DNA of 64,000 nucleotides, taken from positions 62,001 to 126,000 of the forward strand of contig NW_024704856.1 of assembly GCF_018977255.1 (NCBI RefSeq). Reading direction: 5' to 3'. Under the pieces are notes generated by a model. The model worked only from the letters and a program-made list of their open reading frames with translations, was not told where the DNA came from and ran no database searches. The DNA is from Callorhinchus milii (lineage: Eukaryota). The translations under genes were made by a program, and so were the position numbers. How positions within the stretch are numbered: position 1 is the stretch's first letter; every line of letters starts with the position of its first letter. Positions 1-64,000 of the stretch are shown here, in pieces.

Positions 1-34
1 CTGCTGGGGCTGGTGCTGTATGGTTCAAAGTGTG

Positions 35-160
35 GTGCTTCGGATGAGACGTAAAACCAAGGTCCGGTCTGCCTGCTCGGGAGGACTGTAAAAATCTCCT
101 GACGCTATTCCAAGAGAAGGGAGTGTCTCTATCTCTCTGCGTCTCCTGGAATGATTATCT
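35..160 (+). mobile_element. DeuSINE-type (AmnSINE1/SacSINE1-like) central domain fragment
   Basis: cttcggatgagacgtaaaaccaaggtccggtctgcc...gctattccaagagaagggag resembles the Deu-domain consensus as I recall it. Confidence 0.55.
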
Positions 161-775
161 GTGCCGATGTATGAGCTCTGGGGAAGGGATGGGCTGTGTT
201 CTGGAGACACGTTTTCTCTTTCGATTCTGGTTGCCATGACATATATGAGCGACTTGAACAGATGAGATTGACAAGCGTCAGAGGAACAAACTGTGCGACA
301 ATTAAACCAGAGATTTTAGACAAAGATGTACAGAGGAACCTTTTCCAGGTCTCTTATCTTTTTTTCAACGCATCGAACACGTGAGAAGAGAATGGTCTCA
401 TTGCCCTGAGAGCAGCACAGGAGGAGATTGGGGGATGTGAAGGGAAATTTTAGGCCAGACTGCAGAGAGGGGGTTTAATCAATGGAACAAATTAACGCGA
501 TAGTCATAGTTTTGGGCATAGTGTGACTTTGAGGCGGGAGGAAAAAACTCTGTAGCACCATTTTCCCAGTCCTTGTTAAACTCGATCGGCTCCCTGTCAC
601 AGAGCGGATCAATTTAACGTTCCTCAACTTCCAGTTAAATGCCTTCATGCAATGTAACGCTGTAACTTGCTCTCTCCTTACATTACTGCACACTGCCTCC
701 GCTCGACTGGTTCCAGCCGCCTCCCTGTCGCCCACAGGATCCACTATGATGTGAGATCGCTGAGATTATATCAAT

Positions 776-1140
776 CCCGTAGTGCACTAGTTGTGAAGCT
801 CATCTTCGCAAGCAAAGCAAGAGGACCCGGGTTCCACTCCCAGCAGGTCAATACCTAAGGCAAGTTTCCTTACCCCACTATATGCCGAGCACTGAGTACG
901 ACCCCGGTTGTCAGTCGCTTGGCGGATCGATTTATTTTGATAATTATCCATTGAAACAATCCATGATCGCTCAATGCACAACTGTTTGTGGGGAAATACT
1001 GCTGAGAGCAATTGGATGTTGTATTTCTTCCACAAAATATACAGTCAGCTAACTTCACTGTACATTCTGTGAAGCGCTTTCAGACGTCTTGAAGACGTTA
1101 TCAAGCGCTGTATTAAATGAATATATTATTAAAGTTAATT
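776..1140 (+). mobile_element. Degenerate tRNA-derived SINE copy
   Basis: Diverged head (gggttccactccc), ggcaagtttcctta body and ctgtgaagcgcttt...tattatt tail, matching the 1957-2285 copy. Confidence 0.65.
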
Positions 1141-1877
1141 GTATTATTATATGACGGTTACATTTCAATAATGGTAGCTTCATTATAATCCTAAAGTTTG
1201 ATACATTGCTGTAGAGCATCAACAAGTCGTCTCAATACGCTTCACAGAATATACAGTAAAGTGTAGTGACTGTATGTCATCTGCGGCAAACAGGGCGATA
1301 AGCAAAAGTGTTTCAACAATCTTTGAAAGCAAACGTAAGGAACCCAGCGACAGGCTCTTTTGAAACAAATCATAGACAGTTAAAAAAGTGACTGCATGAT
1401 GAAAATCACAGAGCAAATGTCTTGCAACAATACTTCGCCTATAAAAAGTGCTGTTAATTTACTCTTCAATCTATTGTGTGAAGAGCTTTCCGACGAATTT
1501 GAGAAAGGACGAGGCGCTATATCAAATGCAGGAATTATTCCGCTGATGTTGCAGCAGCTTTTATTCTAAATGTCTCTTCCTTTATCCCTTTGCTGCGCAA
1601 ACCCACAACGGTGACATCAGCGCGAATGCTCACCCGCGTGTGTGCACCAACTGCTCCCAAGTGGGGAGGCGTGTGAGCACTCACACGGACACGCCAGTGG
1701 CTACACATGAACATGTCGTTGGCCACACACTTAATTGCGGAGGTGCGCACATGTACACTCCGGTGGCTACACATGTGTGCGAATGCCGATGAGGTTGTGA
1801 GGGTGAGCTGAGCGTGTGCTTGGGAGAGACACCAGGGCTGGAGCTTTAGCCTGTCCCACTCCAAGGACAACTGTCCT

Positions 1878-1912
1878 GTTAGTTAGTTAGTTAGTTAGTC
1901 AGTCAGTTGGTT
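1878..1912. repeat. (TTAG)n/(TCAG)n microsatellite
   Basis: gttagttagttagttagttagtcagtcagtt. Confidence 0.85.
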
Positions 1913-1956
1913 ATCTAGTGAGCTATCAGGGTTTTGGCTGCTTATGATATGGTGAA

Positions 1957-2285
1957 GTGGAGTCCTGTAGCTCAGTGGTTAGAGCACTCGCTTTGCAAGT
2001 GAGAGACCTGAGTTCAATTCCAGGCAGAGGGCGAAACCTCGGGCAAGTTTCCTTACTCCACACAGAGCCTAATAATAATCCCTCCAAAACCAAAAACAAT
2101 AATAAATTAGTCATTTTCAATCTACGACTGTTTGTGGGACATTGCTGTGCGCAATTGGCTGCCGCGTTCGCCCACAACTATACAGTCAATTCACTTTACA
2201 GTGTGTTCTGTGAAGCGCTTTGGTACGTCCTCCCGACGTGAAAAGCGCTATATCAAGTGCAAGGATTATTATTATTATTATTATT
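1957..2285 (+). mobile_element. Full-length tRNA(Ala)-derived SINE with L2-like tail
   Basis: Pol III A box (tagctcagtgg), TGC anticodon-like loop, B box (gagttcaattcc), body, gacgtcctcccgacgtgaaaagcgc tail and (ATT)n end; more than 12 copies in the window. Confidence 0.9.
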
Positions 2286-2709
2286 CATAAGGTGTGGCTG
2301 AGGGAATGGGAGGCATCTTTGCCTGTCGGAGGCGGCTGGTGGCTGGTGAGAGAGTGAGCGATGGGACAGTTGGGGCTGCTGCTCTGGGACAGGACGGGAC
2401 TGGGCGGGGGCTGCCAACTCTGGAGCAGAGGGAGGTCACGGTGGGAGTCCACGAGAGAGAGAAGGCGGCGTGGGAGGGAGGGAGTGCGGTGGGAGTGAAG
2501 GACAGAATGGGAGGAGCGGATGGAGGGCGGAAGGGTTGCTGAGGAGGAGGAGCATTTCCAGGCAGAGATGGGGAGCGAGGGATCAATGGGACAGTGTCAG
2601 CCCGTGGGCTAAAGAAGCCATCGCGGGGGGTGGGGTATGGGGGGACAGGGATGGCGGTCATGGCTGAATTGCCAGAGAGCGGGAGGGGAGGGAGGACAAG
2701 GCAGCAGAA

Positions 2710-3250
2710 GGATAATGGCGGAGACTTGCGCCAACCTCGCGGGTTTGAAACTGCCGCCAGGAAGTCACGTCACTCTCATCACCTGACCCGGGCGGCATTC
2801 CGAATTGGCGACCGGAAGTGACGTCCGACAGCGCGAGACCTGATCGCCATTGAGTGACGTTTCAATGTCGGGGGGGTGGGGGGCGGGGCCTGAAGCCGCT
2901 CGTGGTGACCAGGCGGTGACTTCACCACAACTCATCCCGTCGGTGCCCGTCCGCGTCCTGTTGTCCCCGACACCCTCGGCCCTCTCCCTCCGCTGCTCGC
3001 GGCTCCCGCTCGGTTTACCCGGGGTGTCCCGAGCGTCCCCGCCGCTCGGCGGCTCGCGGCTCCGCCCCTACGTCAGTCACTTGACGTCACTGCCCGACTC
3101 CCGCCGCCTTTACCAAGATGGCGGGCGCCAGGCTCCTGACGTCACACGCATGACGTTACCGACCGGATCTCATCACCGATAGCAAGATGGCCGTCGCCAC
3201 CTGACTCCCCCCCCCCCCCAACCCATTAACAAAGATGGCCGCCAATGTCC
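2710..3250. promoter_or_regulatory. CpG-island housekeeping-type promoter
   Basis: High CpG density; ETS-CRE overlap CCGGAAGTGACGT (2812-2824); GC box near 2880; TGACGTCA at 3082 and 3137; three YY1-type AAGATGGC motifs (3115, 3184, 3232). Confidence 0.8.
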
Positions 3251-3453
3251 TTCAGAAAGGCACAGAGACACTCTCCTTTACTGCCACTCTCTCTCACACT
3301 CACTCTGTCTGTCTGACATGGAAACAGAGAGTGTCAGAGAGAGAGAGAGAGAGAGACTGAGAGAGACTGACTGAGAGAGAAAGAGAGAGGGAGTACATCG
3401 TGAAAGGTGTGAGCCGTGGGCACAGTGTGAAAGGTGTCATACAAACCACAGGC

Positions 3454-3459
3454 TTTATT
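3454..3459 (-). terminator. Polyadenylation signal AATAAA of TRIM-A
   Basis: tttatt on + strand about 83 nt past the TRIM-A stop codon. Confidence 0.55.
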
Positions 3460-3541
3460 GTATAGCGACACGGATTATAAAAGGTTCAGCCTCGTGGCCA
3501 TCACCGCCAAACACAGGTCATGGCTGAGTGTATCCACCACA

Positions 3542-6500
3542 TTAATCTGTCACTCGGCAGATCCTCAGAGGCTCAGAGTTTTTGCCGCCGTCGTTCAAAC
3601 CGGGACCGAAGAATGGATAAAGTTTCTCAGTGAAAGTGTTGGTGAAAGTGTGGAGATGAGACATGTTGTCGGCGTTGTAAAAGGTCACCTCTCCCCCCTC
3701 ATAGTCCAGGAACACTCCCACCTTCCCGGGTCTCTCTCTCAGGGGCAGGCGGGTGGGAGGTGACGTCAGAGCTTTATATTCATCCCCGTTTCTCAGTATC
3801 ACAGCCCAGAATCCCTTCTCTGGTGACAGTGTGATCTGTCCTTTCCTGTTGACAGACTCTCGGGCCAATCCCACATCCCACTTGGTCTTGTTGGCCACCT
3901 GCACCTCCCAGTAATGTCTCCCTGATGTGAAGCCCTCAGACCCCAGGACACAGACATATTTACTAAACCTCTTCGGGGAGTCCGGGAGCTGCTGCCGTGT
4001 GTCTCCGTGTCTCACGCTGGTCAGGTCCTCAGACAGGATGAGCGCGGGATGGGCTGTGTCAGGATCCAGAGTCAGAGAGGCCGGAGCTGAGAGAGAGAAA
4101 CAACACCAAGTGGAGTGAGGGGACGTCTGGAGCTCAGACTGTGTGTGAACACATCTAAAGCTGGGGACACAATCCAGCTCAGAGGGTCACAGTCTGTCTG
4201 GGTGGGGGGAGAGGGGTGAGTGCAAGGTTATGTGTGTGGGTGTGTATGAAGGGTATGTGTGTGTGTGAGAGTGAAGTATATGAGATGTATGTGTGTGTGA
4301 GTGCGTGTGTGTTCGTGGGTGTGTGAGTGTGTGCGAGGGCGTGTATGTGTTTGTTTGAGCGTGTGCTTGTGAGTGTGTGTGTGTGAGGTGTATTAGACGG
4401 TGTCTGATTGAGGGTATGTGGGAGGGTATGTGTGAGAATGTGTGTGTGGGGGGGTATGTGTGAGAAGGTATGAGGGAGTGTGTGAGGATGCTTGTGTGTG
4501 ACAGATTGTGATACTTGTCGTATGAGGGTATGTATGAGATTGTGTATGAGGGTTTGTGTGAGTGGTTGCAGTAGGGTGTTTGTGATGTTGTTTGCGTGAG
4601 TGCGTGTGAGGGTATTTGTGAGGTTGTGTGTGATGTTTGTGTTTGTGAGTGTGTGTGAGGGTGTGTTTGAGGGTATGTGTTTGATGGTGTGCATGAGGGT
4701 ACGTGTGAGGGTGTGTGAGGTGCGTGTGAGTGGGGGTGCGAGAGGGTGTGAGAGAAAATGTGTGTGAGTGTGGTTGTAAGACTTGTTGTATGAGTGTGTG
4801 TATGAGGGTGTATACGAGGGTGTGTGTGAGGGGGTGGGAGAGATAATGTGTGTGACGGCTCTTTGTGAACGTGTGTGTGAGCGTGAGGGTGTGTGAGGGT
4901 GTGTGAATTTGTATGTTTGAGTTGCGTGTGTGAGGATGTGTATGATGGTGCGTGTGAGGTTGTGAGTGATGGTGTGTGTGAGTGTGTGTGTGTGAGTGTT
5001 TGTGAGCTTGTGTGTGGTTGAGGTGTATGTGTGATGGTATGTCAGGATGAGCGGCTCTGTGTGAGGTTGTTTGTGTGTATGTGAGTGTGTAAATGGGGGG
5101 TGATTGTGCGTGAAGTGGTGTGAGAGTGTTGTGTGTGTGGTGTTGTGTGAGGATTTGTGTGAGGGTCTGTCTGTGTGTGTGTGTGAGTGGTTGTGTGAGG
5201 GTGTACGTGAGGGTGTTTGTGTTGGTGTGTATGAGGGGTTGTGTGAAGGTGTGGTTGCAAGGGATTGTGTGAATGGGTGTGCGAAGCGTGTGTGGGGGTG
5301 TGTGTGACGGATTATATATGTCAGGATCTGAGTGAGGTTGTGTGTGAGGGTGTGTGTGAAGACGTGTGTGAAGATGCGTGAGAGGGGCTGTGTGATGGTG
5401 CGTCATGGTGTGTGTGTCCGGGTCTGTGTGAGGGTGTCTGTGTGAAGGTGTGTGTGAGGGATTCTGTCAGGGTGTGTGTGAGGGTGTGTGTGAGATTCTG
5501 TGTGAGTGTGTGTGTGAGTGTGTGTATGAGTGTGTGTGAGCGTCTGTGTGATGGTGTGTGTCAGTGTCCGTGCGAGGGTGTGTGTCTGGGTATGTGTGAG
5601 GGTGTGTGTCAGGATGTTTATGTGAGGGTGTGTGTGGGGCTGTTTGAGGCAGTGTGTGTGGGTCTGTGAGAGTGTGTGTGTGAGGGTGTGTTAGATTGTG
5701 TGTGTGTGTGTGGGAGGAATTTTGTGAGCGTGTACATGATGGTGTGTGAGGGGTGAGAAGATTGACATTGTGACCCTCACTGAAAGCTGGATCAGCCCAG
5801 GTGACACCTTACCGCTCACTGAGGCCACACCACCCGCTACACCTACCACCATGTCCCCCGTCCCAACCGTCATGGTGGTGGGGTGACCCTCATTTCCAGG
5901 TTGTCACTTGCCCTGTCCCCCTACTCCACCGGCTCATTCCGCACATTCGTTCACCTTACCCTCTGCAATGTCTCCCACCTCTCTCTAAAAACCCTCCTAA
6001 TTAACTGCCCCAAAAACCCAGCCCCACCTTCACCTCTGACATCTCCACCCTCTCGCCTCCCTCTGCCTCTGCTCCGAACCCCTCATCCTCGGCCAGTTCA
6101 ACATCCACTTCACGCCCTCCTGCTCCACCGCCTCAGACTTGTCTCTTTTCCTGTATGAGGGAAGTGTGTGGGTGGTGTATGTGTGTGAGGTGTGTGAATG
6201 GGTGTGTAAGTTATGGATGTGTGTGAGGTTTGTTTGAGTGATGTGTGTGAAGATATGTGTGAGGGTATTTGGTGTGCTAGGTGAGCATGTGAGGAATGTG
6301 TGTGTGAATGGTCCGTGTGTGAGGGTTGTGTGTATGAGGTGTGTGTTTGAGCTGTGCATGTGAGTGGTGTGTGTATCAGGTGTGTGCATGTGAGGGGCGT
6401 ATGAGTGAGAACTTTGTGTGTATGTGGGAGAAGTAATAATACCCATTGCATTTGATATAGCGCTTTTTATTTCTTCTCGATGTCTCAAAGCACTACAAGG

Positions 6501-9500
6501 AACAGAACGTAAAGTGAATTGACAGTATATTTGTGGGCGAATCGCGGCAGCCAATTACGCACAGCAGTGTCCCACAAACAGCCTTGGAATGAAAAGAACA
6601 ATTTTTTTTCATTTTGGAGTGATTATTGTCAGTCGTTTGGTGTAAAGAAACTCGTCCAAGGTTTCACCCTGCCTGCAATTGAAGCTTGATGTCGATGGTA
6701 CGAGCGGTTATAGAACTCGCTTTGCAAGCGAGAGACCTGAGTTCAATTCCAGGCAGAGGGCGAAACCTTGGGCAAGTTTCCTTACTCCACACAGAGCCTA
6801 ATAATAATCCCTCCAAAACCAAAACCAATAGTAAATTGGTCATCTTCAATCCATGACTGTTTTTGGGACATCGCTGTGCCCAATTGGCTGCCGCGTTCGC
6901 CCACAAACATACAGTCAATTCACTTTACAGTATATTCTGTGAAGCGCTTTGGGACGTCGAGAAGATGTGTAAAGCGCTATATCAAATGCAAGGATTATTT
7001 GTGGAGTCCTGTAGCTCAGTGGTTAGAGCACTCGCTTTGCCAGTGAGTAACTTGAGTTCAAATCTAGACAGGTCAGGGCGAAACCTTGGGCAAGTTTCCT
7101 TACTCCACACGGAGCCTAATAATAATCCCTCCAAAAAACCCAAAACAATAATAAATCGGTCATTTTTAATTTACGACTGTTTGTGGGACATTGCTGTGCG
7201 AAATTGGCTGCCGCGTTCGCCCACAAATATACAATCAATTCGCTTTACAGTGTGTTCTGTGAAACGCTTTGGGACGTCCTCCCGACGTGAAAAGCGTCAT
7301 ATCAAATGCAAAGATTAAAGATTAAAACTAAGTGTCTCGCTTGCAAGGTGAGCGCTCTGAACACTGAACTACAGGAATTCATGAGGTGTGTATGAGGTGT
7401 GTGTGAGAGTGTGCATGTCTGAGGTGCGTGTGCGTGGTCTGTGTGAAGGTTGTGCTTGAGGGTGTGTGTGTTTATATCTGTGTGTGAGAGAGGAGAGTTA
7501 TGTGTTGGGATCCATGTAAATGTGAAGCTGTTGACACGGCTTCAGGATGAGAATGGGAGACATTTACCTGGGCTGATGCCGTGTATCATCTGTCTCCAGG
7601 CTGTGTACTGTATAGGCCCTTTGTATATCCCCACAGGCAGCTCAGCCTCACACACCGACAGATCAAACCCCTCGTTACTGACCCTGAAATAAGACAAAAT
7701 CACATTATAAAGTGAAACTGCATCTTGTGGGTTTGTGGGTTCAATTCTGGGATATTTGGTAAAGATCATTTCATACCTTGTGTTGCCAGCGGCTTCCTCC
7801 TAATGAAATCAAACACAGACAGATGTCAGCCCACACTGAGACGCGACATGACAAACTCAGTCACCCATCATAGAATTCCGCATCACACAGTTTACTTTCA
7901 TATTTACAGCAACGTTTCTCACTCAAACGACACGGCTTCCGGATACAAAGCAACAAGAAAGTGGGGGCCAGATCTGCTCCACGAAAACCCAAGTTACCTT
8001 CTTGTGTGTGGTGCAAGGGAAAGGGTGTGTGGTACTCAGGGTCTCCTCGAAGCTGAACTGGCCCATAGGTGGCAAGCATGGTAATGAAATATGGAAATGA
8101 AGCCAGGCCTCTTAGATGGTCTATAGCCATATTATCACAGGGTACTCAGTGCTGATGGCAGCACAGCCCGGCCTGGCTCATCGGAAGGACCAGAGAGGGC
8201 CAACCACTTACTGGGGGATGGAAATCCTCCCATTCAGTTCCTGTTAATCCGACAGCGAAATCCCCAACTGGAGGGTATGTGGATTTAGATGGTTAGACTC
8301 CAGCAGTTACCGAACACAAAAAGCGTGCTCCCCCTAAATCTTTGTTCTGGACAACCTCGGGCTTAATCATTACAGAATGAGGTAAATAGGATTTGAGCTT
8401 TCGGATAGAGAGAGCTCATACCATCTCAACCGTTTATCTCTGGGATTTTCATGCGTGGGTGGAATTCTCAGTGTGGTTTGGATAAACTGAATGACGGTGA
8501 TGGGTTTCCACATGTATTGTACACACGGCTCACCAAAACAATCATTACACTCACAGTGCGACCTGCTTAAAAACACACACCAGAATATAACAAACAATTC
8601 ATCACTGATCTGTGTAACAGTCAGATTGTGATTGTCTGCCCCAGACTGTGTGTAACTGTGACTGAACTACATTATAAGGTCACCTCATTACCTGCAGGAA
8701 GGTGAGATCCTCTTTTTTCATCTGCGTCTGTAACTCGGAGAGCTCTTGTTGAGTAGAATCTAATTTGCCCTGAATCTCTCGCAGATTTATCTCCATTCGT
8801 TTTAAAATCTCCTCCTCTCGCTGTCTGAGATCTCGCATCACTCGCTGCTCTATGTCAGTCAGACTCTGGTGCATTTTAGCAAACTCAGCCGTGACTTGGG
8901 TCTCCAGACTCTTCACCTTTTCCTGCAAATGTCAGACATCAAATTATTTCACACAGTAAACAGAGTCACTGAGCCAACCACATCGTATACACACAGTAAT
9001 CAGAGACACTGAGACATCAAACCGTGTACACACAGTAACCAGAGATACTGAGACACCACAGCGTATACACACAGTAACCAGAGACACTGAGATATCACAA
9101 CGGGTACACACAGTAAATTGAGAAACTGAGATATCAGTTGTTAAATCTCACCTTCAGTTGTGAAATCTTTTCTCTCTGTTTGGCTTCAGCTTTTAGAGCA
9201 GTTTCCTTCCTCTGTGTGAGAGAATCTAAGACGTGTTTCACTTTATCCTGGAATAAATACACAGAATTAAAGTGTTTGTGTGTGAAAATATCAAGCCGAA
9301 TAGATATACTCCCTCTTCAGGTATATTCTTACCTTGTAGAATTGAACAGCTTCCTCAATGGGGAGGAAACTGTGACCTCTGTGTTCCTGCCCATGACTGC
9401 AAACTACACACAGCAATTTCATGTCAGATTCACAGAACAGCTTCAGTTGCTCCCGGTGTTTCTCACAGTGAAGTTTATTTTCCGTCTGTGTCGGGGTCAG

Positions 9501-9743
9501 GCCCAATTTTCGTGCTTTCTCTGCTAGACTCGCCAAGGCCCAACTGGCTGTGAGGTTCTTTTCTGGAAATGTCTCCTGACAAACAGCGCAGCAGTTGTTC
9601 TCCTGCTTTTCCCAGCTCCGGGTGACACAGGAGCGACAGAAGTTGTGGCCACAGCCCAGACTAACAGGATCAGTGAAGAAATCCAGACAAACCGGGCAAA
9701 TGATCTCTTCGGTCCAGATCTCAGCCGGGAGTCCAGAAGCCAT
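3542..9743 (-). CDS. TRIM-A: RING-B-box2-coiled coil-PRY/SPRY(B30.2) E3 ligase (TRIM39/TRIM27/nuclear factor 7/A33-like), 473 aa, intact
   Basis: Exons 9743-9333 (411), 9247-9152 (96), 8922-8692 (231), 7799-7777 (23), 7683-7568 (116), 4086-3542 (545); all GT-AG and in frame (1422 nt). C3HC4 RING CPVC..CGHNFC..C..CAVC, B-box2 [20 protein letters not shown] / GRHYWEV / VGVFLDY B30.2 motifs; 96/231/23/116 exon sizes are typical of class IV TRIMs. Confidence 0.93.
4200..5750. repeat. GT-rich low-complexity tract (TRIM-A intron 5)
   Basis: Degenerate (GT)n / gtgtgagg units. Confidence 0.85.
5755..6155 (+). mobile_element. L2 LINE relic, AP-endonuclease region
   Basis: Translates as [25 protein letters not shown]..., resembling the L2 ORF2 APE N-terminus; frameshifted. 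Confidence 0.55.
6433..7382. mobile_element. Nested SINEs: a minus-strand SINE (6433-6685 plus 7325-7382) split by two plus-strand copies (about 6700-6998 and 7000-7320)
   Basis: Tail/body and head of the minus copy lie either side of two tandem plus copies. Confidence 0.8.
8950..9135. repeat. 39-bp minisatellite in TRIM-A intron 2
   Basis: Unit acacagtaaccagagacactgagacatcacaccgtgtac, about 4-5 copies. Confidence 0.85.
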
Positions 9744-9755
9744 TTTGTACCTCAG

Positions 9756-9788
9756 CACTTCCTGATTGAAACTGGTTTCGGTTTCAGT
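9756..9788 (-). promoter_or_regulatory. ISRE/IRF element plus ETS site upstream of TRIM-A ATG
   Basis: Minus strand reads actGAAACCGAAACCagtttcaatCAGGAAGTG, within 45 nt of the ATG. Confidence 0.65.
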
Positions 9789-10169
9789 GTGAGAGTGTAG
9801 GCGGATCCCAGTCACTGAGCTGCCAAACCCTCTCGTACAGTCACTTCTTGTGAAATCAGATGATTGTGACTTTGATCCCAAGAGAAGATGAGAGAGCCTT
9901 GTACAGTGACAAGGACACCCGAGCAAGGAAGGCTTTGGACTGTGGGGAAGCGTAGTGTGCATGTTGGGGTGGGGATGGGGGGGAAGTGGTGGGAGTATGA
10001 CAAAAAGCGCCATCAATTGGATTAGTTTGAGGCTCTGAGACAGACCTAATATCTCTGAGATGGTTTTCCGGAGTGCGGGGTGTACAATGGCTGAAATCTC
10101 ACACAGTGAGGCGGATATTGGGTTGATTTGGGGGTGATATGAAGTTGCAGGCGTTTTTTGAGTGAATGC

Positions 10170-10450
10170 TGTGGCCGGGTCAGTTGTGTTGAAGGAGGTG
10201 GCGGACGAATGGCCGTGTAAGGCAATGAGGGCTTTTGAAATTGAAGGCATGGTCGACGACAAAGACCTTCAGACGGGACTTGAAGGATGTGAGGCAGAGG
10301 AAACGCAGGTAGAGTTGGAGAGTGTGGGGACAGAGATGCTGAATGTCTGACCTCCAATGGTGGGGTGGGAATTGCGGGTGAACTAAAACAGGCCGGTGTC
10401 TGCCGAGTGGAGGGAGCAGACTTTCTGATATGCTTTTATGAAGTAAAAGA
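10170..10450 (-). mobile_element. Old L2 3' fragment upstream of TRIM-A (shared with TRIM-C and TRIM-D flanks)
   Basis: Similar to the L2 3' ORF end (ggaggtcagacattcagc...ccccacactc); paralogous copies at about 34530-34840 and 40430-40730. Confidence 0.6.
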
Positions 10451-10509
10451 AGTAGGGGGGAATAAGACCATGGAGGTGCCTTGAATGAAGGACAAGGCTG
10501 TTCTTTGAG

Positions 10510-12870
10510 CAACTGGGCTGGTCTCTATGTAACTGGTCTTCTCGCTGTATTAAGCCTGGTCTCTATATAACTCACCATGGGTCTGCATGACAGGCTTGAT
10601 CTCTGCATAACGGGCCTGGTCTGTTTATAACAGCTTGGATTCTGTATAGCTGCCTGGCCTCTGTATAACTGACCAGGGCTCTTTATAACAGTTCTGGTCT
10701 CTGTAGGAAATCTTTGCACAGTGTACAACTGGCTTCATGTCTGTGCAACATCACTGTTCTCTGTTAAAAAGCTCTGGTCTCTGCATAATAGACTTGGTCT
10801 CTGTAAAATTGGCCGAGTGTCTGCATACCAGGCCTGGTCTCTTTATAATAGGCGTAGCCTATGTATAACTGGCCTGATCTCTGTATAAGAACCTCGTATA
10901 TGTATATCGGCTTGGTTTTTGTAAATATGTCCTGGTCTCATATAACAGATCTGGTCTCTGTATAACCGGCCTGGCCTTAGTAAAACTGGCCTTGGCTCTG
11001 CATAACAAACCTGGTTTCTATAGAACAGCAGTGCTCTCTTTTTAACAGGCCTTGACTTTGTATCACAGCTTGAAGTCTGTGTAATAGGCCTGGTCTCTGT
11101 ATAACAGATCTGGTCTCTGTTTAATAGGCCAGGTCTCGCTATAAACTTCTGACCAAGGGTCGTGGAGCAGAAACTTTGACTCACTTTCGTTTCTCCATAG
11201 ATGCTGCCTCACCTGCTGAGTTTTCCCAGCTCTCTCTGTTTATATTTCAGATTTGAGCATCTGCAGTATTTTGTGTTTTGCTCGCTATAACTTCTTGGTC
11301 TATATACAAGAGGCCTGATCTCTACGTAACAGCCGGTTCTCTGTATAACAAGTCTTATCTCTGCAAAGCTCCCTGGTCTCTGTATGAAATGACTGATTCC
11401 TGTATAAATTGTGTAGTTTCTGTGTAACTGGCCTGGACTCTTTATAACAAGTCTGGACTCTGTACGGTCTCTGTATAACTAGACTCGTCTCTGTATAACA
11501 GCTGGTCTGTGTAGAACTGTCCGGTCCTCTGTATAGGAGGCCGAGTCTCCGTATAATTGGCCTCATATCTGTGTAAAAGCTTGGTCTCTGTATAACAGGC
11601 CTTGTTTATCAACAAAAGGCCTAGTTTCTGTATGAGGTGCCTGGTCTCTATAAAAGAGCACTGGTCGCCATATAATAGTATGTCTGCTATCTGTGTAACA
11701 TCCTGGTCCCTGTATAACAGGATTAGTCTGTACATAAAAGGCCGCGTCTCTGAATAACAGCACTGGTGTATGTACAGCAGCACTGTTCTCTGTATAACGG
11801 AACTGGTCTATCAATAATAGCCTAGTCTTTGCGTAGCATGACTGGACTATTTATGATAGGCCTGGTTTCTGTATCACAGCTGGTCTCTGCACAACAGGCT
11901 TTGAATACCTATAAAAGACCTGGTCTTTGTATTAGAGATCTCGTCTCTTTACACGAGAACTGGTCTACATATAACAGCCTAGATCCTATGCAACCAGCGT
12001 AGTCTATGTATAATATTCTTGTGCCCTCTATAACAGTCTCGTCTCTGTAAAACAATCCTTGTGAATGTATAATAGACCTGCTTTCTGTATAATAGCCTCC
12101 TCTCTGTATTATTGGCCTAATCTATGTATAATAGGTATATTCTATGTATTACAGGCCAAGTGTATGTGTAAAAGGTTTGCTGTCTGTTTAACAGCACTGG
12201 TACTTGTACAACAGGACCCGTTTCTTTGCAACAGCACTGTTCTGTGTATAATAGACCTTGTCTATCAATAGCAGCCTAGTATTTACACGACATGCTCGGT
12301 CTGTATATAAGTGACCTGGTTCCTGTGTCGCATTCCGGTCTCTGTTCAACAGTCCTGGTGTCTGCATAACAGGCTTTGACTGGGTATAAAAGGCCTAGTC
12401 TTTGTTTAAGAGGCCTAGTATCTTTGCAAGAGCACTGGTTTACATATAACAGCCGAGACCATATATAATAGCCTAGACTATGTATAATAGGCTTGCTGCA
12501 TGTAGAAAAAGGTTGTCTCTGTCAAACAGGCCTTGCATATGTCTAGCAGGGCTGCATTCTATAAAACAACCCAAGTCTCTGTCTAATCGGCCTAATCTAT
12601 GTATAAACGGTCTGTTCTATTTATAACAGTCGTGGTGTCCATACAGCTGCCTGGTCTCTGTGTAAGAGGCCTAAGATATGTACAACAGTCCTGTTCTTTG
12701 TATAACAGGGAAGATCTGTGTAAACCAACCTGGTCTCTGTATAAAAGGACTAGGTTTTGTGTAACAGGCCAGGTCACTGTATAACAGACCTGGATTCTGT
12801 GCAACAGTCCGGGTTTCTGTGTAAAATATTGCTCTCTGTATAAATAGCCCAGTCTCTGTAAAACAGAAAC
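10510..12870. repeat. Degenerate ~20-bp satellite (ggcctggtctctgtataaca)
   Basis: Recurrent ctggtctctgtataacagg motif at about 20-nt spacing over 2.3 kb. Confidence 0.85.
11151..11280 (+). mobile_element. 130-bp short retro-insertion with target-site duplication (Penelope-terminal-like)
   Basis: Flanked by ctcgctataa(a)cttct (11135-11150 and 11281-11295); body ...agatgctgcctcacctgctgagttttcccagc...gcatctgcag. Confidence 0.65.
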
Positions 12871-13039
12871 CTGGCGGCCGCAACATAGACAGAGAGAGAG
12901 AGAATGAGAGAGAGAGATAGAAAGGTTTTACAAAGTGATGACAAATTTTCAAACGCTCAGATTTTATGATTATTTGTATTTATTGTTTATCGATTTTCTA
13001 TCATCTATTATCTATTATTGATTATTATGATCTCTTATT

Positions 13040-13265
13040 CAAAATCATTAAAAAGCCTGATAATAATCCCTAAGTAAAACAATAATAAAATTATTCGTTT
13101 CAACCCACGGCTGTTTGTGTACCACAGTGATGTGCGCAATTGGCTGCCGCGTTTTCCCACAAATACACAGTCAATTCACGAAACAGTTTAATCTGACGTC
13201 GAGAAGACGTGAAACGCGCTGTATCAAAGGCAACGATTATTGTAATTATAATTATAATTATTATT
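13040..13265 (+). mobile_element. 5'-truncated SINE copy
   Basis: taataatccc...gtgcgcaattggctgccgcg...attattatt. Confidence 0.75.
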
Positions 13266-13269
13266 AAAG

Positions 13270-13620
13270 AGAGAGGACACGGCGACCACTGGTCAGTCAC
13301 AGTCTCTCTCTGTCCCTCTCTCTCTGTGCCGTCACAATCACAGCCACAGCCTGCGGCACAGACCCGGAAACTACAGCTCCCGGCATGCCTCACGGCTCAG
13401 AGCCCTCTGGTGACGGGGCCGGTCCGCGCGGGGCATCCTGGGAGCTGTAGTCAGTGTGAGAGACAGAGACACAGAGACAGACACATGTCCACACAGTCTC
13501 TGTCTCTGTGTCTCTGTGTCTGTCTCTCTCACTGACTGAGTTGGGGAATGAGGGACATGTCCTGACTCTCTGATGTTGATCTGCAGTGTTTGTGCTGGTG
13601 TCAGAGGAGGAGAGATTCAG
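13270..13620. promoter_or_regulatory. Regulatory module: ETS, inverted pair of ZNF143/THAP11-type motifs and a central CTCF-like site
   Basis: ccggaaACTACAGCTCCCGGCATGC (13370-13388); reverse copy GCATCCTGGGAGCTGTAGT (13433-13451); minus-strand TCACCAGAGGGC (13402-13413). Confidence 0.65.
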
Positions 13621-13629
13621 GGGCAGCTA

Positions 13630-15237
13630 TCTGTCAGAGAGTGTGAGTGAGTGTCAGAGAGTGTGAGTGAGTGTCAGAGAGTGTGAGTGAGTGTCAGAGA
13701 GTGTGAGTGAGTGTCAGAGAGTGTGAGTGAGTGTCAGAGAGTGTGAGTGAGTGTCAGAGAGTGTGAGTGAGTGTCAGAGAGTGTGAGTGAGTGTCAGAGA
13801 GTGTGAGTGAGTGTCAGAGAGTGTGAGTGAGTGTCAGAGAGTGTGAGTGAGTGTCAGAGAGTGTGAGTGAGTGTCAGAGAGTGTGAGTGAGTGTCAGAGA
13901 GTGTGAGTGAGTGTCAGAGAGTGTGAGTGAGTGTCAGAGAGTGTGAGTGAGTGTCGGAGAGTGTGAGTGAGCGTCAGAGAGTGTGAGTGAGTGTCGGAGA
14001 GTGTGAGTGAGTGTCGGAGAGTGTGAGTGAGTGTCAGAGAGTGTGAGTGAGTGTCAGAGAGTGTGAGTGAGTGTCGGAGAGTGTGAGTGAGTGTCAGAGA
14101 GTGTGAGTGAGTGTCGGAGAGTGTGAGTGAGTGTCAGAGAGTGTGAGTGAGTGTCAGAGAGTGTGAGTGAGTGTCAGAGAGTGTGAGTGAGTGTCAGAGA
14201 GTGTGAGTGAGTGTCAGAGAGTGTGAGTGAGTGTCAGAGAGTGTGAGTGAGTGTCAGAGAGTGTGAGTGAGTGTCAGAGAGTGTGAGTGAGTGTCAGAGA
14301 GTGTGAGTGAGTGTCAGAGAGTGTGAGTGAGTGTCAGAGAGTGTGAGTGAGTGTTGGAGAGTGAGAGTGGGAGCTGTAGTCAGAGTGAGAGACAGAGAGT
14401 GTGACAGTGTTTGTGGGTGTCAGAGAGTGTGAGTGAGTGTCAGAGAGTGTGAGTGAGTGTCAGAGAGTGTGAGTGAGTGTCGGAGAGTGTGAGTGAGTGT
14501 CGGAGAGTGTGAGTGAGTGTCGCAGAGTGTGAGTGAGTGTCGGAGAGTGTGAGTGAGTGTCGGAGAGTGTGAGTGAGTGTCAGAGAGTGTGAGTGAGTGT
14601 CAGAGAGTGTGAGTGAGTGTCGGAGAGTGTGAGTGAGTGTCGGAGAGTGTGAGTGAGTGTCAGAGAGTGTGAGTGAGTGTCAGAGAGTGTGAGTGAGTGT
14701 CGGAGAGTGTGAGTGAGTGTCGGAGAGTGTGAGTGAGTGTCGGAGAGTGTGAGTGAGTGTCGGAGAGTGTGAGTGAGTGTCAGAGAGTGTGAGTGAGTGT
14801 CGGAGAGTGAGTGAGTGTCAGAGAGTGTGAGTGAGTGTCGGAGAGTGTGAGTGAGTGTCGGAGAGTGTGAGTGAGTGTCGGAGAGTGTGAGTGAGTGTCA
14901 GAGAGTGTGAGTGAGTGTCGGAGAGTGTGAGTGAGTGTCAGAGAGTGTGAGTGAGTGTCAGAGAGTGTGAGTGAGTGTCAGAGAGTGTGAGTGAGTGTCA
15001 GAGAGTGTGAGTGAGTGTCAGAGAGTGTGAGTGAGCGTCAGAGAGTGTGAGTGAGTGTCGGAGAGTGTGAGTGAGTGTCGGAGAGTGTGAGTGAGTGTCA
15101 GAGAGTGTGAGTGAGTGTCAGAGAGTGTGAGTGAGTGTCAGAGAGTGTGAGTGAGTGTCAGAGAGTGTGAGTGAGTGTCGGAGAGTGTGAGTGAGTGTCG
15201 GAGAGTGTGAGTGAGTGTCAGAGAGTGTGAGTGAGTG
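13630..15237. repeat. 20-bp tandem repeat (GAGTGTGAGTGAGTGTCAGA)n, roughly 75-80 copies
   Basis: Near-perfect 20-nt period with an A/G variant; one interruption at about 14355-14420. Confidence 0.97.
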
Positions 15238-15239
15238 AT

Positions 15240-15990
15240 CAAAGAGAATCAGCATTGATTGGTGAACAGTGCGAAAAAAGAAAGTGCATCGAATTGGAGG
15301 TAAATCGCGGAGATGTGCGGAGCCATCCGTTACGGATCCCAAAAATAGCCGATCACATCATTTACTGAGCGGTGAAAAATTTAGCACTGCGGGAGGACAA
15401 ATGTGTTTGGGTGTCCACGTCCACACGTTGTTAAATATAAGCTCTAATTTGCAACAGAAGGTCAAAAATACAAACTGGTTGTTGTTGGTCTTTATCTCAA
15501 CGATAGAGGAGAGGAATTGATGCTTCAAACATACAGAAACTTGGTCATGTTCTATCTGGAGTAATGCGTTCAGTTTTGGGTATCGCACCTCATGAAGGAT
15601 ATATTGAGATTGGATGTGATATATCGAAGAATAATCAGAATGATAACAGGACTCAAATGGATAAATTATATAGGAAGATTGCAAAAGCTTCTACTCAAAT
15701 CCTTTCTGCTTCCAAGGTTGAGAGGCGCTCTGGTTGAGGATTTTAAATCGATAACTTGATTCATTAGTGTATGTACCGATAACCTTTTCCTCTGGTTGGG
15801 AAATCCAAAATAGGGAGACACGAAATTAAGATGCAAAGGTCGGCCATTTACGAGTGACATTTAGTGACCGCATTTGATCCAAAGTGCAGTTGCAACCTGG
15901 AACTTTCTCCCTTAAATGCTCAATCCATTGACATGTTGAATGCTCAGTTGGGTCGATATACTTTAGTTCGGGGCATTAAGGGTCACTGCG
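15240..15990 (+). mobile_element. CR1-like LINE 3' relic
   Basis: gtgtccacgtccac..., gtaatgcgttcagttttggg, gttgcaacctggaac resemble the CR1 ORF2 C-terminus and 3' UTR; no intact ORF. Confidence 0.5.
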
Positions 15991-16329
15991 AAGGATGTCT
16001 ATGGGAAACTAATGAAGAGACGAGGCACGATGCGTAGAAGACGCAACAGACTCGAGGGGCTGAAGGAAAACCTCCTGCTTTTGGGCTTCCCCGTACCTCC
16101 TCCATCGCTCTTGGTGCCCGCTCGGACTTGCATCCTTCGCCGCTCGACTGGACATCTCAAACACCCTCTTTACAGATTTTCCCGTCTCCACCAGCCATCG
16201 GGTCCAAATCATCCAATACTCCGGTGCTCCTCTCCCGGACTGTATTCTGGACCCCGATCCCGCAATGTCCAGCCACGATTTACTGGATCCCCATCAACGA
16301 ACGGGTCGATTTCAAGATCGTCCAATACC

Positions 16330-16525
16330 CCCAAACAATAATTAAATTGGTCATTTTCAATCTACGACTGTTTGTGGGACATTGCTGTGCGCAATTGGCT
16401 GCCGCGTTCGCCCACAAATATACAGTCAATTCACTTTACAGTGTGTTCTGTGAAGCGCTTTGGGACGTCCTCCTGACGTGAAAAGCGCTATATCAAATGC
16501 GAGGATTATTATTATTATTATTATC
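16330..16525 (+). mobile_element. SINE 3' half
   Basis: Near-identical to the body and tail of 1957-2285. Confidence 0.85.
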
Positions 16526-16854
16526 GTTATACTCTTTTCCAAACCCCGCGAAGCGCTGACAGTTCCCTGCCTTCCTGACCCGCTTACCCAACAGACGAAA
16601 TCCCGCTCCATCCGATGGACTGGCTCCAGCGTTCCCCGTATCCCTCCTGTTCCCCGTTCCACCGTTGGCTACGCCCCCGAAGCTCCGGATCTCTCTCCTT
16701 CTATCCCTCCGCCTCGCCCCTTTGCTTTCCCATCGGCTATTCTCCCCTGAAGACCTTCCTATTCGACTGCGTCACTTGTCACCTCCCAGGTGCGTCAGTT
16801 CGGAGTAAAGCTCCTCCACTCTCCAGCGCTCTGAATTGCTGCACTCTCTGAGTG

Positions 16855-17410
16855 GTAGAACCGTAGAAAAAGAGGCCATTCGGCCCATCGTGTCTGTGCC
16901 GGTACTTTGAAAAAGCAATGCAAGTCAACGCCACTCCCCAACCCTTTACCCGTAACCCGGCAAACCCGTCCTCCTCAAATACACGTCCACCGCGTTTTAA
17001 AAAAGTCCTTATCCAATCGGCCTCGACAACCCTTTCAGGCAATGCCTTCCAGATTCGAGCGACTCACTGCCAGAGGAAATTTCTTCTCCCTTCTGCTTCG
17101 TTTAGAGACTATATTAAATCTGTGACCTCCAGTCACCGAGACACCAACCTGCGGACACAGCTTTTCCCTTTCTCACCGGTCAAATCCCTTCATGATTTTG
17201 AAGACATCCGTTGGGTCTCATCGTAACCTTCTCCGCTCCAATGAGAATAACCTGAGCCTCACTAACCTTTTTCGTCATCATCAAGGTCCCTCATTCCTGG
17301 TACCATTCGAGTAGATCTCCTCTGTACCCTTTCCAAAGCCTTACCATCCTTTGCTGTAGTGCGATGGCCAGAACTGGGCGCAGTTATCTAAGCGAAGACT
17401 TACCCGTGTT
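16855..17410 (-). mobile_element. CR1-like LINE 3' relic
   Basis: gaggccattcggcccatcgtgtctgtgccgg..., tcaggcaatgccttccagatt, ccagaactgg are typical CR1 3' motifs. Confidence 0.6.
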
Positions 17411-17949
17411 TGATTTTTGTTGACCGTGACCTCGGATGTTGGCTTATAGACCACAAACGGCTCAACAACACCAACATTGTGATCGCCAGTGTCACCAGCT
17501 CTGCCCTGCACTTCCGAGAGAATATCAACTGCTCAATAACACTCCATCCCATTGCTCTTTTGACTCACACACTGACGTACCTCATCCGAGTCAGCCTCGA
17601 GAGCCATCTCCTTGCGGGCGCCGTGGATGGCCTCTGACTTTCTTGGCGCCTCTCAGCTCCCTCTCCCAGGAAGCGTTTGCCAATGTTTTTAACGGCGTTG
17701 CCTTGGGTCCCCAAATCGGAATTGGCCAGATGGGTCTACGTTTGCACTGACGTTGAAACCTTTCCTTCCAAGAATTATGGAAGACATCTTCCGACGAATT
17801 GTATCATAGAATTGAAAAAAATATTGATATCATGTCTTTGATTTTCAGAAAACTTCTGAAAACGTTTCGTTTTGCTGACGTTCAACGGAAAGTTCCTTCT
17901 AAGAAGGGTCTCAGTTGTCCGACATTGGTTGAAGAAGATTCACGGTTGA

Positions 17950-18002
17950 ACTGTGAGTGAGAAACGGGGATCAATGTGAAGCGCTGACCTCACCTCGTAT
18001 CA
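17950..18002 (+). pseudogene. Small relic of a TRIM SPRY exon
   Basis: Encodes VRNGDQCEALTSPR versus [14 protein letters not shown] in TRIM-A; same position as the larger relic at 44390-44772. Confidence 0.6.
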
Positions 18003-18225
18003 GACAGCGTGTGCCGGTGCGGGTGCGCCTGTGCGTCTGTCTGCGTGTGAGTATGTGTATACAATTATGCTTTACAATATTCTGCACTACCACATCATTC
18101 AAAAAGTGCGGAGAGTTTCTTCTGCTGTCCCGGCTGACGACCCACCAAATTAAAATTGGACGCCCTCTTCACGGCAAATTGAGTGCCACGTTGACCTACT
18201 CAATACCCAGTCTCAATGCTTTACA

Positions 18226-18300
18226 GCAGCAGTGGTCAAGCGGCGGCCCGAGGGCCGCAGCCGTCCCAGTGGTCATTTTCTACGGCCGTAATCATTTCCA
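18226..18300 (+). mobile_element. hAT-Charlie-like transposon end relic (paralog at about 46105-46165)
   Basis: cagcagtggtcaagcggcggcccgagggccgca / ggtgtccaaatggcggcacgcgggccgcatg resemble Charlie-type termini. Confidence 0.4.
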
Positions 18301-19340
18301 GCCTTCCACCTTCCTTGGTCGGAGCACTCGTATGGCCTGACAGCTCATAACGTGCGGTATCAAACTCGAGCAATGCTGGTAACAACACACTTACATTTCA
18401 CACAGACTCTACTTTACATACCAATCTTTTGAAAAATACAGAATGAAATATGACACAGTTGAGTTATCGAAATTCGGTGAAGATTAGTTTATTGGCTGAT
18501 TAGTTAACTGGGCAAACAAAGATCGACAGAACGGCAATAGCATGTACAATTCAGCTACTCGTGCAAGTATTTTACAGAGTGAAATTCCAGGATTAACTTG
18601 CCAGATAATTTGTCTAAACTCTCGAAGCCTCTGTCAATGACTAATAAATACCAACCTCAAGGGAACATTTTATTTTCTTCCCTTTAAAATTAACCAAAGA
18701 TCGACACATGATTGATTTCTTCTACTTTATATATTTTATATTAGATATTAGAAGCCATCTCCAGCCTGTCGTTGCACAATAATCCTACATAAACGACCTA
18801 TCTATTGCTCCTTCCCCACTGATCCACATCTCTCGTGCTCTCTCTCTGTTAAATTTATAACCTGCTCAGCATATAATGTGTCCTTAATTCAACGTGCAAA
18901 TCAACTCGTAATCAAATAATCCATTAACTTTTTGTTTCTTCAAATTTTAGCACGTAACATATTGTGTTTAAGAAAAAATTCTGGTCAAATTGCGACATTT
19001 ATCTCTGGTTATTGAATTTGGATGAGCATGGTTTGAAAGCAATCAGGAACAACAAAATAAAAATAATAATTATAATATTATATAAGAATCTGGAAATTAT
19101 TTTACTTCGCAATCAGGAGGCCTACAGACCTCGAGCTTCAATCATCTGTTAGCTGCACCCTATTTCACATTTTATTGTGCAAATCACCTACCATTTTCGT
19201 GCTAATGTTTAATATCGATCGCAAGGTTTAATATTGATGCTACAGACCGCTTGAAATAAACGCCAACCTATCAATTGTCTTATTAATCTATCATTCGTTG
19301 TCAATATTTCACAAATTACTCTCAAACTGAGACATTTCCA

Positions 19341-22051
19341 TTATTTAAATATGTGTTTAAATGGATAGGTCACCAGAAATTTGACATCCTCTCTGAACTT
19401 AGATTGTGTTAAAGCATAAATGACGGTGTTTGTGCAGCAACTCAAAACCTTAAGAATGTCTATCACTTCTTGGACAACAAACGCTGGGTCTCTGTAACTT
19501 GTGTAGACAAAACTGTCTACAGTTCGTACAATTATGAATCCTATAACATACATCATCCATAACAGGATGAAGCTGCCTGATATGGCGAAGAGTAAAATGA
19601 TGGATTTTCGTCGATTCTCCATCTCTGCATCATTGCGACTTTCGCTGTTCTGGTGCAGGAGGTTCCTGCGGATTCTGTTGGCCGCTAAGATGTGTCTCAC
19701 TGTCACCACGTTCATCAGCAAAATCAGAAAGAATGGAACAAACGGTGATATGATTGTGTAAAACCAGTGAAACCCAATCCATGCTTGAGAGGTGCGGTAA
19801 GCTGCTTTCAACTTGCAATTCCAAGGCACTTTGTTCACTACCACCCACGGCTCAACTATGAAGTACCAGGGAACTGCGATAAAACAGCTCAGGGAAGAAA
19901 TCACTCCTACAACCACGGCTGCTGTTCTCTCGGTGCAATAACTTCTTTTCAGTTTCACACAACAGATGGCGACCAGGCGATCAAAGGTGAAAGCCACTGT
20001 GAACCAGACTGACATGTTTGTCGCCGCCGAAATCAACACCAGTCTGAGTGAACACACGGGAGTGATGTCCAGAAAAGTGTGCGGGAAATAAAGAGAATGG
20101 ATTTCGTTCAAAACCACTTCGTTGACGGCGAACAGGAGATCGGCCACTGCCATTGCCACCAGGTAGAGGGTGATACATTTTGAGAGACCGCACTTTCCCC
20201 GGGACAGGACCACAATGGCCAACAGGTTCCCTGTGAGATAAATGAACAGCAAACAAACATATTTAACTGTTAGCTGCGTAATTTGAAGGTATTGTGCTCG
20301 AACTGCATTCACAGAGCTGTTCTCTACCAATGCTCATGGATTGAATTGATCATTCGTTTTCAAAAATATTTGGAATGCATTACTAAGAGAGATTGAAGGG
20401 TTCAAACATAGTTATCTCGCTTGTTAGGCGACTGCGCCAACCACTGAGCTACAGATATGATTTAACCAATGAACTACAGACAAAGAAAAACCGAGTAACA
20501 TATAAGATGTTCAAACTCATTCTCTGCCTTTCGTCTATTCATTTGGACACTAATGATCTCCTGTGACATTACCATAAAACAGAATGAAGTTTCTCCACGT
20601 CCCCTGGATAAGCATCCACGAAATAAAGTTAGTAGATTGCAATATTCATCATTCTTCTATGTTCAGAATTATGTCAACATTTGGTAGGATCTGGTGAAGT
20701 AAATCCTTTGAATATAACCTGAAATTTTTGGATCAAAATTAACATAAATGTGCGTTCCTTTCATACGAGAACATAAATTGGAAATCCGCCTACACTTGTT
20801 CAAGACGAAGATAACATTTCCACTATTATTGCTAAAAATATACATTACGAAAGCATAATTCACAATAAAATCAAAATATGTAAAGGGCACACACGCATTA
20901 AAATTTCGCATCTAAACGCAAATAAACTTGATCACATGTATCTGTTCTACTTGGTTATTTTATTTTGGGAAAGAAAGCTTCCAGCATTTCTTGCATTGAT
21001 TAAAATGAAGTTACAAAATAATTGAAAACAATTCAATCATTCTATTGATGATCAGATACCGATGATTCCGTGGTTCTCCAATGCTTTTCTCCGTGGACTG
21101 CCCAGCTATTCTGTTCACAACATTCATCTCATTCAAAGCACCAACATATCCTCACTCCTATAATCTCCGCAGTTCCATCAATCTAGTACTTGCCAGGCTT
21201 CCCTGCCTCCTTCCTAGAAAACACAATAATAATAATCCTTGCATTTGATATAGCGCTTTTCACGTCGGGAGGACGTCCCAAAGCGCTTCACAGAACACAC
21301 TGTAAAGTGAATTGACTGTATATTTGTGGGCGAAGGCGCACAGCAATGTCCCACAAACAGTCGTGGATTGAAAATGACCAATTTATTATTGTTTTTGGTT
21401 TTGGAGGGATTATTATTAGGCTCTGTGTGGAGTAAGGACACTTGCCCAAGGTTTGGCCCTTGATACAAGGGTATCAAGATTGTCAAAACATCTGCAAACC
21501 GTTCCTACCCTGGAATCTCTCTGGCTCTCAACCTACTGACAGAACTGGCCCGTCCAGCCGCTGACTCGCTCATATGCTCACACATCCCCCACCGTCAGAC
21601 ATTCTTACAGCCAATATGTCCTGAAACACTGGACGCTCAATGTCTTCACATCACACCATTTTGAGCGATCATCAGATCAGACCGGAAGATATTTCGCTTG
21701 GATTGTGTCTATGGTCACCTAAGTTACACGCGAGGTAGCGAGCAGGCCATCAAACATAAGGGTCACACTATCAGTCTCACAGCGAGAGCAGAGAGGGTTG
21801 AGCCAACCACAGAATGATATCCTTCTGGAGACATCAAAAAAGACATCAGCGGAATAGGAGGCACAGCTGGGCAAGGAAACGTAGATGAGTGTGCCATAAA
21901 AANGCTTGTGGTACATAGGGATACAAGTAAAATGCTGCTGTAACTTATTACCTGTAATACCAATAGCTGCAAGAATAGGATAATAAACTATCAGTATCCG
22001 ATAAATTGTTGGCAAATACTGCCACGGAAAGTAGGCTACAGCCCTCAACAT
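19341..22051 (-). CDS. GPCR1: GPR139-like class A 7TM receptor, 329 aa
   Basis: Exon 1 22051-21952 (100 nt, MLRAVAYFPW...AAIGIT), exon 2 20230-19341 (890 nt), phase-1 GT-AG intron, 990 nt in frame; GNLL (TM1), MAVADL (TM2), FTFDRLVAIC (DRY variant), ENRRKS, CCTNTVIY (NPxxY variant). Confidence 0.9.
21224..21455 (-). mobile_element. SINE copy in the GPCR1 intron
   Basis: Reverse complement of the SINE body and tail. Confidence 0.85.
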
Positions 22052-22104
22052 TGTCTATCAGCAGCGGATAGACTTTCAGTCCTGGACATTCAAAGCTGCC
22101 AGTC

Positions 22105-22260
22105 TTTATAACCCAGGACTGTCTCCACCTGGAATAGGCTATTTGCACCAATGATTGTGTAACGCCAATGTTTCGCTGCTGGCACCAACTGCTGACTGGA
22201 TTCCTTGGGGGAGGTAAGCAGGATCTCATGGGGGCTGAGCCACATTCAAGGTGACGTGTG
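22105..22260 (-). promoter_or_regulatory. GPCR1 proximal promoter (TATA box plus CRE-like site)
   Basis: TATAAA about 55 nt before the ATG; ggtgacgtg near 22250; both conserved in GPCR2 and GPCR3. Confidence 0.55.
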
Positions 22261-25164
22261 CAACAACAGAAAGCTGGAATGAAATCTAACCCGTGTTGTG
22301 GTCAGGGTGTGTCTGTGTCTGATTCAGGCCAATTGCACGTTGCATTAAATGCCTGTGGTTGTGGGTTGTGATGACAGGGAATGAATGGCGGCCGAGCTCA
22401 ATGTTATAAGACGAGGTTCGTTATCAGGCTAGTGAGTTGGAGATAAAGAAACTGTTGATCTTGTTCTGGCCCAATATCCATCACTCAGGTTTGATCTTAC
22501 CCAGTGAGAGTGAAACCAATATTGTACCAAACTATCACAGAGTGGATGCACCGATTGCGCAATCTCTCTGTGCGCCGAATTACATATTGTTATTTCATAA
22601 GATATGTGATTCGTGTTTCAAAAATCTACACTCGTTGCTTCAAGCCTCTGACTCCCAAGCGTGCATTTTCCGCAGATTAACACTCCGCGAACTGAAATAG
22701 TGTTTGTGTAAATTTATTCTGAATTTCACCCATTTAGATTACTAAAGACAGCAATCATGTCGCCTCCCAAAAATCTCTTTTGCGGCGTCAAAATGGCCAA
22801 TATACTTAGCCACACCTCATAGTCCAGGCCCTCCATTCATAGAATCATTTTTGTTGCTCACATCAATATCTAATATCTGAGGTCATCTGCACACGTTGCG
22901 CTGTGGGTATACATTCTGTCGATCCTTTGCCTCCTCTTGTGTGCCCAGTGATGCAACGTCAAATCTTCTCGGGTTTGGCTAGAAGGACAGTTGCTGAATT
23001 CTTTGCCAGATGCTGCCCTTGTTGACCAGCTGTGAAGTTTTTCCTGCAGCCGAGCTCAATCTCTCAGTGTATTTCGGCTGCTCTGGACTGCAAAGAGATT
23101 TGCACGGTCTTCAATCAGATGTCCACCAAACATCAGGTAACTAAAATGAAACATTTACTGAACAGGCCCACATCCCTGGTATCATTCTGGTACATCTCCT
23201 CTGTTTCCATTCCAACACATTATTATCGTTCCTAATGTGAGAACTTGCAGATATGCAAACAATGCTGCAGGATTTAATTTCTTAATTACTAGCAGCCTCC
23301 ATGTTCCGTTCCTATACTTCACCTAGGAAGGCGCTGCCCGTTTTGTTAATATATTGAATATTTATTATATATATCGATCAAAAACAGCAGTGGTCCCAAT
23401 ACAGACAAATGGAGAACACCGCTGCAGACTTCCCTCCAAACTGAAAGTGCCACCAAGTGAAACCTTTCCATCAATGGGTGTCGAAATTTCTATGTGAAAG
23501 CTGCCAGTGTACTGGGTTTTATAGGTAGAACCAGAGTGTGCACAAGTCCACTGGCAATGGCACATGTGTGCATATCATTCGATAGATTGCACCTGCAGCA
23601 TTGTTTGTATATCTGCAAGTCCTAATATTAGGAACGATAATAACCGTTCACCTCTACAGTCTGCTTTCAGTATCCGCGACAATTCTGTTTCCATGCTGCC
23701 ACTCCCTTTAAAATCGTGGGCTTCTATTTTGTTTACAAGTGTCTTGTATGATACTATCTAATACGCCTTTTTAAAATGCATAACAACACCAACTGTAGAA
23801 CCTTATTCCACCCTCTTCGTTAATTCATAAAAAAACTTATCCGTTTTGTTTGGATTGTATTGGCTCTTCTAAATTAAACCATAAATTTTCTTTGTGGAGA
23901 TGTATTTTGTCCCGGATTGCACCACTTATTTCCTTTAGTAAACTAGCATTCACCCCGTGCGATCCGGGTGTCTTATCTAGCCTGAGCACCGATTGATTTG
24001 TCGAAATTTCTCTCGTTTTATTCTTGAGCTACACAATTTCTCTGCCCGCGTATCCGATACTGTTGCGTTGGCTGCATCCGCATCTTCTGTGACCACGGGA
24101 GAAACATCTATCTATACCTTTGAAGGGATTGTCCCAATAACAGTTTCATTGAAACTCTTCTCTGTGTCCCACAGAGCATCCATTTGCCATTGGCTCCTCT
24201 CCACAGAGTTGTCATCACCCTGACGGGACAAATGTGTTAATGCCACACATTCATGTGAATTCTGCACTGACCGTCCCCTCTTCCTACCACAAGCACAGAT
24301 ACTCTCTCTGAATCCTCTATGGCTGTGGGATGACAACCTCCTGAAACGTGAGGTCCATGAACACACAGAGTCACTCATTCCTTCACTGTCTGTCTCCCAT
24401 ATGCACTCTGCCTGTCTACAATGGAGAGAGTGAGAGAGAGAATGTGTGTGTATATGAGACACTCAGAGAGAGAGTGAGATAAAGAATGTGAGAGACAGAG
24501 ACAGAGTGTAATATTGTGAGAGAGAGTGTTAGAGAGAGAGGGAGAAACAACATGTCCTTGTGTAAAGGCCTTTCATGTCGGGAGGATGTCCAAGGCCGAC
24601 GGACAGACAGAGATTCCGAGTTACTTCGCAGTTTCTCAACAACAAACAATAAACTGCATTTATTTCTCCTCCTTCACGGAGGATCAGGACTCGGAGCTTC
24701 TCCTCAGTTTTGGCTTATAATTGACGAATCCATTTTCATTCCTTTTCATGTGTTTATGTCAATAAACTTTTCGCAATGAATCCCACGACATTAATTGTGT
24801 TGCTCAGTCCCTGGTCTGGTTATCAGCATCTACTGCTAAAGAGCGGTCAGACACAGACAGCAATTCACTGCTTCTCCTTCTCTCCTCGTGGATTTGAGGG
24901 AAGTAATCATTTGCTGTGATTCAGTCTGGGTTCAAATTACACATACAAACCTACAGTTCCACAGTACTGCCACCAGAAGGTGGTGTTGCACTGTGTAACT
25001 GCTCATTATATTCTGTGTAATTATACTATTTATAATAATTCGGCATTTGATATTGCGCTGTTCATGTCTTGCAGACGCCTCAAAGCGCTTGTTTAGTCAA
25101 TTCCCTTCTCCTCCTTGAGGGAGGTGACCAGTGTCTTCCTGGAGCTGATCTGGAGCTCGGCAAC

Positions 25165-25194
25165 NNNNNNNNNNNNNNNNNNNNNNNNNNNNNN
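25165..25194. other. Assembly gap (30 N)
   Basis: Run of n. Confidence 1.
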
Positions 25195-25232
25195 GTGTTT
25201 CTGGAGTCGTTTTTGATTTACCAAGACACGGT

Positions 25233-28200
25233 TTAATCAAATGGTACGTACCACGGGCACAGTAGGGTGAAAGTGTGGAGATGACACATGTTATCAGCGT
25301 TGTAAAATGTCACTTGTTCCCCCTCATAGTCCAGGTAAACTCCCAGCTTCCCGGGTCTCTCTCTCAGATGCAGGCGGGTGGGAGGTGAGGTCAGAGCTTC
25401 ATATTCATTCCCATTTCGCAGCTTCACAGCCCAGAATCCGTTCTCTGGTGTCGCTATGATCTGTCCTTTCCTGTTGACAGACTCTCTGGCCAGTCCCACA
25501 TCCCACTTTGTCTTGTTGGTCACCTGCACCTCCCAGTAATGTCTCCCGGATGTGAACCCCTCAGATCCCAGGACATAGAAGCAGTAATCAAACCTCTTCG
25601 GGGAGTCCGGGAGCTGCTGCCATGTGTCTCCAGTTCTCACGCTGGTCAGGTCCTCTGACAGTATGAGGTAGGGATTCGCTGTGTCAGGGTCCAGAGTCAG
25701 AGAGGCCGGAGCTGAGAGAGAGAAACAACACAAAGTGGAGTGAGGGGACGTCTGAGCGCTCAGACTGTGTGTGAACACTTCTAAAGCTGGGGACACAATC
25801 CAGCTCAGAGGGTCACAGTCGGTGTGACTGTATGTGTGAGTGTGTGTGTGAGGGTTTGTGTGAGGATGTGCGTTGGGGAGGGTGTGTGAGCGGTTGTATG
25901 AAGGTGTATGTGAGAGGCTGTGTGATGGGATGTGTGAGTTTCCGCGTGAGGGTTTGTGTGAGTGGATGTGTGTGCGAATAATTGTGAGGGTGTGTGTGAG
26001 TGGATGTGTAAGGGTGAGCGTGTCAGCGGGGTGTTTGAGGCTGTTTGTGAGGGTGTGTGTTTGAGGTTGTGAGTGTGTGCGACGGTGTGTGTGAGGATGT
26101 GTGAGGTTGTTTGTGAGGGTGTGTGTGATCGCGTATGTGGGAATGTGTGTGTGATTGTTGTGTGTGAGGATATGTGTGAGTGTATGTGTGAGATTGTGTC
26201 ATGATCTGTGTGAGGGGATGTGTGAGGGGATATGTGAGGACGTGTGTGTGTGTTTGTGTGTGGATGTGTGAGGGGTGTGTGTGTAAGAATGTATGTGAGT
26301 GTGTGCGAGTGTGTGTGCAAAGGGGATTTTGAGGGTTTTTGAGGGGTGTATGTGAGCGGTTTGCGTGAGGGTCTGTTTGAGGTTTTGCGAGGTTGCGTGT
26401 GGGCGTGTGAGAGTGGTTTGTGACGGACTGTGTGGGGATGTGTGTGAGGGGGTGTGTGTGAATGGTTATGTGAATGTGTGTGGGAGGGTTTTTGTGATGG
26501 TTTGTGTGAGGAGGTTCGTGAGGAGTTATGTGCGAGTGAGTGTTTGAGGTGGTGTGAGAGGGATTGTATGAGCGTGTGTGTCAAGCTACGTGTGAGGATG
26601 TGGGTGAGGTGTGTCTGTGTGTGGGTGTTTGAGGCGTGCGTGTGAGGGTGTGTGTGGGGGGGTGTGAGGGTGCGTGTGAGGGGTACACACCTCTGAGGGT
26701 GTGTGAGAGTGAATGTATGTGTCAAGTTGTGTGTGAGGGGCTGTGATAGTGGATGTGTGAAGGTTTGTGTGAGGGTGTGTGTGAGTGTGTGTGTGGGGTG
26801 TGTTTGAGAGGATTGTGTATGTGTTTGAGGGAACGAGAGAGGGGTTATGTGAGAATGTGTGATGGTACGTTTGAGGATGCGTGTGAGGGGTGCATGTGTG
26901 GGTATATTTGAGTGGTGTGCGTGAGGGTGTGTGGGAGGATGTGTGTGATGGAGTACGTGACGTTTGTGTGTGATGGGTGTGTTTGAGGGATGTGTGAGGT
27001 TTGTGAGGTTGCATGTGAGTGGTGTGTGTAAGGGTTTGTGTGAGTGGTTGTGAGAGGTGTAGTGTGCTGATGTGTGTGAGGGTGTGTTTGACGATGCGTG
27101 TGAGTTGTTGGGTGTGAGGGTGTGTGTGAGGGTTTGTGTGTGAGCGGGTGGTGCCTGAGTGTGAGAGTTTTGTAAGGGTTTTTGTTTGAGGGGATAGGTG
27201 AGTGTTTGGGTGAGCGTGCATGTGAGGGTCTGTACGAGGGTCTGTGTGAGGGGGGAAGGGTTGTGAGAGGTGTGAGTGTGTGTGTGGGGGTGTGTGTGTA
27301 TGACAGGGTAATAATATTAATAATAATAATAATAATAATCCTTGCATTTCATATGGTGCTTTTCAGTGTTTTTCGACGTCTCAAAGCGCTTCACAGAATA
27401 TAATATGAAGTGAATTGACCGAACATTTGTGGTCAAAACGCGCCAGCGAATTGCGCACAGCAGCGACCCACAAACAGCCGTGGATTTAAAATGACCAATT
27501 TAGTATTGTTTTTCTTTTTTGGAGGGATTCTTATCAGTTGTGTGGAGTAAGGAAACTTGCCCAAGGATTCACGCTGCCTGAGATTGAACCCATGTGTCTC
27601 GCTTGCAAGGCGAGTGCTCTAAACACTGAGCTTCAGGACTCCACATACAGGATGTGTGTATGAGGGGGTGTGAGATGTTGTGTTTGAGGGTGTGTGTGAA
27701 CGTGGGCGTGAGGGAGTGTGGGAGCGTGTATGTGAGGGTCTTTATGACGGTCTGTTTGAGGCTGTGTGTGAGGGGCTGTGTGAGTGGTTGTGTGAGGTTA
27801 ATTATTTTGTGTGCGTGTGTGCGTGACTGTGTGTGTGTGAAGGTGTGCGCGAGGCTGTGCGTGAGAGGGTGTGAATGTGTGAGTGACGTGTGTTTCAGGG
27901 TTAAGTCTGTAATAGACGTATGTGAGATGTGTGTGTGTATGAGGTGTGTTTGTGGGTGAGGCGTGTGTGAGGGGATGTTTGTAAGAGGTGTGAGAGAGAG
28001 CTGTGTAACGTAAGCAGCGCGTATGTGAGAGTTGTGTGTTTGAGGGGTGTGTGTCAGGTGTGGTTAAAGAGTTTATGTTTGGTTTGTGTGAGATGTGTGT
28101 GAGCGTTCTGTGCGAGTTTTGTGCGTTACTAGTATTCTGAGGTTTGTGTGTCAGATATGAGTGTGTTGTGTATTCTTTCAGGTGTGTGTAAGAGGTGAGT

Positions 28201-30351
28201 GTGTGAGGCATGAACACGTGTGTCTACGATAGGTGTTGATGAGGTGTCTGTGAGGTGTGTGAGTGGTGTGTGTGAGGGCTGTGTTTGAGGAGTGCTGTGA
28301 GGGGTGTATGTTTCAGATGTGTGTGAGGTGTGAGAGAGAGTTGTGTGTGAGAGTTGTGTGTGTGTGTGTGATGTGTGTGTGCAAAGCGTGTGTGTGTGAG
28401 TTGTGTGTGTGTGTGTGGGAGGGTGTTGCGATTATGTGCATATGTGAGTGAGGAGTCGGTATGTGTATGTGTGAGGGAGTGTGTGGAGGGTATGTGTTGG
28501 GATTCAGGTGAATACAAGTCTATTGACACGGATTCAGGGTGAGAATGGGAGACATGTACCTGGGCTGATGTTGTCTATAATCTGTCTCCAGACTGTGTTC
28601 TTCAAAGGCCATTTGTACTTGGCCACAGGCAGCTCATCCTCACACACTGACAGATCAAAACCCTCGTCACTGACCCTGAAATAAGACACGATCACAGTAT
28701 AAAGTGAAACTGCACCTTGTGGTTGGTTTATGGGTTGAATTGTGGGATATTTGCTAAAGATCATTTCATACCTTCTGTTGGCAGCAGCTTCCTCCTAATG
28801 AAATCAAACACAGACAGATGTCAGTTCATATCGAGACACCAACACAGACAAGTTAAATGTGCGCAGAGTATCTCACGTCCCAATACAATCTCTGATCTCT
28901 TTATCAAACACAATTAGTTTGTCTGCTCCCGACTGTGTATAACCGTTACTGAACTATAAAATAATGTCATGTCTTTACCTGCATGAAGGTGAGATCGTCT
29001 TTTCCCAGCTGTGCCGTTAACTCGGAGAGTTGTTGTTCAACAGAATCTAATTTGCACTGAATCTCTCGCAGATTTGTCTCCATTCGCTTTAGAATCTCCT
29101 CCTCTCGCTGTCTGAGATCTCGCATCACTCGCTGCTCTCTGTCAGTCAGACTCTGGTGCATTTTAGCAAACTCACCCGTGACGTGGATCTGCAGACTGTT
29201 CACCTGTTCCTGCAAATGTCACACATTCAAACATTACACACAGTAACAAGAGAACCTGAGACATCACACCGTGTACACACAGTAACCAGAGACCCTGAGA
29301 CACCACACTCTGTACACACAGTAACCAGAGATACTGAGACATCACATCGTGTACACACAGTAATCATAGACACTGAGATATCACACCGTTCACACACAGT
29401 AACCAGAGACACTGAGATATCACATCGTTTACACACAGTAACCAGAGATACTGAGACATCACACCGTTTACACACAGTAACCAGAGACACTGAAACATCA
29501 CACCGTCCACACACAGTAACCAGAGACACTGAGACATCACACTGTGTACACACAGTAACCAGAGAACCTGAGATATCACACCGTGTACACCAAGTAACCA
29601 GAGACACTGAAACATCACACCGTCCACACACAGTAACCACAGACACTGAGACATCACACTGAGTACAAACAGTAACCAGAGACACTGAGACATCACACCG
29701 TGAACACACAGTAAACGAAGAAACATTGATTGCCCAGACATCAGCCCCAACACAACTTACCTTAACTTGTGAAATCTTTTCTTTCTGTTTGGCTGCAGAT
29801 TGTAGAGCCGTTTCCTTCCTCTGTGTCAGAGAAGCTAAGGAGGACTTTGTTTGATCCTGGAATAAACGCACAGAATAAAAGTGCTTGATGTGAAAACCAG
29901 ACGCGGAAACAAAATAAATCCCTCGTGAGCGCATCATTACCTTGTAGATTTCAGCAGCTTCGTCAATGGGCAGGAAGCTGTGACCTCTGTGTTCTTTCGC
30001 ATCTCTGCAAATGTAACAGATCAATTTCTTGTCAGTTTCACAGAACAGCTTCAGTTGCTCCCGGTGTTTCTCACACTGAAGGTTAACTGCCGTCTGTGTC
30101 GGGTTCAGGCACAATTTTCGAGCTTTCTCTGCTAGACTCGCCAAGGCCCAACTGGCTGTGAGGTTCTTTTCTGGAAATGTCTCCTGACAAACAGCACAGC
30201 AGTTGTTCTCCTGCTTTTCCCAGCTCCGGGTGACGCAGGAGCGACAGAAGTTGTGGCCACAGCCCAGACTAACAGGATCAGTGAAGAAATCCAGACAAAC
30301 CGGGCAAATGATCTCCTCGGTCCAGATCTCACGCTGGAGTCCAGAAGCCAT
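25233..30351 (-). CDS. TRIM-B: RING-B-box2-CC-B30.2 TRIM, 451 aa, SPRY C-terminus replaced by foreign sequence
   Basis: Exons 30351-29941 (411), 29856-29761 (96), 29209-28979 (231), 28794-28772 (23), 28675-28560 (116), 25711-25233 (479); GT-AG and in frame; homology to TRIM-A stops after HLHTFT at about 25266. Confidence 0.85.
25820..28500. repeat. GT-rich low-complexity tract (TRIM-B intron 5) containing a minus-strand SINE at 27310-27645
   Basis: Degenerate (GT)n; reverse-complement SINE. Confidence 0.85.
29235..29715. repeat. 39-bp minisatellite, TRIM-B intron 2 (about 12 copies)
   Basis: Same unit as 8950-9135; 13-aa periodic translations. Confidence 0.92.
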
Positions 30352-30499
30352 TTTGATCCTCAGCACTTCCTGATTGAAACTGGATTAGGTTTCAGTGTGA
30401 CTGTGTTGGCGGCTCCCAATCACTAGGCTGACAAAGCCACCCCTCAAGTCTCTTCTTGTGAAACCAGTTGGTTTTGACTGTGATCCCAAAAGACCAAAT

Positions 30500-30850
30500 C
30501 TACATTCTCAACCGTCCGATTGTCAGTGAAGCAAACGGCCCCAGTTTGAGCTGTTGCTGTGTGTTGATGGTATATTTAGGTTTGATTTCCATTTAGTTTT
30601 TCCCCTTTGCTCTCGTGCTGTGACTGTCAGCAGCAGAGAGGAACAAGACGCTGTGAGTTCAGCTCTGCATATGCCCTGTGGTTAGTTACCCAGCGCCTGG
30701 TTTCCTGTCGTTCTGTACAAACAGTGAATCAGATGCAGAACAAGAAGCCGAGGCTTTAGTTATTCACTCAAAACCCTCTGACTTCTCATTCAGGCCAACT
30801 ATGGAACTGAGGGAGCAGTGGCTACACTGTGAGCTCTGCCGGTCCCGTGC
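30500..30850. repeat. ~350-bp unique module, copy 1 (others at about 31610-31950 direct and 43050-43395 inverted)
   Basis: tctacattctcaa..gtccgattgtcagtgaa...ctgtgactgtcagcagcag...gcgcctggtttcctgtc...ggccaactatg shared. Confidence 0.8.
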
Positions 30851-32479
30851 TTTGTGTGTGTTTGTGTGTGTGGAGTGACCAGTGTGTGTGTGTGTTTGTT
30901 TGTGCTCGACCTGTCAAGGGCTGTGCGTATGTGTGTGTGTATGTGTGTGTGTATATGCCCTGCCTGTCCCGGGGTGCTTATGTGCGTGGGTGTGTTGTGG
31001 TTGTGTGTGTGCTCTGTCTGTCCCAGAATGTCTGTGCTGGTCTGTGTATGCGCTCTGCCTGTCCCGTCTGTGTGTGCGTATGTATTTGTGTGATCTGTCA
31101 GGCTGTGTTTGTGTGTGCGGCTCTGTGTGTGGTGTGTGTGCTGCATGTCCCAGGCTGTGTGCGAGCCGACACAGCACTTGTGTGGAGGGGCAGGAGGGGA
31201 AGTGTGTGGGTAGTTCATCACCTTGCGGCACATTCAACTGCGATGAATCCCATCTTCCCGTTCCCCAACCTGCAGGATAATACACCTTGCATTTGACATA
31301 GAGACTTTCAAGTCAGGAGGACGTCACAAGTCATGTCGCAGTATATACTTTAAAGAGAAGTAACTGTGTACTTTGTGAGTGAAGGTGACAACATAGTATT
31401 GCAACATTAACTTCCCACGGAGTGAACGTCTGAAGTTATTCTGGGTTTGTTGTATCGATACCTGGGACAGACATTGTGAGGGGCTGTTTCTTCGTTAATA
31501 AAGACATAAACTGCAGGTCTGGGCTGTGTGGGTGACCGCAAATTTGGGAACACAAGTGAACTCAACACAACATGGTTTCACAGTTCAAACTGACAGGATT
31601 GTCATCGAGTCTACATTCTCAATCGTCCGATTGTCAGTGAAACAAGCGGTTAGATTTTGAGCTGCTGCTATGTGTTGATGGTATATTTATGTTTGATTTC
31701 CATGTAGCTTTGCCCTTTGCTCTCTTGCTGTGACTGTCAGCAGCAGAGAGAAACAAGACGCTGTGGGTTCAGCTCTGAACATCCCCTGTGGTTAGTTACC
31801 CAAGCGCCTGGTTTCCTGTCTTTCTGAACAAACAGCGAGACAGATGCAGAACAAGAAGCCGAGGCTTTAGTTGTTGACTGAAATCCATCTGTCCTCTCAC
31901 CGAGGCTAACTATGGTGCAGTGAGGGCAGTGGCCACTCTGTGTGCACTGCCTGTGCCGGGTTGTGTGTGTGTGTGTGTAGGGAGGCAGTGTGTGTGTGTA
32001 TGGAGTGCAGTGTGAGTGTGCATATTTGTAAGGAGGGCAGTGTGTGTGTAGGGAGGGCAGTGTGTGTGTGGAGGAAGGGCAGTGTGTTTGTGTTTGTGTG
32101 TGTGTGTAGGGAGTGCAGGTGTCTGTCTGTGTGTGTTTGGAGGGAGGGCAGTGTGTGCGTAGAGGAAGGGCATTGTGTTTGTGTTTGTGTGTGTATAGGG
32201 AGTGCAGGTGTGTGTGTGTGTGTGTGGAGGGAGGGCAGTGATCACACTCTGTGCGCTGCCTGCCAGATTGAGAAACATTTCCAACTTCAGCCCTCACACC
32301 CTAAACCACAACAGGCACCGCATCGCCCCCAACCATATGTGTCTGACACACACACACACACACCCACACACACACACACACAATCCCGTCACCGTGATCA
32401 CCCGGGTGTCTGAAATACTCAGCAACCCATTACATAGAGAGACCAAGCGTTTTACTAACAGACAAAACCTATTATAAAA

Positions 32480-34520
32480 GTTTGATACACATAGAACCGC
32501 CTGTGATACACAGACCAGGCATGTTATGTACAGATAAGGCCTATTGTAGAGAGACCAGGCATGTTACCCAGAGACCAGGCATTGTATACATAGACCAGAT
32601 TCTTATCGAGAGACCAGACAGTTATACAAAGACCAGGCTTGTTTTACAGAAACAAGGCAGTTATAAAGAGAGCAGCTTGTTAGAGCGAGTTCATAGTTTT
32701 TTTAAAGAGGCCAGTGCTGTTCCACAGGTATCAGGCCAGTATTGCATGACCAGGCAAGTCATGGAGACACCTGGCATTTTACACAGAAACAGTGGGTTTT
32801 ACATAGTCCAGGCCTGTAACAAATAGACCAGACTGTTTTAAAGAGACAAGGTTATTACACAGAGTCCAAGCTGTCGTTCAGATTAGAGGTCTCCTATTCA
32901 GAGACAAGCCTGATGTACAGAGACCTGGCCTGTTGTACAGATACCAGAGCTTTCATATACAGAACAGACTTGTTATAAAGAGCCCAGGCCAGTTAAACAG
33001 AGACCAGACCTGTTATATAGAGACCAGGTCTGTTATAGAGAGACCAGGCCTGTTATGCAGTGACCATGCTACTATGCAGAGACAAGGCTGTTATACAGAA
33101 ACTAGAACTGTATAACTCGACCTCTGTTATAGAGACACCAGGCTATAATATAGAGAACTTGCATTTTGTACACAGACAAGACCTATTATACATAGACAAA
33201 CCTGTCACACTATTTCCAGGGCTGTTAAACCGAGAACAGGCTTTTGCACAGATATCAGGCCACTTATACGGAGATAATACAGAGGCCAGGCCAGTTATAC
33301 ACAGACCAGCTTTTATGTAGGCATAGGCTAGTTATAGAGAGAACATACAGAGTCTAGACCAGTTATGCAGAGCCCAGGCCAGTTATACAGAGAGCAACCC
33401 TGTTATAAAGAGACGAGGGCTATTATACCAAGACTATGCAAGTTCTACAGGAATCTGGCCTCTAATACAGAGACAAGGCCATCCAAACAAATACCAGGGA
33501 GTTTTACAGATATAAGGCTTGCTAAACAGAGATCAGGCTGTTACACATAGACCTGGACATTTATGCAGAGAACATTGCAATAGTACAGAGACAAGGCTTG
33601 TTTCACCGATACCAGGCCTGTTGTACATAGACTAGGTCTGTCTTACAGAGACAAGGACTGTTATTCAGAAACCACGCTACTTTACAAAGACCAGGCTTGT
33701 CATACAGAGACCAGTGCTGTTCTATAGAAACCAGATCAGTTATACAGAGCCCAGGCCAGCTTCAAATAGGCCATGACCATTACGCAGATAACTAGCCTAT
33801 TATACAAGACCAAGCCAATATACATATACTAGCCTTTTATGCTGAGATCAGGACAGTTACAACAACAACAACAAAACAACAACAAGATTCCATTTATTGA
33901 GCGCCTTTCACGTCGGGAGGATGTCCCAAGGCGCTCTACAGTTGGGTCAGGACGCGAGCAAGGGGGAAATGGTCAGGGTGAGGGGAGGAAGATTGGGAGC
34001 GAGGAGAGGGTAGAGAGTCGAGAGGGGAGCTGAAGGCACGGTCAAAGAGAAAGGTCTTGAGACCGGCCTTGAAGGAGGAAAGGGAGTAGGCAAAGCGAAG
34101 GCACTGGGGGATAGAGTTCCAGAGCCACATAGATGGTGACTATTATAAAGTCAGGCCTGTTATGCAGAGACCAGGCTTGTTTCACAGAGATTATGGCTAT
34201 TATACAGAGAACAGAGCTTTTATGCAGAGACCAGAGCTGCTGTACAGACATCAGGTCTATTACACACTGTGCAGATATTTTGTACAGAGACCATACATGC
34301 TGTAAAGAGCCGATGGCAGTTAGACAGAGAACAGGCTGTTATACACTGACAAGGACTGTTATACAGGGACCAGACCTGTTATAAACAGATCCGCCCCGTC
34401 ATGCAGAGCTGAAACCTGTTATGCAGACACTTGGCGTTTTTTATATAGACCAGGCGTCAATGCAGAGCTCAGCGAAATTATATGGAGTACAGCCCTGTTA
34501 CACAGAGATCAGGCGTGTTG
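32480..34520. repeat. Degenerate ~20-bp satellite upstream of TRIM-C
   Basis: tgttatacagagaccaggcc motif, the reverse complement of the 10510-12870 unit. Confidence 0.85.
33860..34126 (-). mobile_element. Young L2 LINE 3' end inserted in the satellite
   Basis: Reverse complement of about 48870-49130 with a (CAA)n tail; absent at the paralogous site near 41145. Confidence 0.85.
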
Positions 34521-35202
34521 TTCCTTCAAGTCACCTCCACGATCTTGTTCCACTCTACTTCACCAACTTCATAACCGCATATCAGACTGTCTGTTCCCTC
34601 CGCTCGGCAGACACCGGCCTGCTTCAAGTCACCCGTAATTCCCACCCCACCGTTGGAGGTCGGACATTCAGCATCTCTGTCCCCACACTCTGGAACTCTA
34701 TACCCGCATTCCCTCTGCCTCATCTCCTTCAAGTCCCGTTTGAAGGTCTTTGTCGTCCACCGTGCCTTCAATTTCAAAAGCCCTCATTGCTTTACAAGGC
34801 ACTTCCTCCGCCACCTCCTTCAACCCAACTAACCCGGCCACACCATTCACTCTTCACATCAACCCCCACCCATCCCAATATCTGCCTCACCGTGCGAGAT
34901 TTCAGCCATTGCACATGTCGCGCACCAGAAAACCATCTCAGAGATACGAGATCTTTCAAACAACCTCAAATTAACACATTTGATGGCGCTATTTTATCAT
35001 CCTCCCAACCCTCCCCGCCCCAACCATCATGCACACCACCCCTCCTCATAGTCCAACGCCTTCCTTGCTCGGGTGTCCTTGTCATTGTACAAGGTTTTCT
35101 CATCTTCTCTTGGGATCAAAGTCACAATCCATGATTTCACAAGAGACTGTAGGAGCGGGTTTTGTCAGCTCAGTGAATGGGAGCCGCCTACACACTCAGA
35201 CC

Positions 35203-35232
35203 GAAACTGAAACCAGTTTATGTCAGGAAGTG
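35203..35232 (+). promoter_or_regulatory. ISRE plus ETS upstream of TRIM-C
   Basis: GAAACTGAAACCagtttatgtCAGGAAGTG. Confidence 0.6.
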
Positions 35233-35244
35233 CTGAGGATCAAA

Positions 35245-37180
35245 ATGGCTTCCAGTCTCCCGGCTGAGATCTGGACCGAGGAGATCATTTGCCCGATTTG
35301 TCTGGATTTCTTCACGGATCCTGTTAGCCTGGGGTGTGGCCACAACTTCTGTCGCTCCTGTGTCACCCGGAGCTGGGAAAAGCAGGAGGAAAACTACTGT
35401 ACTGTTTGTCAGGAGATCTTTCCAGAAAAGAACCTGAGAGCCAGTTGGGCCTTGGCGAGTCTAGCAGAGAAAGCACGAAATTTGATCCTGACCCCGACAC
35501 AGACGGAAAATAAACTTCACTGTGAGAAACACCGGGAGGAACTGAAGCTGTTCTGTGAATCTGACAATAAATTTCTGTGTGTAGTTTGCAGTCATGAGCA
35601 GGAACACAGAGGCCACAGCTTCCTACCCATTGAAGAAGCTGTTGAAATTTTTAAGGTAAGAATACTCCTCAAGAAGGATGATACCTGATCCAACTGATAT
35701 TTTCACCTTCAAACAGGTTAATTCTGTGTATTTATTCCAGGATAAACTGATATCCTCCTTAGCTTCTCTCACACAGAGGAAGGAAACTAGTTTACAAGCA
35801 GAAGCCAAACAGAAAGAAAAGATTTCACAACTGAAGGTGAGATTTCACAAAATATATCTCAGTGTCTCAATTTACTGTGTGTACACGTTGTGATGTCTCA
35901 GTGTTTCCAATTACTGTGTGTACACATTGTGACGACTCAGTGTCTATGGTTACTGTTTGTACATAACGTCATGTCTCAGAGTCTCTGGTTACTGTGTGTA
36001 CACAATGTGATGTCTCAGTGTCCCTGGTTACTGTGTGTACACGGTGTGATGTCTCAGTGTCTCTGGTTGCTGTGTGTACACGGTGTGATGTCTCAGTGTC
36101 TCTGGTTACTGTGTACACGGTGTATGTCTCAGCTCTGGTTACTGTGTGGACACGGTGTGATGTCTCAGTGTCTCTGGTTACTGTGTGTACACGGTGTGAT
36201 GTCTCAGTGTCTCTGGTTACTGTGTGTAACGGTGTGATATCTCAGTGTCTCTGGTTACTGTGTGTGCACGGTGTGATGTCTCAGTGTCTCTGGTCACTGT
36301 GTGTACACGGTGTGATGTCTCAGTGTCTCTGGTTACTGTGTGTACACGGTGTGATGTCTCGGTATCTCTGGTCAATGTGTGTATACGGTGTGATATCTCA
36401 GTGTCTCTGGTTAATGTGTGTGCACGGTGTGATGTCTCGGTGTCTCTGGTCAATGTGTGTACACGGTGTGATGTCTCAGGGTCTCTGGTTACTGTGTGTA
36501 ATGTATGTTTGAATGTGTGACATTTGCAGGAACAGGTGAACAGTCTGCAGAACCACGTCACGGGTGAGTTTGCTAAATTGCACCAGAGTCTGACTGACAG
36601 AGAGCAGCGAGTGATGCGAGATCTCAGACAACGAGAGGAGGAGATTTTAAAGCGAATGGAGGCAAATCTGAGAGATTCAGTGCAAATTAAATTCTGTTGA
36701 ACAACAACTCTCCGAGTTACAGACACAGATGGGAAAAGACGCTCCCACCTTCCTGCAGGTAAAGAGATGACAATATAATGACGCTCAGTCACAGTTACAC
36801 AAAATTCTGGAGCAAACAATCTAATTGTGATTGATAAAGAGTTTAGAGATTGAATTGGGACTTGAGAGACGCAGTCCACATGTAACTTTTTGTTGTCGGT
36901 GTTGACTCAGTGCGAGCGAAGATCTGTCTTGTTTGATTACATTAGGAGGAAGCTGCTGGCAACAGAAGGTATGAAATGATCTTTACCAAATATCCCAGAA
37001 TTGAACCGACAAACCAACCACAAGGTGCAGTTTCACTATATAATGTGATCGTGTCATATTTCAGGGTCAGTGACGAGGGATTTGATCTGTCAGTGTGTGA
37101 GGCTGAGCTGCCTGTGGCCAAGTACAAATGGCCTTTGAAGAACACAGTCTGGAGACAGATTATAGACAACATCAGCCCAG
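35245..37180 (+). pseudogene. TRIM-C: frameshifted TRIM (would give a 225-aa RING-B-box-partial CC protein); SPRY exon not seen (gap)
   Basis: Exons 35245-35655 (411), 35741-35836 (96), 36530-36758 (229, 2-nt deletion aatctg--agagatt, TGA at 36698-36700), 36946-36968 (23), 37065-37180 (116). Confidence 0.8.
35875..36500. repeat. 39-bp minisatellite, TRIM-C intron 2 (about 16 copies)
   Basis: gtacacggtgtgatgtctcagtgtctctggttactgtgt unit. Confidence 0.92.
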
Positions 37181-37239
37181 GTACATATCTCCCATTCTCA
37201 CCTTGAAGTCGTGTCAATAGATTTGCATTCATCTCGATC

Positions 37240-39308
37240 TCAACGCATACACTCCACACACTTCCTCACACGTACACATATCGAGTCATCCCTCACATAA
37301 GCATATCAACGCAACACCCTCATACACACACACACACCTCACACTACTAATCACGAATATAACTCACACAGACACCTCACACTCACATCACACACAAACC
37401 ATACACAAAACCGTCAACCGCAATTCACACAAATCCCTCAAACACACACCTCTCACATACACACGGCTTACCATACACAGCTCTCTCTCACACCTCTTAC
37501 AAACACCCCATCATACACACCTCACCCACAAACGCAACTCACACACACACATCTCACATATATTTATGACACATTTAACCCTCAAACACGCATCACTCGC
37601 ACATTCACACCCTCTCAGACACACGCTTGCGCATACCTTCACACACACTCCCACACACACTCTCAAACAACCCCTCACAAAGCCCCTCACACAGACCCTC
37701 ATACAGACACTCACATACAAGCTCCCACACTTCCTCACGCACACCTTCACACACACACCCTCAAACACAACCTCGCACACTCCTTCATACACATAACCTG
37801 TATGTGGAGTCCTGGAGCTCAGTGGTTAGAGCACTCGCCTTGCATGCGAGACACCTCGGTTCAATGCCAGGCAGGATGAATCCTTGGGCAAGTTTCCTTA
37901 CTCCACACGCCTGAAAATGATCCCTCCAATAAACAAAACCAATATTAAATCGTTCATTTTGAATTCACGGCTGTTTGTAGGGACGCTGCTGTGCGCAATT
38001 CGCTGCCGCGTTTTATCCACAAATGTTCGGTCAATTCACCTCACATTATATTCTGTGAAACGCTTTGAAAAGTCGAGAAACACTGAAAATCACTATGTGA
38101 AATGCAAGGATTATTATTATTATTAATATTATTACCCTGTCATACACACACACCCTCACACACCCACTCATGACTCTCACAACCTTTCCCCTTCACACAG
38201 ACCCTCGTACAGACCCTCACCTGCACGCTCACACAAACACTCACCTATCCCCTCACACAAAAACGCTTACAAACACTCTCACAAACAGACACCTCCCGGT
38301 CACACACAAACCCTCACACACACCCTCACACCAACAAGTCACACGCATCGTCAAAGACACCCTCACACACATCAGCACACCAGCTCTCTCACAACCACTC
38401 ACACAAACACTTACCCACACCACTCACATGCACCATCACAAATATTACACACACCCTTCGCACACACCCATCACACACAAACGTCAAATATCCCCTCACA
38501 CACATCATCACACATTCCCTCACGCGCACCACTCAAACGCACACACACACGCACCCCTCACACATATCCTCACACGTAAACTCACACATCCTCACATAAC
38601 CCCTCTATCATTCCCTCAAGCACACACACAATCCTCTCATAAAGCCCCCCCACACACACACTCACACACCCTCACATAAACCTTCACACATCCCCTCTCA
38701 CAACCCCTCACACACAACTTCACACACACATACACTCTCACACACCTTCAGAGGTGTGTACCCCTCAAACGCATCCTCACACACACCGTCCCACGCACTC
38801 GCTCGCAGCTCTCACGCAAACGCCTCACATACATCCTGACGCACACCCTCACTCAAACCCTCACACGAACGCCTCAAACACCCACTCACAGACACACCTC
38901 ACACACATTCTCACACACAGCTTGACACACAACCTCATACAATCCTTCTCACACCACCTCAAACACTCACGCGCACATACGCACTCAGGAACCTCCTCAC
39001 ACAAACCATCACAAAAACCCTCCCACACGCCATCACATAACCATTCGGACACACACCCTCACACACATCCGCACAAAGATCCTCACAAACCACTCTCACA
39101 CGCCTACACACACAACCTCACAAACATTAAAACACACCCTCACACAAACCCCTCACAACAACCACTCACAAACCCTCAATAACCCCTTTACACACACACT
39201 CACACACACTCACATAAACACTCACACACACACCGCTCACACATCTACACACAGATCCTCACAAACCACTCTCACACGCCCACACACACAACCTCACAAA
39301 CACTCAAA
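37240..39308. repeat. CA-rich low-complexity tract (TRIM-C intron 5) with a plus-strand SINE at 37803-38125
   Basis: Reverse-complement homolog of TRIM-B intron 5. Confidence 0.85.
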
Positions 39309-39338
39309 NNNNNNNNNNNNNNNNNNNNNNNNNNNNNN
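39309..39338. other. Assembly gap (30 N)
   Basis: Run of n. Confidence 1.
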
Positions 39339-39416
39339 CAGAAGCTTTGTGAAGTGTGAGTAGGGTTTGGAAGCACGAGCTGCGTTGCTGTGTGGTCATT
39401 TCTCATCTGATCTCAC

Positions 39417-40007
39417 CTTCAGTTGTGAAATCTTTTCTTTCTGTTTGGCTTCTGCTTGTAAACAGTTTCCTTCCTCTGTGTGAGAGAAGCTAAGGAGGAT
39501 ATCAGTTTATCCTGGAATAAATACACAGAATTAACCTGTTTGAAGGTGAAAATATCAGTTGGATCAGGTATCATCCTTCTTGAGGAGTATTCCTACCTTA
39601 TAGATTTCAACAGCTTCTTCAATGGGTAGGAAGCTGTGGCCTCTGTGTTCCTGCTCATGACTGCAAACTACACACAGAAATTTATTGTCAGATTCACAGA
39701 ACAGCTTCAGTTCCTCCCGGTGTTTCTCACAGTGAAGTTTATTTTCCGTCTGTGTCGGGGTCAGGATCAAATTTCGTGCTTTCTCTGCTAGACTCGCCAA
39801 GGCCCAACTGGCTCTCAGGTTCTTTTCTGGAAAGATCTCCTGACAAACAGTACAGTAGTTTTCCTCCTGCTTTTCCCAGCTCCGGGTGACACAGGAGCGA
39901 CAAAAGTTGTGGCCACACCCCAGGCTAACAGGATCCGTGAAGAAATCCAGACCAATCGGGCAAATGATCTCCTCGGTCCAGATCTCAGCCTGGAGACCGG
40001 AAGCCAT
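39417..40007 (-). pseudogene. TRIM-D: 5' fragment pseudogene
   Basis: Exon 1 40007-39597 (411) with RING CPIG instead of CPIC; exon 2 39511-39417 is 95 nt (1-nt deletion); homology ends 7 nt into intron 2. Confidence 0.82.
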
Positions 40008-40019
40008 TTTGATCCTCAG

Positions 40020-40049
40020 CACTTCCTGACATAAACTGGTTTCGGTTTC
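40020..40049 (-). promoter_or_regulatory. ISRE plus ETS upstream of TRIM-D
   Basis: Minus strand GAAACCGAAACCagtttatgtCAGGAAGTG. Confidence 0.6.
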
Positions 40050-40749
40050 GGTGTGAGTGTGTAGGCGGCTCCCAGTCACTGAGCTGACAAAACCGCTCCT
40101 ATAGTCTCTTGTGAAATCAATGGCTGTGACTTTGATCCCAAGAGAAGAAGAGAAAACCTTGTACAATGACAAAGACACCCGAGCAAGGAAGGAGATGTAC
40201 TATGAGGAGGGGTGGTGTGCATGTTGGGTGGGGCGGGAATGGGTGGGAGGATGAAAAATAGCGCCATCAAATGTGTTAATTTGAGGTTGTTTGTAAGATC
40301 TCGTATCTCTGAGATGGTTTTCTGGTGCGCGACATGTGCAATGGTTGAAATCTCGCACGGTGAGGCGGATATTGGGTTGGGTGGGGGGGTGATGTGAAGC
40401 TGCCGACCTTTTTTGAGTGAATTGTGTGTCCCAGTCAGTTGGATTGAAGGAGGTGGCGGAGGAAGGGCCGTGTAAGGCAATGAGGGCTTTTGAAATTGAA
40501 GGCACGGTGGACGACAAAGACCTTCAGACGGCACATGAAGGATGTGAGGCAGAGGGAAAGCGGGAAGAGTTCCAGTGTGTGGGGACACAGACGCTGAATG
40601 TCCGACCTCCAACGGTGGGGCGGGAATTACGGGTGACCTGAAGCAGGCCGGTGTCTGCCGAGCGGAGGGGAGCAGACAGTCTGATATGCGGTTATGAAGT
40701 TGGTGAAGTAGGGTGGAACAAGATCGTGGAGGTGTATTGAAGGAACAAC

Positions 40750-42590
40750 ACGCCTGATCTCTGTGTAACTGTGCTGGACTCCACATAATAGCCCTGAGCT
40801 CTTTATTAAAGCCTGGTCTCTATAAAAAAAACGCCACGTGTCTGTATAACAGGCTTGATGTCTGCATAACGGGCCTGATCTCTTTATAACAGTCTGGTCC
40901 CTGTATAACATTTCTTGTCTCTGTATAACAACCTATCATCTGTATAACTGCTATCGTCTCTTTATAGCATGTCAAGTCTCTGTACAAAACCACTGCACAG
41001 TGTATAACTGGCCTGATGTCTGCACAGCAGCACTAGTCTCCGTATAAAAGCTCTGTTCTCTGTATAATAGTCATGATCTCCGTGAAACAAGCCTAGTCTC
41101 TGCATAACAGGCCTGATCACTTTATAAAAGGCATCGTCTATGTGCAACTGTCCTGATCTCAATATAAATGTATAAAAGGCAGGTATATGTATATCGGCTT
41201 AGTCTTGTATAGTAGACCAGGTATCTGCATAACAGTCCTGGCCTATTTAAAGCTAGCGTGGGCTCTGTATAACTGATCTGGTTTCGAAAGAACAGCACCG
41301 GTCTCTGTATGACTGGTCTTTATAAAGCAGCTTGGTTTCTGAATAACAGTCCTTGTTTCTGTATGGCATAACTAGTCTATGTACAAGAGGCCTGATATCT
41401 GTGTAACAAGCCTTGTCTCTGTATTACTGCACTGTTCTCTGCATAAAAGTCCTGGTCTACGTGTAACAGCCTGATCTCTGTATAACAAGACTCATATCTA
41501 TAAAGCTCCCTGGTATTTGTTTGGAAGGCCTTGTCTCTGTATTAAAAGGCCTGATTCCTGTAGAACTTGCATAGTCTTTGTATAACAGTTCTCGTCTCTG
41601 TGTAAAGAGCAGCTCACTGTATAACTGGCCTGGACGCTGCATAACTGGTCTGTAATATGTATGGTCTCTATAACACGAGCCTATGCCTATATAAAAGCTG
41701 GTTTGTGTATAACTGACCTGGCCTCTGTAATATCTCCGTATAAGTGGCCTGATATCTATGTAAAAGCCTGGTCTCTGTATAACCCCTTGAAATTGTATGA
41801 CAGATTTGTCTCTGTGTAATCGGTCTTGTCTGTGTACAAAATTCAAATTCTCTATGTTATAGCCTGGTCTCTGTATAACAGAGGTCGAGTTATACAGGTC
41901 TAGATACTGTAAAGCAGCCTCGTCTCTGCATAGCAGCATGGTCTCTGTATAACAGGCCTGGTCTCTCTATAACAGGCCTGGTCTATGTATAACAGGCTTG
42001 GTCTCTGTATAACAAGCCTGGCCTCTGTATAATAGGCCTGATCTTTGTATAACAGGCCTGGCCTTAGTATAACAGGCCTGTCCTCTTTATAACAAGTCTG
42101 ATCTGTGTATGAAAGCTCTGGTATCTGTATAACTGCTCTAGTCTATGTACATCAGGCTTGTCTGCGCATAGGAGGCCACGAGGCCAATAAGCTGTACAAC
42201 AGCTTGGATTCTTTGTAACAACCTTTTCTCTATGAAACAGTCTGGTCTATTTATAACAGGCCTGGTGTCTGTATTACCGTCTAGCTCTGTATACAATGCC
42301 AGGTGTCTCCATTACTTGCCTGGTCATGCAACACTGGCCTGATACCTGTGGAACAGCACTGGTCTGTTTTAAAAATCTATGGACTCGCTCTAACAAGCTG
42401 CTCTCTTTATAACTGGCTGGTCTCTGTAAAGCAAACCTGGTCTGTGTATAACTGCCTGGTCTCTCAATAAGAGTCTGTTCTATGTATAAAATGCCTGTTC
42501 TCTGGTTAACATGCCTGGTCTCCCTATAATAGGCCATATCTTTATATAACGGGCCTGGTCTCTTTTTTACAGTCGGCTCTATATATATCA
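40750..42590. repeat. Degenerate ~20-bp satellite upstream of TRIM-D
   Basis: Cleanest run ctggtctctgtataacaggc at about 41940-42100. Confidence 0.88.
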
Positions 42591-43692
42591 AACTTGTGTA
42601 CTAGTCTTTGTTTATCCGTAAAAGGCTTGGACTCTATATTTGATGGGTTGGTGAGTATGTCAGAGACCCGGGTGGTCACGGTGACGGGATTATGTGTGTG
42701 TATTTGTGTGTGTCAGACAAATGGGAGCGGTGGCGGTTTTGTTGGGGGGTTGGGAGTGAGCGCTAAAGTTGTAAATGTTCCTCGAGCTGGCAGGCAGCTT
42801 ACACAGTGTGCACACTACCCTCCCACCACACACACACACACAGACACCTGCACTCCCTACACACACCCAAACACAAACACACTGCCCTTCCTGTACACAC
42901 ACACTGCTCTCCCAACGCACACACACTGCATTCCCTACACACACACACACACAGGCATATGCAATCCCTACACACACACAAACACAAACACTCTGCCCTT
43001 CCTGTACATACACTGCCCTCCTTACACACACACACCCATACAGCCCGGGACAGGCAGAGCACACAGAGTGGCCACTACTCTCACTGCTGCATAGTTGGCC
43101 TCAGTGAGATGTCTGAGGGTTTTCAGTCAACAATTCAAGCCGCGGCTTTTGGTTCTGACTCTGACCCGCTATTAGTACAGAAAGACTGGAAACCAGGCGC
43201 TGGGGTAACGAACCACAGGGGATGTGCAGAGCGGAACCCGCGGCGTTTTGTTCATCTCTACTGCTGACAGTCACAGCACGAGAGCAAAGGGCAAAACCAA
43301 CATGGAAATCAAACATAAATATACTATCAACAAACAGCATCAGCTCAAATTGGGCCGTTTGTTTCACTGACAATCGGACGGTTGAGAATGTAGACTTGAT
43401 GTCAATCCTGTTAGTTTGAACTGTGAAACCATGTTGTATTGAGTTCTCTTGTGTCCCAACTTGAAGGCGTTACCCACACAGCCCAGACCTGCAGTTTATA
43501 TCTTTACTAACGGAGAAACAGCCCCTTACAATGGCTGTCACAGGTACGGATACAACAAACCCGCAATAACATTGGACGTTCACTCCATGGCTGTCTGTGG
43601 GAAGTTACTGAGTAGAACTATGCTGCCACCTTCACTCACAAAATACACAGTCACTTTGCTTTGAAGTATATCCTGTGACATGACTTGTGACA

Positions 43693-44005
43693 TAATAATA
43701 ATAATCCTTGCATTTGATATAGCGCTTTTCACGTCTTCTCGACGTCTCAAATCGCTTCACAGAATAGACTGTAAAGCGAATTGACTGTATACTTTTGGTC
43801 GAAACGCGGCAGCCACTTGCACACATCAGCGTCCCTCAAACTGCCGTGGATTGAAGATGACCAATTTATTGTTGTTTCGTTTCGGATGGATTATTATTAG
43901 GCGCTTGGAGTAACTGAACTTACCCAAGCTTTCGCCCTGCCTGGAATTGAACCCAGGTGACTTGCTTGCAAGGCGAGTGCTCTAACCACTGAGCTACAGG
44001 ACAAC
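43693..44005 (-). mobile_element. Full-length SINE copy
   Basis: Reverse complement from tail to A box. Confidence 0.85.
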
Positions 44006-44389
44006 ACAGACAAGAAGCTACTTACTACCCTCCAACATTACCAGGATGCTTGAAATACCTCACATTGCGAACACTATGGTTCTGTCAGCTATTCTGGACT
44101 CACCCTATATCTCCATTCCGCAGTTGTTTTGTCTGACACCCTGGTTTAACTTATCCAAGTCTGTCCCAAAAACTATATCTTTCCCCTCGCCAGGGATCAT
44201 CTTTCCCCAAATCACCCCATTTAGTTCTGACCTCCCGGTTGATGAATACCGTGAGCATTTGGCCTCCGAAATTGCAACACGTATATTAATATAAATTCGT
44301 AATCAACTTGAAACAATTTTCTTTCAAGAAATTGCGATACTGTTGTATCGTACTGTGAAAAATTTAATTGATGTGGTGACCGTCAGCTT

Positions 44390-44772
44390 TTTTAAGACGT
44401 CCTGATACGTTCGTCTTGCTGCCTGAGCACCAGTGTGTCTCGGTGATGATCAAATGAAGAACTTCAGGGCTCATACCTGTCCCGTTGTGTGACAGTTCAG
44501 AAAAAGATTGAAGCTTGGATTGTGACTGAGAATTGGCGATGAATATGAAGCTCTGACCTCAACTGGTACCCGCCTGAGAGAGAAGCCCTGGTCCTGGGAG
44601 TCCACCTGGATATTGAAGGGGGACAGATGGCATTCTGCCGCACTGATAATATATCTCATCCTTAGGCTTTCAAGCACACTTCCACAGAGAAGTTTATCCT
44701 GAGTTCAGTCCCTGTTCAAATGATAGCGGGATTAACTCTGATCCGTGGCAAATGTTCCCGCTGACAGTTTAA
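44390..44772 (+). pseudogene. Decayed TRIM PRY/SPRY terminal exon
   Basis: With frameshifts it reads LRIGDEYEALTSTGTRLREKP..LGVHLDIEGGQMAF..DNISHP*AFKHTSTEK..YPEFSPCSNDSGINSDP..LTV*, colinear with the TRIM-A C-terminus. Confidence 0.8.
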
Positions 44773-45033
44773 TCAGAAGGAACCATTAGATATTAACGGC
44801 GTTTCACTTTATTTCACATCTGTCTGCGATACGATCATCAGATCATAAGAAAATAGGAGGAGTTTCCTGAGCCAAAGCTGACGGAAATCCATCTCGTTTG
44901 CCTTCCAACCTTCTTGCAGTCGCTTGGCATGACTTTTACCAAACTTTATCATGTATCTGTTCAATGTGTGTTTCTGGCTGTTCGCGTGTATGTAACTTGG
45001 ACAACCCGTGGCATGGACGGCGCTATACAATTT

Positions 45034-45725
45034 GTCATTCAGAACTCTGCAGCTCGTGTACTGTCCCGCACCATAATTCCGGACCACATCACTCCCACCC
45101 TCGCTCGCCTCCACTGGCTCCCCATCCCCCAGACGATTGATTTCAAGATCCTCAACCTCACCTACAAGGCCATTCACGGCCTTGCTCCCTCCTACCTCTC
45201 CAACCTACTATCCCCCTACCTACCTGCCCGTACCCTCCGTTCCTCCGGCTCCGGTCTGCTCTACGTCCCCCGCCCCAAAGCACTACCATCGGTGGTCGGG
45301 CCTTCAGCCTCTCAGCCCCCAGGCTCTGGAACTCTATCCCCCAGTGCCTTCGCCTTGCTTCCTCCCTTTCCTCCTTCATGGCCGGTCTCAAAACCTTTCT
45401 CTTTGACCATGCCTTCAGCTCCCCTCTCGACTCTCTTCCCCCTCCTCGCTCCCTCCCTTCCCTCCCCTCACCCTGACCATTTCCCCCCTCCTTGCTCCCT
45501 TCCTTCCCTCCTCTCACCCTGACCATTTCCCCCCTCCTCGCTCCCTCCCTTCCCTCCCCTCACCCTGACCATTTCCCCCCTCCTCGCTCCTTCCCCTCAC
45601 CCTGACCATTTCCCCCTGCTCGGGTCATGACCCAACTGTGCAGCGCCTTGGGACGTCCTCCTGACGTGAAAGGCGCTTTATAAATGGAATCTTGTTGTTG
45701 TTGTTGATGTTTTTCTTGTTGTTGT
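45034..45725 (+). mobile_element. L2 LINE 3' fragment with a tandem expansion (~45-bp unit) in its 3' UTR
   Basis: IQNSAARVL..DHITPTLARLHWLPI..DFKIL; caccctgaccatttcccc repeated 4 times; (TTG)n tail. Confidence 0.9.
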
Positions 45726-47340
45726 TTGCGACTGTGATTGTGTCTGTGTGTGTGTTCTGTGAGTATGTGTGTGTGTCTCTGTTTGCGTATGTGCCTGTGT
45801 GTTTCATTCCCTCCTTGCATATCTGTGTGTGTTTGTGAGTGTTTATCTATTGTTGTTTGTACTTCTGTGTATCTGTGCAGCTGTGTGTAGGAGTTGCTGT
45901 TTGCGCGTGTATTTGTGGGTAAGACTATATATATATATATACTTGTTTGACAATATTCTGTACAATGACGTGTGTCAAAAATAGATGTGAGTTTCTCCTG
46001 GTATCCTGGCTGACAGCACCATCAATACAAATTGGACGCTCCACTTCACTGCAATTTGACAGCCACAGCTACTTGCACAATGCACTGCCTCGATACTTGA
46101 CAAAATTGGTGTCCAAATGGCGGCACGCGGGCCGCATGTGTCCCGGTGGTGAATTTTTTTGGCGAGATACCATGTCTAACCGTTTACCTTCCGCTCCCTC
46201 CCTGTTGAACTTCCTCGTGTGGCAGCAGCAGGACCCGGCGGTTGGGAGGCTTCAGTGTGGAGAGCGGAATAATAGAGGCCATTGCTGCAGTGGGTCAGGA
46301 AGGCGAGCAAATCTCTAATCAATCACATACTTAGTGACCGCCAACTCCTCCATCAGCAGATAGTGATTGCCGCGCGGCTGATAACAGCAATACCGTACTC
46401 CAGCATTGCTGGGGTCAACATACTTATAGACTCAAATTGAACTGCCAATATTTAGAATAACAAGAGAATGCAATATGACACAGTTGCGGTGTTCAAATTA
46501 TGTGGTTTGTTTATTGCCTGATAAGGTAACTCAGCAAATAACGAAACACAGAACGGAAAACTGCACAATTTAGCTGCTAATACAAGTATTCTGCAGGACA
46601 AAATTCCAGCGTTTATTTGCCACATAATTTGCAAAATTTATTAGCCTCTGTCGTTGACTAAAAAATACCTATGTGAAGAGAACAGTTTATTTTCTTCCTT
46701 TCAACGTTACCCATAGAACGATACATGATTGAATTCTTATATTTTAGAAGCCACCTCGATCTTCTCCTCACCAAATAACCCAACTTAAACAACAGATAAA
46801 TGTCTTCTTCCACACTGATCCACATCTCTCGCCATCTCTCTCTCTCTGTTACATTTCTCACCTTCTTAACATATGACTTTGGTCATTAATTCAACTTACC
46901 TCATTAACACCTATTTGAATCTTCTTTTCATTTATGTTTTATTTATGTTTCAGCGCATGATTAGTTTATGCTTAATACAATTTTCTAGTTAAACTGCAAA
47001 CATTAATTGCTGCTTGTTGACTTTGGGTAAGCCTTGTTTCAAAGGAATCTGGAATAAAATAATAAAAATAATAATATCGAAGAATCTGGAAGAACGTTCG
47101 CAGAACAACAAGGATGCCTAAAAACCAGGGAGCCGCATTCATTCGTTAACTGGAATCTATTTGACAGCATATGCTGAGAAACACTTTCAGATGGCGTGGC
47201 AATGCTGTATATCGATTACAAGGATTATTTTATTGCAGCGCACAGATTGAAATCAAAGGCAGTCTATCGGTTGACTCATTAAATTATGATTATTCGTTGT
47301 CACCATTTCAAAAATTAGACCGTGTGGCACACATTTACGT

Positions 47341-50300
47341 TTACTTAAATAGTTTAAATATGTGTTTAAACGGATAGATCACTAGATATTTCACATCCTC
47401 TCTGAACTTAGATTGTGTTGAAGCGTAAATGACGGTGTTTGTGCAGCAACTCAAAACTTTAAGAATGTCTGTCACTTGTTCGACAACATACACTGGGTCT
47501 CTGTAACTTAGATAGTAATAACTGTTTAACGTTCGCATTAATATGAAATGTAAAACTTCCATCAGCCACAACAGGATGAAGCTGCCTGATATGGCGAAGA
47601 GTAAGATGATGGATCTTCTTCGGTTCTCCATCTCTGCATCATTGCCGCTATTACTTTTCTGTTGCAGGAGGTTACTGCGGATTCTGTTGGCAGCTAAAAT
47701 GTGTCTGACTGTCACCACGTTCATCAGCAAAATCAGAAAGAATGGAACAAACGGTGTTATTATTGTGACAAACCAGTGAAATACAATGCATATGGGAGAG
47801 GCGTAGTAAACAGCTTTGAACTTGCAATACCAAGGCACGTTGTTCAGTATCTCTCTGTGCTCAAACATAAAGTACCAGGGAATGCTGATGAAACAGCTCA
47901 AAGAGGAAATCACTCCTACAATCACGGCTGATGTTCTCTCGGTGCAATAACTTGTTTTCAGTTTCACCCAACAGATGGCGACCAGGCGATCAAAGGTGAA
48001 AGCCACTGTGAACCAGACAGACATGTGTTTCACCGCCGACATCAGCACCAATCTGAGTGAACACACGGGAGTGATGTCCAGAAATGTGTGATTGAAATAC
48101 AGAGTATGTATCTGGTTCAAAACCACATCGTTGATGGCGAACAGGAGATCGGCCACTGCCATGGCCACCATGTAGAGGGTGATACATTTTGAGAGCCCAC
48201 ACTTTGCTCGGGACAGTACCACAATGGCCAACAGATTCGCTGTGAGAAAACGGAACAGCAGATAAACATATTTACCTGTGCGCTGCGTACATATTTACCC
48301 CAGGCGCGGACACCAGCAGCATCCAAGGCTGCACTCTCCACCTCGCAAAGCCAGTCAGGAACCTCGGCGTTTTGTTCGACCCTGAGCTGTCCTTTCTCCC
48401 TCACATCCGCACCACAACTGGCACCGCCTTCCATCACCTCCGGAACATCGCCAGACTACGGCATTACCTCACCCCTCACGCTGCTGAAACTCTGGTCCAC
48501 GCCTTTGTCACCTCAAGGCTGGACTATGGGAACTGTCTCCTCGCCGGCCTTCCCGCCACCTCCCTCCACAAGCTGCAGGTCATTCAGAACTCTGCAGCTC
48601 GTGTACTGTCCCGCACCAGGCTTCGGGACCACATCACTCCCACCCTCGCTCGCCTCCACTGGCTCCCCATCCCCCAGAGGATTGATTTCAAGATCCTCAT
48701 CCTCACCTACAAGGCCATTCACGGCCTTGCTCCCTCCTACCTCTCCGAACTACTATCCCCCTACCTACCTGCCCGTACCCTCCGTTCCTCTGGCTCTGGT
48801 CTGCTCCACGTCCCCCGCCCCAATCGCCCTACCATCGGTGGTCGGGCCTTCAGCCTCTCAGCCCCCAGGCTCTGGAACTCTATCCCCCAGTGCCTTCGCC
48901 TTGCTTCCTCCCTTTCCTCCTTCAAGGCCGGTCTCAAAACCTTTCTCTTTGACCGAGCCTTCAGCTCCCCTCTCGACTCTCTTCCCCCTCCTCGCTCCCT
49001 CCCTTCCCTCCCATTACCCTGACCATTTCCCCCCTGCTCGGGTCATGACCCAACTGTGCAGCGCCTTGGGATGTCCTCCTGACGTGAAAGGCGCTTTATA
49101 AATGGAATCTTGTTGTTGTTGTTGTTGTTGTAAGTTGATGGTATTTTGCTCAAAGTTCCTTCACGCAGCAGTTTCCCATCAATACTCATGGATCATGAGT
49201 ATTGATGGGTACATAAAAAAAAATTCAAGGCATTAGTGAGCAATATTGAAATGATTCAACACAGGTATCTCGAATGCCAGGCGACTTCGGTAACCACTGA
49301 GCTGCAGCTATTATTTAACCAATGAAGTACAGACGAAAATAACCGGTAATATGTAAGAAGTTCTACCTAATTCCCCGTTAGTCGCCTTTTCTGTGGGTCA
49401 TGAAAGGTCCCCTGTGACACAACCAGAAAATCTAATGAACTATCTCCAAATTTCCTGGCCATGTATACACCAAATAAAGTTTGTATCCTCAAATATTTAT
49501 TGCGCTTCTCTCGTTACAATCATGTTACTTTCTGATAGGATAATGTCAAGTATATGCATTGCGTATAATCTGAAAGATGTGGACTTCATTTAATGTCAAT
49601 GTGTGGAGCTGCAGGTGAGAACATAAAGCCGAAAATTCGCTTCCACTCATTGAAGATAACGCTAAAAATTCCACTCTATTAATATGAAAATGTTCGTCTC
49701 ACGCACAGCACAATTCGCAATAACGTCAAAATAAATCAAGGGCACAACCGTGCTATTTATGGTCAGACAACGAAAATTTCGAGATGCTCAAATATTTTTC
49801 TCACTTGTCACCCCAACCCCCTCCATGCACAACATCCAGCTCGTTCAAAACAATTCCAACCATGTCCACTCTCACAAAATCTCCGCAAACCCTTCACTCC
49901 AGTCCTCGACACGATTCCCTGCATCCTTTCCAGAAAACACATTGATATAAAGATATTCAAAATACTTGCAAACCATTCCTTGCACTGACATACCTCTGTC
50001 TCTCAACCTACTGACAGAATTGGCTCGCTCATCTATTCAATCCTTCCTCACCACCAGACATTCTTACAGCCAATGTGTCCTGAAACACTGGAGTCTCAAT
50101 GTCCCCAACTCACTCTTTGAGCGACCGTCAGATCAGACCGAAAGATATTCTTTTAGGACTGTACCTAGGGTCACCATTGTAACACGCGTAGTAACGGGCA
50201 GACCCTCAAAGAAGAAGGGACAAATTATAAGTCTCACAGCGAGAGTGGAGAGGGTTCAGCAAACGACAATATCTTATCTTTATAGAGACATCAAAAAATA

Positions 50301-50508
50301 CATCAGCGGAACAGAAGACACATCTGGAGAAGTAGAAGGAGATGTGTGTGCCATGTGCAAACTTGTGGTACATCGGGATACAAGTAAAAATTTTATCTAA
50401 CTAATTACCTGCAATACCAATTGCTGCAAGAATAGGATAATAAATTATCATTATCCGAAAAAGTGTTGGCAGATACTGCCACGGAAAGAAGGCTATGGCC
50501 TTCAACAT
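47341..50508 (-). CDS. GPCR2: GPR139-like class A 7TM receptor, 332 aa
   Basis: Exon 1 50508-50409 (100 nt, MLKAIAFFPWQYLPTLFRIMIIYYPILAAIGIA), exon 2 48239-47341 (899 nt); 999 nt in frame; close paralog of GPCR1. Confidence 0.9.
48300..49130 (+). mobile_element. Young L2 LINE 3' fragment (RT C-terminal region) in the GPCR2 intron
   Basis: Open 216-aa frame: LVHAFVTSRLDYGN.LLAGLP..LQVIQNSAARV..LHWLP..FKAGLKTFLF; (TTG)n tail. Confidence 0.93.
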
Positions 50509-53500
50509 TGTGTATCACCAGCGGATAGGCTGTCAGTGCTGGACACTCAAAACTGCCAGACTTTATATCCCAGAACTGTCTCCACTGGGAGTAAGATATT
50601 TGCACAAATGATTGTGAAATACCAATGTTCCTCTGCTGCCACGAACTGCTGACTGGATTCCTTGGGGGAGGTTGGCATGATCTCATGGGGCCTGAGCCAG
50701 CGTTAAGGTGACGTGTTGAACTACAGAGAGCTGGAATGAAAGCTGACACGTGAAGTGGTCAGGGTGAGCCTGTGTCTGAGTCAGACCAGTTACATGTTGA
50801 GTAAATGACTGTGGTTGTGGGTTCTGATCAGAGAGCATGAATGCTGGCTGAGGTCAATGTTATAAGACGGGTTTCGTTACTAGGCCCGTGGGTTGGATAT
50901 AAAGAAAGCGTTGGTCTTGTCCTGGCACAATATCCACCAAAAAGAATTGTTCTTACACAGTGAGAGTGAAACCAATATTGTCCTAAACTAAGACAGTGGG
51001 TGAATCTGTTGTGCAATCTCACTCTGTGCCAAATCACGTAATGTTATTTCATAAAAGAAAAATATGTGATCCATATTTCAAAGCATCAACACTCCCCACT
51101 TCAAGCTTCTGACTCCCTATGGTGCATTATCTCAAGATATACTATTCGCTAACGTTGTCTAACTACAATGGAAATTTGATATCTAGGGATCAAAAACAGC
51201 CGTTGTCCCAATACACATCACGAGGGGACAGCACTGCAGAATTCCCTCGACAGAGAAAAACAACCTTTCACCACCACTCTCTGCTTTCGTTATCCGAGAC
51301 AATTCTTTTTCCATGCTGCCACCGTCGCTTTAAAATCGTGGGCTTCTGTTCTGTTACAAGTGTCTTATATAGCACTTTACTGCAAGCCTTTTGCTATTCC
51401 ATGTAAAGTGCACGATCTGTATAAGCTTCCTCCACCCTCTTCGTTACTTCATAGATAAGCTATCCGCTTTGTTAGAACGTGATGGCTCTTCTTTATTACT
51501 GCTATCTATTGATTCTTGATCCACACTCCCAGAGAACTGAGCAATAAAGCTGAATGAATTTTGATTGACTGTTTGTTTGATTGATGCATATTCTTATAAC
51601 CCCACTTTCAATAACTGATACTCTGTCACGAGTGGAGGCCACTGTATAAGTTTAATTTGCTGTTGATTTTAGAACATCTGATAAAGATCCATATATATAT
51701 ATTACAAATTGAAATAAGACAGTTTCTGTAATTGAATGCTCATTCTCTCCCTGCAGACTCACAATCCTTTTAATTAATACCGGAGAGAAAAGGCACAGAT
51801 TTGCTAGAAGAAATGCTTTGGGTCCCCAGAGTAGTAGCTCAGGTGCATCTTAGATTCTGTCCGAGTTTAACAAGATCAAAGTGAATCATTTGTCACAGAA
51901 AAATATATTCCATAGAATTTCAAAATTATTTCAACACAGTATTTTGTCAGCTTTTGGGATATTGCTGTGCAACTGCACAGACGTGTTTCCTTACAGATGC
52001 AAAACGACATCATGTGAAGCATTCGGATATTCTTTTGACGTGAAAAAACAAAGTGCCTTTGACCAGTAGATACGCTTCACGAGAAAAAAAGTTGCATCAA
52101 GTTCGTCCAACTCTCTGGCGGTGAAGTGCACATATGCCCCGAACAATCTATGTACTATATTTCCTTTTGTTATATTCCGAATAAAATCTCTCTAGTGTGT
52201 GCTTGAAAGAATCAACACTTGCTGCTGCAATCATCTCCCATGGGAGTCTGTTCCCGGTGTTCACTCATCGCTCACTGAAATAATATTTTCGGAGAATCAT
52301 ACTGAATTTACCCCCTTCATTTGCTGGCCGTGTCCTCGGGTTTTGCTATTCTGGACAAGTTGAGACAGCCTGTAATGATCTGTGTTATATGGCCATGTTA
52401 GAATCTTAAGGACAGCAATCACGTTGCCTTTCCATGTCCTTCTTCCAGTGTGAACATATTTACTTAGTCCCTTCTCTCAGTCCAGTTCCTCTGTTCCCAA
52501 AATCATAATTCGCCCTATTCTGTATCTAACAGTTCATCAGCACATCCGACGTAGCGATATACATTCTGACTATATTTACTCTCCTATCATGTACCCAGTT
52601 TCACATAATATATATAGGTTAGGTGATGCGACAAGGACAGGCATCTGGACGCTTGCCAGCCAGTTCTCTCAGTGACAGGCTTTGAAGCTGTTACTGGTGA
52701 ATCTGCAGCCGAGCTCAATCACACCATTTGTTTTGTCTGCTCTGGACTGATCAGACAGATGACCACCATATATAAGGCAACACACCATCAGATATTTATT
52801 AACTGGCCCTCTTCACTGACAACATTCTTGTTCATCTCCTTTGCATCCATTGCAATACCTTATAATCTTTCCTAATACGAGAAATCTGAACACAGCGCTG
52901 CAGTTGCAATGTAACCAATGATATGCACAAATATGCCATTGACAGCTGAATTATGCTTTCTACGATTCTACCTATAGAACCAAGAATACTGTCAGCTTTC
53001 CACAGATATTTCGTCATCCAACAATCTGAAGGATATGCTGCTTGTCACTTCCAGTTACAGAGATAAAGCCACCTCTAATGTGCCTTTGCTCCTCTGCTAC
53101 TCGCAAGATACTGCCAGTCAATATGTGTAACCTTCCCTCGTCCTTTCTGCCCAAATGGTAATCCTACATTTTGTTTGATTAAACTTCAGCTTTCACCGAT
53201 CGGCTCGGTCCGCTAATATATTGAATTCCTTCTGCTTCTACACGGTGATATGACATTTAATGTTCACCTTAATATTGTGAGATAGACATCTTCGAGTTCC
53301 GCCTGTTATGTCAAATGAAACTGAGCCATAATATAGTGACTAAATACAGTAGAGTGATTTTATGTGAACATAGTTTTTGCCACTGTTTGCAGCTGTTAAA
53401 AGTTTAACAAAGCACTAATTTTATGAAAGCGAATCACAAAATTTATGATCAGAAGTCTGCACTGTATTTATGCTACAAATTATATAACACGAAAGGAATT

Positions 53501-53639
53501 AAACTGTAGAATTTTTTTAAAAAGTCGTTGATTTATGAATATGGAAGCGTCGTGATCGAAATTTCCCATCTCAAGTCAAGTTTTTCATTTAGGATCAGTT
53601 CAGTTGGTGCTCGGGACTGGATTTTGTCATTCGGAGAAT

Positions 53640-54340
53640 CATAGGATCACAGCATTATACAGAGCAGAAGGAGGCCATTCAGACCACACTGTCTTTGCCG
53701 GCTATCTGAAAGCGACTATCCAAGTCAACTCTACTCACCTGCACTCTCCCAATAGTTCAGGAGAGTTTCCCTCCCCCCCCCCCCCCCACCCCCCCACCCC
53801 CACCTCGCCCCACCCTCACCCTCACATAATTAGTTTGGATTGAATCGGTTTCCAAAACCCGTTCACGCAATGCATTTCAGATGGAAGCAACTTGCTGCTT
53901 GGAAATAATTTTCATCTTCTCCCATCTGTTTCTTTCAGCAACTATTTTAAGTTGTGCCCTTTCGTTACCGACCGACAAGCCAGTGGCAAAATTTTCTCCT
54001 TATTTACTCTGTTTCAGCCCCTCAAAATTGGGAATACTTCTATTAACTCAACACTTAAACTTCTTTGCTCCAGGGAGATTAATGCTTCCATGGCCTCTCC
54101 TGATAACTGAAGTTGCTATATCCTGGTACCATCCTGGTCAATCTCATTTGCATCCTGTGCAATGCCTTGACATCCTTCCTGATGTTTGGAGCCGTGATCC
54201 GAAAACAGTACAATAGCTGAGGCTCAACCAATGATTTATATCAGTACGTCATATATTCCTGACGTTTGTATAATATGCCTCTGTTGATCAAGCTTGGAAT
54301 CTAGTCCGCTTTTTTTGAAAGAGTTTTCTACCTGTCCTAC
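53640..54340 (-). mobile_element. CR1-like LINE 3' relic
   Basis: gcagaaggaggccattc..., atcctggtaccatcctggtcaatct, gccttgacatccttcct motifs. Confidence 0.5.
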
Positions 54341-54649
54341 CACCTTCAGACAGGCCCTGCTTTCTTTATCATATCCTGATCGCTGTATAACAGGCCTCGT
54401 ATAAATATAACAGTCTGATCTGTCATCAAGTCATGCATATTGTGACCGTTGGTGACGAGTGTAGTGAGGGAGAGAGATCGAAAATTGGTAGCACCACAAA
54501 GACACACAGAGAGAGGCAGAGAGAGAAACAGAGAGTGGGAATTATTTTTCAAAGTGAAGAATTTTTTTCAAAACGCCCAGTTTTTATTATTAATATTATT
54601 TATTATTTATTGATTATTATTCACTTACTANTTTTTAATGTCTCTTATT

Positions 54650-54875
54650 CAAAATCACTAAAAAGCCTAACAATAATCCCTGNAAAAAAAATCATAAAAT
54701 TGTTAATTTGAACCGACGACTGTTTGTGGGGACGCTGCAGTGCGCAATTGGCTGTCGCGTTTCACCACAAATATTCAGTCACTACACCTTATCGTCTATT
54801 CTGTGAAGCGCATCGAGACGTCGAGAAGCTGTGATAAGGCACTGTATCCAATGCAAAGTTTTATTGTTATTATTT
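54650..54875 (+). mobile_element. 5'-truncated SINE (paralog of 13040-13265)
   Basis: Same position in the duplicated block. Confidence 0.7.
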
Positions 54876-54879
54876 TTGA

Positions 54880-55230
54880 AGAGAGAGGACATGGCGACCA
54901 CTGGTCAGTCACAGTCACTCTCTGTCCCTCTCTGTGCCGTCACAATCACAGCCACAGCCTGCGGCACAGACCCGGAAACTACAGCTCCCGGCATGCCTCA
55001 CGGCTCAGGCCCTCTGGTGACGGGTTCGGGCCGCGCGGCGCATCCTGGGAGCTGTAGGCAGTGTGAGAGACAGAGACACAGAGAAAGACACATGTCCACA
55101 CAGTCTCTGTCTCTGTGTCTCTGTGTCTGTCTCTCTCTCTGACTGAGTTGGGGAAAGCGGGGAATGTACTGACTCTCTGATGTTGATCTGCAGTGTTTGT
55201 GCTGGTGTCAGAGGAGGTTAGATTCAGGGG
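54880..55230. promoter_or_regulatory. Second copy of the ZNF143-CTCF-ZNF143-like module
   Basis: ACTACAGCTCCCGGCATGC at 54978-54996; reverse copy at 55040-55058; colinear with 13270-13620. Confidence 0.65.
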
Positions 55231-55449
55231 CATCTCACACACACACACTGTCTATCTCTGTTTATGACACACACACTGTCCCTCTCTGTCTCACACACAT
55301 AGTCTCTCTGCCTCTCGCACTCAGTGTCTCTATCTCAAACACATATATTCTCTCTGTCTCTCACACACACAGTCTCTCTGACTCTCACACGCACAGTCCC
55401 TCTCCATCTCTCGCATACAGAGTATTTGTCTGTCTCTCACAAAGAGCCA

Positions 55450-56140
55450 ACAACAACAACGATAACCATTTGGATTTAGAGAGAGCCCCCCCAGGCCAGA
55501 CGGCGTTTCGGAGGGCATCACAGTAACGGATCCCGGGGTCGAGCCAGTGGGAGGGGGAGGAAGGTGACCAAAGTCACGGTCGAAAAGAAAGATCTTCAGC
55601 CGAGATTTGAAAATAGTATGAGAGGGGGCAAGACGGAGGGAGAGAGGAAGGGAGGTCCAGAGCCTCGGGGAGCAGTGGCTGAAGGAACGGCTGCCGATGG
55701 TGGAGCGGAGAAATTGGGGGACAATGAGGAGGCCATAACCGATGGCGCGATGGCAACTTGTACTGCTTTGCGGAGAGAGGGCAGAGAAGTCGGGTGGTGT
55801 AGAGGAGAGGAGGGATTTGAAAACAAGATTGAGGGTCTTGAAGTCGATCCACTGTGGGACAGGGAGCCAGTGCAGTCTGCCACGGACTGGGGTAATCGGA
55901 GAGCGGAGTTTGTTGCGGGTACAAATACTGGCGACAGATTATTGTACGCACTGTGTTTTACGGATGGCCGTGGGGGGAGGCCGGCGAGGAGGGCGTTGGA
56001 ATAGTGCAGCCGAGAATTGACAACGGCATAGACCAGAGTTTCTTCGTCTTTTGAGTGAGGTATTGGCGGAGACGGGCGATGCGTCGGAGGTGGAAGAAAG
56101 CTGTGTTGCTGATGGGGAGCGGATGCTGGGGAGGAAGGAT
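55450..56140 (-). mobile_element. Older L2 LINE 3' fragment (continues at about 56450-56650 past a SINE)
   Basis: AFFHLRRIARLR..ETLVYAVVNSRLHYSNALLAGLP; WIYANFLQLNVDMTE. Confidence 0.8.
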
Positions 56141-56142
56141 AA

Positions 56143-56445
56143 TTAATAGTAATAATACTTCCATTTGATATAGCGCTTTTCTCGTCGAGAGGACGTCCCA
56201 AAGCGCTTCACAGAACACACTGTAAAGTGAATTGACTGTATATTTGTGGGCGAACGCGGCAGCCAATTGCGCACATCAATGTCCCACAAACAGTCGTAGA
56301 TTGAAAATGACCAATTTATTATTGTTTTTGGGGGGATTATTTTTATGTGAGTGGAGAAAGGAAACTTGCCCAAGGTTTCGCCCTGCCTGGAATTGAACTC
56401 AGGTCTCTCGCTTGCAAAACCAGTGCTCTAACCACTGAGCTACAG
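56143..56445 (-). mobile_element. SINE copy inserted in L2
   Basis: Reverse-complement full SINE. Confidence 0.88.
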
Positions 56446-57144
56446 GGCTGCATTTGGGCGTCGAATCTGTCGCATGGGTTGCGTATAGGTTGGGAGAGAT
56501 TTAGGGGAACGTCAGGTAAACGGAGGAGGTGAGAACTGTGCCATTTTAGACGCTGTCGAGAGCCAAATAGTGTGGCTTCCGTCATGTCAACGTTCAGCTG
56601 AAGGAAATTCGCGTAAATCCAGCTCCTGAGGTCTGACACAACGAGGGACCACGAGGGATATGGAGAAGGTTGGAACCAGTTGAGGGGATGGAGCGCGTTT
56701 TTTGGTCAGTGGTGTAAACAGGTCAGAAAGGAAGGGAGTTGAAGCAATTTGGAAAATAGCTTGAGGATTTTGAAATCGACCCGTTCGCAGACGGGGATTC
56801 AGTAAACCGTGGCTAGAAATTGCGTGAAGGGGTTATAGAATATATTACAGCGTGGTATTGGATGAGTTGGATCCTCTGACTGGTGGAACTGGGGAAATCG
56901 GCAAAGACTGTATTTGAGAAGTCCTGTCAGGCGGTGAAGAATGCATTGTCCAGTGGTCAACAAGAGTGATTCAGGATATGGAGGGAAGTACAAAAACAGG
57001 AGGAATTCTTTGTGCCCCTCGAGCCTGTTGCATGTTCTATTCATCATTCCTGGTCTCCACCTCGAGTCCCATCAGCCACCCAACTCAATATCCCTTAATA
57101 CTCTCACCTAACAAATATCAATTCAACTCAGCCTTCAATATATT

Positions 57145-57475
57145 AGTAATAATAATCATAATCCTTGCATTTGATATATTGCGCTTCACGTCGGCAGGAT
57201 GTCCCAAAGCGCTTCACACAACATACTGTAAAGTGAATTGACTGTATATTTGTGGGCGAACGCGGCAGCCAATTGCGCACAGCATTATCCCACAAACAGT
57301 CGTAGATTGAACATGACCAACTTGTTATTGTTTTTGGTTTTGGAGGGATTATTATCACGCGTCTGTGTGAAGTAAGGAAACTTGCTCAAGGTTTTGCCGT
57401 GACCTGCCGGGGATTGAACTCAGGTCTCTTCGCTTGTAAAGCGAGTGCTCTAACCACTGAGATACAGGACTCCAC
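57145..57475 (-). mobile_element. SINE copy
   Basis: Reverse-complement full SINE. Confidence 0.88.
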
Positions 57476-57479
57476 GAAT

Positions 57480-59110
57480 ATGTCAACGGATTGGGGGCAT
57501 CGACAGCGTTTTTTGGCAGAACGTTCCAGATTTTCACGACATTTTTGGATCAAAATCGGCCTCTTGATTTCACCCTAAAATGGCCAAACTCTCATTTCAA
57601 GTGTGTGTCTCCCTGTCTTGGATTCCCCAACAAGAGGATATAGTGCGTCAGTACATACCCTAATCAATAAATTTATCGATCTCAAAACCTCAAGCAAATC
57701 GTCTCTCAACATTGTAAGCAGAAAGGATTAGAGAACAAGTTTTTGCGAACTGTCTGCATAATTTAGCCATTGCAGCCTTTTTGTCCTTCTGTTTAGTCTT
57801 CGATCTACCAACATATCCTTCCTGAGCTGCGATGCCCAAAACTGAACGCATTACTCCAGAGAGAAACTGACCAAGATTCTATATGTTTGAGGGATCATTT
57901 CTTCTTCTCTATATTCCAACCACCTTGAGATAAAGGCCCAGATCCCGTTTTACTTTTTTATAACCTCTTGCCAATGTACTCTTATTTTTAGTAAGTTCTG
58001 TACGTGGACATCCAACCACATTTGCTCTTCTGCAGTGCTAATATTGTCACCACTTAGTAAATAAACTGTTTTGTATTTTCGGACCTATAATGTATGACCT
58101 CGCACTTCCCAACATTGAATTGCACCTGCCACAGTGCTGCCCACTCCTTAAATCTAGCTAAATCCCTTTGCATCTTCCTGCACCCATCTACACAATTAAA
58201 TGTGGCTGCTAAACTTGTGTCATTTGCAAATTTGAATGCACATCTCTATGTTCCTTCTCACAAGTCAATTCTATATAAATAAAAATAAAAATCCTGTCAA
58301 ACAAATCAATAAATACTTAAAGTAATAAAAGAAATGAAAGAAATCAAAGAAATAAAATAAATAAAAAACATAAACAAATAAACAAATAAACAAACTAACT
58401 AATATCAACGAACTGAAAATGGAGAAAACAATGACACAAAGTTATTGTTTTGTACACGCTGCCTCCATATGAAGCACGTTCTGAGGGAATTTGGTACAGA
58501 GATTGATGAACATGACAAGAGTTGATTAAAAACCAGAATTAAATGAGGAGGCCCAGAACAGACACTTTCGGGAATCGCTTGTTGGGTCCTCCCAAACAGA
58601 GAAGTTTCCTTTATCACTTCTATCCGTTTCCTGCTCCCCATTCAATTACCAGCATATCGCAATTTACCTCCCATTCCATGCACATTATTTTTTTGCAAAT
58701 AACATTTTATGCGGAGCCTTATCAAAGGCTTCTTGGAAGCCCATGTAGAAACCATCCATCTCTCACCCACCATGTTAGTGGCCGCCTTAAACATGGCAAT
58801 TGGAACCGTCAGGCATTTCACACTATTCAGTAATCCATGCTGACTCCCTTTGATCAGCTCATATTTGAACAAGTACTCAATCCCTTCAACCCTGATGAGA
58901 GATTCCAGTAACTTTATCACGACTCAACTTAAGCTGACAAGCTTGTTGTCACCTGGTTTCCCTCTCTCTGCCTCCCACAAATCTTACGCGATGGAGTGAC
59001 ATTTGCAATTCGCCAATCCAATGGTACAGTTCCCGAATATAGAGAAGCGTTGGAAAATTATGACTAATGCATCTATCCCAATTTCCTGCACAACTTATTT
59101 TCGCACCTTG
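57480..59110 (-). mobile_element. CR1-like LINE relics
   Basis: cccaaaactgaacgcattactccag; gtgtcatttgcaaa (F-A-N/D-D-T motif on minus); LIKGSQHG. Confidence 0.55.
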
Positions 59111-59231
59111 GGTGGAACTTAACAGGACCGCCAAAACTTTCATTTTTTAGCCCATCATTTTATCCATTACCTTTTTAATTTATAGTAAAACTATCCACTT
59201 CCTCCATTTAAGTTACTTCTGGGTACCAGAG

Positions 59232-59540
59232 GAGTCTTGTAACTCTATGGTTAGAGCATTCTCCCGCAAGCGAGAAACCTGGGTTCAATTCCAGGCAGGG
59301 CGATAACTTTGGCAAGTTTCCTTACAAAAAACGTCTAATAATAATCCCTCCAACACAAAACAATAATAAATTGGTCAATTTCAATCCAAGACTCTTTGTG
59401 TTAGGCTGCTATGTGCAATTGGCTGCTGTGTTTCCCCCACAAATATATAGTCAATTGATTAAAGCGTATTCTCTGAAGCGCTTTGAGACATCTGGAAGAG
59501 GTGATGCTGGCCATATCAAAAGCAAACATTGCTATTATTA
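59232..59540 (+). mobile_element. Diverged SINE copy
   Basis: Head, body and tail recognisable. Confidence 0.8.
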
Positions 59541-60649
59541 TTTCATTTTTCCGCTGGTAATTTGGCCACTTAACCTTCTATGAAAACCGAAGTAAAGTAT
59601 TCATTTAAGAGGACTGTCATTTCATTATTTTCCAATATAATCGAACGCTTATCTGTCTCTATCCGGCTCACGTTTCCATGACTGACTCTCCTTTGTTTAA
59701 TATGAAAAGTTCCTTTTGCTCTTGTTTTCCCGTGTAGCTTTTTTCCTCATACTGCCTTTATGCATCTCTTACTACATTCAATGTAAGGTTTGTGGAGAGC
59801 CGTTTTGATAGCTGTGGAACATGACAGAAGAGATCTCATGAATTTTTTTCAAAATGTAGAAAAACTGCCAACGAACGCGCAATTTGTTATGTTGAAAGAT
59901 TATTGGATGCACTTAATATCAACTATGGGCCAGCGCTATAAACATCAGCATTATCAAATTCGAAATAGAGTTGTTCCAAATGCATTATTTCTCAATACTC
60001 CTTGCAAGTCAAGTTTTGAAGAAACTTGTGACAGAGAAGATGACAATCATGATGCCTCCTTCCTGTTGTCGATTGATAATTTCCGAAAGACAATATCCCA
60101 AACCACAGCCCATCAGCTGGGGCCTTGCTCCACTGCCTCCCCATAAACGAAAGGATCGACTATAGGATCTTCATAAACGTGATCAAATCCATTCACTCCC
60201 TGGCATCTCTCTATATCTGCGAACTCCACACTCCACAATCCACAACTTGGCTACTCGGCTCTACTGGTACAAGCTTCATGACGGACCCAAACACCTTCCG
60301 TCCCAGCATCAGAGTTCACATTTTCAGTCACTACGTCCATAGATCTGGAACATCCTCCCACATTTCGTGCCATGCCTGAAAAACTGGAACTCCATCCGTG
60401 CTTACGGTCACCACTGCACCGAATTCCACGTCTACAAATCAGGCATTGAGACGCCAACATGTGTGGAGGGCGAGGCATAAGTGTAAGTTGTTAATGTTGA
60501 TGTGTTCATGGACCTAACGATTCAGGTGGTTTTCATCCAACAGCCAAATAGGGCTCAGAAAGAGTTTGTGATTGCAGTCGGAAGAGGGGACGTGCAGTCC
60601 AGAATTCCCATGGAAAGGTGGCTTACAGAAACCTGTCCAACGTACTGAA

Positions 60650-62290
60650 AATCGGTCAGGGTGATGACAACACAGGGGAGAGGAGCCGAAACAAATGGAT
60701 GCACAGTTGGACACAGAGAAGAGTTTGAGTGAAATTGTCATTGGGGACACAACCTTCAAAGGAGTAGACGGATGTTTCTCCAGTGGTCACAGAAGATGAG
60801 GATGCAGCCAATGCCACAGGATAGATAAGAGGGAAAAAAATGGATAGGTCAAGAAAAATCAAGTTACTGAAAATCAATCGGCATCAGAGTAGATAAGTCA
60901 CTAGGAGGAGACGGGATGAATCCAAGTTGACTGAAAGGAAGAAAGGCTGGAAATAACGGAGTCTCTGGGAAAACCTCTCAATTCGTTTTGTACGCCAGCG
61001 TGCTACCAGTGGAAGGAAGTGTTAGTTCCCTGTACAAAAAGTGGCAGAAGGATAAATTCGGTAACTTCAGACCAGTCAAAATCACTTCATGTTGTGGCAA
61101 CTTGTAGAGACTACAATCTTATCGGGACAAAATACATTGTCACTTGGAAAAATATGGTTTAATAAAGAACAGCCAACACGGTCCAAAAAATTCGATAAGG
61201 TAACGGAAAGGGTGGATGAAGTTTCTGCAATTGGTGTTGTTATTCATTTACAAAAGACGTATTAGAAAGTACGACATAAGACACTGGTAAGCAAAATAGA
61301 AGCCACGGTTTTAAGGAAGGTGTCAGCATGGAAACAGAATTGTCTGGGATATTGAAAGCAGAAGTGGTGGTGAACGTTTGATTTCCTGAAAAGAGGAAGT
61401 CTGCAGTGCTGTCCCCCAATGTTGTTTATTGGGACCACTGCTGATTTTGAGCTCGAAATATCAAATATTCAATGTAGGACGACAACGGCAGTGCTTTGCT
61501 TGGTGCAGAGTAGGAAATGGATTTGGAGGCTGGCAGTACCAAGCAATTGAGAATGTGAACTTGTATATACTTCCCATCAATGGGTGTCGAAATGTCGATA
61601 TAAAAGTTGACCGTGTACTGGATTTTATAGGTAGAACCAAAGGGTAAAGAAAGTCAACCTGCAATGGCACGTATGTGCATATCATTCGATAGATTGCACC
61701 TGCAGCATTGTTTTCATATGTGCACGTTCTCATACAATGAAAGATACTTAGGTGTTGGTATGGATGCTGAGGAGATGTACCAGAATGATCCCAGGGATGT
61801 GGGCCTGTGTAGTCAATGGCTCATTGTCGTTACCTGAGGTTCGGTGGCCATCTGTCTGAAGACAGAGAAAATCTCTTGAAGTCCAGGGCAGCCAAAATAG
61901 AGTGAGTGATTGGGCCCGGCTGTAGATGACATAGTAAAAACTTCAAAGCAGGTCAATGAGGGAAACAGCTGGCAAATAATCCATCCACTGTCCCTCTTGC
62001 CAAACCCAAGACGTTTTGGCATTGACATTGCTGGGCACAGTATAGGAGGCAAAGGATGGACAGCATGTCTTCCCACAGGGGAAAGTGTGCTGATGACCCC
62101 GGCTATTAGATATAGAGGTTATCAACCAAAATAATTGACTGACTGAAGGGCCTGGACTATGAGGTGTGTCCAAGTATATTGGCCATGTACAAACGCAAAA
62201 AAAGATGATTTCGCGGAGACATGATTTCTGTCTTCACTAAGCTGAAGTGGCGACATTCAGAATAAATTTACACAAACACTGTTTCAGTTA
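60650..62290 (+). mobile_element. CR1-like LINE relics (inverted paralog of about 22700-24230)
   Basis: ggtaacttcagaccagtc, aacagccaacacgg, gtgctgtcccccaa..ttgggaccactg, agggcctggactatgagg. Confidence 0.55.
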
Positions 62291-62875
62291 GCGGATAGTT
62301 AATCTATGGAAAATGCACCCTAGGGAGTCAGAAACTTCAAGCAGGGAGTGTTGATTCTTTGAAACACGGAACACATAGTTTTCTCTTATGAAATAATATG
62401 ATATGATTTAGCACAGTGAGAGATTGCACAACAGGTGCATCCACGCTCTCACACTTTGGGACAATATTGGTTTCACTCTCACTGGGTAAGAACAATAATC
62501 TGTGGTGGATTTTGGGCAAGTACAAGACCAACCGTTTCTTTTTACTTAACCCACGAGCCTGGTTATGAAACCCATCTTGTCACAGTGACTTCAGCCGCCA
62601 TTCATGCGCTCTGATCACAAACCAAAATGACAGTCATTTAATGCAATATGTAACTGGCCTAACTCAGACACAGTCACACCCTGACCACTACACGGTTTAG
62701 ATTTCATTCCTGCTTTCTCTTTTTGAACACGTCACCTTTGAGGTGGCTCAGCCCCCATCAGATCCTGCTTACATCCTCCAAGGAAACCAGTCAGCAGTTC
62801 GTGTCAGAAGAGAAATGTTGGTGTTTCACAATCATTTGTGCATGTAGCCTATTCCCAGTGGAGACAGTTCTGGGA

Positions 62876-62881
62876 TATAAA
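62876..62881 (+). promoter_or_regulatory. TATA box of GPCR3
   Basis: TATAAA about 55 nt upstream of the ATG, conserved in three paralogs. Confidence 0.55.
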
Positions 62882-62934
62882 GACTGGCAGCTTTGAGTGT
62901 CCAGCACTGACAGCGTATCCGCTGGTGATACAAA

Positions 62935-63034
62935 ATGTTGAGAGCGTTAGCCTTCTTTCCTTGGCAGTATCTGCCAACACTTTTTCGGATAATGATAGTT
63001 TATTATCCTATTCTTGCAGCTATCGGTATTGCAG
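62935..63034 (+). CDS. GPCR3 exon 1 (GPR139-like paralog; exon 2 expected beyond the window)
   Basis: 100 nt, MLRALAFFPWQYLPTLFRIMIVYYPILAAIGIA, then gtaatt donor; flanks are the reverse complement of GPCR2 flanks. Confidence 0.85.
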
Positions 63035-64000
63035 GTAATTAGTTAGATACAAATTTTACTTGTATCCCGATGTACCACAAGGTTGCGCATGGCACACACA
63101 TCTGCTTCTCCAGCTGTGACTTTTCTTCCACTGAGGTCTTTTTGATGTCTCTATAAAGATAAGATATTGTCGTTTGCTGAACCCGCTCCCCTCTCGCTGT
63201 GAGACTGATAGTGTGTCTCTTCTTCTTTGAGGGTCTGCTCGTTACTATGTGTGTTACAATGGTGACCGTAGGTACAGTCCTAAAAGAATATCTTTCCGTC
63301 TAATCTGACGGGCGCTCAAAAGGGTGTGAGTTGGAGACATTGAGCCTCCAGTGTTTCAGGACACATTGGCTGTAAGAATGTCTGGTGGTGAGGAAGGATT
63401 GATCGGATGAGCGACCCAGTTCTGTCAGTAGGTTGAGAGACAGAGGTATGCCAGGGCAGGGAATGGTTTGCAAATATTTTGAGTATCTTTATTTTAATGT
63501 GTTTTCTGGAAAGGAGGCAGGGAATCCTAGCGAGGACTGGAGTGAAAGGTGTGCGGAGATTGTATGAGAGTGGACATGTTTGGAATTGTTTTCAATGAGT
63601 TGGATGTTGTGAATGGAGGGGGTTGGGGTGACCAGTGAGAAAAATATTGGACAATCTCGAAATTTTCGGTGTCTGACTATAAATAGCTCGATTAAGCCCT
63701 CTGTTTCTTTTGACGTTATTGCGAATTATGCTGTGTGTGAGGCGAATTCTTTTCACATTATACAGTGGATTTTTAACGCCATCTTCAATTAGTGGAAGTG
63801 AATATTCGGATTTATGTTCTCATCTGCAGGAACACATGTTGATACTAAATAGGTTCCACATCTTTAAGATTATATTCAATGCATATACTTGACAATATCC
63901 TGTCAGATGTTAACATGATTGCAACCAGAGAAACGCAATAAATATTTGAGGATACACACTTTATTCGGTGTATACATGGCCAGGAAATGTGGACATAGTT

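Follow-up and report, generated by a model that had tools for sequence, protein, structure and literature searches.

B30.2 TRIM genes beside tandem class A GPCR genes are known from mammals: for the TRIM6/34/5/22 cluster, the sections of the source consulted describe lineage-specific gain, loss and pseudogenisation of interferon-inducible TRIMs, with olfactory receptor arrays on the flanks of the TRIM5 cluster, and claim no module (PMC2151084). In zebrafish, the fintrim/btr and NLR-B30.2 families are shaped by local duplication, gene conversion and B30.2 exchange and are interspersed with an unrelated expanded family of multi-zinc-finger genes, as far as the consulted sections go (PMC4852459). 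On the receptor side, a group of non-human vertebrate receptors termed 'Orphan 139-like' has been placed beside GPR139/142 and TRHR; its members and ligand are called 'unclear', and the portion of the paper at hand gives no sequences and mentions no chondrichthyan expansion (PMC5207463). Among invertebrates, FMRFamide-receptor-like/Srw receptors have expanded to about 450 in Lymnaea, according to the excerpt used here (PMC11589774).

The locus analysed here, a 64,000-nucleotide stretch of the Callorhinchus milii genome (the window), resembles both TRIM systems in these respects and differs from each. Exon models give four RING-B-box-B30.2 TRIMs with a putative coiled coil and two dead SPRY fragments, together with two intact two-exon class A receptors and a third present as exon 1 alone (Table 1). 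In contrast to the TRIM6/34/5/22 cluster, non-olfactory receptors sit here among the TRIMs, not on their flanks, and the GPCR repeat includes a dead SPRY piece; unlike in the zebrafish families, each TRIM has a single B-box and the accompanying family consists of GPCRs. We consider this locus to be, probably, a birth-and-death cluster in which two independent multigene families are intermixed without forming a functional module.

Table 1 Features of the analysed window, with position, strand and basis of each assignment
Feature	Position	Strand	Basis
TRIM A, intact gene of six exons (RING, B-box, putative coiled coil, PRY-SPRY), 473 aa	3542..9743	-	exon models, Pfam
TRIM A exons	9333-9743, 9152-9247, 8692-8922, 7777-7799, 7568-7683, 3542-4086	-	canonical splice sites
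ISRE-like GAAACCGAAAC, 42 bp ahead of TRIM A ATG, then ETS-like GGAAG	9775..9785	-	motif scan
Old L2-like relic upstream of TRIM A, approximate limits	10240..10489	.	homology to 34523-34770 and 40497-40728
Degenerate 20-bp satellite upstream of TRIM A	10545..12830	.	copies 32499-34383, 40785-42563
Inverted pair of ZNF143/SBS-like motifs	13370..13451	.	in block duplicated at 54506-55235
Near-perfect 20-bp tandem array, 80 copies, 95% matches, unit 1 only	13632..15246	.	
Short SPRY relic adjoining GPCR1 3' end	17931..18028	+	homology
hAT-like relic, common to both GPCR units	18068..18279	.	homology
GPCR1, intact two-exon class A receptor, 329 aa, exons 21952-22051, 19341-20230	19341..22051	-	exon model, Pfam
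30-N gap and 71-bp non-homologous tag, cutting TRIM B SPRY exon	25165..25265	.	
TRIM B, open 441 codons, cut near gap, ISRE-like motif mutated	25266..30351	-	exon models, homology
Element E, two tandem copies 30495-30851, 31415-31960	30495..31960	.	homology
ISRE-like motif ahead of TRIM C	35203..35213	+	motif scan
TRIM C exons 1-5	35245..37180	+	exon models
30-N gap and second 71-bp non-homologous tag, centre of C/D inverted repeat	39309..39409	.	
TRIM D exons 1-2	39417..40007	-	exon models
ISRE-like motif ahead of TRIM D	40039..40049	-	motif scan
SPRY relic, frameshifted, facing GPCR2 3' end, about 70% to TRIM A exon 6	44500..44770	+	
Young L2-like insertion between SPRY relic and hAT-like piece	45034..45700	.	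some other genomic copies lack it
hAT-like relic, unit 2	45944..46156	.	homology
GPCR2, intact two-exon receptor, 332 aa, exons 50409-50508, 47341-48239	47341..50508	-	exon model
Scrambled homolog of TRIM A-GPCR1 spacer, without TRIM exons	53668..58062	.	homology
GPCR3 exon 1; 5' flank back to about 60500, intron to window end	62935..63034	+	exon model, homology

A sequence-only reading of the window had described the order TRIM(-), old L2-like relic, degenerate 20-bp satellite, SPRY relic(+), hAT-like relic and GPCR(-) as occurring twice, and self-comparison of the sequence recovers it in both units. The order stands, but not as one clean, continuous TRIM-GPCR cassette: the units share a TRIM block (9145-11130 and 39410-41392, 81% identity) and a second block, with the SPRY relic, the hAT relic and the GPCR (17931-23876 and 44500-51498, 69-82% identity), and the DNA between both blocks is non-homologous, with 13050-17930 and 42620-44500 having only SINE matches in common. 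The unit-1 spacer has no unique match in the unit-2 spacer and matches the spacer between GPCR2 and GPCR3 in seven pieces, partly inverted. This scrambled homolog contains a satellite remnant, a SINE, a ZNF143-like pair (54978-55058) and LINE-like pieces. Both complete receptors proved intact, as had been read, with canonical splice sites in the exon models; the inverted third receptor at the window end also exists, but exon 1 is its only exon present, with the 5' flank and some of the intron. Any TRIM partner of GPCR3 would fall outside the window. TRIM A (XP_042201770.1) and GPCR2 (XP_042201776.1) are both listed on one 146,321-bp C. milii contig, for which further TRIMs and another GPCR are listed as well.

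The labels L2 and hAT rest on motif resemblance; Pfam gave no match for the L2-like and hAT-like pieces, and an Rfam scan of the DNA yielded nothing beyond the tRNA-like heads of SINEs. Another young L2-like insertion lies in the GPCR2 intron (about 48290-49130), and a third copy of element E (43044-43590) lies upstream of TRIM D, with none upstream of TRIM A.

Unequal duplications, inversions and patchy homogenisation have left the locus a mosaic of TRIM and GPCR blocks; the GPCR block carries as a passenger what remains of the 3' end of an older TRIM, dead and in convergent orientation. Live TRIMs mostly duplicate and swap sequence within their own family, TRIMs C and D being the arms of an inverted repeat. 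Their products would be interferon-inducible cytosolic E3 ligases that bind targets via the variable PRY-SPRY domain, with transcription driven by a proximal ISRE and an ETS site, while the GPCRs would sit at the cell surface, bind diverse peptides or small molecules from outside, keep their G-protein face conserved and have promoters of their own. Since both families would tolerate and use copy-number turnover, they would accumulate in one unstable, repeat-rich region.

Pfam scores RING, B-box, PRY, SPRY and 7tm_1 above cut-off. The N-terminal C3HC4 RING (zf-C3HC4 family) is found in TRIMs A, B, C and D and the B-box (PF00643) in all four, whereas TRIM_CC reaches 15.3 bits at residues 156-247, under the cut-off of 30, and other coiled-coil matches are also weak. 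The C-terminal PRY-SPRY is whole in A, cut in B and outside the window for C and D. TRIMs with a PRY-SPRY form class C-IV, and teleost finTRIMs are defined by two B-boxes; we rejected a finTRIM identity, as each protein has one B-box stretch in Pfam. RefSeq names these TRIMs 'zinc-binding protein A33-like / nuclear factor 7-like', and TRIM A is identical to its RefSeq protein at 473/473 residues. The reading that most TRIM copies decay is borne out for two of the four: TRIM C has a 2-bp deletion in exon 3, which paralog P0170 shares, and in TRIM D a RING Cys has become Gly and exon 2 has lost 1 bp, but A is intact and B remains open. Exon 6 of TRIM C is absent from the window before the gap and would fall at or beyond the gap where D's exons are missing; the 5' flank of TRIM B is replaced beyond 30493.

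Exon mosaics are found in P0155, which matches TRIM A at 137/137 residues in exon 1 but only 154/180 in PRY-SPRY, and in P0177, which matches TRIM B at 246/246 in exons 1-3 but only 126/148 in PRY-SPRY. The splice joint of TRIM intron 1 occurs in both sequencing runs taken as RNA and in neither DNA-type run. From family membership and the ISRE-like motif, E3 ligase or antiviral activity can be predicted for these TRIMs. Linkage to the MHC finds no support in the main text of PMC10751288, which does not contain 'TRIM', 'GPR', 'B30.2' or 'A33'. A term search of the supplement of PMC3964593 returned no mention of B30.2 or SPRY.

Could the two units descend from one old segmental duplication that took a live TRIM and a GPCR together (A with GPCR1, D with GPCR2), with inversions, insertions and conversion replacing the spacer later and the linkage being historical and neutral? 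The equal order and strands and the similar spacing of the units, which run counter to the mixing of two families, favour this reading, as do synonymous distances that are alike (dS 0.19 for A-D exon 1, 0.215 for GPCR1-GPCR2). Non-coding distances are 0.17-0.29 for the TRIM part versus 0.21-0.35 for the GPCR part, and the A-D proximal satellite, at K2P 0.29 (intron 1, 0.27), lies near the GPCR1-GPCR2 flanks (5' flank 0.21; 3' flank and distal intron 0.33-0.35, values near 0.35 being rough because the global aligner returns about 70% identity even on shuffled input, with fewer aligned sites). TRIM-TRIM conversion could, moreover, have reduced the A-D distance. Against these points stand the spacer without unique homology and the far upstream blocks, of which A's matches a site 5' of GPCR2 and D's matches C and B. 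TRIM A is also no nearer to D than to C (5' flank K2P 0.167 and 0.158). We regard such a joint duplication as unlikely. The same spacer and the same A-C and A-D distances, together with the ISRE-like motif confined to TRIMs and the shark and ray contigs described below, argue against the proposal that an immune E3 ligase and a receptor expand as one linked unit. The simple hitch-hiking that had been offered as the other option gains support: TRIM-family DNA was duplicated with the GPCR, as a dead SPRY fragment facing the GPCR 3' end. In unit 1 this relic spans just about 70-100 bp. At a distance of 0.38 from TRIM A exon 6, as against an A-B identity of 89.7%, the relic is older than the A-B split. 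Among the DNA-type runs, three contigs of X1 and three of X2 link 45031 directly to 45704; the relic side is therefore attached to the GPCR side in other copies too. The travelling companion of the GPCR is clearly the dead SPRY piece. TRIM D is the inverted twin of TRIM C (31323-35843 and 43691-39410), with a distance that climbs from 0.012 in intron 1 through 0.07 to 0.14-0.15 in the distal part, a gradient that fits arm-to-arm conversion of an inverted repeat. We give next to no credence to the units being an assembly artefact in which haplotypes or collapsed repeats were placed twice, despite the two scaffold gaps with a tag at each and the 92% identity of C and D around one of them: the units are 69-86% identical (14-31% different) and carry independent SINE and L2-like insertions, and over stretches of about 200-320 bp X1/X2 contigs show 0-2 differences from unit-2 pieces. 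Both TRIM-GPCR neighbourhoods lie within gap-free stretches (N runs at 25165-25194 and 39309-39338). An artefact probably does explain the cut ends of TRIMs B and D, where homology stops exactly 71 bp from the gap.

The motifs that we take to be an ISRE and an ETS site, and the pair presumed to be ZNF143/SBS sites, bear on whether the genes form a co-regulated immune module with shared regulation or a shared pathway, such as a ligase controlling the receptor or one leukocyte response. The ISRE-like GAAANNGAAA is found at -42 in three of the four TRIMs and within 1 kb of none of the three GPCR starts, which argues against a cis-regulatory motif shared by TRIM and GPCR, ISRE-like and ZNF143-like motifs being the two tried. 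All three are related by homology as copies of a single site, and finding three in the whole window is not above chance (15/100 shuffles). TRIM and GPCR have no common promoter, because the GPCR points at the TRIM 5' end from 7-10 kb. The TRIM beside intact GPCR2 is broken, and most shark and ray receptors lie on contigs without a listed TRIM. A module accordingly appears very improbable, even though the adjacency is repeated, both families have variable recognition surfaces and a copy of the ZNF143-like block upstream of TRIM A sits 4.4 kb 5' of GPCR2. Human TRIM58 and OR2W3 share transcripts, a further point in its favour, which the authors read partly as a splicing by-product in the sections consulted (PMC3566163). 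If true, the cassette would be the first linked TRIM-GPCR immune module, but the evidence favours ordinary hitch-hiking; our literature search, whose coverage was mostly short of subscription papers, found no report of TRIM-GPCR linkage. The ISRE-like promoters may make these TRIMs candidates for chondrichthyan interferon-stimulated restriction factors.

By a coarse proxy at contig level, linkage is not kept in related species: of the 102 GPCR rows listed for 12 elasmobranch species, 3 are on a contig that also has a listed TRIM, a count that covers the best 120 matches per search, equates contigs by size and misses pseudogenes. In the horn shark, the matches listed place 31 GPCR rows across 10 contigs and 5 TRIM rows together on a single contig, which also carries many of these GPCRs; the four consecutive accessions XP_067865206-209 are all GPCRs. 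A receptor-containing Mustelus model (P0314), outside the 102 rows, lies on a contig equal in size to the Mustelus TRIM contig. Summed contig depth over an assumed single-copy depth of ~37, a ratio that is not a copy number, amounts to ~21-28 for TRIM exons 1-2 and ~56-91 for the exons of the GPCRs; the TRIM 5' flank comes to ~7-9, the relic to ~17-23 and most non-coding GPCR bins to ~12-26. These ratios hint at two multicopy families that are not in 1:1 proportion. Contigs with a base at 39462 probably derive from paralogs.

The receptor expansion appears to be a better lead than the cassette, given animals poor in olfactory receptors and variation on the ligand side. Both GPCRs score as 7tm_1 (PF00001, E 2e-23 and 8e-21), with seven TM helices plus helix 8, and GPCR2 exon 2 is identical to XP_042201776.1 at 299/299 residues. 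For the AlphaFold model of exon 2 (pLDDT 76), the best Foldseek matches are peptide receptors with a TM-score of about 0.7. DRL, LWxM (without the proline) and NTVIY replace DRY, CWxP and NPxxY, and the D-R, W, N-T and Y positions are kept across the family. GPCR1 and GPCR2 differ at 53/157 residues in the outer half versus 17/172 in the inner half (p=1.7e-7), with dN/dS of 0.92 versus 0.23; for the pocket, dN/dS between the two was 1.29 and not significantly above 1. Judged by sequence, the receptor is a member of an orphan family whose variation falls mostly on the putative ligand-facing half. At E<=1e-20 the database contains 2,118 relatives, and all of the 120 matches listed are chondrichthyan.

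The earlier label 'GPR139-like' holds as a distant resemblance but not as orthology. Human GPR139 (PDB 7VUG, 9M42) is the best sequence match of solved structure, over the full 7TM, with TRHR second, but its pairwise E of 3.5e-7 is on par with CX3CR1 (7.7e-7), and against the family profile it scores 64 bits, where proteins of a salamander and a coelacanth reach 202 and 184. Unlike GPR139, the C. milii receptors lack the TM6 W-x-P proline and belong to a highly multicopy family. Our guess, by description and from part of the source, is that this family is the 'Orphan 139-like' group (PMC5207463). We tentatively entertain the possibility that the 'probable GPR139' receptors are a mis-named, large and undescribed cartilaginous-fish repertoire that arose from an orphan receptor with close salamander relatives, by one expansion in chimaeras and another in sharks and rays, and that diversifies on the ligand-binding half; they could be a missing chemosensory family, or leukocyte receptors that sense microbial peptides beside interferon-induced TRIMs. 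The catshark has 2 OR and 6 OR-like genes, and thus few canonical olfactory receptors, in the part of the source consulted (PMC11979771). An expansion of this family in cartilaginous fish was not found in the literature covered, mostly short of subscription papers. No GPCR splice joint occurs among the contigs listed; one X10 contig stops at the exon-2 acceptor with 113 letters unaligned, and other X10 contigs run through the GPCR intron. The atlas neighbours of the C. milii receptors, at 0.96-0.98, are FMRFamide-receptor-like and Srw-bearing clusters, whose invertebrate expansions likewise form tandem clusters with repeats and incomplete copies in the excerpt used (PMC11589774), whereas the C. 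milii family is of vertebrate lineage.

The TRIM genes (RING/B-box/PRY-SPRY family; TRIM A, B and D on the minus strand, C on the plus strand) and the receptor genes (GPCR1 and GPCR2, minus; GPCR3, plus) are probably two independent birth-and-death families in one unstable, repeat-rich region, in which unequal crossing-over, inversion and conversion would shuffle the TRIM and GPCR blocks. The sequence-only reading had seen one TRIM-receptor unit occurring twice. Unit 1 (TRIM A, GPCR1) and unit 2 (TRIM D, GPCR2) do share a TRIM block and a GPCR block, but the spacers between these blocks share SINE matches only. The unit-1 spacer matches the GPCR2-GPCR3 interval in seven pieces, some of them inverted, which include a block with two ZNF143-like motifs. 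Element E, a repeated piece of the DNA far upstream of TRIM D, is common to TRIM C and B, not A. TRIM C and D form the two arms of an inverted repeat, and their distance increases outwards (0.012 in intron 1, 0.07 in the 5' flank, 0.14-0.15 beyond it), a gradient that would be expected of gene conversion between the arms; TRIM A is about equally near to C (0.158) and D (0.167).

A single old joint duplication of TRIM and GPCR is possible: synonymous distances agree (0.19 for A-D exon 1, 0.215 for GPCR1-GPCR2), and the A-D values of the satellite (0.29) and intron 1 (0.27) overlap with that of the receptor 5' flank (0.21). The receptors stand 0.33-0.35 apart in the 3' flank and distal intron, about twice the A-C and A-D values; the larger distances are rough, since the aligner reached ~70% identity on random input in a shuffle control (over ~470 versus 600 sites). 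Judged by its sequence, what duplicates with the GPCR is a pseudogene fragment, the SPRY relic (a dead B30.2 piece), which opens both GPCR blocks on the strand opposite to TRIM A and D and, at a distance of 0.38 to TRIM A exon 6, is older than the A-B split. In contigs of two DNA-type runs (three each), 45031 is joined straight to 45704 and the young L2-like insertion is absent; relic side and GPCR side are thus connected in other genomic copies, too. From these copies and the relic's presence in both blocks, the two families have been adjacent since before the GPCR1/GPCR2 duplication. Both TRIM-GPCR neighbourhoods fall in gap-free stretches, and this adjacency is therefore independent of scaffolding.

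Gene structures are exon models with canonical splice sites. Intact receptors beside mostly decaying TRIMs had been proposed; GPCR1 (329 aa) and GPCR2 (332 aa) are indeed intact two-exon genes, but decay was found in two of the four TRIMs. TRIM A is intact (473 aa; RING, B-box, PRY-SPRY and a likely coiled coil), and TRIM B is uninterrupted over 441 codons. TRIM D carries a Cys-to-Gly change in the RING and a 1-bp deletion in exon 2. The 2-bp deletion in TRIM C exon 3 is probably old and real, because a database paralog (P0170) reads identical shifted residues. The third receptor is present with its flanks, but within the window only as exon 1. XP_042201770.1 is identical to TRIM A and XP_042201776.1 to GPCR2 exon 2, and a protein search gave XP_007883484.1 at 99% identity to GPCR1 exon 2. 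The first two are assigned to a single 146,321-bp contig of the elephant shark (Callorhinchus milii), the species of the window, together with TRIMs XP_042201772, 779 and 781/782 and XP_042201777.1, another receptor of this family. The latter agrees with GPCR3 exon 1 at no more than 29/33 residues and is therefore a further gene.

Two 30-N gaps interrupt the window. The match of the TRIM B SPRY exon to TRIM A ends exactly 71 bp short of the first, and that of TRIM D to TRIM C stops at exactly the same distance from the second. Each 71-bp tag lies between the gap and the point of resumed paralog homology; the tags are mutually unrelated and match nothing else in the window. Because both offsets are equal, they are probably an assembly by-product able to create false gene truncations, and the missing ends of TRIM B, C and D are therefore no evidence of decay. 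Paralogs with identical exons 1-3 differ in their PRY-SPRY exons, which suggests exchange (or mis-assembly) at TRIM intron 5. Seven SINE copies have a tRNA-like head (Rfam), and the GPCR2 exon-2 acceptor has a young L2-like insertion 50 bp away.

Shared blocks, repeats and other features of the window
Feature	Coordinates	Details
TRIM block of both units	9145-11130; 39410-41392	81%
GPCR block of both units	17931-23876; 44500-51498	
Inter-block spacers	13050-17930; 42620-44500	
39-bp minisatellite, TRIM intron 2	8950-9136; 29235-29714; 35857-36500	4.8, 12.3, 16.7 copies in A, B, C
Long degenerate CA-rich tracts, TRIM intron 5	4190-5760; 25800-28500; 37230-39308	just 5' of PRY-SPRY exon
SINE, ~330 bp	1955-2290; 6430-7320; 16320-16530; 21219-21465; 27313-27650; 37800-38130; 43690-44010; 56135-56460; 57135-57480; 59225-59550	many copies
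Young L2-like insertions	33865-34126; 45034-45700; 48290-49130	(CAA)n tails; two copies 96% identical
71-bp tags	25195-25265; 39339-39409	
Inverted ZNF143/SBS-like motif pair	13370-13451; 54978-55058	adjacent GGAA; core 93% conserved
GC-rich, CpG-containing stretch	2750-3200	just downstream of TRIM A

The idea of a co-regulated module is not supported. The ISRE-like motif GAAANNGAAA lies 42 bp upstream of the ATG in TRIM A, C and D, adjoining an ETS-like GGAAG; TRIM B has a mutated version, and none occurs within 1 kb of any of the three GPCR starts. All three are copies of a single site, and their number in the whole window does not exceed chance expectation (15/100 shuffles), only the position being telling. 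At 30493-30495 the TRIM B 5' flank breaks off, 140 bp upstream of the ATG, at a junction with an element E copy facing TRIM C; with this replaced flank and mutated site, TRIM B regulation may differ from that of the other TRIMs. A joint that has plus-strand CT..AC ends and skips TRIM intron 1 occurs in both guessed RNA runs and neither of two DNA-type runs, from which TRIM-family transcripts are probably spliced as modelled; at an adjacent joint, the letters agree with the first bases of TRIM A exon 2. The ZNF143-like motif pair lies 3.6 kb upstream of TRIM A and again, without TRIM exons, 4.4 kb upstream of GPCR2, possibly as a stray promoter. The GC-rich stretch contains the motifs TGACGTCA and GGGCGG as well as a possible minus-strand donor site, and may represent another gene's promoter and first exon.

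Linkage in other species was scored as contig-level co-location of protein-hit rows, a coarse proxy that misses pseudogenes, using the best 120 of each search (GPCR, TRIM), rows with a contig and species present in both lists; contigs were told apart by their lengths. The 12 species of sharks and rays covered gave 102 GPCR rows, of which 3 shared a contig with a listed TRIM row among the matches listed, which on this proxy speaks against a linkage kept in sharks and rays. Horn shark has, among the matches listed, 31 GPCR rows on 10 contigs and five TRIM rows on one, which also carries many GPCRs, including four consecutive accessions, all GPCRs. A Mustelus model with a receptor fragment and Mustelus TRIMs apparently share a contig by the same coarse proxy, and one of 11 TRIM-bearing C. 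milii contigs has a listed GPCR (among the matches listed). In the receptor tree, 10 of the 11 C. milii rows, counting the window genes, group together with full support, to the exclusion of every shark or ray row; the receptor array is thus a chimaera-lineage expansion. From family knowledge, the TRIMs would most likely be ubiquitin ligases of the cytosol that are induced by interferon and use the variable PRY-SPRY as sensor, and the receptors would detect varied outside ligands. Three papers describe comparable neighbourhoods: the TRIM5 cluster, set among arrays of olfactory receptors (PMC2151084), and zebrafish B30.2 families that conversion has shaped and that lie intermixed with zinc-finger genes (PMC4852459) parallel the TRIM-GPCR mix of the window, and the common human TRIM58-OR2W3 transcript (PMC3566163) indicates that accidental coupling of such neighbours is possible.

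The receptors had been called GPR139-like. Human GPR139 is the best solved sequence match, but a weak one (E 3.5e-7 pairwise, 64 bits by profile versus 202 for salamander, 184 for coelacanth and 165 for teleost proteins). Four database proteins from these groups (P0343, P0351, P0354, P0373), named 'probable GPR139', score far above human GPR139 on the profile, so that the RefSeq name apparently extends to an orphan group of its own. A tree built without true GPR139 places the two salamander proteins as sister group of the clade containing the chondrichthyan rows (99/99). The predicted structure has a class A fold, its second outer loop forming a beta-hairpin, and resembles peptide receptors in structural comparison; Atlas neighbours are FMRFamide-receptor-like and Srw clusters. 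A review (PMC5207463) tabulates an 'Orphan 139-like' group whose members are unclear and which may be this family; a literature search of incomplete coverage found no publication on the family. Relatives at E<=1e-20 numbered 2,118 of 5,581 candidates, all chondrichthyan among the 120 matches listed. A tentative and rather doubtful proposal is that cartilaginous fishes have in this mis-named family a chemosensory or immune repertoire not described before. Of 157 outer-half residues, 53 differ between GPCR1 and GPCR2, versus 17 of 172 in the inner half (p=1.7e-7), with dN/dS of 0.92 versus 0.23, and column entropy is biased to the outer half as well, both among 10 C. milii sequences and among 107 from elasmobranchs, a pattern that fits purifying selection acting on G-protein coupling, with ligand binding under relaxed or diversifying selection.

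Follow-up and report, generated by a model that had tools for sequence, protein, structure and literature searches.

A probable IRF- and ETS-type proximal promoter module in a tandem TRIM family of Callorhinchus milii, with a layout apparently common to sharks and rays

The window analysed here, a stretch of 64,000 nt from Callorhinchus milii, contains four TRIM genes (TRIM-A to D) whose start codons are all preceded by a pair of short motifs, which raises the question of what kind of element this pair represents and what its partial loss in TRIM-B means. An earlier note on this DNA had located the motifs, and its coordinates were verified in the sequence for the four genes. An IRF-type 12-mer is found intact as GAAACCGAAACC in TRIM-A (9774-9785, minus strand) and TRIM-D (40038-40049, minus strand) and as GAAACTGAAACC in TRIM-C (35203-35214, plus strand), and its counterpart in TRIM-B (30382-30393, minus strand) reads GAAACCTAATCC. 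The ETS-type 9-mer CAGGAAGTG is present in TRIM-A (9756-9764, minus), TRIM-B (30364-30372, minus), TRIM-C (35224-35232, plus) and TRIM-D (40020-40028, minus). In the four copies the 12-mer and CAGGAAGTG are 9 nt apart, in agreement with the spacing described in the note, whereas the ATG (at 9743, 30351, 35245 and 40007) does not follow the ETS site immediately, as had been written, but after another 12 nt; in ATG-relative coordinates, the IRF site lies at -42..-31 and the ETS 9-mer at -21..-13. TRIM-B has indeed lost the second GAAA half-site, through changes at -36 (G>T) and -33 (A>T), and its ETS site is kept.

The window has three matches to GAAANNGAAAC and four to CAGGAAGTG, every one at these TRIM starts, for shuffle expectations of 0.63 and 1.00, and each count was equalled in 1 of 100 shuffles. 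As the copies are paralogues, they point to one inherited origin and their number proves nothing, so the shuffle count was dropped as a test; for a single origin, any given 50 nt would contain the 11-mer with a probability of about 5e-4, the pattern having been picked post hoc. The last 50 nt before the ATG show 82-96% identity between paralogues, and a proximal block of around 140 nt is common to all four (9744..9883, minus strand, in TRIM-A coordinates). The homology of TRIM-B to TRIM-A stops at about -140, its distal flank being gone.

TRIM-A to D are RING-Bbox-coiled-coil-PRY/SPRY TRIM genes, and only TRIM-A has the complete RING, B-box, putative coiled coil and PRY/SPRY in one frame. Its exons, on the minus strand, are coding exon 1 (9333..9743, 411 nt, RING and B-box, with the intron 1 joint in runs X1-X3), exon 2 (9152..9247, 96 nt), exon 3 (8692..8922, 231 nt, coiled-coil region), exon 4 (7777..7799, 23 nt), exon 5 (7568..7683, 116 nt, with a loose end at 7568 that matches the exon 6 start) and exon 6 (3542..4086, PRY/SPRY). 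The whole protein, of 473 aa, is identical to XP_042201770.1 (model P0123), and model P0035 is identical to TRIM-A in exons 1-2 only. The joints of introns 1-4 are present in X1-X3, taken for this reason as containing spliced RNA, and absent in the DNA-like run X9, so splicing is confirmed by the RNA contigs. TRIM-B (25233..30351, minus strand) has six exons (29941-30351, 29761-29856, 28979-29209, 28772-28794, 28560-28675 and 25233-25711) encoding 451 aa; its SPRY ends around 25266 in unrelated sequence, 71 nt before an N gap (25165-25194), and covers positions 1-94 of the 121 of the SPRY profile, versus 1-116 in TRIM-A. In TRIM-C (exons 1-5, 35245..37180, plus strand) exon 3 (36530-36758) has 229 nt and is frameshifted, the frame runs to a stop after residue 225, and no PRY/SPRY exon was found before the assembly gap at 39309-39338. 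TRIM-D consists of exons 1-2 (39417..40007, minus strand), with an exon 2 of 95 nt (frameshift) followed by an assembly gap, and its second RING cysteine reads Gly. The 3' break of TRIM-B and the frameshifts of TRIM-C and D could be assembly errors. That TRIM-C and D are alleles was ruled out, their upstream likeness being only 82-91%. The solved domains nearest to the TRIM PRY/SPRY are those of pyrin and TRIM21, the best database matches of the family are chondrichthyan, and its database labels ('zinc-binding protein A33-like', 'NF7-like', 'TRIM39/69-like') are names only, not tree-based. For six other ORFs of the window a Pfam scan found no families.

With respect to motif class, the 12-mers of TRIM-A, C and D match the IRF-E consensus G(A)AAASYGAAASY, that is, G(A)AAA(G/C)(T/C)GAAA(G/C)(T/C) (PMC2654144), at 12 of 12 positions and contain the ISRE core GAAANNGAAA; TRIM-B fails the former and is missing the latter. 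By contrast, the same three genes show two mismatches to the strict ISRE/ISGF3 consensus (A/G)NGAAANNGAAACT, with its 3' CT and 5' purine (WBVGGAAANNGAAACT in its detailed form), so control by type I IFN through ISGF3 is not specifically indicated, and of the IRF/ISGF3 element proposed in the earlier note the IRF half is supported and the ISGF3 half calls for refinement. As the detailed consensus is rare, found in less than 1% even among IRF9-bound regions (PMC6954429), ISGF3 might still bind the TRIM 12-mer. From the second GAAA to the GGAA there are 13 nt in the TRIM elements. The GGAA and GAAA cores of EICE and IECS patterns are 2-3 nt apart, so the TRIM element is not a composite of this class, nor does it conform to an EIRE, and no exact EICE or IECS match was found within 170 nt of any TRIM copy. 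ETS sites have (A/C)GGAAGTG as consensus core, and all four TRIM copies agree with it. No TATA match was found in 170 nt of TRIM flank.

The flanks of other species were read as peptides, from the in-frame read-through of predicted gene models, in a search that used exon 1 alone and was blind to the flank. At least 15 residues of read-through were available for 46 shark and ray RING starts, and 32 of them have EV, the residues that the ETS site encodes in frame, at -6/-5, in the same register as TRIM-A. Among these 32 flanks E is found at -14 in 17 and at -12 in 22, and 15, from 10 species, are compatible with both GAAA half-sites (both E and the residues with A-initial codons), bearing in mind that at the peptide level E may be GAG and S may be TCN; the other 17 depart from the double half-site. 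Such conservation looks inflated, because flanks with stops or frameshifts are invisible to read-through, and the TRIM-B variant itself makes an in-frame stop. The E residues are replaced by Q or K 15 times and never by D (in rows that are not independent), as expected from a run of A conserved in DNA and not from protein constraint. L at -9 (26 of 32) and V at -2 (28 of 32) are also kept, so the constraint includes the spacer and Kozak positions and is wider than the two motifs, and at each codon from -15 to -30 only 0-6 of 30-32 flanks match TRIM-A, in such a way that the conserved block begins at the first GAAA. Starting from a shark flank, a motif-biased search gave two matches, and its one new row, P0121, was omitted from the counts of 46 and 32. 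When flank plus RING was searched against 1.84 billion representatives, the pattern appeared in 3 of 64 flank-bearing rows, all from cartilaginous fish, and among the non-chondrichthyan rows of the exon-1 search it appeared in 0 of 7. A tuatara row with E-T-E-S was discarded as chance, being in another register and without EV. Holocephalans and elasmobranchs split around 420 Myr ago, and C. milii evolves slowly (PMC3964593); its slow evolution counts against a promoter reading. The IRF plus ETS layout is apparently common to C. milii, sharks and rays, and we found no published description of an IRF-ETS spacing kept across sharks, rays and chimaeras.

The interpretation that we consider probable is that of a TATA-less IRF and ETS proximal promoter module, of a known kind, in a tandem C-IV-type TRIM family of cartilaginous fish. 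The regulatory reading of the earlier note is supported by the register kept in sharks and rays and by the ISGs among related TRIM expansions of bony fish, as far as IRF-type and ETS sites in a probable proximal promoter are concerned, and less so in its ISGF3 specificity.

It is rather unlikely, in our opinion, that the 12-mer is a type I IFN/ISGF3 ISRE and that TRIM-B is a working gene in which the loss of the half-site was selected, making it ETS-driven and IFN-independent. Both B-specific changes within -49..-1 fall in the second GAAA, with P values of 0.056 for the 12-mer and 0.024 for the 8 core bases in an interval picked post hoc, but when the 140-nt block is taken 2 of its 12 B-specific changes lie in the 12-mer (P = 0.27). 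The changes are not clearly above background divergence, and the half-site break shows little. Two named models, P0057 (XP_042201772.1, an intact 473-aa protein) and P0055, match the exon 1-2 peptide of TRIM-B at 100%, which makes the B-type 5' end the mark of a subfamily and not of a lone dead copy; the loss of the distal flank past about -140 would also fit a change of regulation. Against this, the SPRY of TRIM-B is truncated in this assembly, TRIM-A, C and D are themselves two mismatches off the strict ISRE, and TRIM-B is head-to-head with TRIM-C, whose intact site is 4.8 kb off. The earlier statement that TRIM-B has diverged in regulation is thus poorly supported, as in this assembly TRIM-A alone is intact and the broken C and D retain the site, and is weakened further by the 17 of 32 elasmobranch flanks without the double half-site and by P values of 0.06-0.27 versus background.

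A splicing explanation, which we regard as improbable, is that tcag/gaagtg is the acceptor of coding exon 1 after an upstream non-coding exon, the GAAA repeat being intronic and either inert or an enhancer. Non-coding first exons are frequent in mammalian C-IV TRIMs, CAG/G fits the acceptor consensus, and in the shark model P0011 the EV register follows a foreign exon directly. However, the candidate is poor in T (3-5 of 16 nt) and an AG lies upstream of it within 25 nt, in contrast to 15 of 15 real acceptors, with 7-10 T and no such AG (the pyrimidine fraction fails to discriminate, 0.50-0.62 against 0.50-0.81), and conservation begins at the first GAAA and not at a pyrimidine tract. In the RNA, the 15 of 32 joints and 24 of 418 loose ends listed include none at 9761, and one X1 paralogue contig runs unspliced across 9693-9876, with 69 and 114 letters on either side of 9761. 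In bin 9738-9841 the X1 depth is 136, to which a run-through contig contributes 14.8, and contigs ending at 9761 could account for it. X2 and X3, from two studies, drop to zero depth at 9738 and above, a part that X9 still covers; this includes 9738-9761, which would be internal to a spliced mRNA, and the drop hints weakly that the 5' end lies close to the TRIM-A ATG. With only 24 of 418 loose ends listed, with intronic contigs also in X1, and with contigs by nature blind to start sites, the RNA argument is weak, and a start near the element is weakly favoured over an acceptor. Farther upstream, 9946-10153 is without cover in X1-X3 and covered in X9, a hole that was not used as evidence. The variant letters of TRIM-B do not appear in the 40 of 283 differences listed for the runs.

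Copying by duplication or gene conversion of the exon 1 start together with an inert flank is very improbable as the whole explanation of the common motif. The paralogues are mosaic, TRIM-A and B being 97% alike over the first 240 nt of exon 1 and 85% over the last 171, named models join A- or B-type 5' exons to other PRY/SPRY exons, and within the window TRIM-A, C and D share 11 of the 12 motif columns as against 96 of 120 other columns, a small contrast; but conversion within a lineage cannot hold the register among holocephalans, sharks and rays, nor make the likeness stop at the 5' edge of the motif. Conservation as protein, in an N-terminal extension E-T-E-x-x-x-N-Q-E-V-L from an upstream start, would agree with the open frame upstream in TRIM-A, C and D and with several named models that contain the peptide, and is hardly credible given the in-frame stop of TRIM-B in the stretch, the replacement of E by Q/K 15 times and by D in none, the start of most models at the MAS methionine (110 of 167 RING starts have fewer than 15 residues ahead or no methionine at that offset), and the occurrence of extensions mostly in fused multi-gene predictions that diverge beyond -15.

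The promoter module has counterparts in known systems. Human C-IV TRIM ISGs (TRIM5, 21, 22, 69 and others) are IFN-induced and have ISRE/IRF-E sites in their promoters (PMC2654144), and they resemble the C. milii genes in RING-Bbox-CC-B30.2 architecture and in an IRF-E match near the gene start, whereas in C. milii only 31-42 nt separate the site from the ATG, a 5' intron is apparently absent, and tandem duplicates, which are candidates for inducibility, have received the element as a cassette of fixed layout. In ISG15, the ISRE/EIRE GGAAANNGAAA (EIRE as defined in PMC6954429) has the ETS site inside the ISRE (10.1101/851543) and shares the GAAANNGAAAC core and an ETS motif at an immune-gene promoter, but in C. 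milii the base ahead of the first half-site is T or C, the 3' end carries C where ISG15 has T, and the ETS site stands apart from the core, 13 nt past the second GAAA. With EICE and IECS there is in common an IRF half-site and a GGAA core on one strand, in the IRF-then-ETS order of IECS, with a spacer of 13 nt instead of 2-3. The best functional analogue is the OAS1 promoter, with several start sites, where a separate ELF-1 GGAA element assists ISRE-driven IFN induction (PMC4672336); that GGAA is duplicated and around 300 bp from the start, while the C. milii ETS site is single and adjacent. Among teleosts, the btr (TRIM39-like, with ISGs among the zebrafish genes) and finTRIM tandem expansions have many IFN- or virus-induced members, and in salmonid ISGs the ISRE is reported to differ between paralogues (10.1101/693333; PMC13030082); the likeness lies in a lineage-specific tandem C-IV TRIM expansion, here chondrichthyan by best matches.

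Given the sequence, gene structure, splicing and peptide-level register, we would propose the following for factor binding, start site and inducibility. An IRF dimer (of IRF1/2/8 type, or of IRF3/7/9 type after virus or interferon) would bind the 12-mer and an ETS factor would support nearby initiation, with transcription starting within around 140 nt of the ATG without a 5' intron, making the TRIM gene IRF-dependent and probably inducible by virus or IFN. Each duplicate would inherit the module along with exon 1, and the module would decay or vary in many copies under birth-and-death evolution, TRIM-B being one example. A stronger version is doubtful: that a portable core promoter and cooperative IRF-ETS composite of fixed geometry (IRF dimer site, 9 nt, ETS, 12 nt, ATG), with a spacing unlike that of EICE, IECS or EIRE, has persisted in holocephalans, sharks and rays for some 420 Myr, and that single TRIM paralogues, the B subfamily among them, turn constitutive instead of inducible by recurrent half-site loss.

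The layout of the element is of an ordinary immune-gene promoter type, and as mammals and bony fish already lead one to expect IRF sites at C-IV TRIM promoters, the surprise for the specialist is small. No lineage with type I IFN branched off earlier than the cartilaginous fish, type I IFN loci are present in C. milii, and to our knowledge interferon-regulated effectors are little described in these animals. The TRIM element offers a ready reporter sequence with a natural half-site-loss variant, and the conserved IRF and ETS module makes the expanded TRIM genes of C. milii candidates for an ISG family similar to the teleost btr/finTRIM genes.

The genes TRIM-A, -B, -C and -D (ATGs at 9743(-), 30351(-), 35245(+) and 40007(-)) share an identical layout, with a GAAA-repeat 12-mer at -42 to -31 and the ETS-type 9-mer CAGGAAGTG at -21 to -13 relative to the ATG. 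The earlier note had located both motifs exactly in all four genes and in the right order, but the ATG, placed there immediately after the ETS site, lies 12 nt away from it. Window-wide, GAAANNGAAAC has three matches and CAGGAAGTG four, all at TRIM starts. As the genes are paralogues, with pairwise identities of 82-96% over the last 50 nt before the ATG, the four copies count as a single origin, for which the chance of the 11-mer within a given 50 nt is around 5e-4, the pattern having been picked post hoc. Directly 3' of the 12-mer, A (9767-9773(-)) and B (30375-30381(-)), and neither C nor D, carry an inverted third GAAAC half-site; since B has lost its second GAAA, it retains two isolated, mutually facing half-sites. 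Around -111 (9845-9855(-) in A), A and B match the STAT6-type consensus TTC-N4-GAA perfectly, and C and D differ from it by one base; for an overlapping C/EBP-type site, A, C and D match perfectly and B has a single mismatch, as have all four genes for a GC/kB-like box at -66. All three may be additional elements of the 140 nt that the genes share as a block.

By geometry, the TRIM element is unlike EICE and IECS, compared by their spacings, and EIRE, in such a way that its ETS core sits 13 nt past the second GAAA. In A, C and D the 12-mers agree with the IRF-E consensus at 12/12 positions and depart from the strict ISRE in two positions, lacking its 5' purine and its 3' T (both consensus sequences from PMC2654144). 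They contain the ISRE core GAAANNGAAA under the definition of PMC6954429, a paper that finds an enrichment of the 3' ACT form in IRF9-dominant regions and no ISRE variant that is exclusive. The label of predicted IRF dimer site is thus safe, and the element may also be an ISGF3 site. In ISG15 the ETS site is inside the ISRE (10.1101/851543), whereas here it falls outside the 12-mer; the nearest functional analogue is OAS1, in which a separate ELF-1 GGAA element raises ISRE-driven induction (PMC4672336).

Because the module and the ATG share one reading frame, the flank can be read as peptide in read-through protein predictions. Among 167 RING starts (proteins from a search seeded with exon 1 only, hence blind to the flank, plus one from a separate search seeded with a shark flank), 57 had at least 15 residues before the methionine: 47 from sharks and rays (46 after dropping the row from the shark-flank-seeded search), 3 from C. 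milii and 7 others. EV at -6/-5, the reading of the ETS site, was found in 32/46 shark and ray flanks, and of these 17 had E at -14, 22 had E at -12, 15 (10 species) had both with A-initial-compatible neighbours, and 10 fitted E[ST]E[ST]; these are peptides and not DNA, from related rows with one evident splice artefact, and stop-containing flanks are invisible. The register observed is that of TRIM-A. Upstream of -14 only 0-6 of 30-32 rows match A at each position, so the likeness starts at the first GAAA. The two E positions were substituted by Q or K 15 times and never by D; spacer and Kozak positions are likewise conserved. The pattern appeared in 0/7 non-chondrichthyan flank-bearing rows, and a search seeded with the flank, run against 1.84 billion representatives, returned it in 3/64 rows, two from C. 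milii and one from Heptranchias. Holocephalans and elasmobranchs split around 420 Myr ago, and the C. milii genome evolves slowly (PMC3964593).

Only TRIM-A is intact in this assembly, with six exons encoding a 473-residue RING-B-box-coiled-coil-PRY/SPRY protein identical (473/473) to XP_042201770.1, a C. milii 'zinc-binding protein A33-like'. Its best 120 relatives of 1064 are nearly all from cartilaginous fish, many C. milii paralogues among them, and its nearest solved domains are the pyrin and TRIM21 PRY/SPRY. As assembled, TRIM-C has a 229-nt exon 3 and a stop after residue 225, and in TRIM-D the second RING cysteine is Gly and exon 2 has 95 nt. TRIM-B encodes 451 aa, with the SPRY profile covered over 1-94 of 121 (1-116 in A) and interrupted by unrelated sequence 71 nt ahead of an N gap; these 71 nt (25195-25265(-)), single copy in the window and in place of the end of the SPRY exon, may be an insertion edge or an assembly error. 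XP_042201772.1 (P0057), an intact 473-aa model, equals B across exons 1-3. The family is mosaic, as named models join A-type or B-type 5' exons to other PRY/SPRY exons (P0035, P0055, P0057, P0122 and P0124, with 5' exons 100% identical to A or B), suggesting that exon shuffling or gene conversion has affected the substrate-binding domain.

Among the TRIMs lie two rhodopsin-family 7TM genes (Pfam 7tm_1; 19341-22054(-) and 47341-~50760(-)) and a third, partial paralogous block (~61100-64000(+)); all resemble the GPR139-like expansion of cartilaginous fish. A homogeneous 20-bp tandem array (13632-15246) has 80.5 copies with 95% matches, and a 39-bp minisatellite occupies intron 2 of TRIM-A (8950-9136, 4.8 copies), TRIM-B (29235-29714, 12.3) and TRIM-C (35857-36500, 16.7). 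Neither two ORFs tested from a duplicated 750-nt block (12889-13628 and 54506-55235, 81% identical) nor LINE-3'-end-like fragments recognized by eye (45034-45492, 48246-49131, 33865-34126 and 55500-56700) gave Pfam matches; some fragment copies are 91-96% identical, and one sits inside an intron of the second 7TM gene.

In TRIM-B, -36 G>T and -33 A>T abolish the second GAAA, and the predicted IRF dimer site is probably lost. That the element is broken only in TRIM-B, as first claimed, holds within the window and fails beyond it, as the double half-site is absent or altered in 17/32 elasmobranch flanks. Retuned regulation through this loss and simple decay or drift fit the data alike. Both B-specific changes of the last 49 nt fall in the second half-site (post hoc P 0.056, or 0.024 when core bases are counted), and at least two of the named models, one of them intact, have the B-type 5' end; against retuning, only 2/12 B-specific changes of the 140-nt block are inside the 12-mer (P 0.27), TRIM-B is truncated in this assembly, and two broken copies, C and D, still carry the site. 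Past about -140, TRIM-B has lost its own flank to a sequence (30495-30950) that recurs at 31610-31999 and, inverted, at 42937-43398; the B and C genes are arranged head to head, 4.9 kb from ATG to ATG.

The earlier note had also considered that tcag|gaagtg could be a splice acceptor; this would be the acceptor of coding exon 1 (at 9761) behind an upstream exon, and RNA coverage and acceptor features disfavour it. Sequencing runs X1, X2, X3 (with spliced RNA, judging by their joints) and X9 (DNA-like) were aligned to 7450-10540 at 88% likeness, a threshold that lets paralogues in. X1-X3 all have joints at predicted introns 1, 3 and 4, X2 and X3 also at intron 2, and X9 has none over that interval. 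As a weak hint, neither X2 nor X3, which come from two studies, has any depth from 9738 upward, where X9 continues, whereas a spliced upstream exon would keep 9738-9761 internal and covered, although X3 coverage fades toward the 5' end regardless. Also as a weak hint, the listed joints (15/32) and loose ends (24/418) include none at 9761. One X1 paralogue contig is unspliced across 9693-9876, X1 also having intronic contigs; other X1 depth in bin 9738-9841 stops before 9823, as either a start or an acceptor would allow. In the candidate acceptor, 16 nt contain 3-5 T and an AG lies upstream, while 15/15 real acceptors have 7-10 T and no such AG; pyrimidine fraction by itself does not separate them.

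We consider it fairly probable that an IRF dimer binds the 12-mer, that an ETS factor aids TATA-less initiation near the ATG, that these TRIMs would thereby be IRF-dependent and probably virus- or IFN-inducible, and that duplicates would receive the cassette together with exon 1. This agrees by analogy with IFN-induced human C-IV TRIMs bearing such sites (PMC2654144), with the ISGs in zebrafish btr and ftr expansions (10.1101/693333; PMC13030082) and with the type I IFN loci of C. milii (PMC6640115). A full-text search, covering titles, abstract openings and few subscription journals, found no publication on this element or on chondrichthyan A33-like TRIM regulation. An ancient, fixed-spacing IRF-ETS composite toggling paralogues between inducible and constitutive expression seems rather unlikely. 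The IRF plus ETS proximal promoter is already known in kind, and this C-IV TRIM expansion would be a further case of it.
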